Shown in pieces: positions 1-64,000 of a stretch of DNA of 64,000 nucleotides; positions within the stretch are counted from its first letter, which is position 1, and every line of letters begins with the position of its first letter. The stretch lies in NCBI GenBank assembly GCA_965287045.1, contig OZ336881.1, forward strand, positions 22,258,001 to 22,322,000. The letters run 5' to 3'. The notes beneath the pieces are model-generated. The model was not told the DNA's origin. It did no database searches and was given only the letters and a program-made list of their open reading frames with translations. Origin of the DNA: Carcharhinus amblyrhynchos (taxonomy: Eukaryota). Made by a program: the position numbers and the translations under genes.

Positions 1-39
1 CTGTGAAGTAGCAGTGCTAACCACTGTGCTACGGTGCCG
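1..39 (-). mobile_element. 5' (tRNA-derived) end of an HE1/V-SINE-type SINE, cut by the window edge
   Basis: CTGTGAAGTAGCAGTGCTAACCACTGTGCTAC matches the SINE head of the full copies at 21466-21788 and 5766-6096. Confidence 0.7.
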
Positions 40-520
40 CCTTTATCTAAGGAAGGATGTTCTTGCTATAGAGGGAGTACAATTAAAGTTTACCAAGCTG
101 ATTCCTAGGATGGCAGGTCTGTCATATGAGGAGAAACTAAGTCAGTTAGGATTATACTCACTGGAGTTCAGAAGAGTGAGAGGGGGTCTCATAAAAACTT
201 ACAAAATGCTAACAGGGTTAGACAGGGTCGATTCAAAAAGAATGTTACCAATGGTGGGGAATGCTAACAGGGCTAGACAGGGTAGGTTCAGAAAGAATGT
301 TACCAGTGGTGGGGGAGTCCAGAATTAGAGGTCATAATTTGAAGATAAGGGGTAAACCTTTCAGAAATGAGTTGAGGAGAAATTTTTTCACCCAGAGGTT
401 GTTGAATGTGTGGAATTCACTACCACAGAATGTAGTTGAGGCCAAAATATTGTCTGATTTCAAGGAGAAATTAGATATAGCTCTACGGGCTAAAGGGATC
501 AAGGGATATGGGAGTAAAGT
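40..520 (+). mobile_element. CR1 LINE 3' fragment (ORF2 C-terminus)
   Basis: ORFs 14..328 and 261..602 give LRKDVLAIEGVQ..FTKLIPRMAGLSYEE..LGLYSLEFRRVRG and RGHNLKIRGKPFRNELRRNFFTQR..WNSLP, the typical CR1 ORF2 end. Confidence 0.9.
205..314 (+). repeat. 55-bp tandem duplication inside the CR1 fragment
   Basis: AATGCTAACAGGG.TAGACAGGGT...TTCA.AAAGAATGTTACCA.TGGTGGGG starts at 205 and again at 260. Confidence 0.9.
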
Positions 521-561
521 GGGGGGGGGGGGGGGGGGGGGGGGTGGGTGGTGGTGGTGGT
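521..561. repeat. poly-G run followed by (GGT)n
   Basis: Direct reading. Confidence 0.95.
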
Positions 562-3053
562 GCATAATCAGGGATCTCACCAGCTCTCCAACCAATAACT
601 GAAACCATTATTGTCGCCAGTAAATACCACAAAGGGGTGCTGGAGCTTTCTGTCCTTAATTCCACAGTATTTTTGCATTACAGGCCATTCATGTTACTTT
701 CAAAATCACTATTGATCAAATTTTCTGGCTTCTAATCTTACTAATTCAGAAAATTAAAATGGAAATTTTCCAATTCCTCAGAGGAGATTTGAAACGTTTC
801 CACAAAGATCAGGCCCTGCCATTTTGATTTGAATAGCTGGCTACGATAAACCACATAAGGGAAATGGTACATTAAGTTTAAAAATAATTACATTTATTTT
901 CTTCAGCAGAGCTTGCTGAAATTGCAATTTATTAAATAAAGGTTCTCACTGTCATACACAACTGTATATGTATACACGAGTGTTCTTAACATTAACTAGT
1001 CACATTTGTGCTACATTTTATGCATGGTATTGACAAGACTCCTTGGAAAACCCAAATACATTATTTATTACGCACCTTTAGGGTACAAAATTTTTCAATG
1101 CAACAGAGGTTCTAGCGTAGCATTACAGAACTTGTAAAGAACAAAATATTATTCCCGAAATAAACATGTAAATTGTATTCTTGTGGTGCCTCAAGCATGT
1201 ATTAGATGATTACTGTATGTACCAAATTCCAAAAATTGAGCTATATATTTCAATTGCCTCAACGGAATCTACTTCCCTCAGCTGGTAGAACATTTCAGTC
1301 CACAGTCCACTAGATAGAAAGCTATGCAAAGCTTCAACCACCCTTCCAATCATGCCTCTAAGGGCAATGAACGATGACCAATGTCCCACAATTGTGATCA
1401 AAGGTAAACAGCAATAGAAAATTAATTTTCTGGAAGGAAATACATAAAAGCATCTGCCATTTTACTTGATGTAGAATGCTGCCTGTCCTAGGGAGTCAAA
1501 GGGAAAGTTCTGCAATGTGTCAGTCTACACCATATAAAATTGTATGTACTGGTCCAGTGCAACAACTGCATTAACATTCTTTCAGCTGGCAACCATCCAA
1601 AGAGGTCAGAGATTGCACTTAGTCACACTCTGGTTCACAATCTTAAGACTTGTGTTAGGTGGATCTTAGCCATTCAATTTTATAACCGCTTTTCAAAAAG
1701 ATATCACTACAAATCTGTGTCTCAGCATCATCCAGGAATCAAATCTCAAATTGTCACTTCAAAAAATCCAATTTTTTAAAGTTCCAAACCAAGTTCCTTC
1801 AATACAAGATAGTTACATTTTAAAATAGATCTGTAGGAAACATTCCTCTCCAAAATGTCTGAACTACTTAAGAATTTACAATGAAGCATAGCTTTGTTTT
1901 TCAGACCAAAATAAACCACGCAGCAACATCGCTGCTTCTACAACAAGGATACTTGCTCTGAAGGTAGTCATCAATATGAAGCTAAATTACCTCATATCAG
2001 AACAGTGTAACTGAATAAGAACACATTAATCTGATAAATATATTTGAATACTGCAGGCTTTTGGGCCTGCCAGACAACATGACGACAATGTGACGCAGGT
2101 CAGAACAAGATTACGATAGATTCGCTTGCAGAGCTATGCATTAGTCAGTAATATGAGCACAGCAACATTTGGTTCTATGGAAGTTATCAGTTTGGGAATT
2201 GCAAAGCTTTGCGACCCAGCCATTCGTTTATCGCACACCAACTTCACATCTTACAAGGGGTTACATAGTTCAGAATGTCCCACTGTAAACATGTTCCAGC
2301 TCTATCATAAATATTATTAGACCTGGCTAGTGAAATTCTACCATTATGTTACAAGACGATAGAAGTCCAAATCTACATTTTAAAATTTGTGGGAGGACTT
2401 AAAATACAATTTAAATGGAACAGTAGCAGATCAGGTAGTTTGCCAAAAAACTCAGTTCTTGAACTCGTCTGTTGCAATAGTCTGTAATGCCTGCTAATTG
2501 GGAAATGTCAGGGATGTAACTGCTGCATTGAGACCTTCAAGTCAGAGTAATTCATGGAAATCACTTAATTTTACTTAAACTAACTGGATACAGTCCAAAC
2601 CTCAAGTTTGTGTTATAACTTTGGACCTAACTGCATGCATGCACAATGGCTATTGCATGTATTGCAGTTACAAAATGTCTTGCAAGGCATGGAAATGAAA
2701 CTCGAGTTAACTATTAAAATACACTTAGCATTTTCACTGAAGAAAGAGTGCATGGTATTTGCTGGCATATTTGAGGCCTTCCTTGACTAAAGGGCACTAC
2801 TTCTTCATGTAAATTTCATTGTTGTACATGGAATGATTGTGAGAGTTAAATTAGAATATCTTTTGAATACCTACATATTTGGGTTTCAATTTATAGAAAT
2901 TTTCATTTTGTATTACAGGAAGTGAAAGGAATTATTCATGTGTGAAAAGTAAATAAAATTAAAACACAACATACAACAACCCAAGTCACCTGCACTGGTT
3001 ACACAAGAGACAAATTTATTAGGTCATTCCCACAAATTCACTACTGGTTATAT

Positions 3054-3305
3054 TGGAGTCTGCATATTCTCCTCGTGTCTGCGTTGGTTTCCTCCAGGTG
3101 CTCCGGTTTCCTCCCACCAGTCCAAAGATGTGCAGGTTAGGTTGACTGGCCATGCTAAAATTGCCCTTAGTGTCCTAAGATGTGTAGGTTAGAGGGATTA
3201 GTGGGTAAATATGTAGAGGTATGGGGATAGTTCCTGGGTGGGATTGTGATCAGTGCAGACTCAAAGGGCCAAACGGCCTCTCTCTGTATTGTAGGGATTC
3301 TATGA
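3054..3305 (+). mobile_element. HE1/V-SINE-type SINE, 5'-truncated
   Basis: Core GTGTCTGCGT.GGTTTCCTCC.GGTGCTCCGGTTTCCTCCCAC..GTCCAAAGATGTGCAGGTTAGG plus CR1-like tail ..GTAGGGATTCTATGA. Confidence 0.9.
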
Positions 3306-4994
3306 CTTTATATACACTTCTTAGTGCTCAGACAGTTCCACTCGCACTTGTGACTCTTATAGATACAGCCTAGATATAGCCAGCATAGACAAAAAGCATA
3401 GCACATGTGCCTTAATCTGCAATTTTATTGCGTCACAAGTCCTGCATATAGTGTTTCTGAAATTGTAAAACTGCAGAGAGGTCCATCACACAATAGTTGT
3501 AGTTCAAAATCAGAAGACTCCTAAGGAATAAAATGAGTTATTTTTGGGTCTAGAATGCCCAAAACAGTTCAAAGATGTATATGTAACAGAGTTTCATATA
3601 TGTCACAGCACCTCTTAAGGGGTTTTGGTATAATCAATTCTGTTTTTTTTAATTAAACCAATGAGGAGATATTAGGTTTCCTCGTAACAAATCCGAACAA
3701 AAGTGCCCCCATTTTAGAATAACTAAACCATAAAACAAACTTCTATAGCTAAACTCCATCTGAATGCCCACTGGTCTAGCAAGGCCTCAAATATGCCAGC
3801 AAATACCATGCAATCTTTCTCCAGGTCAACTCAGAAACAAGGATAAGACTGCAGAACAGGCAGGCAGCCAGAGGTCATTCTCATGGGCAACATTTACGTT
3901 GAATGTGGGCAGTCACCTTGACCACATCCCTACACAACAGGTGGCCAAACAACAGCAGCGCAAATCTTGAGGCTTAAAAGCAATTGCAGAAGAGGGACTG
4001 TAACTTCTCAAAATTAACAAGAATTTAAAAATCCACCTCATTCAGTATGCAGAAATTACAGGCTGCCTGGGAGTTCATGAAAAAAGTGGAAAGCTTTTTG
4101 ATAGAACTGTGACACTCTCCATTCCAGAGCCTCAAGAGTGCAGGGATCAGTTCAGTAAGGCAATGGAGATTGCTATTATATTTTTAGAAACCAGTCTCAC
4201 AAAGTAAGCAGCTTAACTCAATATCCACGTACATGGAACACCTGCAGCTTAGGTGTTACAACTCCTATTCCTCATACTTAGAAATGGAATCCAGTCAGTT
4301 ATTCACTGCTCAAACAGGCAAACCATTTTAACCCTTTCAACTCTACTCAGCATGAGCTGGATACAGCTTCAGCTATCTTCCAAAAATCTGAGTGTCTGAA
4401 GCCACAATCATGAATTTTGACATAATGTCTCTTTATAAGATAATTAGTACAGAGCACTGATAACAAACACACCCAGGTCCAAGGCTTTGATCTTAACATT
4501 TAACATGTTGGTTGGGCATGGAGAGAAACTGGCCCACAGACATCAACATATCTGAGCTGCTGGGAATAGTTTCCAACAGTTAAATTAAATGGAAAACAAA
4601 GATTTGAATGGCCAACATCTACTTGATAATTGTTGTTAGAAAATAATTGCTAAAAGTTTCCATGTATTGTAACAAATGCAATTTTTCCTTCACCTGCATC
4701 TAAAAACAAAGGCCATATACTTTTAAAACACATTAATTTTATTGATTCGAAAGTTATGAATTTATTACTTTGGTCTACAAATGGCTCCATAAAATGGTAT
4801 CCTTGGTACTGACAGTACCCTGAACTTCAGAGCGGTTCTGCATCAGATACTAGAACAGGCACAAAAATAAAGCCTAAGGTTCTTATCTTTAATATGCGGC
4901 AGAGAAAAAGGTCTGGCACAGGTTGGCGTAAGTGTGCAGTAGACAGTTCCCACGATGTCAGGCTTGGCACAGATCCAAGAGCACTCAAAATACA

Positions 4995-6290
4995 TGTCAA
5001 GCCCCATTGTGCTTTCTATTCTAAAAATATGGAAAAAATTTCAACAACATTTTAAGCTTTCCATTATTTCGCTGTTGGGCCCTATTTGCAATAACCACTT
5101 AATTTTGCCTTCCAAGTTTGAATCGGGGTTTGCCATCTGGAGGGAAAGGGGACAGCTTTATGGATCGGTTTGTAGATGGGATTTTTGCCAGTTTTAAAGA
5201 GCTTGCTGCCAAATTAAATTTGGTCCAATTTAGTCTTTACTGCTATTTTCAGGTCTGTAGTTTTGTCTGTTTTCACTGTTTGTTCTTTCCTCAACTACTT
5301 CCAAACACATTATTGGAAGGGTTTTTACCATCATTTCAAACTCGCAGAGGTTCTATTTTGAAATTATGCAATCCAATGCTGTCCTCTGACCCCTCTCCTC
5401 TCCACAGATAAGAAACAATTGGGAAGCAGCTTGGGCTTTACTTCGCAAACGACTGGTGGGAGGAAGCCCTTCTTAGGGTCAATTTCACATCCTCCTGCGT
5501 TCAGTTAAGCTTAATTCAGTTTAAAGTTTTGCATAGGATTCACTTCACCAAGGCTAGAATTAATAAGTTTTATTTCCAATACAAGCAACAAATGCAATAG
5601 GTATTCACTTTCTCCTGTAGACCATACCCACATGATCTTGTCATGCCCAAGCCTGGCTGGTTTTTGGTCATCCTTCTTTGATACGCCCTCTGAAGCTCTA
5701 AACATTGACTTGCAAACTTGAATTTTGATAGGTATATTCAGGGTCCCATCTGAAGTGGTTAGTTTCATTAAGATCATAGAACCATACAGTGCAGAACGTG
5801 GCCATTCGGCTCATCGAGTCTACACCGATCACAATCCCACCGAGGCCCCATCCCCATAATCCCATGTATCGACATTAGCTAGTCTCCCTGACACTAAGAG
5901 GCAATTTAGCATGGCCTATCAACCTAACCTGCACATTTTTGGACTGCGGGAGGAAACCAGAGCAGCCAGAAGAAACCCACGCGGACACTGGGAGAACATG
6001 CAAACTCCACACAGACAATGACCCTAGCCAGGAATTAAATCTGGGCCCCAAGCACTGTGAGGCAGTAGTGCTCACCACTGTGCCACCATGTCACCCTTGA
6101 CAGGTCAAGGTGGGTGTCACCACATTGGCTCCATTGATAGCCCACAGGCAAATTCTATTGGACTGGAGGTCCAACAGGCTACACACAGCTCTATCTTGGT
6201 TAGAAGATCAAAAAATTCTAATGAGCGAGAAAAGTGTTTCGGACAAATTTGAAAATGCAATCTTATGACACTGTCACCCTTTTGGATAGA
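4995..6290 (+). mobile_element. L1/Tx1-type LINE ORF2 C-terminal fragment, decayed, interrupted by a SINE
   Basis: Translations SPIVLSILKIWKKFQQHF..PICNNHL, QFKVLHRIHFT..KCNRY..DHTHMILSCPSLAGFW (Cys/His zinc-knuckle region) and, after the SINE, LIAHRQILLDWRS..WLED. Confidence 0.75.
5766..6096 (-). mobile_element. HE1/V-SINE-type SINE, full length
   Basis: Minus strand has tRNA-like head GGTGGCACAGTGGTGAGCACT, V-SINE core and ..TATGGTTCTATGAT tail. Confidence 0.9.
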
Positions 6291-6537
6291 AATGTCCCCA
6301 CCACCCTCCTGCATGCCGATCACTCCTTGTACTGGTCTGTTCCCCCAGCACCCCCCTCCACGCTGCAAAACAACCCCTGTGCTAGACTCTTCCCTCCCCA
6401 GTCTGCCAATTATTCCACGAACCTTCGCACTTGCCTTTCCCCCGCAGAACTCTCCTATTTGCCTCCCCACTTGTCATAGCCTCACGCCAACCCAGGCTCC
6501 AATCTCATTCGGGTGCCACTGCCTTGGGACTATCCCT

Positions 6538-6722
6538 GGCAAACTGAGTGTGTGCCTTTATATGCACTGTTTGTGGTCAGAATTCCCCACTCACCTGATG
6601 AAGGAGCAGTGCTCTGAAGGCTAGTCGCATTTGTTACCAAATAAACCTGTTGAACTTCAATCTGGTGTTGTGGGACTTCTTACTGTGTTTACCCGAGTCC
6701 AACGTCAGCATCTCCACATCAC
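6538..6722 (+). mobile_element. Penelope-like element pLTR 3' fragment
   Basis: Matches pLTR copies at 21190-21338 and 54050-54240 (TTTATATGC.CTGTTTGTG..CCCACTCACCTGATGAAGG..AAATAAACCTGTTG..CTCCACATCA). Confidence 0.85.
6592..6626 (+). ncRNA. Minimal type-I hammerhead ribozyme, mutated (GAAA>GAAG)
   Basis: CAC CUGAUGA A GGAGC AGU GCUCU GAAG GCUA GUC. Confidence 0.6.
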
Positions 6723-7047
6723 AGTTATAGTTCCCAGTGGGTAGTGCAGGGTAGCACTGCCCAATGGGCACTCATGGCCATGTCCCAGCCACCCAGGAGC
6801 TTTAAATTCCAATTACCTGGTGTGTCCATCACCTCTGGTCTTTGGTAGTGAGGCCATACTGGGGAGGTGGTAAGGGTCCGTGAGGCCAGAAGTTGCGATG
6901 CGGGACACATTGTCATGCTAATCGTGACATTTCTGGGTGTGTAGTCGATACCATCAGCAGAACAAGACTGGGAACAATGAACGCGGCACCAAACCATGCA
7001 CAAACCTGATTTCTGACCTCGTACGTAATCTTCATTGTATTGCATTG

Positions 7048-8075
7048 CTTTGATTTGATTTGTTGTATGTATTGTTAGACAGTGAAAAGTATTGTTTCTT
7101 GCGTGCTATACAGACAAAGCATACCACTCATAGAATGCGTATACAAGAAGGAAATGGTGTAGAATGTAGTGTTACAGTCATAGCTAGGGTAGGAGAAAGA
7201 TCAACTTAATATAAGGAAGATCCATTCAAATGCCTGATGGCACAGAGGAGAAGCTGTTCTTGTGTTGATTGATACGTGATCTCAGACGTTTGTATCTTTT
7301 TCCCGACAGAAAAAGGTGGAAGAGAGTATGTCCAGGGTGCATGGGGTCCGTGATTATGCTGGCTGCTTTTCCAAGGCAGTGGGATGTGTAGACAGAGCCA
7401 ATGGATGGGAGGCTGGTTTACACGATGGACTGAGCTATGTTCACAATCCTTTGTAGTTTCTTATGGTCTTGGTAAGAACAGGAGCCATACCAAACTGTGA
7501 TATATCCAGAAAGGATGCTTTCTTTGGTGCGTGTGCAAAAATTGGTGAGAGTTGTAACGGACATGCTGAACTTCCTTAGCCTCCTGAAAAAGTAGTGGGT
7601 TTCCTTAACTGAAGTGTCAGTGGGGAGGGACCAGGACAGGCTGTTGGTGATCTGGACACCTGGAAACTTGAAGTTCTCGACCATTTCCACTTCATCCCCA
7701 TTGATGTAGACAGGGGCATGTCCTCCACTATGCTTCCTGAAGTCGATTACTACCTCCTTGGTTTTACTGTCTTTGAGAGAGATTATTCTCACCACACCAT
7801 TTCACTAAATTATTTTTCTTTCCTGTACTCTGTCTCATCATTGTTTGAGATCTGACCCACTACAGTGGTGTCGTCAACAAACATAAAAATGGAGTTGGAG
7901 TGAAATTTGGCTACACAGGCGTAAGTGTATAAGGTTGTATAAGGGGTTGAGGACACAGCCCTGTGGGGCACAGGTGTTGAGGATAATTGTGGAGGAGGTG
8001 TCATTGCCTATCTTAATTGATTGAGATCTGTGGGTTAGGAAGTCTAGGATCCAATCACAGAGGGAGGAGCCAAGT
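7048..8075 (-). mobile_element. Rex1/Babar-type LINE 3' fragment
   Basis: ORFs 7418..7795 (KTKEVVIDFRKH..YINGDEVEMVENFKF.GVQITNSLSW) and 7810..8004 ([20 protein letters not shown]); 3' UTR and TTTGA tail shared with 41503-43522. Confidence 0.9.
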
Positions 8076-8840
8076 GAACGGCTACTTTACTACACAAACA
8101 GATCTTGAAAGATGATTTATTCTTTACTTTATTGTCTTTTTCATTTCTGAGTCCATACTTTAAGTTTATAGCGTGAACTAAGAAGGTTTCCATCCATCCA
8201 AAAGCTGCAGGAGTCAATTATAAAGCTAGTTTGGCTGGAATAAATGTAATTCCCAGACACATTCAAGATACAAAAACAAAAATACTGCAGTTGTTGGAAA
8301 CGTGAAATTGAAACTGCAAAGACTGGAAATACTCAGCGGGTCTAGCAGCTGAGGAGAGAGCCATCTGAGGTAATTCTTCAGATCTGTGTCCTTACATTTT
8401 TGATTGTTCCCAGTTTTGATGAAAGAGCTTTTCAGCAAGTGAGATAGGCAGCAAGGATGGGAAGAACAACAAAAGAAAGAAGGGCTGTGTTAAGGTGGAG
8501 GGCAGAAGAGATTAAAGGCCCAATTCTCCTGTGTTGAAGCTAAGTGCCCAAGCCAGAGGCAAAATGAGAATGTTTCCTGTTGGTGCTGGTAGCATCTTTC
8601 AGGTAGGATTTACCCACCTAAAAGATGCTAATACTGCACACCTGCAGCTTCTGAAAGGGAGAGAGGGAAATTTCTGCTGCAGAATGCAGGTTTCAATGAT
8701 TTAAAAGCCTGTCAAGTGCTGGGGATTGCGGAGGGGTGGAGAGAGGCATGGAGATTAAAGTGACCTGGCCACTTCAGAATTTACACAGCTGACAGGCAGA
8801 ACTGCAGATGTTGATCACAAGGCTGCCTAAAATCACCATA

Positions 8841-9212
8841 AGAAGTCTCACAACACCAAGTTAAAGTCCAACAGGTTTATTTGATAGCGCAAGCCACAAG
8901 TTTTCGGAGCACTGCCCCTTCGTCAGGTGAGTGGGAGTTGTGTTCACAAACAGAGCATATAAAGATACGAACTCAATTTACAAGATAATGGTTGGAATGC
9001 GAGTCTTTACAGGTAATCAACTCTTAAAGTTACAGACAATGTGAGTGGAGAAAGGGTTAAGCACAGGTTAAAGAGATGTGTACTGCCTCCAGCCAGGACA
9101 GTTACTGAGATTCTGTAAGCCTAGGCAAGTCGTGTGGGTTACAGATAGTGTGACATGAACCCAAGATCCTGGTTGAGGCCATCCTCATGTATGCGGAACT
9201 TGGTTATCAGTT
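8841..9212 (-). mobile_element. Penelope-like element 3' end/pLTR with 8-bp TSD
   Basis: Matches 18208-18578; ORF end KFRIHEDGLNQDLGFMSHYL; TCACCATA at 8833-8840 and 9213-9220. Confidence 0.9.
8895..8929 (-). ncRNA. Minimal type-I hammerhead ribozyme, core intact
   Basis: Reverse complement CAC CUGACGA A GGGGC AGU GCUCC GAAA ACUU GUG. Confidence 0.75.
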
Positions 9213-9549
9213 TCACCATACCAGGGGAGATTTTCAGGTCTGCCAAGGCTAGAAGGTCAATCCAGCCAAGACACTCTGATTCTGGGGGACAGTGGTTTGG
9301 TGAATCCCTTGCACTCAGCTTGAGCCTATCCAACCCCAAGAACTCCTTCCTCTATAGGCTGTCAGCAGCAAAGGGGCACTGGATTACTACTTTGGGTTCC
9401 TTGACCCCTGTTGGAGCCCAAAGCACCAGGCCAGGATGCCAAGGGACAGTGCACCACAAGCACTGCCAAGACAAGTTGCCTGAACGGAAGTCAACTGGGG
9501 GGGGCTGAGGTGGAGGGTGGCGAATTCTGAGCAAAGGGACCATGGAAGG

Positions 9550-9551
<2 letters not shown>

Positions 9552-9581
<30 letters not shown>
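9552..9581. repeat. (GT)n microsatellite
   Basis: Direct reading. Confidence 0.95.
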
Positions 9582-9582
<1 letters not shown>

Positions 9583-10400
9583 GGTGAGCTGCGATTGAGG
9601 GGTTGGAGGGGTGCCCCTTTTTTTCCTGAGGGGTTGGGGGAGGCTGGTAAATTGGCTGTCAAACTTTTGTTACATTGTCACCTGCTCTAGGCAAGAACCC
9701 AATTCAGGCCAATGGGTCGGGTGAATTGTGAGAGCCCTCATACCTGTCGGGAATCCCAATTTTTGGTCGATGCCCATCTAAAGAGGTCACAAAATCGGGC
9801 CCTAAATTACAAGACAGTTGGTAGTGCTGTGCCAAAGGGGTTGGTAATCGGGCAAGTAAAAATACAAAAGACTTCACCAAAAATGGCTGGACCTGTAAAG
9901 CTGTCATCCAAACTCAAAGGAAATGAGCGAAAGAGGAAAAAAACAAATAAATCAATAAAAATTGGGAGCAAAGGTTATGATTTCAAATTGTTGAACTCGA
10001 TGTTGAAAACAAAATATCCAGTTAAATGAAGAGATGCTGTCCCTCGAGATGCACTGAAATTCATTGAAGCACTGCAGCAAGCCAAGGACAGAAAGGTCAG
10101 AATGGGAGCAAGATGGAAAGTTAAAATTTCAGGTGATAGTTTTTTCATCTGGAAGAAGTCTTTGAAGTGGTGAGAAGGAAGGAAGTAAAAGGGCAGGTGT
10201 TGCATTTGTATAGTAAGCTGTCGGAAGAAAGGGAAGGGCTTTTGGGATGACAAGCAGTGAACCAGGGTACCGAAAAGGACATAATCTTTTGAGAGTGCTG
10301 AGAAGGGGGTGGAGGGGAGAGATGTATTTGGTGGTGCCATCACACTAAAGGTGGAAGAAAGTATAGTGGATGATGAGTTGATTATGGAGGCTTGTAGGAT

Positions 10401-11217
10401 AAGAACATAAGGAATAGGAGCAGGAGTAGGCCATCTAGCACTTTGAGCCTGCTCCGCCATTCAATAAGATCATGGCTGATCTGAAGTGGATCAGTTCCAC
10501 TTTCCCGCTTTCTCCCCATAACCCTTAATTCCCTTGTCTGTCAAAAACCTATCTACCCGTAACTTAAATATATTTAGCGAGGTAGCCTCCACCACTTCAA
10601 CAGGCAGAGAATTCCAGTGATTCGCCACCCTTTAAGTGAAGACGTTCCTCCTCAACTCCAATCTAAACTGCCCCCTCCTTATCTTGAGGCTGTGTCCTCT
10701 AGTCCTGCTATCCTTTCTAAGCGGGAAAAATCTCTCCACACTATCCTATCCATCCCTTTCATTATCTTATACGTCTCTATAAGATCCCCCCTCATCCTTC
10801 TAAACTCCAACGAGTACAGACCCAGTCTATTTAGTCTCTCTTCATAGTCCAACCCCCTCATCTCCTGTATCAGCCTAGTGGATCTCCTCTGCACTCCCTC
10901 CAAGGCCAAAATATCCTTGCGCAAGTGCGGCAACCAAAAGTGCACACAATACTCCAGCTGCGGTCTCACCAGTACCCTGTACAGTTGCAGCAAGACCTCC
11001 CTGCTTTTATATTCTATCCCCCTCGCTATAAAGGCCAGTATCCCATTCACCTTGATCACCTGCAGACTGGGTTTCTGCGACTCATGCACAAGGACCCCCA
11101 GGTCCCTCTGCACCATAGCATGCTGCAGCTTTTTGCCCTTTAAATAGTAATCCCTCTTACTATTATTTCTGCCAAAGTGGATAACCTCACACTTGCTAAC
11201 ATTATACTCCATCTGCC
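10401..11217 (-). mobile_element. CR1 LINE, relatively young, 5'-truncated
   Basis: ORF 10679..11212 (MEYNVSKCEVIHFG..LGLYSLEFRRMRGDLIETYKI); AAGAACAT 3' tail; AGGAT at 10396-10400 and 11218-11222. Confidence 0.95.
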
Positions 11218-11374
11218 AGGATGGAAGATGAAGACATGAGAAATCTAAGAGGGAGAGAGATGATCAGAGCAGAAGTGCATAAAATAAAAGGGACATGGTC
11301 AAGAGGGGTGGGGGCAATGTGGAAATCCTCAGTTGAGGACAAAGACTTGTCAGACATGCTCGTATGGAAGACCG

Positions 11375-12356
11375 AAATAAATGGGTCCTTTCCAGAGTGG
11401 CAGGCAGTGACTAGCAGGATATCGCAGGGTTCAGTGCTGGGTTACCAGCTATTCACAATCCACATTAATGATTTGGACAAAGAAATTGAATGAAATATCT
11501 CACAAATTTGCAGATGACACTATAAGCTGGGTGGCAGTGTCGGCTGTGAGGAGGATGCTAAGAAGCTGCAGGGTGGCTTGGATAGGCTGGCTAAGTGGGC
11601 AAATACAATATAATGTGGATAAATGGGAGGTTATCCACTTTGGTGACAAAAACAGGAAGGAAAATTATCTGAATGGTGGCAGTTTAGGAAAAAAGGAAGT
11701 GCAATGTGACCTGGGTGTCATGGTAGAACAGTCGCTGAAAGTTGGCATGCAAGTATAGCAGAAGGTGAGGAAAACTAATCGCATGTTGGTCTTAATAGCA
11801 AGAGGATTTGAGTATAGCAGTCAGGATGTCTTGCTGCATTTATACAGAGCCATGGTGAGGCCACACCTTGAGTATTGTGTACAGTTTTGATCTCTTATCT
11901 GAGGAAGGACATTCTTGCTATTGAGGGAGTCAAGTGAAAGTTCACCAGATTGATTCCTGGAATGGCAGGACTGACGTATGGAAAGAGACTGGATCGACTG
12001 GATCAATAGAAACATATAAAGGGACTGGACAGGTTAGATGCAGGAAGAATGTTCCTGATGTTGGGCAAGTCCAGAACAAGGGGTCACAGTTTAAGAATAA
12101 GGGATAAGCCATTCAGTACTGAGATGAGTAAGTACTTCTTCAGACTTGTGAACCTATGGAATTCTCTACCACAGAAAGTTGTTGGTGCCAGTTTGTTAAT
12201 ATGTTCAAGAGGGAGCTGGATGTGGCCCTTATGGCTAAAGGGATGAAGGGGTATGGAGAGTGAACAGGAGCAGGATACTGATCAAACATGGTCATATTGA
12301 ATGGTGGTGCAGGCTCAAAGGGCAGAATGGCCTACTCGTGCACCTATTTTCTATGT
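11375..12356 (+). mobile_element. CR1 LINE 3' part, decayed
   Basis: WQAVTSRISQGSVLG..LFTIHINDLD, KFADDT, RTRGHSLRIR..WNSLP and ..CCTATTTTCTATGT tail. Confidence 0.9.
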
Positions 12357-12967
12357 GTGCACAGATGTGACAGAGCCAGAGAAACTGGGAGAATGGAATC
12401 CTTACAGGAGGCAGGGTGTAAAGAAGTATTGTCAGGGTAGTTGTTCGTTTAAAATGAATATTTGTTAATAGCCTATTCCCAGAAATTCAGACAATAAAGT
12501 CAAGGCAGGGAAGGAAAGAGTCAGGGATGGACCATGAGAAGACAAGTGTCGGATAGAAGCAAAATCAATTAATTTTCCAGATAAGGGCAAGAGCAAAAAA
12601 AAAGACATTGATGCAGTCATCAATTTATCGGAAAAAAAGATGAGGGAGCTCTGAGTCAGACTAAAACAATAAACATCCCACAGAACATGGCAAGAACAAA
12701 AGGTTCAATAAATCCTAATGTTTAGCATATATCTACAATCATAGATGGATCCAATATATGAAGGGTGGAATTTCTGTTAGAATCCACATGGAATGAGTTG
12801 GAGTTGGAAACAATTGCTAAGGAAGGCAATGTGACTAAGTTTTGGGAGATGCCTGATCAAATGCAAGGGAAATAGCAAGTCATGAGGGTGAACAAGAAAA
12901 AGATGACAAATGGGAATCTCATTAAACTGAAGTTCAAGAGAAATGGAAGTGAATCAAATATTATTAC

Positions 12968-13120
12968 AAAAGCATAACACTGCACATGCTGGAAATCTGA
13001 AATATAAACAGAAAATGCTGGAAATACTCAGCACGTGAAACAGAATTAACATTCCAGGCCAATTATTTTTCCACAGAACTAGGAAAGCTACAAGTGTAAG
13101 AAGTTTGAAGCAAGTGATAT
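12968..13120 (-). mobile_element. Decayed pLTR of the old Penelope-like family
   Basis: TGCTGGAAATCTGAAATATAAACAGAAAATGCTGGAAATACTCAGCA, similar to 8280-8345. Confidence 0.55.
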
Positions 13121-14908
13121 GTCTTCAAAGCACAAAAGCATACATCAAATACCAGTTTCACTCAATTATGTCTCAAAAGATGGAAGCATGGAAAATAAGA
13201 AAATTTATACTGGTTAACCTTCAAAACATAAGGATGAAACGCAGCTAAATAAGTGTGTACTTCATTGATGCCATTTATAACTTGGACATACTTGGTTCTA
13301 TGCTGGCTGCCATTATTGGCAAATGTACCATTACCCATCGCCAAGTTCTTCTAACATATTGAAAAATGGCACCGTAGCATGACGTGCAAAAAGTACACTG
13401 ATCATTAACATTTATTTATAAATTTTTGTATCTTTATGTAGACCTACAAAGTATCATGAATAACAATGCAAGAAGACAACTTCAGCAAGCATCAAATATA
13501 TCATAATCCACACATTCTACCCAAAAATCACAAATAATAAAAGCATTTGCAAAATTCGCTGAAACAACACTTTTAGGCAACTATCAACTAACATAAAATA
13601 CTCTTCCCATGCATTCATTTTTTTTTTAACTCAAATAGTTTTTGTTCTCTCTGTAAATAGATCTCTAAGGGCAAGTTAGGATAATACTATACACTGCATT
13701 AACCAGTTACCAAGCACAATAGGTACAATGCTCACAATGGGGTAGGCAAACTGAGAACTGAACATCACTGTTGTCCTTTTGCTATGGAAAAGTGGAACAT
13801 TTATCAAAAGCCAATGAATTCCGTGCTGATCTCAATGCATATAGGGCCCACATGCAATATTTAAGAAATCATTTCAAAGTATGGGTACTATTTCACCTTC
13901 CAAACAATGAGCTTTAATTATGGTATATATTGAATTCAGGACTGCCTTATCAGTTGAATATTTCAAGTCTCCTTCCTCTCAGTTCAACTGGTACAATTCA
14001 AAAGAATAAAGCAAACCTATCAGACGGTCAAATTTTCAGCATGAGTAAGTTTTCAGGTTTAATTGAAGAAATACAGGAATCAACTTGACAGAACTACAAT
14101 AAAAGTTTATTTTAAAAGTTCCACACTCTTCCCTGCATGACTCTTGTTGCTTCTGGCTCATGCATCAACTACACGTAAATGTCAGGACTGCATCTTTCTT
14201 TCCCCATTAATCAGTTTCAAATCAGTCTGCGAGTCAGCAACATTTCATCTCAACTCACCCAGAAAAGCTCTGTGCTGTGTACCGTAACCAAGACAGCAGC
14301 TTTCATCCTTGGCCTATTTCATATCCTGCATTAATCGACTTTCAGACCACATTATTGAAAGGCCCAGCAAAGATAATGAAACCAATCTGCAGTGCAGAGT
14401 TAAGCGGACGATCCAATCCATTATTCTGCATCAAAACTACTTCACAGTTCTGAAACGCAGCATCTAACTCTATCTTTTGCCATGTTCAACAGGGAAAAAT
14501 GTATTAAGACACATACTGTGAAAGCTTGCTCAAATATTATGCATTTTCATTATGCACCTAAAGGACACCAACTTTGTGAAAATCCGGTAGACAAGTCTTA
14601 TCTTGTTTCAAAAACTCAGACTTTTATGTCAATTTCAAGGATGCTAATTCTTCGCATTATCATAAGTTTGCAAATAACGAATGCAACAAATGGATCATGA
14701 GAATTATGCCCTCGGAAAACTTTTTTGAAAGGTTGGCATAAATTTAAAAAATATTTTGCTGCCTGCCTTCAACATTAATCAGCAAGAGTCGACTGATCTG
14801 ATATATTCCCATTACTTTTCTGTAATGAAAATGTTACATATTCACTTTGAACTTTGTATGCTGATATGACTGGTCTATAAGCAAGGTCCCCTAATTTCTT
14901 ATGATTCT

Positions 14909-15922
14909 GGATGACATACCCCAAATTGCAATGCTCCCAGTTGAGGAGGGTCCCTGCTTTATTCAACCCCCTTGGTTGGTTGCAACAAGGTTAATTTAAA
15001 AATGATTTCTTCCCTCAAGGTTGTTTTTTTCCCAGCCCAAATGTGTTTATGTTTTAAAAAGAGCCAAGTTAGTCAGGCTTTCTTGAGTTAAAAAGTGAGT
15101 TTATTCATTACTAATTCATGGGAGAGAAAACTAAAATGCACAATACATACACACAGATTAAAAATGAGAAGCGAGTCCAAAACTAAAAGTTTAAAAAAAA
15201 ATCAGTTTTTGGCATATCAGTGAGAAGTAGATGGCAAAGTGTTGTGGCCCTTAATTTGGGTGATTCCGATAGCTAACGTTGATAGTTCAGCAGTTGGTTT
15301 AGAGATTCCTGGTTCTGTAGGCTAGCTGAAAGGAACTGCCCTGTTTCCTTTTTGCCTGTAGCTTTGCTGACTTGCGACTCGCTTTCAGCAATGAGAGAGA
15401 GAGCGGGGGGCGGTGGGGCGGGGGGCGGCGGGGACTTTTTTTTTAAATCTACAAATGCATGGATGTCTAGTGGATGTTCTTCAGCTGTGACATTCATAAA
15501 ATACACTAGCACAGTAGAACTAGAAAAACCAGACGACCACACACAGACCAGACTTGCAGTTGATTTTAACCCCCTTTTCTTGTACATTCCTGGAAGGGGA
15601 AAAATACAAACCTGTCTTTCACCTGGAACTGCTTTCTTTCAACTCACGTCATGTCCACATACTGGGATATAACTCTCAGGAGATGATTTCTGCAGGTATG
15701 GTTATCGTTACAAGAGATAACAGTTCAGTTTTTGCATTGTACCTTCTCCTTTTAATCGTCTGTCTAAAAAAGGTGCAACATTTCCGTCTCTGGATTAGTT
15801 GATCAAGTGTAATCCACATAGCAATTCGAGTAAGTGGTTATATTTTACAATCTCAGCCAATGTTTGCTTGTATGTATTTTTTTTAAGAAAAACGCACATC
15901 ATATTTAAAAGTTCACAGTGAC
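14909..15922 (-). mobile_element. Probable solo LTR
   Basis: About 1 kb with LTR-like organisation similar to 17351-18128 (TTTATT, i.e. AATAAA on minus, at ~15100; GA/G-rich tract; ends ..GTGACA); left end unclear. Confidence 0.4.
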
Positions 15923-16204
15923 ACTGCTGCTTCACAGCACCAGGGACTCAGGTTTGATTCTGGCCTTGGATGACTGTCTACGTGCAGTTGATTGTGCTCC
16001 CCCATGTCTATGTGGGTTTCCTTTGGTTGTGTCAGTTCCTTCCTACAGTCCAAAGATATGTAACATTAGGTGGATTACCCATGGTAAATACACAGGGCTA
16101 TGGGTATAGCGGAGGTGATGGGCGTGGGCAAGATGTTCTTTCGGAAAGTCAGTTCACACTCAATGAGCTGAATGGCCTACTTCTGCATTGTAGGGATTCA
16201 ATAT
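15914..16204 (+). mobile_element. HE1/V-SINE-type SINE, decayed
   Basis: CACTGCTGCTTCACAGCACCAGGGAC..GGTTTGATTC (B-box-like), V-SINE core and TAGGGATTC tail. Confidence 0.85.
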
Positions 16205-17350
16205 GTCTGTAAGTAATTCAGGGTTATGATTTGCTGTCATGATAATGCATATCTGCAATCAGCTCTAATTTAAATCAGCTTCATTCCTATATACAATTAT
16301 ATTTACTCAAGTTTTGTTTGTACATCTGACTGGAGACCAGGCCATTAGCAATAAAAGCACAAGAAAATATCAATGAGTTTCCACACAAACGGAAGCATTT
16401 ATTTTCAAAGTATTTCCTCACACAGGTATATCTTTTCAAATCATAATTTTAAAGAAAAAAGTTGAACAGGCAACCTGGAATAAACAACAGTTTGTGCCTT
16501 TAAGTGCTTACGGAATCACACAGCACCATGATCACAATCTTCACGTAATTGACTGCAAACACCAAGAGCACGTATACATGCAGGGTGAAATTAGATAAGT
16601 CATCACCAAGTCTCTCGCACATCATCTGGATCAAGTACAGGGTGTCAGTGACAAAGACCTGGACATAAAATGAACATCTGCATCCTCAGTCACAACTGGT
16701 ATGTTTCCTGATTACAACTGGAAATTAGATAAAGAAGGGGATTCTTACTCTACTTTTCTTTGATTTATTATTTCACCTCTTCTTTCCATGATATCATTTC
16801 TTTATGGGATATAATTTAACAAGTCATTTTTAATGTTTGAGCTTTAACAGCTCCTATTAGCAGGCTATTTGACTGAAGATCCTGTACTCAAAGTCTGTAT
16901 ATCCACCTGCAGAATCCACTGAAAATCAATCAGCAACAACCATGATCTATATTCCTTCCCAAATCAAAGAAACAAAGACCTACTTTAGAAACCTGACGAC
17001 CATCTTGGCACACAGTTAATAAAGCACAAACCAGGGATTGAACCAAGGCTTTCTGCGTGAACTCTACTTAACCAGTCCCATCATTTCAATATTAGTTCAT
17101 GCAAGGATAAAAGTACAAAGTTCCCTGAATCTTCCCAATTCTACACCCTCACCCTTACATTCTTTGCAGTGCAACCAGTAAGCAAAATACATTCCAAGAT
17201 TGTGTCCCTGCTGAAATTAACCCATAATAATTTCAAAATTTGCGACAGTACAAGACTTGTAAGTATTGTGAACTGTGAAGAGGATAGTGTAGAATTTTAA
17301 AAGGAAATAAACAGATTAATGGAATGGGCTGTAAGTGCCAAATACAATTG

Positions 17351-18128
17351 TGTTATGAAGCGTAGGTGGATCCTCCCTCTGAGAACTAACGCTTAACCAC
17401 TCAGAGGAATACCTCACCTCAGTCTATAAAAGTGAGTATGAAGTGGTACAATCCGTGCTTCAGCAACTTTTAGTCGTTAAATCAAAATAACTCCTTGACA
17501 TGCTCTCTAAAGTCAACAAGTAACATTTTATTTATCTAACTGACAGTGACAAGTTATCTAAACTATTAACAAACTGAATAAACCACAATTCTAATGGAAA
17601 ACTGTTTAGATAAATACAATTTCCACTTATTAACAAAAAAATAGAATTTTAGTCACTCTCAATTACAAATAGGTTTTGCATCTTCCGGAATATTCTGGGC
17701 TTTCCCTGTTGATTCTTCTGTCTGGAACTTCTGTCTTCTTTGGTATCTTCACTATCAAGATGAGGCTTTGTCTTAAAGCATGGATGAGGCTGCGACTTTG
17801 GCAGCTGCTTACTCTCTGCCCCTTTCTTTATACCTGTGATGACATATCAATATCCCCACAATATGAGTGGTCCCAAATGCCAAAACCATCAAATTTAAAT
17901 CTAATAGGTTGCTGGTATCCAAGAGTCTGATTTAAACTGATTGGCTGAATTCAAAAAAATTTAAAAGTCTGTTTGTTGTCTTGGTGACACGACTGCCTGG
18001 CCTTTCGAGACAAATGTTTCATTCTGGGGCTCAATATACACCTGCATTTTTTTTAAACTTTCTATCTAAGCACAGAAAAAAAACACCATTTTTTAACAGT
18101 CAATTTCACAAATAGCAACTTCACAACA
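17351..18128 (-). mobile_element. Solo LTR (Gypsy-like), 778 bp
   Basis: Termini TGTTATGAAG..CTTCACAACA (10-bp inverted repeat, 1 mismatch); flanks ATTG/ATTT (4-bp TSD, 1 mismatch); interrupts a CR1. Confidence 0.8.
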
Positions 18129-18262
18129 ATTTAATGCGAGAGAGCGTGATGTGATTAATTTTGGTCATGATGTGGAGATGCCGGCGTTGGACTGGGGTAA
18201 GCACAGTAAGAAGTCTCACAACACCAGATTAAAGTCCAACAGGTTTATTTGGTAGCAAAAGC

Positions 18263-18297
18263 CACAAGCTTTTGGAGCACTGCCTCTTCATCAGGTG
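18263..18297 (-). ncRNA. Hammerhead ribozyme copy, core mutated (GAAA>AAAA)
   Basis: Reverse complement CAC CUGAUGA A GAGGC AGU GCUCC AAAA GCUU GUG. Confidence 0.55.
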
Positions 18298-19617
18298 AGT
18301 GGGAGCTGTGTTCACAAACAGGGCATATAAAGACAAACTCAATTTACAAAGTAATGGTTGGAATGCGAGTCTTTACAGGTAATCAAGTCTTAAAGTTGCA
18401 GACAACGTGAGTGGAGAGAGGGTTAAGCACAGGTTAAAGAGATGTGTATTGTCTCCAGACAGGACAGTAAGTGAGATGTTACAAGCCCAGGCAAGTCATG
18501 GGGTTACAAATAGTGTGACATGAATGCAAGATTCTGGTTGAGGTCATCCTCATGTGTGCAGAACTTGGCTATCAGTTTCTGCTCACTGATTCTGTGTTGT
18601 CGTGAAAGCCGTTTTGGAGAATGCTTACCCAAAGATGAAGGGCTGAATGCCCGTGACTGCTAAAGTGTTCCCAACAATAAGAGAACATTTCTGCCTGGTG
18701 ATTATCGAGCGGTGTTCATGCATCCGTTGTTGTAGCGTCTGCATGGTCTCTCCAACATATAATGCCTTGGGACATCCTTTCCTGTAGTGTATCAGGTAGT
18801 CAACGTTGGCCGAGTTGCAAGAGTAAATACTGTGTAAGCGGTGGATACTCCTCTCGCTCCAGGGAAGTACTGGATGACGAAGGATACTCTGTCTGCTGTG
18901 ACCCATGTTTGTCTTGAGGAGGTTGGTGTCCTTTTTCACTGTGGCGCATCAGAACTGTTGATCTGTGAGTCATGCGCCATATCCTGTTCTTATGCAGGCA
19001 TCTTTCAGCATCTGGAGGTGTCTGTTGCAATCCTCCTCATCTGAGCAGATCCTGTGTATACGGAGGGCTCGTCCGTAAGGGATGGCTTCTTTAACGTGTT
19101 TAGGGTAGAAACTGGAGAAGTGGAGCATTGTGAGGTTATCCGTGGGCTTATGGTACGGTGAAATGCTGAGGTCACCATCCATGATGGAGATGTGTGTGTC
19201 CAAGAATGCAACCGATTCCACAGAGTGGTCCACGGTGAGTCTGATGGTGAGATGGAACTTGTTGATTTCATCATATAGTTGTTTCAGTGATTGTTCGCCA
19301 TGAATCCAAAGAAAGAAAACGTCATTGATGTATCTAGTGTATAACATTGGGTAATCTTCAGGTAAGCATTCTCCAAGGCAGGCTTCACGACACATGACAA
19401 CGCAGAATTGCTGGGCAGAAATTGATGGGCAAGTTCTGCACACATGAGGACAACGTCAACCGGGATCTTGGGTTCATGTCACACTATCTGTAACCTCCAC
19501 AAGTTGCCTGGACTTGCAAAATCTCACTAACTGTCCTGGCTGGAGACAATACACATCTCTAACCTGCGTTTTACCCTCTCTCCACTCACATTGTCTGTAC
19601 CTTTAAGACTTGATTAT

Positions 19618-21159
19618 AAGAACATAAGAACATAAGAAATAGGAGCAGGAGTAGGCCATCTGGCCCTTCGAGCCTGCCCCGCCATTCAATAAGATCATGG
19701 CTGATCTGTCGTGGCTCAGTTCCACTTTCCCGCCCTCTCCCCATAACCCTTAATCCCCTCTCTTATCAAAAACCCATCAACCCGCTTCTTAAAAATATTT
19801 AGCGAGGCAGCCTCCACCACTTCAACGGGCAGAGAATTCCAGAGATTCACCACCCTTTGAGTGAAGAAGTTCCTCCTCAACTCCGTTCTGAACCGCCCCC
19901 CCTTTATCTTGAGGCTGTGCCCCCTAGTCCTACTGTCTTTTTTGAGCGGGAAGAGTCTTTCCACCTCTATCCTATCCATCCCATTCATCATCTTATACGT
20001 CTCAATGAGATCTCCCCTCATTCTTCTAAACTCTAACGAGTACAAGCCTAGTTTATTCAGCCTCTCCTCATAGCTCAACCCCCTCAACTCCGGTATCAGC
20101 CTAGTAAATCTCCTCTGCACTCCCTCCAGGGCCAAAATATCCTTGCGCAGGTGCGGCGCCCAAAACTGCACACAGTACTCCAGCTGCGGCCTCACCAATG
20201 CCCTATACAGCTGCAGCAAGACCTCCCTACTTTTATATTCAATCCCCCTCGCTATGAAGGCCAGCATCCCATTCGCCTTCCTGACCACCTGCTGCACCTG
20301 CAAGCTGGGTTTTTGCGACTCATGCACAAGGACCCCGAGGTCCCTCTGCACCGTCGCCTGCTGCAGTTTTTCGCCACGTAAGTAATAGTCCTTCCTACCA
20401 TTCTTCCTACCAAAGTGGACCACCTCACACTTGCCAACATTAAATTCCATTTGCCATTTCCTGGCCCATTCGCCCAGCCTATCTAGATCCTTCTGCAGAC
20501 TCTCCACACCCTCCGCACAATTTGCCTTTCCCCCAATCTTGGTGTCATCAGCAAATTTCGACACCCTACACTCGGTTCCCTCCTCCAGATCATCTATATA
20601 AATGGTAAAAAGCTGAGGCCCCAGCACCGACCCCTGGGGCACCCCACTAGTCACCAACCGCCAATCCGAATAGCACCCATTGACCCCCACTCTCTGCCTC
20701 CTATTTGACAACCAATCCTCTATCCACGCTAACACCCTACCCCCAACTCCATGTCCTCTGACCTTCTGCAGTAACCTCTTGTGAGGTACCTTATCAAACG
20801 CCTTCTGAAAATCCAGAAAGACCACATCCACCGGCTCTCCTCTATCCACCGCCCTAGACACATCCTCATAGAACTCCAGTAAATTTGTCAGACACGACTT
20901 CCCTTTAATGAAACCGTGTTGCGTCTGCCCTATCAAGCAATTCCCTTCAAGATGCCTCGCAATTTCCTCCTTAATGACGGATTCTAACATTTTACCTACC
21001 ACAGACGTTAAACTAACCGGCCTGTAATTCCCCGCCTTTTGCCTGGCACCCTTCTTAAACAACGGCGTAACATTAGCCGTTTTCCAATCCTCCGGCACTT
21101 CCCCGGAATCCAGCGACGTCTGGAAAATAACCACCAAGGCATCCACTATCACCTCCGCC
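19618..21159 (-). mobile_element. Young CR1 LINE, 5'-truncated, inserted in the Penelope pLTR arm
   Basis: (AAGAACAT)n tail; ATTAT at 19613-19617 and 21160-21164; Penelope sequence resumes across the site (CTTGATTAT|CTGTAAAGACTCG). Confidence 0.97.
19716..21159 (-). CDS. CR1 ORF2 reverse transcriptase domain plus C-terminus, uninterrupted but N-terminally truncated (no endonuclease)
   Basis: 489-aa ORF with WKTANVTPLFKKG, NYRPVSLTS, QHGF, FLDFQKAFDKVPH, GVPQGSVLGP, KFADDTK; the first ~8 codons come from flanking Penelope DNA. Confidence 0.93.
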
Positions 21160-21247
21160 ATTATCTGTAAAGACTCGCATTCCAAACATTATCTTGTAAA
21201 TTGAGTTTGTGTCTTTATATGCCCTGTTTGTGAACACAACTCCCACT

Positions 21248-21282
21248 CACCTGGTGAAGGAGCAGCATTCTAAAAGCTTGTG
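21248..21282 (+). ncRNA. Hammerhead ribozyme copy, degenerate
   Basis: CAC CUGGUGA A GGAGC AGC AUUCU AAAA GCUU GUG. Confidence 0.45.
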
Positions 21283-21465
21283 GCTTGTGCTACCAAATAA
21301 ACCTGTTGGACTTTAACCTAGTGTTGTGAGGCTTCTACATTAATTTTGGTAGCAGTAATACCATTTAAAGAGTACAATTCTAAAGTGGGTAGAGGAATAA
21401 ATGGGACCTGAGTGTGTAGGTGTATAAATCATTGACAGTAGAAAGACAGGTTCGGAGTTCAATTA

Positions 21466-21788
21466 ATTATAGAATCCTACAATGCAGAAGGAGGCTATTC
21501 GGCCCATCGAATCTGCACCGACAACCATCCCACCCTTACTCTATTCTCGTAACTCCACATATTTGCCCTGCTATTCTCCCTGACACCAAGGGCCAATTTA
21601 GCATGATCAATCCACCTAACCCACATATCTTTGGGCTTTGAGAGGAAATTGGAGCACCCAGAGGAAACCTATGCAGACATGGGGAGAATGTGCAAACTCC
21701 ACACAGACAGTGACGCAAGTTGGGAATTGAACCTGGATCCCTAACACTGCGAGGCAGCAGTGCTAACCACTGTGTCACCGTGCTGCCC
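21466..21788 (-). mobile_element. HE1/V-SINE-type SINE, full length
   Basis: Minus strand starts GGGCAGCACGGTGACACAGTGGTTAGCACTGCTGCCTCGCAG..GGTTCAATTCC (A/B boxes), followed by core and tail. Confidence 0.93.
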
Positions 21789-22301
21789 ATAAAGTATATG
21801 GCATCCTGGGCATTCAAAAGCGGGACATAAGAATACAAAACAAGGAAGTTATGTTAAATTGGTAAAAAACACTCGTTTGACCTCAACTGGAGCACTGCAA
21901 GTTCAGGGCACCACATTTTAGGAAGGATGTAAAGGCAGAGTGCAGAAAAGACAGGGTAGATTCCAGGGATCAGGAACTTCAGTCACATGGAAAAGTAGTA
22001 GAACTTCGGACAATTCCCCTTGGAAAGGAGAAAAGTTTAATAAAGACACTGAAAATCATGAGGGGTCTGAAGTAGATAGGGAAAATGTATTCCCTTTGAC
22101 GGAAGGATTCAGAATCAAAGGGCACATATTTAATGGACAAAAGTAACAATGGCAACATGAGAAAATACTTTCACTTGATGAGTGGTTAGGATCTCGAATG
22201 GACCATCTGATTATGAGGTGGAGAGTGGGTCAATTGAGATTTTAAGGAAATTGGATCATTATCTGAGAAGCAAAGATTTGCAGGGAAAAATACAAGGGAG
22301 T

Positions 22302-22344
22302 GGCACTAGGTGAATTTCCTCTTCAAGGGCACTAGGTGAATTTC
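22302..22344 (+). repeat. 17-bp direct repeat, 26-bp period
   Basis: GGCACTAGGTGAATTTC at 22302 and 22328. Confidence 0.9.
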
Positions 22345-23816
22345 TCAAACACAATGGGCTCCTTCTGTGCTGTAACCTTTTCTCTGGTGCCTCAATGTCA
22401 CATTACAGAAATTTTCTTTCTTATGTTTAATTCAAAAGAAAAGTTACCACAGACAAATCTGTCTGAAAGAGTTCAAACTTGACTAGAATTTCAAAACACA
22501 TTGATTTTTTAAAAAAAATGTAAGCTTTTGGAAGTCATGAGGCAAGTTCAAATTGTCCATCTGTACAATTATTTCTACATGTTTAAAGTCTGAGCTACAA
22601 ATTACATACCACAATATAATGAAGCAGTATAGATTTATTCCTGGAATCACTGAGGCAATTCAGTACCCAAAGGTAAGCATTCTAGTTTATTCACTATGTT
22701 CAACAGAATGAACAGAGACATCTATCTGCACAACAAAATGGCAACTGCTCATCTTTTACAATAGTTGGCACAATTGGATTCTGGCCATGTATTGAAGTAC
22801 CCAATGGAATTACAAGACTGACTTCATGCATTACAATGCCTAACTGAATTAGAGAACATCACATACAGTATCAACATGCCACAGTAAAGAGGATTCCTCA
22901 TCAGCCATCCTGGCGTGACTATACTTGAAGCAACTTGGCTGTGAGCCCGCATACTTTTTTTTATTGAAAGACATCATGTGCATGCAATTAATTAAAACAA
23001 CCAAGTAAAGTAGCTCCACATAGATTCAAAATGCAATTTACTGCCCCTCATAACAAGAAGGCCAACATTTTCTGAAACCTAACCCATGACATTGAATGAA
23101 GGCTGCAAATTGGAGTTACAAAAAGCAATAAGCTGTTGCAGGCTAACCTGAATGGAGCCCTCTGACCTAGACTAGGTTTTGTTTCATTATCAAGAGAAAA
23201 AAATCAAAGATTTTATTTAAAAAAATAAATATTTAAACTTAATCTCAAGTTTTCCTCATTTTGATGTTCCCCTCCATGCAGTTTATTTCAGAAAATAATG
23301 TATAATATTGTCAGGATTTAACCAATTAATTTGATAAGATATTACTTGAGGTATTTAATCAATCAATTAATTTAATCTGTTAGTGAAATGTACAGAAAAA
23401 CTTGTTTATATTTAATTAGCTTGCTCCTATTGCAGAGCAAATATTCTGGTAAGAATAAACTACAAGAGGCCATATTTCATTGCCACTCATCAGTCAGTGA
23501 GCATCTGAAGGTAACATTTTTTCTCATGTCCTACTGCTATCATTGAGGCCTGCATAGGCAGTTTGGAATAAGCTGCCTCTTCCAGACTTTACAGGTATGA
23601 CAAATGGTTACAGACAACCTGAGGCAAGGTACTGTTGATCACATTGGTACAATTAGGGCCACTTTCACAGAGCTCTGTTCATGCTGAGCCGATGTGTAAT
23701 CCAGGCAGCAAACTGGCAGGCATGCACTGAGGTGACTGCACTGTCTTTCAGAATAGTAGCATGTGTGTAGAGTTTTGCTAGCCTCTCCAATGCCTGTTTG
23801 TAAGACAGAAAGGAGG

Positions 23817-23851
23817 CATGCCCAGGTTGCCCATGCCCAGGTTGCCCATGC
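23817..23851 (+). repeat. 15-bp tandem repeat, 2.3 copies
   Basis: CATGCCCAGGTTGCC CATGCCCAGGTTGCC CATGC. Confidence 0.95.
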
Positions 23852-23869
23852 TACAGGATAATTGCTAGA

Positions 23870-24540
23870 GCAGATTCACCAAACTGAAATTACAACTACC
23901 ACAAAATACTGAACAAGCTAGGCTTCTTTTCTCTAAAAACAGAATTTAATAAACCTCCATGATCCTTTATAAAACACTGGTTCAGCCATAACTGGAGTGC
24001 TGTGTCCAATTCTGGACACCACACTTTTAGAAAGAAAGTGAAGGCATGGGGGCAGGGGCACAGTGGGTGGTGCAGAAATTATTTATGAGCATTGCTGCAG
24101 GGATGATGGACTTCAGTTATACCAATGAATCAACGAGGTGTTCGAGACAGAATCAATGGATGGAAACTTCTCTTGGGAGAACACTCAAGACCCAGAGTGC
24201 AGCAATTTAAATTATATTGCAAAACTACCAAATGCAACAGGATTTTTTTTAAATGCAGCAAGCGATTACAACTTGGGATACACTGCCATTTGTGAAGACT
24301 CTTAATTGTAGCAGTGGATCAGGATTACCTGTGCAGGCTGTAATATCCCAGCTCTTTATGATGGAAAACCTGATAGCCTCCAACTAGCTGTTTTAACTGA
24401 AAATTTGCAATTTCTTGAGCCAGAAAATGTATACATACGCAATCTTAAAACGTGAATAGATTTTTATTGGGTAAACATATCAAGGGAAATTGAGCTAAAA
24501 CAGGGAAAATGGAATTGCGGAATTGATCTAACCGAATAAC
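23870..24540 (+). mobile_element. Old CR1 fragments
   Basis: LYKTLVQP*LECCVQFWTPHFRK-like stretch at ~23965-24035 and CR1-like 3' end at 24450-24540. Confidence 0.6.
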
Positions 24541-24984
24541 ATTAAGTTACAAATGTATTATTTCATTATTTTCCAGTATGACCATGTTTCTAAATAACTT
24601 GATAAATTAAATGATTGTTTTCAAGCTTCAGATTTAGCTCTTTCAAACTTTCAGTTCTCAAGCAGTACACTAATCACATAGCAGCCTAAAAGGGCTAGTT
24701 TACACAGGCCTGCTGCAAAAGCAGTCACTTCAAATATACGTGTCTGGCATGTCAATGTTACATAACAGCATGTATTTGTGTAATGGTAACTTGACCATTG
24801 TATGCTGATACCAACATATGATACTAAAAAGAATGCAACACACATACCAGAAACTTTTAGTCAGCACATGCCTAGTGTATATTTGTGAACAAATGGTTGT
24901 CATGGTAATCCTACATGAAAGCAATACAACTAATGGAAGTTGTTGAAATTCCAATCTGCAATTTAAATGGTATTCTGAGGACTT

Positions 24985-25445
24985 TGTTCTTCTTTGGCAG
25001 TCCCTTGGAATAAAGGATTATTTGTTTCCACACTAAAAGTGAATTCTCAGATGACTGAGTTGTCCAGTGTGTGGCCTACAGTCTCTGTCACAAGTGGGGT
25101 AGACAGTGGTTGGAGAAGCAAGTGGGGTGCCAGGTCACCACAAGCTCCTTTCACTACCAATGCTTGGCTTCAGCTTGTCTCAATCATGAAACACGAGGTG
25201 TTCTGCACCTTTCCAGATGCTTCTCCTCCACTTTGGGCAGTCTTGGGCAGTGAAAATGTTGTACATTTCCCAAGATGGCTTTGAGGATATCCTTGAAGCC
25301 CTCAGTTCTCCTGGGGCTCACTTGCTGTGTCGAAGCTCCAAGTACAGCACTTGTTTCTGGACTTTTGTGTCAGACATACAGACAATGTGGCCCTCTCTAT
25401 GAAGCTGATGAAACCTAGTCATAGCTTCAATTTCTGGAGTGTAGT
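24985..25445 (-). mobile_element. RTE-clade LINE 3' end, decayed
   Basis: Resembles the RTE 3' UTR/ORF end (..GATATCCTTGAAG..GTGTCAGACATACAGACAATGTGGCC..); probably the same element as 26205-27135. Confidence 0.55.
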
Positions 25446-26204
25446 TGAGGATTCTGATTAATTCTAAACACCCCACATGAAGATAATTAGCAACTAATGT
25501 TTTAATATGAGGTTTGAGAATAATACAAAATATTTAAGTAACATCTTAATAATATCTCTCAGAAATGAATTTGTAACATGCCAGTAAAATGAAAGTTGTA
25601 GTCATAAAAGATATCAACACAAGTTAGGCACAAATTATGCAACAAAGTAAATTACCCAGGCCTGGTGATAATACCAAAAGATAAAGGTGAATTTTGGTTT
25701 TAGAGCTGGTTTAAACTGGTTAGAGAAATGCTGAATCATAAGAAGCCATTTTTGGGAGAGACCTTCCATAAAACAGATAGACAAATGACATCAATATTTG
25801 AAGGTGTCAAAATATGATTAATTGAAGGATATACCATTGTTAGATTGACAGAACAGTGAATGAATGAAATTGCTGTTAATTAAATGCTGGGCTGATTAAT
25901 CTGATAGCAAAAACTATAACCAATCCTGCTTTTTGGCATGAAATCTAAGATCTTTTGTGAAAGCCTGCTAGCTCGTTAGCTGTGTAGATGAATCCAATGA
26001 TCTCCAATTTTGGCCAAAATGAGATTTGTCTTGTCTTAATTGTATGTCTATCTGAATGTTGTTAACTTGTAATGTTTTTGATTCTAACATGTCAATGGTT
26101 TAATTTCATTGAACTGAATAAACTTTTTTTTTGCCACTGTGAAATGAAATGTTTAATGAAAGGATTTAGTCTTGAAATTAATCGGGCCACCTAAAAGAAT
26201 TTCC

Positions 26205-27135
26205 CACAGCCTCTTGGCTTGAGTAAGAACAGTGACGTTTGTGTGCGTATCTAACCAAAAGATTTGTAGGATCTTGTGAAGGCACTGCTGGCAATACTTC
26301 TCCAGGATTTTGAGGTACACACTGTACTTGGGCAATTCTCTGAACCATATATGAGGGAAGGTATCACTATTATTCTATAAACCATGATCTCGGCACCGGG
26401 TCTGGAGGTCCTGATCTTCAAATACACTCATTCTCTGGCGACTAAAGGCTGCGTTGGCACACTGATGTAATGTTGAACCTCACTGTTGATGTCTACCCGG
26501 TGTTGACAGTCAGCTCCCAAAGTATAAAAGGTGGTCCACGTTGTCCAAGGCCTTGCAATAGATTTTGTAACTGGGACAGTGCTGTGCGATGGGGGCAGGT
26601 TGATAGATGACTCTTATCTTATGAATGTTTGGAGTAATGCTCATGCTCTTGTACATCTCAGTGGAGGTGTTGACCATGACTTAGAGCTCAGCCTTGTGTG
26701 CGCAGACACAAGCATTGTCTGCATACGGCAGTTCAGTGACAGAGGATGGGATGATCTTGGTTCTGGCCTGCAGGTGGCAAAGGTTGGGAACATTCCGTTT
26801 TGTAGTTTATCACCATTCGAGCTGAGGATAAGATGCAGCAGTGGAAGAAGCAAGATTGAGAATAGTGTCAGTGTGATGACACTGCTTTGTTTGATCCCAT
26901 CCAAATGCAAATTGGGTCTGTGGTGGATCCATTGGATAGGATCACAGTTGGCATGTCATGGTGGAGCAAGTGAAAGATAGTGACAAACTTTTAGGAGCAG
27001 GCCAAATGGTGGAGGACACTTAATAATCCCTTGCTGTTGACCATGTCAAAGGTCATTGTGAGGTCAAAAGAAGTCCATATGCAAGGGTTACTGATGTTCC
27101 TCACACTTCTCTTGTATGATGATGAAGATCATGCC
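26205..27135 (-). mobile_element. RTE-clade LINE RT fragment, decayed
   Basis: Translations GIKQSSVITLTLFSI (GVKQGCVIAPTLFSI motif), LEKYCQQCLHKILQIFWLD..TNVTVLTQA, and FDLTMTFDMVN. Confidence 0.8.
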
Positions 27136-27692
27136 TGATGACATCGCCCAGCACAAGAGTAACCCTAAAGTCTTTATATGGTCTGTTTCTGTTGTACAAG
27201 CACACTTCAAGGAAATGCAGATTCACAAGTAACATGACAACAGTTATACTAATGAGATCAAATGCAGAGAGATCAATACAGAATACAATTAAACCATAAT
27301 AAAAACAGGTAACAGGTTTGTCAAAAAAATACAGTTGGATTAGGAATTCTCTGCACTTTAAATAAAAATAGACTATCTGCAAAGCCCTAAACCATGATCC
27401 ATTATTCATGCAATAATCGAGTCAAATCAAAACTAAAAGACTTAAAAAAACACTTTGCACAAAAGTGATCTGCAAGTTACAGGCAAAATCTGGTAATGGA
27501 CAGTCCACACAATGGGCTTTAGAATTGAAGAATAAAGGAAACTGCAGAGTGAAATGCACTCAGATCAGAAATACTTGCCTATTATGCTTTTGGGACTGAG
27601 AATTCTACACAATGGAGGTGAACAGGAAGTGAGCTGATCTGCCAGAACCTTATATTTATGTTTAGCTGAAGTTAACCACAATTGCAGATTGT

Positions 27693-27991
27693 AATCGTAG
27701 AATTCTACAGTGCAGGAGGCCATTTGACCCATTGAGTCTGCACTGATCACAATCCCACCCAGATTCTTTCTCATAACCCCACGTAATTACCCTGCAAATT
27801 CTCTGACACTAAGGGACAATTTACCATGGCCGATCATCTAACTTGCATACTTTGTAGTGTGGGAGGAAACCAGAGCACCCAGAGGAAATGCACACAGACA
27901 CAGGGAGAACGTGCAAGCTCTGCACAGACAGTGACCCAAGGCCAGAATTGAACCCAGGTCCCTGGTGCTGTGAGGCTATTGACTGTGCCAC
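27693..27991 (-). mobile_element. HE1/V-SINE-type SINE
   Basis: Same head, core and tail as the other copies. Confidence 0.9.
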
Positions 27992-28429
27992 TATTGTAGT
28001 AGGCAGCAAGAGAACATTTTAGTTGGCCAATGTCACTTTTCCTCATATACACTAAAATAAGCAACTTCTGGACAGTATTTTCAATAAACGTCGACATCTG
28101 AGGCTTGGATAAGATATAAATAAAATAAAGAAATAAATAATACACATTTAGTTGAAAAATACCATTACCATAGCAGGTAACATGAATATTCTGTTATGTA
28201 ATAGTATATTTGAAAGGAGAACTCAATTTTCTACCTTAAAGAGAAGCATTCAAAAAATTATCAGTTAATACTTCAGAACAAAAACCAATGATTGATAGCT
28301 CATTTATGTATTGGGTAGAGAGCTATCAGCAGACATAGGAAATTGTAAGGCATGTTTACATAATTCATGAGCACCAGTAAACAAAATGGTTAAAGAAAGA
28401 GGCCAGTGCATAGCAACTGATTGCTAAAT

Positions 28430-29110
28430 GAGGTGCATAAAAAATGAGGTGGCAAAAGAAATGGTATTATCAGGGCCATGAAATACATAAATGGAGAGTA
28501 ATAGGTCTCTGGGGCAACTGTACTTGGAAGGTGTGTGTCTTGTTATGGTGAAGGATATTGGGATTCTGGAGAATTTGCAGAGGAGGGTTACTAAGGTAAT
28601 TCTGAAATTTTACATTCTAAAGTTAGTCTTTACTTGGAGAATGCAGGGTTAGCGACGTTTTGATTGATGCTTTCAAAACTATGGCATTTGGTTTGAATCT
28701 ATTTAGATACAGGTTTTAGATAGTAGCACTAGAGATCACACTCATAAAATCCTTAGGCAAGAAAAGTCACATTAGACGCCAGTATGCATTTTTTTTATCC
28801 TCGGACAAAATGCAGGAAGAACAGTGACTACTGAACTTGTAACAATCATTGAAAAGGAAATTTGACAAGTTTCTGACAGAAGGGACTGTTTCCAGTTATA
28901 GGGCTACGTTGTTAATTCTAACTCGGCAAATGTGGCCTGTGACGGCTTGTTTGATTGACAGAATGGAGGGAATTTTCCAAAATTTTACTTCAGTTTATCA
29001 CAAGGTTTTTGCCTGTCTCATGAGGTAGCTTTTTAAAGAATGGATGAATTTTATGTGAGGTAGCCTCATTGATTTGATGGGGCAGGATTGATCACTCTAC
29101 TGGTCTTTTC
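28430..29110 (+). mobile_element. Very old CR1 3' fragment
   Basis: Residual GAAGGATATT..CTGGAGAATTTGCAGAGGAGG and CACTAGAGATCAC motifs. Confidence 0.45.
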
Positions 29111-29334
29111 TTGAATTGCATGTTAAACACTGGATTTTGCCCTTAGAACTAAATTACTAACACTTCTTACTTCGCAAGCAACGTAGTTTTTATTACTTAT
29201 TTATTAGATACAAACTGATAATATCTCCCCTGTTTGTTCTTTCTGTCTCCCACAACAGCAAATGCAATTGCTTATTTATATCCAATCTAAACTACCAAGG
29301 GTACAAGGGTAACAAATGTAGTGTCAACTTCAGC

Positions 29335-29480
29335 GAGTATCATTCTTGTCTTGAAGTCGGGAGGTTGTTCGTTCATGTCCCATTGCGGAAACTTGAACAA
29401 ATAATCTAACCTAACACTTTAGTGCTGAACAGAGTGCTGTAACACTGGAGATTCACCCACTCAGATGGGTGTAAAAATAA
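29335..29480 (+). mobile_element. Deu-domain SINE (SacSINE1-like) 5' fragment
   Basis: GGAGGTTG..GTTCATGTCCCA..ACTTGAACAAATAATCTA..CACCCACTCAGATGGGTGTAAAA, complementary to parts of 32650-32840. Confidence 0.55.
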
Positions 29481-30009
29481 ATGAGAGAAAGAGGAGTTCC
29501 ATTAATTTAGCTAATCTTAAGTAGAAAAAAATGCTTCCTCTGGAGAACAGCAGCTTATGATCAGCTGGTTTCTCTTTGCAAACCACAATCATAACTTCAC
29601 ATTACTTCAAACATTTCATTTGGTGCTGGCAATCTCTTCAAATTTATGTCATGCACTGCTAATTAAACTAAAAATGACAAATTATCACTATTTAAAATCA
29701 TGATATACAAAGTGTTCAGAACAGAAAATACACCATCATGCAAAGTTCAAATTGTATTCACAGTTTTTACTGAAAACAGAAGTTTTAATTTGAAAGCGTG
29801 TTAAGTTACAAAATTGTTGAAAGGTTAATAATTTCTATTTGTGAAATGGTTGTATTTAGATTGTCCCTACAACAATCAATATTATATCAATGACATGATT
29901 TGCCCCAGTTGATGTTGTTGAATTAAAACACATGCATCTTGCACTAATCTTTTTCCATTATAAATTTCATGTTTACAATGGATAGTACTTCTATAAACTG
30001 GTCACACTT

Positions 30010-30590
30010 AAGAACATAGGAACAGGAGTAAGCCATTCAGCCCATTGAGGCTGCTCCGCCATTCAACGCGATCATGACTGATCATCCATTTCAGTGTATT
30101 TTGCTCACAATATCCCCATATTCCTTTATGTCAGTGGATTTAGAAATCTGTCAATCTCTGCTTTAAACATATTCAATGACTGAGCTTCCACAGCCCTCCA
30201 GGGTAGAGAATTCCAAAGATCTGCAGCCCTCTGGGTAAAAAAGGTTCTCCTCATCATGGTCTTAAGTGACTTCCCCTTCAGTTTGAAATCATATACTCAG
30301 TTCTGGGCTCTCCAACTAGGGGAAACATCTTATCTGCATCCACCCTATTCCTTTAAGTATTTTGATGGTTTAAATTAAGTCACCCCTTATTCTTCAAAAT
30401 TCTGAAGAATATAGGCCCAGTTTTCACAAGCTCTCTTCTTAAGACAGTCCCGCCATTTCAGGAACAAGTCTAGTAAGCCTTTTTTGCCCTTCCTCTACGG
30501 CAATAATATGCTTCCTAAGATAAAGAGCCAAAACTGTACACAATACTCCAGGTGCAGTCTAACCAAGGTTTCATATAATTGAAGCATGAT
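30010..30590 (-). mobile_element. CR1 LINE 3' fragment, decayed
   Basis: AAGAACATAGGAACAGGAGTAAGCC tail, GGTAGAGAATTCCAAAGAT, CAAAACTGTACACAATACTCCAGGTG. Confidence 0.85.
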
Positions 30591-30790
30591 TTGTCAATGG
30601 TCAATAGAGTCTCAGTTTTTCATCTCCCAACTTCTTTGCTTGTGCTCCAATCAATCCTTCACTTACGAAAAGGTTGTGAATTTTACTAATTAACAATAAA
30701 TCATATAAAAGAAATATAATTTAAAAATCAGGACTGAATGTGTAACTTCAAAGTAATGTCTGAATAATGTTTTAACTTCGGTTTCAATCA

Positions 30791-32148
30791 TGTTATACTG
30801 CAATTCTACCTCACCTGAAAACTATGGGGATGATTCTCTGATCTCATGTGCCTGGCACAGATCGCATGGATCTCGGAGAATAGTGTGTGAGCCTAAAAAT
30901 CAGTTCTGCACCATGTGCCAAAAAGTTAATGATCTTCCCAGCCCCTTTCTATTGCCAGCAAGGCAGATTAGCATACGATTGACTGGATTTCAATCTCATC
31001 AGCGAATATGGCACACGAGCGCCCTCCCTCCCAGAATCCTCCCACCTCTCTGGCAGGACATCGCGCTGGCAAGAATCATCACTTCCACGAGTAGAAACCT
31101 GGCATGATGGCCATATTAGTAGGGCTCCGAGGCCATTGAAACCCGAGTGGTCAGGGGCATGGCTGGGCAGTTCCGATCACCCAGTGCCTCCCGGGCGCAC
31201 TGGCAATGGCCACTGGACACCACAGCTGTGCCAGTTAGGCACTGCCAGTATGTCGGGGCAGTGCCAAAGGAGTGGGGCATGTCAAAGGTCACGAAGGGGA
31301 TGTATTTCAGGGGTCATGATTGGGGGGCATGTCGAGGATCATAATATGGCACCCATCAAAAGGCCCAATGCTGGCAATCCATGTTGGGGAGAGGGAACAT
31401 GCTGCTCTTAGGACTGGAAATAAGCCCGTCCTTTTCCAAGAAATCAGCAAGGTACTTGAGGGGGAATGAGCTGTTTGTTTGTTTTGAACTGCAATCACTT
31501 TAATTGATGGGGCAAAAACTGATGAAGGCTTGTGACTTACTGGAAATCATATGACTGAGATAAGTTTTGCACCTGAGATTTTTGGGGAATAAATAAGAAG
31601 GAAAGCTGCCCGAACTCTCACTCGTCCTTTCTTTCCAGGAACTCTCTGTATGATTGTTAACCTACCGCCAGAGAATCCTCATCTGAATATAATGTGTCTG
31701 CATTTTGAAACCAAAAAAGCTGAGATCAGCAGCGCATCTTCACACAAGGAAGCTTCAGATCAACGGCATGGAAACTTTAACTTTTACCTTTTAAAGTCTA
31801 TCCTCCAAAGCCCATCTCTGCAGAGAGATTACCCGTTTGTCCTTTGCATGTGTGTGTTTGTGCATGCATGTGCCATGCATTTATTGGGATATCTTTAAAA
31901 ACGGAGAGATGGCAATACTTCCAGAATACAATCGTACGTGTACCAATTCTTGCAACTGGGTTTTAAAAGTTTCATTTCATAATAAATCATTGAGCTTATT
32001 GAAAGAAACATGGTCAAAGTCTCTTATTCTGGGCCTGTCAGCAGCGAAGGTAAATAATTGGCCATTTCGATGAGTGGTTTAAACAACTGGTGTGACCTAT
32101 GGAGTCGGACTGGATCAACTGTGTAATCCTCCCATCTTGGTGATAACA
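30791..32148 (+). mobile_element. Probable solo LTR with a nested MITE-like fragment
   Basis: Starts TGTTAT, ends ATAACA; AATAAA at ~31981; flanks CAATCA/CAACCA (5 of 6 match). Confidence 0.55.
30826..31410. mobile_element. Harbinger-type non-autonomous element fragment
   Basis: TIR-like start GGGGATGATTCTC..GGAGAATAG and GC-rich body; other end not found. Confidence 0.45.
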
Positions 32149-32204
32149 CAACCAATACAATTCACTTATAACTGAGTTACTCAAACAACGAGTATCAAGT
32201 ACAT

Positions 32205-32290
32205 TGAAACATAGAAACCAGAAGCAGGAGTAGGCTTCTCATTCAGCCTGCTCTGCCATTCATTTTGATCATGGCTGATTATTGAATTCA
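32205..32290 (-). mobile_element. Short CR1 3'-tail insertion
   Basis: GAAACATAGAAACCAGAAGCAGGAGTAGGC..GATCATGGCTGAT. Confidence 0.75.
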
Positions 32291-32419
32291 ATAGCTTCAA
32301 TTATACCTGTTATTGGGCCACATACAAGCAGATGAAAACCATAAAAATTTGTGACATACTTCGAAACTGTTTTAATCTTAGTATCAGCCTTTTGTAGACT
32401 TTTCATTATGAGATAAAGA

Positions 32420-32846
32420 AAGTAAGTCTTGGATTTGTACAGCACCTTTCATGACCATATCACAGCCAATGAAGTACTCTTGGGATTCTATGCACTGTTG
32501 TAATGCAGGAAATGTGGTACAATTTGCACACAGCAGGTTCCCACAAATAGCATGTAATAATGACCAGATAGTCTTTTTGCAATGCTAACTGAAAGATGAA
32601 TTTTGGCCAGAGTACCTGTAATAACTTCCCTACTCCCTATTAAAATAATGCCATGGTATCTTTTACATTCACCTGAGAGGGCTGATGGGATCTCAGTTGA
32701 ATATCTCACTTGAAAGATAGCATTTTTGACAGTGCAGTACTCCCTCAGCACTATCTTGGAGTGTCAGCCTTGATTATTGTGCTCACATCTTGCAGTGAGA
32801 TTTGAACCTACAGTCTTCTAACTCAGCATCATGAGTACTGGCAGCT
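32420..32846 (-). mobile_element. Deu-domain SINE (SacSINE1/AmnSINE1-related), near full length
   Basis: L2-like tail (CACAGCCAATGAAGTACT..TTGTAATGCAGGAAA..TTTGCACACAGCA), Deu core (TGCCATGGTATCTTTTACATTCACCTGAGAG..GACAGTGCAGTACTCCCTCAGCACT) and tRNA head (TTTGAACCTACAGTCTTCTAACTCAG). Confidence 0.75.
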
Positions 32847-33014
32847 AAAAGTTCTGTCTTCATAATAACTGCCAACGCTCAAGAGTATAACCAAATTATC
32901 CAGCAAATGTTCACTAGACAGATAGTACTGATGTTAATAAGAAACAAAATGCTCTCTGTTCCTGATGCAAAATAAGTATGCTGATCAATAATTAAATAAG
33001 TAATTACACTAAAA

Positions 33015-34580
33015 TGGAATGGTTTCAGCACAGAAGATAGCCAATTGGCCCTTCATGTCCATGCCAGCCCTCTCCAAGCACACCTAGGTAGCCCTGTACC
33101 CCAATCCTTTCCCAAAGGCTTGCAATTTTTTTCTTGGGATAATTATTCGATTTACTTTGAAATTCGTGATTGAATCTACCTCCACCATATATTCTGGCAG
33201 TACATTCAGATCAAATTGTGTAAAAAATAAAGCGTTCCCTTATCACTTTTCGTTCTTGTTATTCACTTTAAAATCAATTACATCTGCTTCTCACATTTTC
33301 ACCAATGATGTCAGTTTCTTCTGATCTATTCCTTCATGATTTTGAACACCTCGGTCAAATCTCCCTCATACCTTCTCCTCTTCAAGGAGGACAAGCCCCG
33401 CTTCTCTAATATATCCACACAACTTGAGAACATAAGAAATAGAAGCAGGAGTAGGCCATCTAGCCCTTCGAGCCTGCCCCGCCATTCAATAAGATCATGG
33501 CTGATCTGTCGTGGCTCAGTTCCACATTCCCGCCCTCTCCCCATAACCCTTAATCCCCTCGCTTATCAAAAACCCATCAACCCGTGTCTTAAAAATATTT
33601 AGTGAGGCAGCCTTCACCACCTCAACAGGCAGAGAATTCCAGAGATTCACCACCCTTTGAGTGAAGAAGTTCCTCCTCAACTCCATTCTAAACCACCCCC
33701 CCTTTATCTTGAGGCTGTGCCCCCTAGTCCTACTGTCCTTTCTGAGCGGGAAGAGTCTCTCCACCTCTATCCTATCCATCCCATTCATCATCTTATATGT
33801 CTCAATGAGATCTCCCCTCATTCTTCTAAACTCTAACGAGTACAAGCCTAATTTATTCAGCCTCTCCTCATAGCTCAACCCCCTCAACTCCGGTATCAGC
33901 CTAGTAAACCTCCTCTGCACTCCCTCCAAGGCCAAAATATCCTTGCGTAAGTACGGCGACCAAAACTGCACTCAGTACTCCAGCTGCGGCCTCACCAATG
34001 CCCTACACAGCTGCAGCAAGACCTCCCCCTTGAACCATTCTCATAATTTTTTTTCTATACCTTTTCTCATGTCTTCGTATCCTTCCTTAAGTGTGTTGCC
34101 CAGAATTGGACACAATACTTAATGTGAGGCCAAACTCATGTTTCGTTAAGATCTGTTAAGGTTATTGGAGTTGTTTGTGTACTCTATGTCTCTGTTATGA
34201 AGCCCAGGATCCTGTATTCCTTACTTACTACTTTCTGAACCCATCTTGCCACCTTCAATGATTTTTGCATATGCCCCTCGATCCTGCTCCCTTTTTAAAA
34301 TTGCATCCTTCATTTTACGTTGTTTCTCAATGCTCCTCTATGAAAATGTGCCACTTCACACTTCTCTGCATTAAATTTCATCTGCCATGTGTCTGCTCAT
34401 TCCACCAGTCTTTACACCCTCATGAAGTTTATCACTATCCTCTTCACAGTTCACTATATTTCCAAGTTTTGCTTCATACCCAAATTTTGAAATCATGCAC
34501 TACACACCAAGCCTAGGTCATTACTATAGATAGCAGTGGTCCTATTACAAAATCGAGGGTAATGCTACCCTATATCTTCT
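33015..34580 (-). mobile_element. Old CR1 3' part, interrupted by a young CR1
   Basis: CAGCACAGAAG..GGCCC tail; RGLSSLKRRRYEGDLTEVFKIMK; continues after 34030 (CCAGAATTGGACACAATACT). Confidence 0.75.
33428..34028 (-). mobile_element. Young CR1 LINE, 5'-truncated
   Basis: ORF 33516..33971 nearly identical to the end of the 489-aa ORF; candidate TSD CTTGA (33423-33427 / 34029-34033). Confidence 0.95.
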
Positions 34581-36034
34581 TCCAGTTTAAAAAAAAACAA
34601 AAACTAATTTAATCAAGTAACTTTCCTAAAGCATTGTCTTAAACCATTTTATTTTACAATGAAAATGCGCTATAAAGAGCTCAACTTATTTAATTATATT
34701 GTTCTTAATTATATCCCAATCAATACTAACAAAAATTCACCGCTTTCTCTTCATGGTCTGTTACTGTTGCATTTCAAACTATGAGAATAGTATGTATTTT
34801 ATTTTTATTTATATATAGTATATAATTATAAATTGGAACAAATGATTTTGCAAAGAAGATGTCCTGCTGGCAGTTAAATTTAAATGATCTGCTTATAAAC
34901 CTAACATTAATAAAATCATCTGATTTACATAAACATTGTAATAAAGCCTTTATACAATTCAAGTAGTCACACAAAACAAAATTATGGCTCAAACACATCA
35001 AGAGGCAATCCAAATGCAAATCAGCATTGGCCCCACCATGGTACATATCATGTTTATAAATAATACAGGGCAAGTTTTTTTTGATTCCTAAAATCGTGGC
35101 CATGTGGCTCATCAAACCAATTCATTATGCACCATGCACATTATCTAGCGTCACTGACTCTACCAATTTATCCATTCTGCATAACCACAGCATCAGCAAT
35201 AAAGGATAGCAACTTATTATTTGATCTTAATGAATCATACACCATGGATATTTTCAGTTCAATCATATCTTCAAACTTACCCTATACTTCTAATCCCCTC
35301 TGACACATTTCATCCAACTGCATGAACTATTTAAGTGATATTGTGATTTAACAGAGGATGACATAGCTTGTTCCCACTTTCTATCTAAAGCAAACAAATT
35401 GATTACAGTAACCTTAGATTTAAAAATGAATACTAAATACTCCTGTAACATCACACCTGCCCATCTGATCAGGTGGCAGGATAGGCAAGTATTCAGTGGG
35501 CCAGATGAACTGTGCTGCTTGTCTCTTTTCCAAGATCAAATTAGTTGAATAATGGCTGAACATCCCAACTGCAATAAGCACATTGATGTGATAGCCTGAT
35601 CTGTACATAGCCTTAATCTGCAAGGCAGTGTTGAACACAACATGTTTAAAACTAAAAAAAAGTTGTTCGTTCCACTTTAAGAAATATTCCATTTTGAGCT
35701 AAGTACAAGGATCTATCCTGAACCAAATAAATATTTATTGTTTTGAGATTAGGGAATGCTGCACTAGAATTGTGTGTACCTTTGTACTGAAGAAAATGCT
35801 TTTTCAAAGCCATCCAGTTACATCAGACCCACCTTCTTCTTGTCCCTCATTGAGCCCTTTCCTCGCACCATAATCTTGCATCCTGTCTCTGCTTCCAGTT
35901 GTTTTGCTGTTAGCCCCCTGGGTCCAAGAATTCTTCCAACAAAGTTGAACTAGTTAGAGGAGAAAAAGAAATGATCATTAAAGTCCTTTAAATGAGATGT
36001 TGACATCAGTGAAAGTGCTTCACTGATAATAACA

Positions 36035-36660
36035 AATCATAGAATCATACAGCACAGAAGAGGCCCTTTAGCCCATCAAGTCCACACTGACTTGCAAGAA
36101 ACACCTGACCTCCCACTAGTTCCATTTACCAGCACTTGGTCCATAGCCTTGAATGTGATGATGTGCCAAGAGCTCATCCAGATTTTTTTTTTAAAGGATA
36201 TGAGGCAATTCACCTCTATCACCCTCCCAGACAGCATACTCCAGACCGTCACCACCCTCTGGTTTTCTTCACACCCTCCCCCCCCAAACCTCTTGCTCCT
36301 CGCATTGAATTGTGTCCCCTCGTGACTGAATAAGAAGAAGAAGCTGCTCTTTATCCACTCTGTCCATGCCCCTCATAATCTTGTACATCTCGATCAGGTC
36401 GCCCCTCAGTTTTCTCTACTTCAAAGAAAACAAAAAAAGCCTATCCAATCTCTGTTCATAACTTAAATGTTCCAGCCCATATCTGCACCCCCTCCAGTGC
36501 AGTCACATCTTTTCTATAATGTAGCACTCTAGCTGTGGCCTCACCAAAGTTCTATGCAGCTCCAACATGACTTCTTGCTTTTGTAACTTATGCCTCAATT
36601 GATAAAGGCATCTCTCCCATGTGCCTTTTTCACCACCCTATTAACATGCCCTTCCACCTA
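36035..36660 (-). mobile_element. CR1/HER1-type LINE 3' fragment
   Basis: ATCATAGAATCATACAGCACAGAAGAGGCCC tail similar to the HE1 SINE tail; CR1 ORF2 end motifs. Confidence 0.8.
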
Positions 36661-37399
36661 AAAAAAATACTATAAATGTTACACCTTGGGCACTGGATTC
36701 TGGAAATAGAGACACTTTGAAATAATTCAGATCTTCAGCTGTATAATAGGTTTGATATACGGAGTGAATTATGTGGAATTATTATGGAGGACATCACATA
36801 ACGAGGATGAAATAAAATGTGTCGACTTAGCTTTGCAAGCCTAATTTGAAGAGAAGTACATGATTTGATTCAACTTGGTTTTGAGCTAGCTTTTTAAAAG
36901 AACAATTTCTGATGTATTAAAAATCTTACACCGCCACATATTTTCTTTTTGCATAACAACTTTCAGCAATCATGTTCGTGTCACACATTTTGTGTCAACA
37001 TTTTCTCAATCAGATGATTTCCTTATCTAAACTGGTCAATCTGACTTTATGAGAAGCTGATGGTCACATTACTCACCATTCAAAATGCTTTCCGAACATA
37101 ATTTTCATCTGCTAATTTTTCCCTTCAAAAGCTAAAATTGAATGGGAGTCAAAGAGTGATGAAAAGAATAGCTGGAAGGTTAGGTGCAAGGAGGGAATGA
37201 TACGGACGTTGAGAGGAGTGCAACTGTGATAGGTGGGAGAAAGAGGATTGGATAGTGAGAAGATAAAGGAGTATGGAACATAATGAGATACTCGAGAGAT
37301 TTTAGGAAAAGGGAAATGGAACAGCGAGGGCCATATTTTACCTACAATCGCAATCACAAATGCATCCATTGCTGATGTTGTGACAAATGTGAGAAAGAA

Positions 37400-38700
37400 A
37401 ATAATTTACTTAGCACAACCTCAGGACATCCCAAATTGCTTCTGAACAATAACAAGTGGCTTAAACATGGTAAAACATTCCAAGACATTGCACAGAAGCC
37501 GTGTCAGTCACAGAGTTATTCAAACAGGTGCCTGGTCAAAGCTTTGTCAAAGACGTAAATTTAAAGTAGCGACTTTAAGGAGCAGAGAAAGGCAGAGATA
37601 TTTAGGAAGGGAATTCCAGAACTTAATGCCTAGACAGAGAGCCACCAATAAGAACATAAGAAATAGGAGCAGGAGTAGGCCAACTAGCCCTGCGAGCCTG
37701 CCCCGCCATTTAATAAGATCATGGCTGATCTGTCGTGGCTCAGTTCCACATTCCCGCCCTCTCCCCATAACCCTTAATCCCCTCTCTTATCAAAAACCCA
37801 TCAACCCGCGTCTTAAAAATATTTAGCGAGGTAGCCTCCACCACTTCAACGGGCAGAGAATTCCAGAGATTCACCACCCTTTGAGTGAAGAAGTTCCTCC
37901 TCAACTCTGCTCTAAACCGCACCCCCCTTTATCTTGAGGCTGTGCCCCCTAGTCCTGCTATCCTTTCTGAGCGGGAAGTCTCTCCACCTCTATCCTATCC
38001 ATCCCATTCATCATCTTATACGTCTCAATGAGATCTCCCCTCATTCTTCTAAAGTCTAACGAGTACAAGCCTAATTTATTCAGCCTCTCCTCATAGCTCA
38101 ACCCCTTCAACTCCGGCATCAGCCTAGTAAACCTCCTCTGCACTCCCTCCAAGGCCAAAATATTCTTGCGTAAGTACGGTGCCCAAAACTGCACACAGTA
38201 CTCCAGCTGCAGCCTCACCAATGCCCTATACAGGCTTGCTATACAGCAAGACCTCCCTACTTTTATATTCAATCCCCCTCGCGATGAAGGCCAGCATCCC
38301 ATTCGCCTTCCTGACCACCTGCTGCCCCTGCAAGCTGGGTTTTTGCAACTCGTGCACAAGGACCCCGAGGTCCCTCTGCACCGTCGCCTGCTGCAGTTTT
38401 TCTCCACGTAAGTAATAATCCTTCCTACCATTATTCCTACCAAAGTGGACCACCTTGCACTTGCCAACATTAAATTCCATTTGCCATTTCCTGGCCCATT
38501 CGCCCAGCCTATCTAGATCCTTCTGTAGACTCTCCCCACCCTCCGCACAATTTGCCTTTCCACCAATTTTGGTGTCATCAGCAAATTTCGACACTCTACA
38601 CTCGGTTCCCTCCTCCAGATCATCTATATAAATGGGACAGGAAGTGCACGAGGCCAGAATTGAAGGAGTGCAGAGATATCAGAGGACTGTAGGACTAAAG
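37400..38700 (-). mobile_element. Old L2-type LINE 3' end interrupted by a young CR1
   Basis: CAACCTCAGGACATCCCAAA..GGAAGGGAATTCCAGAACTT..GCCACCAAT|GGGAC..; similar to 39250-39640 and 51900-52100. Confidence 0.55.
37650..38635 (-). mobile_element. Young CR1 LINE, 5'-truncated, with frameshifts
   Basis: ORFs 38226..38594, 37958..38470 and 37740..37922 nearly identical to the 489-aa ORF; AAGAACAT tail. Confidence 0.95.
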
Positions 38701-38999
38701 AAGATACAGAAATAAGGAAAGGAGGGGCTATAGAAGGATTTGCACACAATTATGTAGTTCTTTTGAATGTAATCTGGTTGTATGGCAAGAAATACATCAG
38801 CCAGTTTGCACACAGTGGAGGTTCCATTCTCAGCAAAGTGATTAAAAAAAGATAATGGCATAGCAAAATTGATTTCCAAAAGCCAGTACATATATATAAA
38901 AATCCAACAGATGTGCAGGTCTAATAAACAACAAAATGGTGAAAGAACGTAATAACAATTGCAAAAAGGGAATATGATTTAAAAAACTAATAAAGGCTT

Positions 39000-40450
39000 T
39001 CATGAACATATTGAAAAATTGATCAACAAAGAGGAATGTAAACCGAATAATAGATAATAAGGATTATAGATTTGATAATGATATTGGAAGTAACCTTGTG
39101 ACTCAAGTTTGTAATCTGTTGTGAGGTAGGAGACAGAGTTGGGGCAAAGGGAAGACTCTCTAATTGGTTAGATTTGACAAGTAATGCTCTCCAAGAATGT
39201 GTTTGGATCCTCAGCTTTACCCTATATATGCTGATGACTCAGATGCAGTAACTTGTATTTGCATAACACCGTTAATATTGCAAAATATCTTGAGGTACTT
39301 CACAATATCTGACATTAAGCTATATAAGGATTTATTAGGATATGTGACCAAAAACTTGGTCAAAGAAGCAGGTGACAGGGGGCATCTTTAAGGAGAGGGA
39401 AGCAAAGAGGTGGACAGGTTCATAGGGAAGGAATACCAGAGTTGAGGGCCTAAATAACTGAAGGTTGAACCATCAATTATAAAGCAAGGAGGAGCACAGC
39501 GACCAACTAAGACTGGATGAATGTTATACAGGTCAGAAGGGACATGGCCACAGAAGGATTGGCTAATAAAGATGGAAACCTTGAAATTGGGCCATTAATG
39601 GTCCAGGATCCAATGTGAGTGGACAGAATGTCCACTTGGTGAGAGTTACAAAGTTAAGAGCCACAAGTAGATCTGTAGGTGGGAGTAGGAAGTCATAAAA
39701 GGACATAGATTAAGTGAATGGCCAAAATTATAACAGATGGAGTTCATAAGTTTGGATTTGAGCAAGACAAAACTCGAATATTTTCAAAATATTTTCCAAG
39801 AGCAGTTAGGAAGCGGGAGGTTTTTAAAAGTCTGGATGCAGCTATCAATAAAATTTAATGAACAGGTAGAAAAAGCATTCAAAAAATTCAACATTCAGCC
39901 AACCATTATCTAAAGATAACTGGAAATGGGAATAGCTCTTCAGTTACAGAAAGGCTTGATCAGTGTTCAATCTTTTGGCACCAAACTTCACCAATTTAAG
40001 ATCGTCTGAGGAGGGGTGCAGCACAGATTCACTCAAATGACACCAGAGCTTAATTTGAAGCTGCGTTGCATGAACTCAGCTTGCATTCCATTCAGTACAA
40101 AAATTTGAGGGATGATCCAATCAATGAATCAATTGATGCATGGATTCCATCAGTCAACACAGAAAAACTATTTTTTTGGTGGTGGAATCAAGAACAAAAT
40201 AATGTAATTCTAAAATTAGAGCTGGGCCATTTAATTGTGAAATCGGGAAGCACTTATCACCCATGCAAAGGCAATGGAAATCTGGAATCTTTCCCCAAAA
40301 CAGTGTGGATACTAGAACAGTTGAAATTTTCCAAGATAGATTTTGACCAGATCAAGAACAAAGGAGCGTAAATTAAGTTGAAGGAGGGATCAGTCATGAC
40401 ACAATGGTGGCACAGGTGGGAAAGGCTGAATCGGCTAACCCTGTCTCTAT
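39000..40450 (+). mobile_element. Old CR1 fragments flanking an L2-type fragment (39250-39640)
   Basis: VFGSSALPYIC/PQLYPIYADD-like RT remnant at ~39195-39240; CR1 3' end at 40300-40450; L2-like GACCAAAAACTTGGTCAAAGA..GAATACCAGAG. Confidence 0.5.
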
Positions 40451-40954
40451 GTGTACTACTACATTGGCAACCAAACAGAACATGGCAGTGCCATTAGCAA
40501 AGGATGATTACTGCCATTAAACATTCTCTGGTTGATGATTTGATGGAACTTGCCACTGCAGCAAAGTAAAATTCATCTAACTTTTATGTAAACCACACAA
40601 AAAACACACATTTATATCTCTCCCATTGCACCATGCCATGGTAGTGCCAATCTCTTGACATCTCTCTCCACTGCAACGGAACTCGGTCTTCTAAAGCAAT
40701 TTGGCATCCTTGGTTGTGTTCACCACATTAAAGGTTACAGATTCCCTATCCTACTTCTTCTCCTGATTCTTTTCCCTCCGTTATGTGAATAGGCGTGAAA
40801 AGGAATCCAAAACTGCACGTTTCAGAATTTTTCTGTATTTTGCTATTTTTAAAATGGACTTTCTGCTGAACCAAAAAGCATAGCTGCTTTAGGTCATATG
40901 ACTACAGGATTTGTCCTTTGTTCTGGAAGCCAACAATAGGAATTATAAGAACAC

Positions 40955-41500
40955 ATCCAGGATGCTGAAGGAAGGATACAAATTACAAAGATACTGGCCA
41001 TAATCTTCCAATCTTCCTTTAGCTACAGTAATGTGCCAGAATATCAGAAAATTGCAAATATTACATTTTTGTTTAAAAAAGGATGCAAGAATAATCTTAA
41101 CAACTACAGGCCAGTCAGTATAATCTCTGTTCTGGGAAAGCTTTTAGAGATGCCAAGAGTGGATCACCTAAGAAAAGCCAATATGGAATTTTTGAAGGTA
41201 AATTCTGTGTAACTAATTAGTTATTTGATGAGGCAAGAGAGAGGGTTGATACAACTATACGGACTTCCAAAAGGTGTTTGACAGAGTGCCAAATAATAGG
41301 CCAGTCAGCTAAGTAAAAGTGAATGGAATAAAAGGGACAGTGGCACCATGGATACAGAGTTGGCTGAGTGATGGGAAACAGAGCATGACGGCCAGCGGTT
41401 GTTTTATGGACTGGAGGAACGTATACAGTTGGGATCCCCAGGGATCAATGCTTGGACTACTGCTTTTCTGAATATATACAATTGATTTGGATTTAAGTGT
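40955..41500 (+). mobile_element. Old CR1 RT fragment
   Basis: IANITFLFKKG..NYRPVS, DFQKVFDRVP, GDPQGSMLG remnants. Confidence 0.75.
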
Positions 41501-41502
41501 CA

Positions 41503-43522
41503 CTCACCTCTACCTGAAAAGATCCTGTTGTACAGAAAGAAAAGTGATGGTGGCCTTCACAATTGGGAAGATTGTCCTGTTGCTAGTTTGAGGGTCATGA
41601 AGCCAGATGCTACAACTCTATCATTGACTACTTCTGGACTGCAACCTCCTAAGGCACTGCTCTTAGGTCATTACAACGTGGGAGTGGTTCTCTGGGAGGG
41701 TAGGGCTTTATGCCTCCTAGTGCCAAAGCATAGTGCCAAAGAAGCAAATCTGCATGTTTCCCAACCAGAAACCATGGAACAGGGATATCCACTGCCTGCT
41801 GAAGGTCTGAGGCATTCAGGTCAGGCGACCCTGACCTATACAAGGAAGCCAGATATGATCTAAGAAGATCCATCAAAGATATCAAAAGACAATAACGGAC
41901 CAAGCTAGAGTCCTAGGCTAGCCACACGGATCTCCGCCAACAATGGCAAGGTCTGCAAGACATAACATGCTACAAGATGAAGGCATGTAAAATCACCAGT
42001 TCCAATGCACCCCCTTCCTGATGATCTTAGACACAGGATAAGCCTGCATCTAAGGTCAGTATTACAGATGTCAGAGCAGCTTTCTTGAAGGTCAACCCAC
42101 AAAAGCAACTGTGGGGTATTTGCAGACATCTTCAACCTCTCTGTACAACAATCTGAGGTCCCTATCTGCTTCAAGACGATGACCAATATCCCAGTACCAA
42201 AGAAAAGCCAAGCAGTGTGCTTTAATGACTATCGGCCAGTGACTCTGACATCCATCATTACGAAGTGCTTCAAAAGGTTAGCCATGGCTTGAATCAATTT
42301 CAGCCTTCTGGAGTGCCTGGATCTACTACAGTTTGCCTTCTGCCACAACAGATTCACAGCAAGCGCCGTCTCCCTAGCCCTGCACTCAATCCTGGAACAT
42401 CTAGATAACAAAGACACCTATGTCAGACTCCTATTTATTGACAATAGCTCAGGCTCCAACACCATTATTCCTACTAAACTCATGTCCAAACTCTGTTGCC
42501 TGAGCCTCATCTCCTCCCTCTGTGACTGGATCCTGGACTTCTTAATCCATAGACCACAATCAGCAAGGATAGGCAATGACACCTCCTCCATGATCATCCT
42601 CAATATCAGTGTCCCACAAGGGTGTGTTCTCAGTCCCCTACTACACTTATGATTGTGTGGCCAAATTCCCCCCCCCTCCAAATCGATTTTCAAGTTGGCT
42701 GACAACACCACTGTAGTAGGTCAGATCTCAAACCATTTTGAGACAGATTACAGGAATGAGATAGAGAATCTGGTGAACTGGTGCGGCGACAATAATCTCT
42801 CCCATCAATGTCTACAAACAATGTCATCAACTTTAGGAAGTGTGGTGGAGAACATGTCCCTGTCTACATCAATGGGGGTCAAGAACTTCAAGATTTTAGG
42901 TGTCCAGATCACCAACAACCTATCCTGGTCCCCCCCATATCAACACTATAATTAAGAAAACACACCAATGCCTCTACTTTCTCAGAAGACTAAGGAAATT
43001 TGGCATGTCAGCTATGACCCTCACCAATGTTTACAGATGCACCACAGAAAGCATTCTTTCTAGTTGTATCACAGCCTGATATGGCTCCTGCTCTGCCCAA
43101 GACCGCAAGAAACTACAAATGGTCATGAATCTAGCCCAATCCATCACGCAAACCAGCCTCCCATCGATTGACTCTGTCTACATTTCCTACTGCCTCCGCA
43201 AAGCATTCAGCATAATTAAGGACTTCACACACCCCAGACATTCTCTCTTTCACCTTTCTCCGTCAGGAAAAAGATACAAAAATCTGAGCTCACATACCAA
43301 CTGACTCAAGTATGCTTCTTCCTGGCTGCCATTAGACCTTTGAATGGACCTACCTCACACTACATTGATCTTTCTCAACACCCTAGCTATGGCTGTAACA
43401 CTGTATTCTGCATTCTCCTGTTTCCTTCTCTATGAACGGTATGCTTTGTCTGTATAGCGCACAAGAAACAATACTTTTCACTGTATACTAATACATGTGA
43501 CAATAATAAATCAAATTAAATC
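41503..43522 (+). mobile_element. Rex1/Babar-type LINE (RT region to 3' end), decayed
   Basis: [63 protein letters not shown]; ends CAATAATAAATCAAATTAAATC. Confidence 0.9.
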
Positions 43523-44584
43523 CTCACATCTCCTTCGTCATGGAGGTGCCCTCTCTGCCTCCTCCTCTGCTTGTTCTGCTTATGTTACAGAGCAAGTGAC
43601 ATTGCAACTACTGCCTTCATGCCGATGCAAGGCACTTTAAATTTTCTTTCTTTGTGATCAATAAAAACCTAAAAGCTTACACATTCCTCCAGCAAATCAT
43701 CAATGCTTCCACAAACTTTGCCTGACCAATAAATCAATCAAAAGTACCTCAATTGCAACTCGTTGAGTCACCTTTTAAATAGGTCCAGAATACAGTTTTG
43801 CTTTATAATGCTTCTCCTTTCAGGAGTGAATAAAGAAGTTTCCTGCACATTCATTGAGTTCACCTCTGTCAGGACAGTAATGTCATGCTCATTCATGCAT
43901 GTTTTGCATCTGAGTGCAGGGAGGGGACTTGCGGGTGACACATTTGTCTAAGCTACTCCAGCACAGGCAGCAAACAGCAGTGCCATATACGTGGCAAATA
44001 ACAGGCTGGCCTTTTGTAGCACTGCAATTGACTTTCAAGCTTAATATTTCTATTTCTCTCTGCTTTCAAGGCTATTTAATACAAAATATGGTCTTATATG
44101 ACACATTTCTACACGTAGCAAACTGCCTTTGATAAACTTTTCATATTGAAGATTATGTTTACACTATGAAAGGCAGACATGACAATTAATCGGTTGCAAA
44201 GCATTCACAGTTTTTTCTTGTTCCTTAAGTTAACTAATCTCTCTAATACAGCATATGTGCCATTGTGTTCTCAGTTCATATAACTAACTTTATTTTCCAA
44301 TCCAGTGAACAGGAAGAAAATTTGCTTTCATCAAATTAAAATAGCTTTCATTTGAATACCTACCATTTATGGAAAGTGAACTGCACAGCACCCATTTATT
44401 CAGTGGAGCACTATAAATTTACTGTCTATTTGCAATAATATACAACTGAAATAAGGGAAAGCAGCATTAAGATAGAAGCTGTTTTTGCAGACTAATCATC
44501 TAATATTACTGCTGGGGTAGAAATTGTTAGGGGACTGGGAGGGGCTGTACAGAGTAGCTTCCAGGAGCTGACTAGAGGCGTTTG

Positions 44585-44833
44585 GGTTACTATCTATGTG
44601 AGTTTGCACATTCTCCTCGTGTCTGCGTGGGTTTCCTCTGGGTGCTCTGGTTTCTTCCCACAGTCCAAATGTGTGGGTCAGGTGGATTGGCCATGCTAAA
44701 ATTGCCCTTAAGTGTCAGGGGGATTAGCTAGGGTAAATGCTTGGAATTATGGGGGTTGGGCCTGGGTGGGATTGTGGTCAGTGCAGACTTGATGGGCTAA
44801 ATGGCCTCCTGCTCCATTGTAGGATTCTATGAT
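44585..44833 (+). mobile_element. HE1/V-SINE-type SINE, 5'-truncated
   Basis: GAGTTTGCACATTCTCCTCGTGTCTGCGTGGGTTTCC core and GGATTCTATGAT tail. Confidence 0.9.
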
Positions 44834-44834
44834 C

Positions 44835-45480
44835 TGCACTGTTTGCCACATCTCCAGGTTTGGTATCATTGTTAAATTCTGAAATGACCCTTGGGGAACA
44901 TCATTGTCTGAAAAAAAAACTCCATTGTCACAGCGCTGTTTTCAGTTTAAGCCAATTTTTTGTCCAACTCTCTATTGACCGTCCTATTTCATAAGCCTCA
45001 ATTTTGTTAACTGGCCTTTTTTGTGGCATTAGGTCAAATATTACCTTAAAATCTTTAATGATAACATTCATTGTATTCCTTTCATTAACCTACTTCAATA
45101 GAAAATGTAATAGGATTAGTTTAATGTGATCTGCTTTCAAAAATCTTGCTGTCTCTCTTTAATTAAGTCAAAATCCTGATGAATATTATTTTGCCCTTGA
45201 TTGTTGATTCTAAACCTTAATCAGGACTGATATTAAACTGCCCAGCCTGTAATTATTAGGAACGTCATTGTACCTTTCTTGAAAAAGGGTGTCACATTTA
45301 CCACTCATCAATCCTCTGCCACCTCTCCTGTATTTAGGAAAGATTGGAATATTATGGAAAGTCTTTCTCTGATCTCCTTTAGCAACTTTGAGTGCAAAAC
45401 ATCCGGACCAGGTGACTTAACAACTTGATTCATAGCCAGCCTTTCCAGTACATCCAGCACTGCCCTGGCATCCCTTTTTG
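44835..45480 (-). mobile_element. Old CR1 RT fragment
   Basis: ORF 45308..45745 end: KSPGPDVLHSKLLKEIRE.LSIIFQSFLNTGEVAED. Confidence 0.75.
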
Positions 45481-45502
45481 TGATGTTACACACCACGCCC
45501 CC

Positions 45503-45820
45503 AATCATAGAATTCCTCCAGTACAGAAGGAGGCCATTTGGCCCATCAAGCCTGCAACGACAACAACCCACCCACCACCCAGACCCAATCCCCGTAACCC
45601 CATATATTTCCCATGCTAATCCCCCTAACCTACACCTAAAGGGGCAATTTACATGGCAAATCAACTTCACCCGCACAGCTTTGGACTGTGCGAGGAAACC
45701 GGAGCACCCAGTGGAAACCCACGCAGACACGGGGAGAATGTGCAAACTCCATACAGACAGTCACCCAAGGCTGGAATTGAACCTGGGTCTCTGGCGCTGT
45801 GAGGCAGCAGTGCTAACTAC
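45503..45820 (-). mobile_element. HE1/V-SINE-type SINE
   Basis: Head, core and tail as in the other copies. Confidence 0.9.
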
Positions 45821-45822
45821 CT

Positions 45823-47345
45823 ATGACAGGACACAGATTGATTAACAAAATGGACAAACAAATGACAGATGAAATTTAATATAAATAAGTATGATACATT
45901 CCAGCAGAAGGAGTAGGGACAGAAAATATAGATTTAATGGTGTAGTTTTAAAGCTTGTGCAAGAACAGAGGGGCCTATTGTTCACTGCATGGATCTTTGA
46001 AGGTGACAGGGCATTTTGAGAATGTAGTAAGCAAGACATATGGAATCCTAGGCTTCTTAAATAGAGGCAGTGAGTACAAAAACAGGGAAGTTATATTAAA
46101 CATTTGCAATGCTTAGGTTAGGGCACAGCTAGAACATTGCATCCAGATCTGCTCACCACACTTTAAGGAGGATGCTTGGATCCTTGACAGGGTGCAGAGG
46201 AAATTTACCAGAATTATCCAAGGGATGAGGCACCTTAGCAAGAAGGTTGGGTTGAAGAATCTGGGATTATTCTGTTTGGAACAAAGGAAATTGAGAGATG
46301 ATTTGACAGAGCAGTGAGATAACTGGAATTGAGGACATTACAAGTGCGGTGGACAACAGGGAACCGGTGGGTGTCGTGTATCTGGATTTTTAGAAGGCAC
46401 TTAACAAGGTGCAGCACAAAAGGCCACTGCATAAGATAAAGGTGCACTGCATTACGGAGAACTTATTAACATGGATAGAGGATTGGTTAGCTAACAGAAA
46501 GCAACAAGCGGGTGTTTTTCTGGTTGGCGATCAGTGACAAGTGGTGTGTCTCAGGGATCAGTGTTGGGACCACAATCATTTACAATTTGCATTGATGATG
46601 TGGACTTGGGGACCAAGTGTAGCATATCAAAGTTTGCATATGATATGAAGATGGATGGTAGAACAAAGTATGTAGAGGACACTGAAAATCTGCAGTGATA
46701 TACATAGTTTAAATAAGTGGGCAAGGGTCAGGCAGATGGAGTACAATGTTGGTAAATGTGAGGTCGTCCATTTTGGCAGGAATAACAGCCAAATGGACTA
46801 TTATTTAAATGGTAAAAAATTGCAGCATGTTACTGTGCAGAGGGACCTGAGTGTCCTTGTGCATGAATCACCGAAAGTTGGTTTGCAGGTGCAGAAGGTA
46901 ATTAAAAAAGCCCCCAAATGGAGTTTTGTCCTTCATTGCTAGAGGGGTGGAGTTTTAAAACAGGGAGGTTATGATGCAGCTGTATAAAGTGCTGATGAGA
47001 TCGTACCTGGAGTACTCTGTCCACTTTTGGTCTCCTTATTTGAGAAGGGATGTACTGGCACTGGAGGGGATGCAGAGGAAATTCGCTGGGTTGATTCCAG
47101 AGTCGAGAGGGTTGGCTTATGAGGAGGGACTGAGTAGACTGGGACTATACTCACTGAAATTGAAAAGAATGAGGGGGTATTTTAGAATCATAGAAACCCT
47201 ACAGTGCAGAAAGAGGCCATTTGAGGGAAATAAACTTGCAGGTCCATAAGGATAACAGGATTGGTGTAATGGGACTGACTGGATGCTCTATAGTGAGTCG
47301 GTATGGATTTGATGGCTAAGTGATCTCCTTCTGTGTTAATATGAT
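45823..47345 (+). mobile_element. Two CR1 fragments: older 45823-46330 (with tail at 47222-47345) and younger 46335-47180
   Basis: YLDF*KALNKV, GVSQGSVLGP, MEYNVGKCEVVHFG, YLEYSVHFWSPYLRRDVLALEG. Confidence 0.8.
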
Positions 47346-48024
47346 ACATTCTGGCAAGGTGAATGTGATGCATAAGTTTACAGCTTAAAAAATAAAGATG
47401 AATTGAATTTGGAGAAGGGTGTGCCCACCAAGTCAGAGGCAGTGCCAAGGTAGCAGCATTAGTTGTCAGATGCATGTTAGCTTCTCTGTGGAGGACATTA
47501 GTCAGGCAGAGTTGGCTTCGGTACTGTTAGTATTTATGGTCACATGTGGCACCATGATGGGCTATTAAGCTGCTACCTATATTGGTAAGGTATGTGTTGT
47601 TGACAGGTTAACAACAATGGAAATGTACATGCAAGAGAAGAGAGCTCATGAAACTCAATGAAGAGGAAAAATTGGAACTGACATGACACATATTATGATT
47701 GTTACATCAATGGAGGAAAAAGCATTGGAATTGGGAAGCATGGAGTCAGGAAAGGCAATCGCTGATGGTAAAAATGATGTCAAGTTCTGAGAGAGAGTCT
47801 GTCTTAATGGACGAATGCAATGGATCCTCTAAGAAGCGCAAAACATATTGCTGATACGTACAGCATTGGTCACATAGAATTCCATGTGAATAGTAGTCAG
47901 AAGGGCACGTTGAAAGGTGCGTTGCTTTCTCATCTCAATTCTCTCTTTGCAGGTCATGGATAAGAACTGCACAGCCTGAAGGGAAGACTTCTGAAGACAA
48001 GCAGGAGGTGAAGACTGTATTAAT

Positions 48025-48135
48025 AACACAAGAAATCTGAGTAGGAGTAAGCCTTCTGGCATCTTGAACCTGCTCTGTCATTCAATAAAATCATGTGGCC
48101 TTAATTCCACTTTTCTGACTGCACCACATAGCACT
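48025..48135 (-). mobile_element. CR1 3'-tail fragment
   Basis: AACACAAGAAAT..GTAGGAGTAAGCC..CATTCAATAAAATCATG. Confidence 0.65.
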
Positions 48136-48298
48136 ATGTAGGAGCATGTGCAAACATATGACAAAGTTCACCCAGCTATGATCAGATTTCACAGGGTATG
48201 TAATGTAACGAGATGTCACTAATAAATTCTGTATTCTGGACCATAAAAAATATTATTTACTTATTTAGGCAAATCCTATTTGCCACCTGTACCAGTTT

Positions 48299-48640
48299 GA
48301 AACTGCATGTATTGGCTGGCCACCTTTAGCACGGCATTAGTTTCCATCTTTTTTCAGCACTGAGCCACAGACTGGGGTGATCGCAACTATATCTCAAAAG
48401 GTCCCGGGAAGTATCCTATGCTCTGGAAATTCAGTGCCACTTTAACCTTCAATGCCACAGGCAATGGGTTCCCAACTCTTCCCACTGGGCTGAGGGGCTC
48501 AGAACCTCCTCAATCATTGCAACAACTCAGTGGCCATCTCCGTGATGAGGCATATTGTTGAATAATACCGCTGCTCTGACACTTGTCGAAAGCAGAGCCT
48601 TTAACAGTGGACCAGCTCTGGTGGGTAGCATCCGCTGCAT
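48299..48640 (-). pseudogene. PIF/Harbinger (HARBI1-like) transposase N-terminal remnant
   Basis: Minus-strand translation GNPLPVALKVKVALNFQSIGYFPG..SPQSVAQC*KKMETNAVLKVASQYMQF resembles the Harbinger HTH motif LPVAVKVT.ALNFYA.GSFQ..ISQ..H.C...VT.AL...A..YI.F. Confidence 0.7.
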
Positions 48641-49579
48641 ACAAGAAACATGTTCTGTGCACTCCTCATCAGTGACTCTTTGCAGCCTCATGATCTTACT
48701 GCCCCCCTAGGTGCTGCAGACTACAGTTATCTCCTTCTCTGATGCGCATCCTCATTGGACATTTCAATGCCTGAGTGATTGAGGACCATAAAATTGCTTC
48801 ACCTAGTTCTCAGCATCCCTCCATCTCCCACTTACTCTATACACAGAAGTGTCAAGTCAGAGAAAGTATTCGATCAGAATGCTTCCATTATGCCGGCCAG
48901 GTTTGGCTCGTCTCCAGATCATTACAGCCGCTACCACTGGAGGAGGGTGTCACCCTCCTTACCAAGCCACACAATCTCTTGTATAGATTGCCAACTGCAG
49001 CCAAGACTGATCTTGTGCTAAGCTTTTACCTTCTTTTAGCTGTCAAGCACTTGTTGTGTTCATGCATGCCTCACAAAACTGAAAAAAGTTGGCAAAGTTG
49101 TTAATAGTAACCTTGTTACAAAACCCATGTTTTACATTGAAAAATCATAATTTATTGAATGGGCTGAAATCACCAGATAAATAAAAAGATTGAACACCAT
49201 ATTAACTAATTGGTAGCTGAAATTTACCCTATAAATTTCAAAGCTGTTACAGCAGTGTGAGGCTATCTACAGATAGTCCACCAGATACAATAAATTTAGA
49301 TGAGTGTTAATACTCATCCAATTGGCCTTGAAGAATGTGGTGTTAAGGTGTGAGTGCACATATGGTGGATTCAGTTTTTGCTGGTTTTTCAGATTAAGAG
49401 AGGTTACTTGACCTGAATTCACTATGTCAAAAAAGTGGTTGGATCGCATTTTATTTGAAGATTTCTTGGTTATCTTTGTGAGTCAAAGATTGGCATGTTT
49501 TTGAAGAGGGAGATGCGAGAACTGCCATTATCTGGATGGTTGGAAGAGGAGACAGCCGGAACAAAAAATAAGATAACAT

Positions 49580-50310
49580 GCATCTAGTAAATGCAAAATA
49601 CTCAAGAATCCCGAGAGGAGTTAGGGATACAATCTATTTGATCAGAGTTCAGAAACAACAGTGGTATCATTACACAAATGGGTATAGGCTATTGACTTTC
49701 ACAGTAACTTCATTGCAGTGTTATTATTGCAGTGTTAATGTAAACCTACTTGTGACAACAATAAATCAACTTTAAATCTTAATGGGAAAATACACAGATG
49801 AAATTTTCAGGGAAATTACGTAGAAATGTAAAAACTATACAGCAGTGACAATGGACAACATGAATTGTCCTGATATAAACAGGGTTAGTAATACTGCAAA
49901 GGATAGAGGGGGAGAAAGAATCTTTGAGGTGTGTTCAGGAGAATTTTCTTCTTCAATGCGTTTCTAGCCAAATAAAAATAATGCATTGTTGGATTTTTTT
50001 CTGGTCAATAAGGTCAGTCAAGTGGATCAAGACTCAGCAGGGTAACATTTAGGGAACAATGATCAAAATATCATAACATTTGATGAACTACAGAAAAAAA
50101 TGAAGAGCAACCCTTAGAAAAAAAACTTAATTACAAGACAGCCAATTTAGTTGAGAACATATCTATTAACAGGACATAGGAGCAGGATTAGACCATATAA
50201 TTCCGTACATTGGCTCTGCCACTCAAATAAAGTCACAACTGATCTTTGGCTTCAGCTCCACTTTCCTGCCTGCTCCCCATATTCCTTGATTCTCTGAGTC
50301 TTCAAAAAGT
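49580..50310. mobile_element. Old CR1 endonuclease-region fragment (+) and CR1 tail (-, 50170-50310)
   Basis: HLGNNDQNIITF-like motif at ~50045-50080; GACATAGGAGCAGGATTAGACC tail. Confidence 0.5.
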
Positions 50311-51899
50311 TAGGAGTGGTGGCAGCTGGGAGAATGAAGGGCAAGATCGGAGTGGAGGGAGCAGAGAGAGTAAGAAAGGAGAGAGAGTGAAGGAGAAAGG
50401 AAGAAAAGGGAAAAAGATAGGTGAATCAAAGAATTTGGCTTGCTCAAAACAATTCTAGTCATTAGCATCACTCAGGGAAATAATGTCACTGGATATAATC
50501 CTTCCAAATGAGGACAATTGGCACATACAGACAGAAGTACGAAACCCTAATGATTTAAACCATTTACAATTCATTGTAACAGATGGCACATAAATAATCC
50601 AAGTCACAACACAATTCACAATCTCCCTAATTTCATGTTAACATAATTCATGAAATCACTGGAAATTGCTAGTCTGCATAAATTCCAAAACTGATTCATA
50701 ATTTTCACTAAGCCATTAACTCTTATTAAACACCCATCATTTTAAGGTAATTTAGATGCATAATTTACCCACTGGCTATTAAACTGGCACTGTTAAGCTT
50801 TGTCCTTTATAGATAAATGCTTTAGGTGAGAAATAGCAGCCTAATCTATTTTGTTTCAACATGTTGCACCATGCTATGGTAAAATGAAGATTAAAAATAG
50901 TTTTGGCTAAACTTAGATTTCCCAGTTGACATTTTCTCAAGCTTAGCAGATTTACTAATGTGAGAAAGCAAAATAAAAATCAGAGAAGAAATCAATTCAC
51001 TAAGAACCCAGGGACAGGAGTAAGGCTTAGGGAAAAAGAAATAAACCTAGAGTGAGGGAAAAGGACTGACAAAATGAAACAATAAATTAAATTATTATTG
51101 AATGGCTGTTTTATAAATGCTTGTAATCACATGCAGAAATCTAGATTACCAAACAAATTAAACCACCCAAGCACAATTAAAAATTCTACTTTCAATTCAG
51201 AAATCTGTTCACCTGGTCAACTACCAGAAAACATATACTTCCCCAGTTTGTTCTCAAATGCACAATCTTAGCTATATTGTATTCAGTTGCCCTTAAGAAT
51301 TTTGCATGTTAATCCAGGTCCATGCTAATTGTAAACATCTTGATCTAAAAGTGGTCCATAACACATCCACTAACATGACAGTATCTCCAAATTTCAGTAA
51401 GGAGTAAATGTCTCCTGGAAAACAGCAGCCTTTCACTTTTCATTTTGTATTTTTCATGTGGTTTCTCAAAGGTTTATAGCTGTAGTCCTGATGTCATACA
51501 AGCGAGATTGATTTGAGGGCTCACTCTACCTAACTATACCCTATGATTTAAACTCACATGGGCTACTCAAAAATTCAACATTATATTTTGATTATTTATT
51601 TCCTGGGTCATTATAAATACAGAACAATTCCAAAAATAGAATCTCAATGCTTAAATGTTTTACTCTCCATTCACACTGCAGCTACTGCTTTCAGATCAAT
51701 TCTCACAGTGAGAAAGGGGGCCTGCATATATGCACTGACACACACAGAGCTTCTCTCCTGACATTAAAATACACGCAAGAGTCCAAACCTGCAAGAACAC
51801 AAAAACTTTAAAATATTTATGTAAAGTAGGTTTTAAAAAAAATACCTGCAGACTGTTCAAGGGAATCCCTGGCCATTTTGTAGCTTGGTTCAACAAGTG

Positions 51900-52100
51900 T
51901 TTATCTAACGCCTTTAATATGATAAAATAACAAAGGTGCTTAGCAAAATTTTATACTGAGCTACATATGGAAATGTTAGAACAAAACTTTAAATATCTCG
52001 TCGAAAAGTAAGGTTTTAAGGAGTATCTTAAAGGAGAAAGGCGAGGCAGAGAGGTTTAGGGAAGGAATTCCAGAACTTAGGGCCTAAGCAGCTGAAGGTT
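51900..52100 (-). mobile_element. L2-type LINE 3' fragment
   Basis: GAGAGGTTTAGGGAAGGAATTCCAGAACTTAGGGCCTAAGCAGCTGAAGG. Confidence 0.6.
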
Positions 52101-52278
52101 GAATTTCAGATTGGTGTTACTATCCCAGGGATTCTTGTGGTACCTCACTCCAGGCAGGTTTTACTTCAGATTTATGTCAAACTATCAGCATCAGCATTAT
52201 GTCGTGATTAGTAATGCCAAAGCAGAATCTTGAATGCTTTCTTAGCATGAGCACATGACCCAATTGTTTGTTGATAAT

Positions 52279-53375
52279 AGCCTGGAACTTCCATTTCCGG
52301 GGAAGAATGGGATTGTAATTGTACCTGGCAGGCCTCCAGAAGTTGTGATAAGGGATCCCCCCACCCGAGTCCACTCCACAAGAGAATTGCCAGGGAAATT
52401 TCAAGGGCGGCCCAGTGATCAGCACTGCTGCCTCTCAGCACCAGAAACCCCAGTTCAATTCCAATCTCAAGTGACTGTGTCGAGTTTGCATATTGTCCCT
52501 GTGTGTGGGTGGGTTTCCTCCAGGTGCACTGGATTCCCCTCTCACTCCAAAGATGTGCGGGTTAATTGACCACGTTAAATTGTCCTTTAGTGTCAGGGGT
52601 ATTAGCAAGGTAAATATGAGAAGAGACCCTGGGTGGGATTGTTGCCAGTGCAAGCTCGATGAGCCAAATGGCCTTCTTCTGCACTGTAGGGATTGTATGA
52701 CTTGTCCAATGGGCAATTTTCCTGTACACAGAGTCACCCAAGTCACCTCCCCTGATCTTCCCCCACCCCTAACTACCCTCCCCGACCCACCAAACCCCAC
52801 TATCCCTCAAGTAACCCCTCCTGATCTGAGTATACTCCCAATCCCTCTCCGACGACTTCCCGCACACTGACTCCTCTCAAGCCACAACTATCCTCCCCAC
52901 TCTCCTGATTAGCTTCTTACTACCCTCTGATTACCCTTCCACCCACCCCACCCCCAATACCATTAAATCACTCCCCGCCCCCCCCAAAACACTAACTACA
53001 TCCCTATACCCCTGATTGACCATTAACACACACCCACCCATCCTACCCCTCAAAACCAATTCTAGCCCCTCATCCATCCTGCATCACTACCCCATTTACC
53101 CTATCCGTCCTACTCATTTACCTTCACCTTTGTTTCTCAAGGTGGCTGGGATCTTTAAACTTACCTGCCTTGTGGCAGCTAGTGACATAAATAGGGGGCA
53201 TAGCATCACTTCCTCTGCCACCCTGCACAGAAAAGTTCCAGGAGCTGGTATGCTGCACATTTCTTAGCAGGCCCAATCGAAAATCAAGTGAGAAATATGT
53301 AACTCCCGACTAAGATGAGTTAAAAAGGAGCAGAGTGCTAATTCGACTATGATTGCCACTGTGGAAGTTCTGGCC
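52279..53375. mobile_element. Harbinger-type MITE copy A (contains a SINE)
   Basis: TIRs AGCCTGGAACTTCC.. / ..GGAAGTTCTGGCC; both ends homologous, in inverted orientation, to 53506-54719. Confidence 0.65.
52405..52700 (+). mobile_element. HE1/V-SINE-type SINE
   Basis: GGGCGGCCCAGTGATCAGCACTGCTGCCTC head, core, GTAGGGATTGTATGA tail. Confidence 0.9.
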
Positions 53376-53645
53376 AGTTGTTAAACAAGCTTTTCAAACC
53401 GAAGTGTCCTGTTATCTTTACAAGCCCCAGCTTAACCTTTAACATTTAAGTATTTGCTTACTATAAAAGCAAAAATACCACATACTGTGATTACAAGACA
53501 ATTAAAGCCAGAACTTCTGTGGAATGGCAATCATTATCAGACTGCTATTCCTTTTTACTTAGAAATGTGCAGCATCCAATTAAACTAAGAAAGAAGTACC
53601 ACAACACCAGGTTAAAGTCCAACAGGTTTATTTGGTAGTAAATGC

Positions 53646-53680
53646 CACAAGCTTTCGGGGCTCTGCTCCTTCATCAGGTG
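53646..53680 (-). ncRNA. Minimal type-I hammerhead ribozyme, core intact
   Basis: Reverse complement CAC CUGAUGA A GGAGC AGA GCCCC GAAA GCUU GUG. Confidence 0.8.
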
Positions 53681-54105
53681 AGTGGGGAGTTCTGATCACA
53701 AACAGGGCAGAGAAAGACACACAGTTTACAGAATACTGATTAGAACGTGTGTCTTTATAGCTAATCAAGTCTTAAAGGTGCAGGCAATGTGAGTGAAGAT
53801 AGCATTAAGCATAGGTTAAAGAGATGTGTATATTAGCATTATTAAGCATAGGTCAAAGAGATGTGTTTTGTCTCCAGACTGGACAGTGAGTGAAATTTTG
53901 TAAGCCCAGGCTACTCATGGGGGTTACAAATAGTATGACATGAACCCTAGATCCCAGTTGAGACCGTCCTCATGTGTGCGGAAGTCTGCACACAGGAGGA
54001 CGGCCTCAACTGGGATCTTGGTTAGCTGCAAAGACTCGCATTCTAATCAGTATTCTGTAAACTGTGTGTCTTTATATGCCCTGTTTGTGATCAGAACCCC
54101 CCACT

Positions 54106-54140
54106 CACCTTACGAAGGGGCAGAGCCCTGAAAGCTAGTA
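54106..54140 (+). ncRNA. Hammerhead ribozyme copy, core mutated (CUGA>CUUA)
   Basis: CAC CUUACGA A GGGGC AGA GCCCU GAAA GCUA GUA. Confidence 0.55.
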
Positions 54141-54875
54141 GTGTTTGCTACCAAATAAACCTGTTGGACTTTAACCTAGTGTTGTGAGACTTCTTATTGT
54201 GCTTACCCCAGTCCAATGTCAACATCTCCACATTATGACTACCATTGGCACATTTCTAACTCAGACTTCTATTCTGGGCCTGGTGAGAAATGCACAGTGC
54301 ATTAGCCCAAAAATCCTTCCAATACAAGGCCCTTTTTTATGGTGCTAAGCTGTTGTAGGCCGGGGATGCAGGATAATTAGGGATTGTGAGAATAGTTGGG
54401 ATGATGGAGAGGGTAGTCGGGGATTGGAAGGGTAGTCAAGGGGGTGATGGGTATCAGTCCTATAGTTACCCAGGAGTTCAAAGTGGTTTTAACCCTTCTA
54501 ACCTTTTCTGCTTAACTATTCCGCTAAGCAAGTCAAAACCTTCTGCAGTCTCATTTAAATCAGAGCTTTGGATGGTTCACAGTGCAGGGTAATTACCCAC
54601 TGGAAACTTAAACTTCCCGGGCATTTCCCATGCAATCACTGCGAGGGGTCTTCCGTGGAGTCCTTGAGTGCAACTTCCAGAGTACAACCCCCCACCTCGG
54701 GGAACAGAAGTTCTGGAACTTATCAACTGTGAAATAGAATATTTCATTTCCTGTTTAAAGATGACCTTATATATACCCAGCATGATGCTTAACAATGTTA
54801 AAAAGGTAATTTTTTCATGGAATATTAGTTTGTTTAACCATTATCAATATTGTATGAATAAAAAAGAATGCAAAC

Positions 54876-55971
54876 ATAAGAAATAAGAACATAAGAAATA
54901 GGAGCAGGAGTAGGCCATCTAGCCCCTCGAGCCTGCCCCGCCATTCAATAAGATCATGGCTGATCTGTCGCTGCTCAGTTCCACTTTCCCGCCCTCTCCC
55001 TATAACCCTTAATCCCCTCTCCTATCAAAAACCCATCAACCCGCGTCTTAAAAATATTTAGCGAGGCAGCCTCCACCACTTCAACGGGCAGAGAATTCCA
55101 GAGATTCACCACCCTTTGAGTGAAGAAGTTCCTCCTCAACTCCGTTCTAAACCGCCCCCCTTTTATCTTGAGGCTGTGCCCCCTAGTCCTACTGTCTTTT
55201 TTGAGCGGGAAGAGTCTTTCCACCTCTATCCTATCCATCCCATTCATCATCTTATACGTCTCAATGAGATCTCCCCTCATTCTTCTAAACTCTAACGAGT
55301 ACAAGCCCAGTTTATTCAGCCTCTCCTCATAGCTCAACCCCCTCAACTCCGGCATCAGCCTAGTAAACCTCCTCTGCACTCCCTCCAAGGCCAAAATATC
55401 TTTGCGCAGGTGCGGCGCCCAAAACTGCACACAGTACTCCAGCTGCAGCCTCACCAATGCCCTATACAGCTGCAGCAAGACCTCCCTACTTTTATATTCA
55501 ATCCCCCTCGCTAAGAAGGCCAGCATCCCATTCGCCTTCCTGACCACCTGCTGCACCTGCAAGCTGGGTTTTTGCGACTCATGCACAAGGACCCCGAGGT
55601 CCCTCTGCACCGTCGCCTGCTGCAGTTTTTCTCCACGTAAGTAATAGTCCTTCCTACCATTCTTCCTACCAATGTGGACCACCTCACACTTGCCAACATT
55701 AAATTCCATTTGCCATTTCCTGGCCCATTCGCCCAGCCTATCTAGATCCTTCTGTAGACTCTCCACACCCTCCGCACAATTTGCCGTTCCCCCAATCTTG
55801 GTGTCATCAGCAAATTTCGACACCCTACACTCGGTTCCCTCCTCCAGATCATCTATATAAATGGTAAAAAGCTGAGGCCCCAGCACTGACCCCTGGGGCA
55901 CTCCACTAGTCACCATCCACCAATCCGAATAGCACCCATTGACCCCCACTCTCTGCCTCCTATTTGACAAC
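54876..55971 (-). mobile_element. Young CR1 LINE, 5'-truncated, open 331-codon frame
   Basis: ORF 54975..55970 differs from the 489-aa ORF at about 10 residues by eye; CAAAC at 54871-54875 and 55972-55976. Confidence 0.97.
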
Positions 55972-56904
55972 CAAACCGCAATGAAATAGCCAGTGAAATA
56001 TTAGAATATGAAAATCTGATTTCAAAAAGAATTGCCTGACGAAGGAGCAGTGAAATATATAAATTGGCAAAGATTCAAATCAATGTGGCTGAGGGAAGTA
56101 CAAATGTACCATTCAATTTCCAGGCACTCAGATGGAACCACCCAGCACGCAATAAAAGTCAGCCCTCAAATCAGAGCTGATCCCATAAAACAGAAGTTGA
56201 ATGAAAAGGTTTGTTTTCTGCCTGTGTGCTTCATTGGAACTGCCAGGAAAGTAGTTGAGATAATAGGTTTTTATCAAGGAGTTGGAGAACACATTGATCA
56301 GCTAACAAGAGTAAAATCTTCGTTTTTTTTATTTGCAACTGAAAACATCATGCCAATAACATTAATGTTGCAATTCTCAGACACCACAACCATTTGCAGA
56401 ATCCACATCCTTCTCTAATATAGAACTGCTTCAAAAGTACAGGTTAGGAGTTTAGCTCCCTTTGAGACTTGATCCAAAATCTTCATTTGAAAGTGTTTTT
56501 GCTTAACTATGAAAATTACAACATTCAGCATTTTGACTGTTTTGCTGCAAATTCTGATGGATTTAAATAATTTAATGGGCATTTCCAAATTTATTTAAGT
56601 TTTCAATTAGTTACTGTATAAATCTAAGTAACAGGATAAATTAATGTACAGCAAGAAAGTTGTATGTACAATATATAGTACCTTCAACATTATAAGATTG
56701 CTGTAAGATGGTTCAAAAGGTATGAGAAAAGAAATTGTGTACATTCAGACATTTATGTGGCTTCCAAACACTAATGTCTCAATGTGATGCCAATTAATGG
56801 AGTATTTCTCAGTGAAGTCCACAAGATAGTTCTCCTGGCTTTCAAACTCTCCATCTTACCAGATGTATTATTTAGCTACTGTGACCTCCTGCTCACATTG
56901 CCAG

Positions 56905-57100
56905 CAAAATCATTTGCACACACCAAGGTGCCAGAAACAGCAATCAGATAAATTATCAGAGAATTTGTTTCAATGGGGTTAGTTAAGGGTTACATTCCAA
57001 GGGAGCAGCCAAAGAAAGCCTCAACTCAACATCGCATTTGAAAAATAGCACCATTTCTGAAATTGCAGATTTCCTTCCGTGCTGCACTGAAGTATACTCG
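56905..57100 (-). mobile_element. Deu-domain SINE fragment, decayed
   Basis: TTTGCACACACCAAGG..GCCTCAACTCAACATCGCATTTGAAAAATAGCACC..GCTGCACTGAAGT, similar to 32520-32760. Confidence 0.5.
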
Positions 57101-57417
57101 ATTAAAAGGCTTCCAAACCTATTTTAGAAAAGTGTTATGTTCAATACTTGGTCTACCTTGAAACAGCTGGTATCACTGGGAAGTGGAAAGTAAACAAACA
57201 AAGTTACAACTTCAGACCAGTTTTCCCACTTTTCACTGGGTGCAGGAATATATGCATTTTGAATGTATATTGGAGTTCTCTGGCCCATCTTGAGATGCCA
57301 TATGCCACCTTTACTAAAATAGTCTACTGTCAATGAGTCCTCAATCACATGAAAAATCATTAATTGAGAAATATACCAGACAGTGGCTGGTGCTCAAAGC
57401 CGCTGCAGTGATCAAGG

Positions 57418-58395
57418 CATGATGTGGAGATGCCGGCGTTGGACTGGGGTAAACACAGTAAGAAGTCTCACAACACCAGGTTAAAGTCCAAAAGGTTTAC
57501 TTGGTAGCGCAAGCTTTCAGAGCACTGTTCCTTCGTCAGGTGAGTGGCAGTTCTGTTCACAAACAGGGCACATAAAGACACAAACTCAATTTACAAAATA
57601 ACGGTTGGAATGCACGTCTTTACAGGTAATCAAGTCTTAAAGGTCCAGACAATGCGAGTGGAGAGAGGGTTAAACACAGGTTAAAGAAATATGTATTTTC
57701 ACCAGCCAGAACAGTTAGTGAGATTTTCCAAGCCCAGGCAAGTCGTGGTTACAGGTAGTGTGACATGAACCCAAGATCCCGGTTGAGGCCGCCCTCATGT
57801 GTGCGGCACTTAGCTATCAGTTTCTGCTCAGCAATTCTGCATTGTTGTGTGTCATGAAGGCCGCCTTGGAGAATGCTTACCCGAAGACCAGAGGCTGAAT
57901 GCCCATGATCGCTTAAGTGTTCCCCAACAGGAAGAGAACACTCCTGCCTGGTGATTGTCGAGTGGTGTTCATTTATCCATTGCCGTAGCATCTGCATGGT
58001 CTCCCCAATGTACCATGCCTTGGGACATCCTTTCCTGAAGCATATCAGGTAGGCAACATTGGCTAAGTTACAAACGTATGTGCTGTGTACCTGGTGAATG
58101 GTGTTCTCATGTGAGATGATGGCATCCGTGTCGATGATCCAGCACGTCTTGCAGAGGTTGCTGTGGCAAGGTCATGTGGTGTCGTGGTCACTGTTCTCCT
58201 GAAGGCTGGGTAGTTTGCTGTGGACAATGATCTGTTTGAAGTTGTACGGTTGTTTGAAGGCGAGAAGTAGGGGTGTGGGGATGGCCTAAGAAAGATTTTC
58301 ATCTTCATCGATGATATGTTGAAGGCCCCGGAGAAGATGTCATAGCTTCTCCACTCCAGGGAAGTACTGAATGACGAAGGGTACTCTGCCTGCCC
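57418..58395 (-). mobile_element. Penelope-like element 3' part (Cys-containing linker, GIY-YIG, pLTR)
   Basis: pLTR with full tail CATGATGTGGAGATGCCGGCG; minus-strand NLCKTCWII, NVAYLICFRKGCPKAWYIGETMQMLRQWINEH and GLNRDLGFMSHYL. Confidence 0.92.
57508..57542 (-). ncRNA. Minimal type-I hammerhead ribozyme, core intact, weakened stems
   Basis: Reverse complement CAC CUGACGA A GGAAC AGU GCUCU GAAA GCUU GCG. Confidence 0.65.
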
Positions 58396-58435
58396 TTTCC
58401 CTGCCACAGAAGGGAAAGGTCTTGCTGGTGAGGAA

Positions 58436-60290
58436 TATACTCTTCAAGAGATTCACTTGATCCCAGCTGCCTATGCATGTCATGTGCCTCTTTCTTCTTC
58501 TTGACCAGAGCCTCAATATCCCGAGTCATCCAGACTTCTGCCAGCCTTGCCCTTCACTCTAACAGGAATGTGTTTACCCTGGACACTGGTTAACACACTT
58601 TTGAAAACATGCCACTTACCAAACGTCCCTTTGCCTTCCCACAGACTCCCGCAATTAACTTTTGAAAGTTCCTGCCTGATACCATCAAAATTGGCCTTGC
58701 CCCAATTTAGAATTTTAACTTTTGGGACAGATCTATCATTCTTCGTAACTATCTTAAAACTAATAGAATTATGGTCACTGGTCCCAAAATGATCCCTCAC
58801 TAACACTTCTGTCACCTGCCCTTCCTTATTTCCCAAGAGGAGTTCAAGTTTTGCCCCTTCTCTAGTCGGGCCATCCACATACTGAATGAGAAATTCCTCC
58901 TGAAAACACTCAACAAATTTCTCTCCATCCAATTCTCTAATACTATGGCTGTCCCAGTCAATGTTGGGAAAATTAAAATCTCTGACTATTGCCACCCTAT
59001 TTTTCTTGGAGCTATCTGTAATCTCCTTACATATTTGCTCCTCAATTTCTCACTATTTGGGGGCCTATTGTACAACCGTATCAAAGTGATTTTCCCCTTC
59101 TTATTTCTCAGTTCTACCCATATAGACTCAGTGGCTGAACTGTCAAATATATCCCCTCTCAGTAAGGCCAAGATGATCTCCCTGATCAAAAGTGCAACTC
59201 CCCCTCCTCTCTTACCTCCTGTTCTATCTTTCCTATAGCATCTGTACCCTGGAACATTAAGCTGCTAGTCCTGTCCCTCCCTTAGCCATGTTTCAGTGAT
59301 TGCTATAATATCACTGAATATAATAAATGCAGTTTAATCTGGACTTCCCTTGCTCTCTCTCTCTCTCGCTTCTGTGTGATCTGTCTGGTACTAAGATTAT
59401 TGACACTGCCTTTATTAATTAATGTGCTCTCTTTAACTTACGTGCAGTCCTCAAACTTCTCTTCTGTCTCCCTACTGCTTTGAATCCCACCACTCTGCTA
59501 AACTAGTTTAAACCCTCCCAAGTGACTCTAGTAAATCTCCCCACTAGGATGTTAGTCCACGTCCAGTTCAAATGTAACCCATTCCTCTTGAACAGATCAG
59601 CCCTTCCCCAGAAAGGATCCCAATGATCCAAAAATCTAAATCCCTGCCCCCTGCACCAGCTCAAGGCATTCATCTGCCTAATCCTCCTATTACTACTCTC
59701 ACTCGCACATGGCACTGGTAGTAGTCCTGAAATTACTACCTTTGAGGTCCTGCACGTTAGCCTTCTGCCTAACTCTCTATATTCATATTTCAGGACTTCA
59801 TCCCTTTTCCTACCCATGTCATTGGTATCATTATGTACAACCACCTCTGGCTGCTTATCCTCCCCCCTTAAGAATGCCCTGCAATCGCTCAGAGAAGTTC
59901 TTGACCCTGGCATCAGGGAGGGGACACACCATCCTGGAGTCTCAGTTGCAGCCACAGAAACGCCTATCTGTGCCTCTAACTAGTGTATCCCCTATTACTA
60001 CTGCTCGCTTGCTCTTTGCCCAATCCTGTCCCACAGCAGAACCAGCTACTGCTGGTATTTCCCCCTGACAGGCTATCCCCCTCAACAGCATCCAAAATGG
60101 TACATCTGTTTGAAAGGGGAATAGATACGGGAGACTCCTGCACTATCTACCTGCCTCTCCTGGCAGTCACCCATCTACTTGTCTGAACCTGTGGCGTGAC
60201 AACCTCCCTGTTGGGTCTATCACACTCTCTGCCTCCTGTATGCTCCACAGTGCATCCAACTGCCACTCCAACTGAACAATGCATTCTTCC
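58436..60290 (-). mobile_element. CR1 5' half: ORF1 SGNH/GDSL esterase and ORF2 AP endonuclease, decayed
   Basis: ORF 59503..59955 (QPEVVVHNDTND..KVVISGLLPVP..FRFLDHWD..NGLHLN); 58986..59189 (ESIWVELRN..YNRPPNS); 58513..58995 (DFNFPNIDW..PTREGAKL..SDHNSI). Confidence 0.9.
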
Positions 60291-62062
60291 AGCCCTCACA
60301 CCCACGCGCTCCCTCTGCCCACTCATGCCATCCTATGCTGGCCCCTGCCTCCCATCCACCCGCCATGGCCCCTCATGCCAATTACGTCCCCAAACACTCC
60401 CAGTGCTTCCATACTCCTATACCAAACCACACTCCCTATCACACACCCCCTTCACTCCCACAATGCCAACGCAAACCCTCACCACACACACTCATTGCTT
60501 CCAAAGCCCCATTCCAACTTTGTGCCCGCTACCACTGCTCCCATTTTCCCCATAGCCCCACATCAACTTGGGACTGATTCATACTAACCCTTGCCCTCCA
60601 ATCACCACCATTTGCCCTTGCCTCCTCCATGCCAACTCACCTAGTTCCTTGGGAAGTTCTTTGATAGCTTTGACACTCCTGAACCGGTTTTGACGTTTCC
60701 TGGACAGGTTTGACAGCTGTTGTGATCAGTTGAGACAGGTTAACCGTCTCTCCTCTATTCAACATCTTTGGTCAGTCACAACAAACATTTAAGTCTCTTT
60801 TTCACAAAGAAATGTCTTTTCCAAATCAAATTGTATTTAACTATTTAAACTGTGATCAATAAGGAACTAATCAAATAAGGTTTACTTGAGTCAAAAAAAG
60901 ACCGCATGTATTAATTAACTGTGAGAAATATAAATTTGATGTGATGCAGTCGACTCTCACGCTGTCACTTGATCATGCATGCATGTGCTCACATGTATCA
61001 GAGATAAGGTGAGTTAAAGTCCAATAAAAAAAGTTTATAAAAGTATACAGTCAAGTGCTCTTTTCTAGGTTTTCTAGGCTATTCTGCAGCTGAATAGGGT
61101 TAGTTAGTTTCTTGGATGCGATCGGATGCAGAAGACATTCCAATTATTCTGAGATTTTGGTTCACTGTTAGTTTTAAGCTACAGTTGGTGCCTTGAACCA
61201 GATGGCACTCATTCCAAAAGAGAGGAAGAGAGATCCTGTTTCCTCTACTGAAAACTTTCTTGACACCATCTGTGTCACTTGCAATCTCTCTCTAGTCACT
61301 GGGCAGCCTTGCCATGAAATACTTCACCCAGTGACATTTCCAAGAGGTTTTAGATGTATCTGTCTGTGGCAACCATTGTTTCGATACCCAGTACTTTACA
61401 TTTTTGATTACTCTTCCTTAGACATTTAGTAATTTCAGCAGGTGTCTGGATTATAGCAAATGTCTCTCTTCACACTCCTGAGGGTGATTTGTTTGTTTCT
61501 CTTTCACCTTGGAATGTGACTTGCATTTTTAAACAGTTTGTTCTGTTTCAGTTCAAATTGCAAAATTCCCAGTCAATTAAATGTTGAAAAATCATGTTTT
61601 CAAAAATAAAGCGGCACAGCATTGTAACATAGCTTTGACACTTGTGATTTGACAGCTGAAGAGCCTTTTAACAATTCCTTGACAGCTGGACAGTTTCTTG
61701 GCAGCTTGACAATGCCAATGCATTTTTGCGTTACAATCCCAAAGGATGCCTTACTTCTTCGAACTCTCTCCAAAGACATACCCTGGCTATCCAAATAAAT
61801 CCACCCAGTTCAAACTACTTGTATCTGTTTTAATCTGCATACTCCAGGTTTCACACTCCTGAATTTCCAAAATCGCACTTCAGTGGGCAGTTGATCATTT
61901 GAATGGCTGGCTGACTTCATGAGTCATGCAGGCCTCAATCCAACTCCAGTCCCATCCACAAAGATAGAAGTGCTGGCTTCGGGCCCAGATCTTAGAAACC
62001 TCGGCCATTTCTGAGATTTTTACCACAACAGAAAGTCGTTCCACCATGCTGAAAATCTGGGA
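60290..62062. mobile_element. Possible old Harbinger-type element
   Basis: C-rich low-complexity start; TIR-like ..GAAAATCTGGG end; faint Myb/SANT-like spacing (SVEETGSLF..ASKKLTN) on minus at ~61090-61255. Confidence 0.3.
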
Positions 62063-62152
62063 TACAAGTTATATGTTATAACACATGAATTATGAACCAG
62101 ATGCATGCAACACTGTTTATTAACCTTTTCTGGTGCACCTTATCAATCGTCC

Positions 62153-62247
62153 GGGGGTGTGTGGGGGGGGGGGGGGGGGGTTTAGTCGGTGCAGACTCAA
62201 TGGGCCAAATAGTCTTTCTTTGCACTATAAGGATCCTATGGTTCTAA
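62153..62247 (+). repeat. poly-G run followed by an HE1/CR1-type 3' tail
   Basis: G-run at 62163-62180, then GGTGCAGACTCAATGGGCCAAAT..GGATCCTATGGTTCTA. Confidence 0.75.
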
Positions 62248-62249
62248 GG

Positions 62250-64000
62250 TACGTCCTTTAAAAAAAATGGATAAACTGTCAAATAGGATTTCCCTTTCAT
62301 AAAACCACATCAAACTATTTTAAGCGCATTGTTAAGACTTCCTTAATAAAGGAGTCCAGCATTTATCCCAACAATTGATGTCAGACTAGTCGAACTGTCA
62401 TTCCCTATTTTCTCTACTTCCTTTCATGAAAAGAAATTGCAAACTTTCAATCTGCAGTAAACATTCCTGATTTTATAAGATTTTAGAAAATCATATCTAA
62501 CATATCCACATATCGCCGTAGCTATCACTTTTAAAAGTCCAGGATATAGCTATCAGATTCTAGACACTGTTAGATTTTAAACCCTTAGATTTACCCAGTC
62601 CCTTTTCGCTGCTGACATGAATTACCTTAATTTCTTCACTCAACCCCTAGGTTACTCTTTAGTTTTGGTATATAGTTTGTGTCTTTTACTGCGAAGACAG
62701 ACACAAAATATTTGATGAATTTCCTTGCCATTTCCTCATTCGCCATGATAATTTCCTCTGCTTCTAAGGGACCAATGTTTACTTCAGTTACTCTCTTCCT
62801 CATTATATAGTTTGAAAAGTTCTGACAATTTTGTTTCGGTTAGTTTACAATTGTTTTCTGCGATCAATTTTGGTGGCCCCTTGCTGGTTTCTAAAGCACC
62901 CTCACTCATCAGACTTATTATTTACAACATTATATACCGCTTATTTTCATCTAACATTATCCTTAACTTCCTCAGTAAGCTAAGCCTCTTGCTGAGTTTT
63001 TGTTTTTCAATAAAACTGTTTTTGATGAACATTTCAAATTGTTAATCGAAAGTTTCCCACTGTTTATTTACCACCATACTTATTCACCCAATCAACCTTA
63101 AGCAACTCTGCCCGATGTAAGTGGTTTTGTTTAAGTTAAAGATTCTTGTTTGTATATCATTTTCAAACTTGATGTGGAAGTCCATTGTATTTTGAACTCT
63201 TTTTGCTTGTGGATCTTTGACTGTGATGTTTCTAATTAATCTGTCTCAATGAGCAATGCACCAATTTGATTGGTCCACTCTATAAGCATACTAAAGCCCC
63301 ACACAATTTGTACACAACTTTTGTAACAAGCTGCAATAATTTATTCTTAAAGCTTTGTCAGATGGTATACCAACTGTTAGGAGATACTCGTTCATAATCT
63401 CCACCCATACAGATTCTACTTTCTTATTTTGTGAGCCGAGATCCTTTCTCATTAACATTCTTATGTCACCTTTGATTATTAGGGCTCTCTCTCCTTTTGC
63501 ATTCTGTTTGTTCTCTCAAAGTGTTATATACCCTTAAATATTTATTTCCATCTTGTAACCATTGGTGATTAGATCCAAACTACCTATCTCCATTTGTGCC
63601 ACAATTTCACCTATCTAATTGCAGATGCTTCATACATTCAGATAAAGTTAATGCAATTTTTAAAAAACTACTATTCCCTCATGGACCTTACACTTTGATG
63701 TATTATTACCATTAAATGCTCCGCCCCTTCTTGCCTCACACAACTTGTCTCTACCAACATTAATATACTTTTTGATCGCCTCAACTTTTACCTTTGGGTT
63801 TCTAAATCTCCCTTTATCTGATCCATCCTCCCTCTTTGTTGTTTTAAAGCCATTTTTCCTTTATTTTAACCATATTTTCCAGTCCACTTGTACGTTTGTA
63901 CGTCCTGTCCTTTCCTGACACACTCTGGCTACCATTACCTGTATTCCTACCCTGCACTATTGTCTTGTCCTTTTTCTTTAACTTTCCAAATCTCTCCTCA
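62250..64000 (-). mobile_element. Old CR1 ORF2 (RT start and AP endonuclease), running off the window
   Basis: FYEREILFD/SLTSIVG..LESFIKE-like remnants at 62270-62400; VESVWVEI at ~63395-63425. Confidence 0.65.

What the first reader, a model, noticed from the sequence alone, without database searches (positions are those of the whole stretch)
6592..57542. Seven Penelope pLTR copies carry a minimal hammerhead ribozyme with a loop-less palindromic stem III
Seen: copies at 6592(+), 8895(-), 18263(-), 21248(+), 53646(-), 54106(+) and 57508(-) give the consensus CAC-CUGAYGA-A-GGRGC-AGW-GCYCC-GAAA-GCUW-GUG. Stem I is CAC/GUG. The central pair of stem II varies as A-U (6592), G-U (8895) and G-C (54106), which preserves pairing, though other copies carry mismatches. 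After GAAA comes AGCU/AAGCUU, which cannot fold on itself but is self-complementary. Cores are intact in 8895, 53646 and 57508. Established: minimal type-I hammerheads in Penelope-like elements, proposed to cleave as dimers. Inference: this shark family needs two RNA copies (tandem pLTRs) to build stem III and would cleave after CUU/CUA.
Basis: partly seen in the sequence, partly recalled or inferred. Interest (0 to 1): 0.7.

Follow-up and report, generated by a model that had tools for sequence, protein, structure and literature searches.

The report
Decayed Penelope-element minimal hammerhead copies
The seven motifs are real but damaged copies of an already described stripped-down "hammerhead" RNA motif that Penelope-type jumping genes carry at their ends and that likely cuts only when two copies pair; the kind is ordinary, and genomic copies suggest the RNA is mostly copied back into DNA uncut.

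Summary
Real, and a known kind. All seven motifs sit at the stated places, in the pseudo-LTR (pLTR) of a Penelope-like element. They match every feature of the minimal hammerhead of Cervera & de la Peña 2014; the same AGCU helix III is listed there for a turtle.
Corrections: none of the seven is fully intact. They form five insertions (three solo, two inverted pairs); the window holds no direct tandem. The seven alone show no significant covariation.
Genome-wide support is strong: 4,894 exact motif matches (0 in the control); G at the cut position in only 111; helix II pairs covary while the core and AGCU stay fixed; young full-length copies carry two same-strand motifs 3 kb apart.
Copy ends show no pile-up at the cut site (2 of 95). 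33 of 95 start in a 32-nt window just behind a TATA-like box, at the motif's 5' edge. Templates are therefore mostly uncut, or cut and re-ligated. Cleavage itself was not testable.
The scan found this family before on other genomes (26 notes, at least 7 genomes); the start-site lead came from those notes and was retested here.

The parts
6541..6721 (+). Solo pLTR fragment of the Penelope-like element, with tail
   Evidence: blastn to the other copies, 79-85% identity
6592..6626 (+). Minimal hammerhead copy; A15.1>G, G10.1-U11.1, helix I mismatch; predicted cut after 6623
8831..9214 (-). Solo 5'-truncated copy: ORF end, 3' UTR, pLTR end
8895..8929 (-). Minimal hammerhead copy; core letters intact, helix III palindrome broken (AACU)
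18164..19354 (-). Long arm of an inverted insertion: RT C-terminal piece, endonuclease end, 3' UTR, pLTR, tail
   Evidence: ORF 18970-19455 matches by eye the RT part of the intact ORF in L071; Pfam finds nothing in this piece
18263..18297 (-). Minimal hammerhead copy; G12>A (CpG site), helix II mismatch
19355..21336 (+). Inverted partner arm of the 18263 insertion (19355-19616 and 21160-21336), split by a LINE insertion at about 19617-21159
   Evidence: both pieces are reverse complements of adjoining parts of 18209-18636; LINE ORF 19716-21188 has RVT_1 at E 6e-35
21248..21282 (+). Minimal hammerhead copy; A6>G, G12>A
53581..53983 (-). One arm of an inverted insertion (ORF end to pLTR end)
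53646..53680 (-). Best-kept copy: core and AGCU intact, A.C mismatch at 10.3-11.3; predicted cut between 53649 and 53648
54017..54240 (+). Inverted partner arm, ending in the tail and the ORF start codon
54071..54077 (+). TATA-like TTTATAT about 30 nt before the first base of helix I (54103); predicted promoter, present in 5 of 7 window copies
   Evidence: sequence; function inferred from copy starts
54106..54140 (+). Minimal hammerhead copy; G5>U, helix I mismatch
54154..54159 (+). AATAAA 17 nt behind the predicted cut, followed by a GT-rich tract; predicted poly(A) signal, present in 6 of 7 window copies
   Evidence: sequence; function inferred
57415..58393 (-). Solo copy with linker (CX4CxxC) and GIY-YIG-type C-terminus (ORF 57749-58171), 3' UTR, pLTR, tail
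   Evidence: 79-84% identical to the C-terminus of intact ORFs elsewhere
57508..57542 (-). Minimal hammerhead copy; core letters intact, mismatches in helices I and II

Best explanation
The seven motifs are decayed copies of the minimal type-I hammerhead in the pLTR of a Penelope-like retroelement (likely Neptune clade), a motif that is predicted to cut only as a double hammerhead and likely cuts only a minority of the element's RNAs. Shown: motif anatomy, position in the pLTR, lineage-level conservation of core and AGCU, helix II covariation, direct tandems elsewhere in the genome, no pile-up of copy ends at the cut. Inferred: two copies pair through AGCU/AGCU (helix III) and swapped helix I strands, each cutting the other after CUH. 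A transcript would start about 30 nt behind the TATA-like box, at the 5' edge of the first motif, and meet the second motif just before AAUAAA, so a double cut would strip cap and poly(A) from a unit-length RNA. The active fold is not the most stable one and would likely need help, for example from the element's protein. Insertions are mostly copied from RNA in which the motif is continuous. The window copies are passengers decaying neutrally, mainly at CpG sites.
For: Anatomy equals the published consensus: extra nucleotide between 9 and 10.1 (A in 154 of 156 copies), G10.1-C11.1, palindromic 15.2-16.2. In 156 of 157 copies picked by their flanks, each core position keeps its letter in 144-156 copies; the weakest (G8 149, G12 144, C11.1 with 21 G-U) are CpG sites. 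Watson-Crick pairing at 10.2-11.2 is 149 of 156 (shuffle mean 79.5) and at 10.3-11.3 139 of 156 (96.2), 0 of 2000 shuffles each; with 16 recurrent haplotypes counted once, 16 of 16 and 15 of 16 (0 and 3 of 2000). Position 17 varies among U, A, C; G in 111 of 4,894 genome matches. 15 of 18 selected long loci hold two or more same-strand motifs about 3 kb apart, 9 of them around an open 893-aa ORF. 18 of 30 copies with the ORF 5' end carry the whole upstream motif and none starts at the cut. 33 of 95 arms picked by the downstream flank start from -14 to +17 of the predicted start, 20 in the 180 nt upstream, 2 within 3 nt of the cut. L208 and L217 are full-length copies that begin at the predicted start and hold both motifs. 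The anole PLE hammerhead cuts only with protein and is not needed for insertion in vitro (PMC11167929).
Against: No cleavage data for this family. Rfam finds no hammerhead in the window at E up to 10. The double-hammerhead fold is 5-12 kcal/mol above the best two-strand fold in five intact genome copies and 11-30 above it in the window copies. Flanks are conserved too: no common variant lies between -95 and -19 of the cut in 119 young copies, so core invariance alone does not prove catalysis. Copies are related, so shuffle counts overstate significance; pair 10.4-11.4 is often mismatched (122 of 156 paired; 164 of 2000 shuffles reach it). The seven window copies alone show no covariation signal. 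Arm starts are blurred by microhomology with the inverted partner, partners are not independent, and all 95 come from the first 7.4 Mb of one contig. Absence of ends at the cut is also what re-ligated circles would give.
Confidence: 0.72

Rival explanations
1. The two motifs of a pLTR-ORF-pLTR mRNA cut efficiently and the unit-length RNA is ligated into a circle. The circle is the main template for long and tandem insertions; uncut mRNA gives only the short copies that begin at the start site.
For: Proposed in general form by Cervera & de la Pena. It predicts no copy ends at the cut, as seen. It explains how reverse transcription that starts in the tail, 65-100 nt behind the cut and beyond AATAAA, reaches the ORF 3' end. 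Perfect head-to-tail units of 3024-3026 nt exist (L201, L202).
Against: No drop in linkage specific to the cut site (mean |D'| 0.52 across it, 0.48-0.66 at other boundaries in the motif region, confounded by helix II homoplasy). L213 and L218 have different helix II versions in their 5' and 3' pLTR, which one circle cannot give. Read-through transcripts explain the same products, and L208 and L217 look like copies of linear uncut RNA with both motifs.
Confidence: 0.2
2. The motif is kept mainly for a non-catalytic role (initiator region of the pLTR promoter, protein-binding or RNA-pairing signal), and cleavage is negligible.
For: It overlaps the predicted transcription start and the neighbouring promoter region is as invariant as the core. 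Published metazoan minimal hammerheads cut poorly in vitro. Naiad PLEs spread without canonical hammerheads.
Against: Variation follows hammerhead rules: N7 and H17 vary, G17 is avoided (111 of 4,894), helix II changes length and sequence but keeps pairing. A DNA promoter element would not need these.
Confidence: 0.08
3. The motif is a chance hairpin between CUGA and GAAA words in a common repeat.
For: Rfam gives no hit; the window copies alone give no covariation signal.
Against: It matches all published class features and holds them across at least 16 recurrent helix II haplotypes.
Confidence: 0.01

Closest known systems
Minimal hammerheads (min-HHR) in pLTRs of metazoan Penelope-like elements (Cervera & de la Pena 2014, PMC4209133)
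   Same: Type I, no loop 3, palindromic 15.2-16.2, extra nucleotide at 9/10.1, G10.1-C11.1, short helix I, thousands of dispersed truncated copies, few in full elements, pairs on opposite strands 100-700 bp apart. Their supplementary alignment lists a turtle motif with the same GAAA-G-C-U-U end and a Xenopus motif with CUGACGAA-GG...CC.
   Different: No cartilaginous fish in the vertebrate rows seen or in a term search of the two supplement files held as text (file 1 not searchable). Copy number here is higher (about 130,000 pLTR ends by extrapolation from 36 in 800 kb). Position relative to a promoter and poly(A) signal is not given in the parts read.
PAc hammerhead, Poseidon element of Anolis carolinensis (Frangieh et al. 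2024, PMC11167929)
   Same: Hammerhead in the pLTR, tail with two 3' end points, no RNA ends at the cut site, uncut RNA as dominant template.
   Different: In PAc the ORF starts inside helix II and the tail lies in the ORF. Here the motif lies about 130 nt before the ATG, the tail ends at the ATG, and the ORF has the CX4CxxC linker that Poseidon lacks.
Neptune-clade PLEs (Arkhipova 2006, as described in Craig et al. 2021, PMC8557442)
   Same: Single ORF with DKG motif, RT, CX2-5CxxC linker and C-terminal GIY-YIG-type domain; partial tandems, inverted 5' copies, 30-40 nt tail.
   Different: Clade not tested by RT phylogeny; Nematis shares the linker.
Non-LTR retrozymes of animals (bioRxiv 10.64898/2026.07.22.740005)
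   Same: Hammerhead-bearing pLTR-derived repeats; reported in one chondrichthyan genome.
   Different: Retrozymes are short non-coding tandem units; these copies are truncated ends of an autonomous ORF-bearing element and are not arrayed in the window.

Membership tests
min-HHR of metazoan PLEs | Core CUGANGA ... GAAA ... UH | tested here: met
   144-156 of 156 flank-picked copies per position; core letters intact in 3 of 7 window copies
min-HHR of metazoan PLEs | [quoted passage not shown] | tested here: met
   A in 154 of 156; 7 of 7 in the window
min-HHR of metazoan PLEs | G10.1-C11.1 pair and a covarying helix II | tested here: met
   G-C 133, G-U 21 of 156; 10.2 and 10.3 covary G-C/A-U. 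Not significant on the 7 window copies alone
min-HHR of metazoan PLEs | Palindromic 15.2-16.2 without loop 3 | tested here: met
   G15.2 155, C16.2 152 of 156; AGCU complete in 5 of 7 window copies (8895 AACU, 6592 GGCU)
min-HHR of metazoan PLEs | Located in both pLTRs of a full element | tested here: met
   15 of 18 selected loci with same-strand pairs about 3 kb apart; none in the window
min-HHR of metazoan PLEs | Self-cleavage as dimer, not as monomer | not testable with these tools
   Needs an assay; folding shows only that the dimer fold is possible and not the minimum
Canonical hammerheads in Rfam 15 | Match to a hammerhead covariance model | tested here: not met
   No hammerhead family among 5 matches at E up to 10; expected for a motif without intramolecular helix III
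EN+ Penelope-like element | Single ORF with RT and C-terminal GIY-YIG endonuclease | tested here: met
   909-aa open frame in L071 with RVT_1 above cut-off; endonuclease assigned by motifs read by eye, Pfam gave no GIY-YIG hit
EN+ Penelope-like element | pLTRs in partial tandem or inverted arrangement, optional 30-40 nt tail | tested here: met
Neptune clade | CX2-5CxxC zinc-finger linker between RT and EN | tested here: met
   C-X4-C-X2-C in window ORF 57749-58171 and in L071 (definition)
Neptune clade | RT phylogeny groups with Neptune | not tested
   No reference set at hand; the vertebrate survey found only Neptune and Poseidon in vertebrates
Non-LTR retrozyme | Short non-coding units in head-to-tail arrays | tested here: not met
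   Window copies are solo or inverted and run into ORF sequence; the tandems seen have a 3-kb coding unit

The most novel reading that the evidence does not exclude
The element's promoter starts the RNA at the first bases of the hammerhead, and the second hammerhead sits just before the poly(A) signal. The two ends of one 3-kb mRNA would then pair into a double hammerhead that removes cap and poly(A) tail in one step, switching the RNA from message to a unit-length, circularisable replication intermediate. The genome's roughly 10^5 copy ends would be a readable fossil record of that cycle.
Probability: 0.2. Interest if true: 0.62.

Novelty: new member of a known kind. Interest (0 to 1): 0.27.

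Why it matters
What these hammerheads do in vivo is still open. This genome holds a young family with intact ORFs, natural tandems and about 30,000 near-identical pLTR ends. That makes it a good system for asking whether PLE RNA is cut, circularised or copied uncut. The copy-end map gives a precise prediction for the transcription start and argues against cut linear RNA as a common template.

Tried and rejected
Rfam scan: no hammerhead hit. Cleavage footprint in copy ends: prompted by a few short insertions, tested with genome-wide patterns. Starts at cut positions 0 and -1 together gave 155, at -2 104, at +1 319; by hand count 54 of the 100 listed +1 matches are 2-nt slips, leaving roughly 125-145. 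Several of the 30 inspected position-0 loci were indels, not junctions. No peak, so rejected. Cap-derived G at the predicted start: G precedes 66 of 100 listed starts (hand count), but also 59 of 100 at +1 and 42 of 100 at -3, largely through microhomology with the inverted arm; 5 of 5 inspected copies without an inverted partner have the G; suggestive only. Pattern counts alone (228 at the start, 410 at +1, 141 at -3) do not fix the start to one base. Linkage break at the cut as a test for circles: inconclusive. RNA data: no RNA holder listed on record, only contigs; contigs of four coded runs cover the element but cannot show ends or strand. Atlas search unavailable. Lunse et al. 2017 is not held; only its title was seen in a reference list. 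An unusually dense cluster in the window was rejected: 7 in 64 kb against 36 in 800 kb, but they are 5 insertions.
Full report
Observation. All seven motifs are present at the stated coordinates and strands, 0-4 substitutions from the pattern. In hammerhead numbering they read helix I 5' strand CAC, core CUGANGA, one extra A, a 5-bp helix II with a 3-nt loop, GAA, then A15.1-G-C-U16.1, H17 and GUG. None is fully intact: 8895 has lost the palindrome (AACU), 53646 has an A.C mismatch in helix II, 57508 has mismatches in helices I and II, and the other four have core substitutions. Rfam gives no hammerhead match. On the seven copies alone 89.8% of cells pair, far above slid controls (25-58%), but covariation does not beat shuffles (366 of 500).

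Context in the window. The copies are ends of one repeat family and form five insertions: solo copies at 6541-6721, 8831-9214 and 57415-58393; an inverted pair 53581-53983(-)/54017-54240(+); and an inverted pair 18164-19354(-)/19355-21336(+) whose plus arm is split by a LINE with an RVT_1 ORF. The motif lies about 200 nt behind the stop codon of an ORF whose C-terminus has a C-X4-C-X2-C linker and GIY-YIG-type motifs. Inverted partners lie on opposite strands, so no transcript of the window holds two sense copies of one insertion.

The family in the genome. The own genome has 2.92 Gb; the host species was not determined and 'shark' is unverified. The 35-nt pattern has 4,894 exact matches and the reversed control none. 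80 evenly spaced 10-kb stretches held 36 pLTR-end anchors, 0 after shuffling, which extrapolates to about 130,000. A younger subfamily has open ORFs: 909 aa stop-to-stop in L071 with RVT_1 above cut-off, 893 aa from an ATG about 130 nt behind the motif. Its 33-nt downstream flank has 29,947 exact matches. Of 30 copies holding the ORF 5' end, 18 carry the whole upstream motif in sense. Of 18 such loci refetched, 15 hold same-strand motifs about 3 kb apart, and L201 holds three; these were selected, so this is presence, not frequency. The tandem arrangement that a double hammerhead needs thus exists, though not in the window.

Conservation and covariation. 157 copies were picked by flanks only from all loci then held and 156 parsed (the loci themselves came from several biased searches, 18 from the random stretches and the window). 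Core positions keep their letter in 144-156 copies; the main losses are at CpG sites. N7 (C 111, U 39, A 6) and H17 (U 79, A 69, C 6, G 2) vary as hammerhead rules allow; genome-wide G17 occurs in 111 of 4,894. Helix II and its loop vary from 11 to 14 nt over 16 recurrent haplotypes, yet pairs 10.2-11.2 and 10.3-11.3 switch between G-C and A-U together. Pair 10.4-11.4 is often mismatched. Copies are related, so the shuffle counts are not probabilities. Flanks near the promoter are equally invariant, which weakens invariance as proof of catalysis; the pattern of allowed change is the stronger argument.

Folding. The double-hammerhead structure is nested and can be scored: -15 to -24 kcal/mol in five intact genome copies, 5-12 above the best two-strand fold and about 2-6 above two folded monomers; in the window copies +10 to -9. 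It is possible but not favoured, in line with low published activity.

What copy ends say. Copies starting exactly at the cut would mark cut linear templates. None of 30 full-5' copies does; genome-wide patterns show no excess at the cut over neighbouring positions; 2 of 95 arms picked by the downstream flank start within 3 nt of it (95 of 100 listed matches were analysed, 5 dropped as duplicate context or too little upstream sequence). Earlier notes of this scan suggested starts just before the motif; I tested this. 33 of 95 arms start from -14 to +17 of the first base of helix I, 20 in the 180 nt upstream, 33 further upstream, none from +18 to +33, and 7 at 5-12 nt behind the cut. A TATA-like TTTATAT lies 30 nt before that base, and AATAAA with a GT-rich tract lies 13-17 nt behind the cut. 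Two full-length copies begin at this point and hold both motifs. A preceding G, a known sign of a capped template for L1 (PMC6425141, passages), is frequent but also frequent at control positions. The start site is therefore inferred, to within about 10 nt.

Mechanism. Most likely the pLTR promoter makes an RNA that begins at the first motif. Two motifs, from one pLTR-ORF-pLTR RNA or from two RNAs, would pair through AGCU/AGCU and swapped helix I strands and cut after CUH, probably rarely and with protein help. Reverse transcription from the tail copies mostly RNA in which the motif is continuous. Whether continuity means uncut or re-ligated is open; a linkage test was inconclusive.

Comparison with the literature. 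Cervera & de la Pena 2014 (PMC4209133; read parts 1-2 of 4 of the text, part 2 of 3 of supplement file 2, term search of two files; file 1 not searchable) define exactly this motif, report it in fish, coelacanth, Xenopus and reptiles, and found low cleavage in dimers and none in a monomer. Frangieh et al. 2024 (PMC11167929; parts 1-2 of 4) found protein-assisted cleavage not needed for insertion. Passages only: Craig et al. 2021, the 2026 retrozyme preprint (supplements closed, one chondrichthyan included, so overlap is possible), PMC6765202, PMC6155905, PMC3846280 (TATA and initiator-like motifs in rotifer pLTRs). Lunse et al. 2017 was not available and may list such sequences. Searches listed no paper describing this family's motif or placing a PLE start site at the hammerhead; subscription papers and Repbase were not searchable.

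Verdict. A real new member of a known kind, seen here in dead copies. Interest 0.27; the start-and-end arrangement is the only lead beyond print, and it came partly from earlier notes of this scan.

Noticed in passing
window 53666-53674 region (+), and the antisense of each old-subfamily copy: The antisense of helix I plus the start of the core reads CAG|GTGAGT, a perfect 5' splice-site consensus (recalled consensus); the young subfamily has the weaker CAG|GTGAAT. Copies inserted antisense in host introns could act as cryptic donors.
   Followed up: no
young subfamily, 119 copies: 7 of 21 common variable sites fall in the 10 nt of helix II and loop II, while no common variant lies in the 75 nt upstream; helix II looks hypervariable, by slippage in G/C runs or by selection.
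   Followed up: partly
listing, e.g. G000:C1:5592502: About half of the listed matches have a 2-nt loss right at the cut site that disrupts helix I (roughly 170 copies); recurrent slippage or a propagating subfamily with a damaged motif was not distinguished.
   Followed up: no
L213 and L218: The 5' and 3' pLTR of one full-length insertion carry different helix II versions, pointing to template switching or mixed masters.
   Followed up: partly
L232: Clean internal deletion from the extra A after the core to the first base behind the cut.
   Followed up: no
window 19617-21159, 54876-56000 and 10399-, 33421-, 37645-: Several young copies of one LINE family (up to 99% identical; 490-aa open RT frame at 19716-21188); one sits inside the Penelope inverted pair and so postdates it.
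   Followed up: partly
window 3056-3304, 5761-6090, 21456-21782, 44600-44835, 52482-52699: A second dispersed short repeat family, SINE-like; resemblance to the HE1 SINE is recalled, not tested.
   Followed up: no
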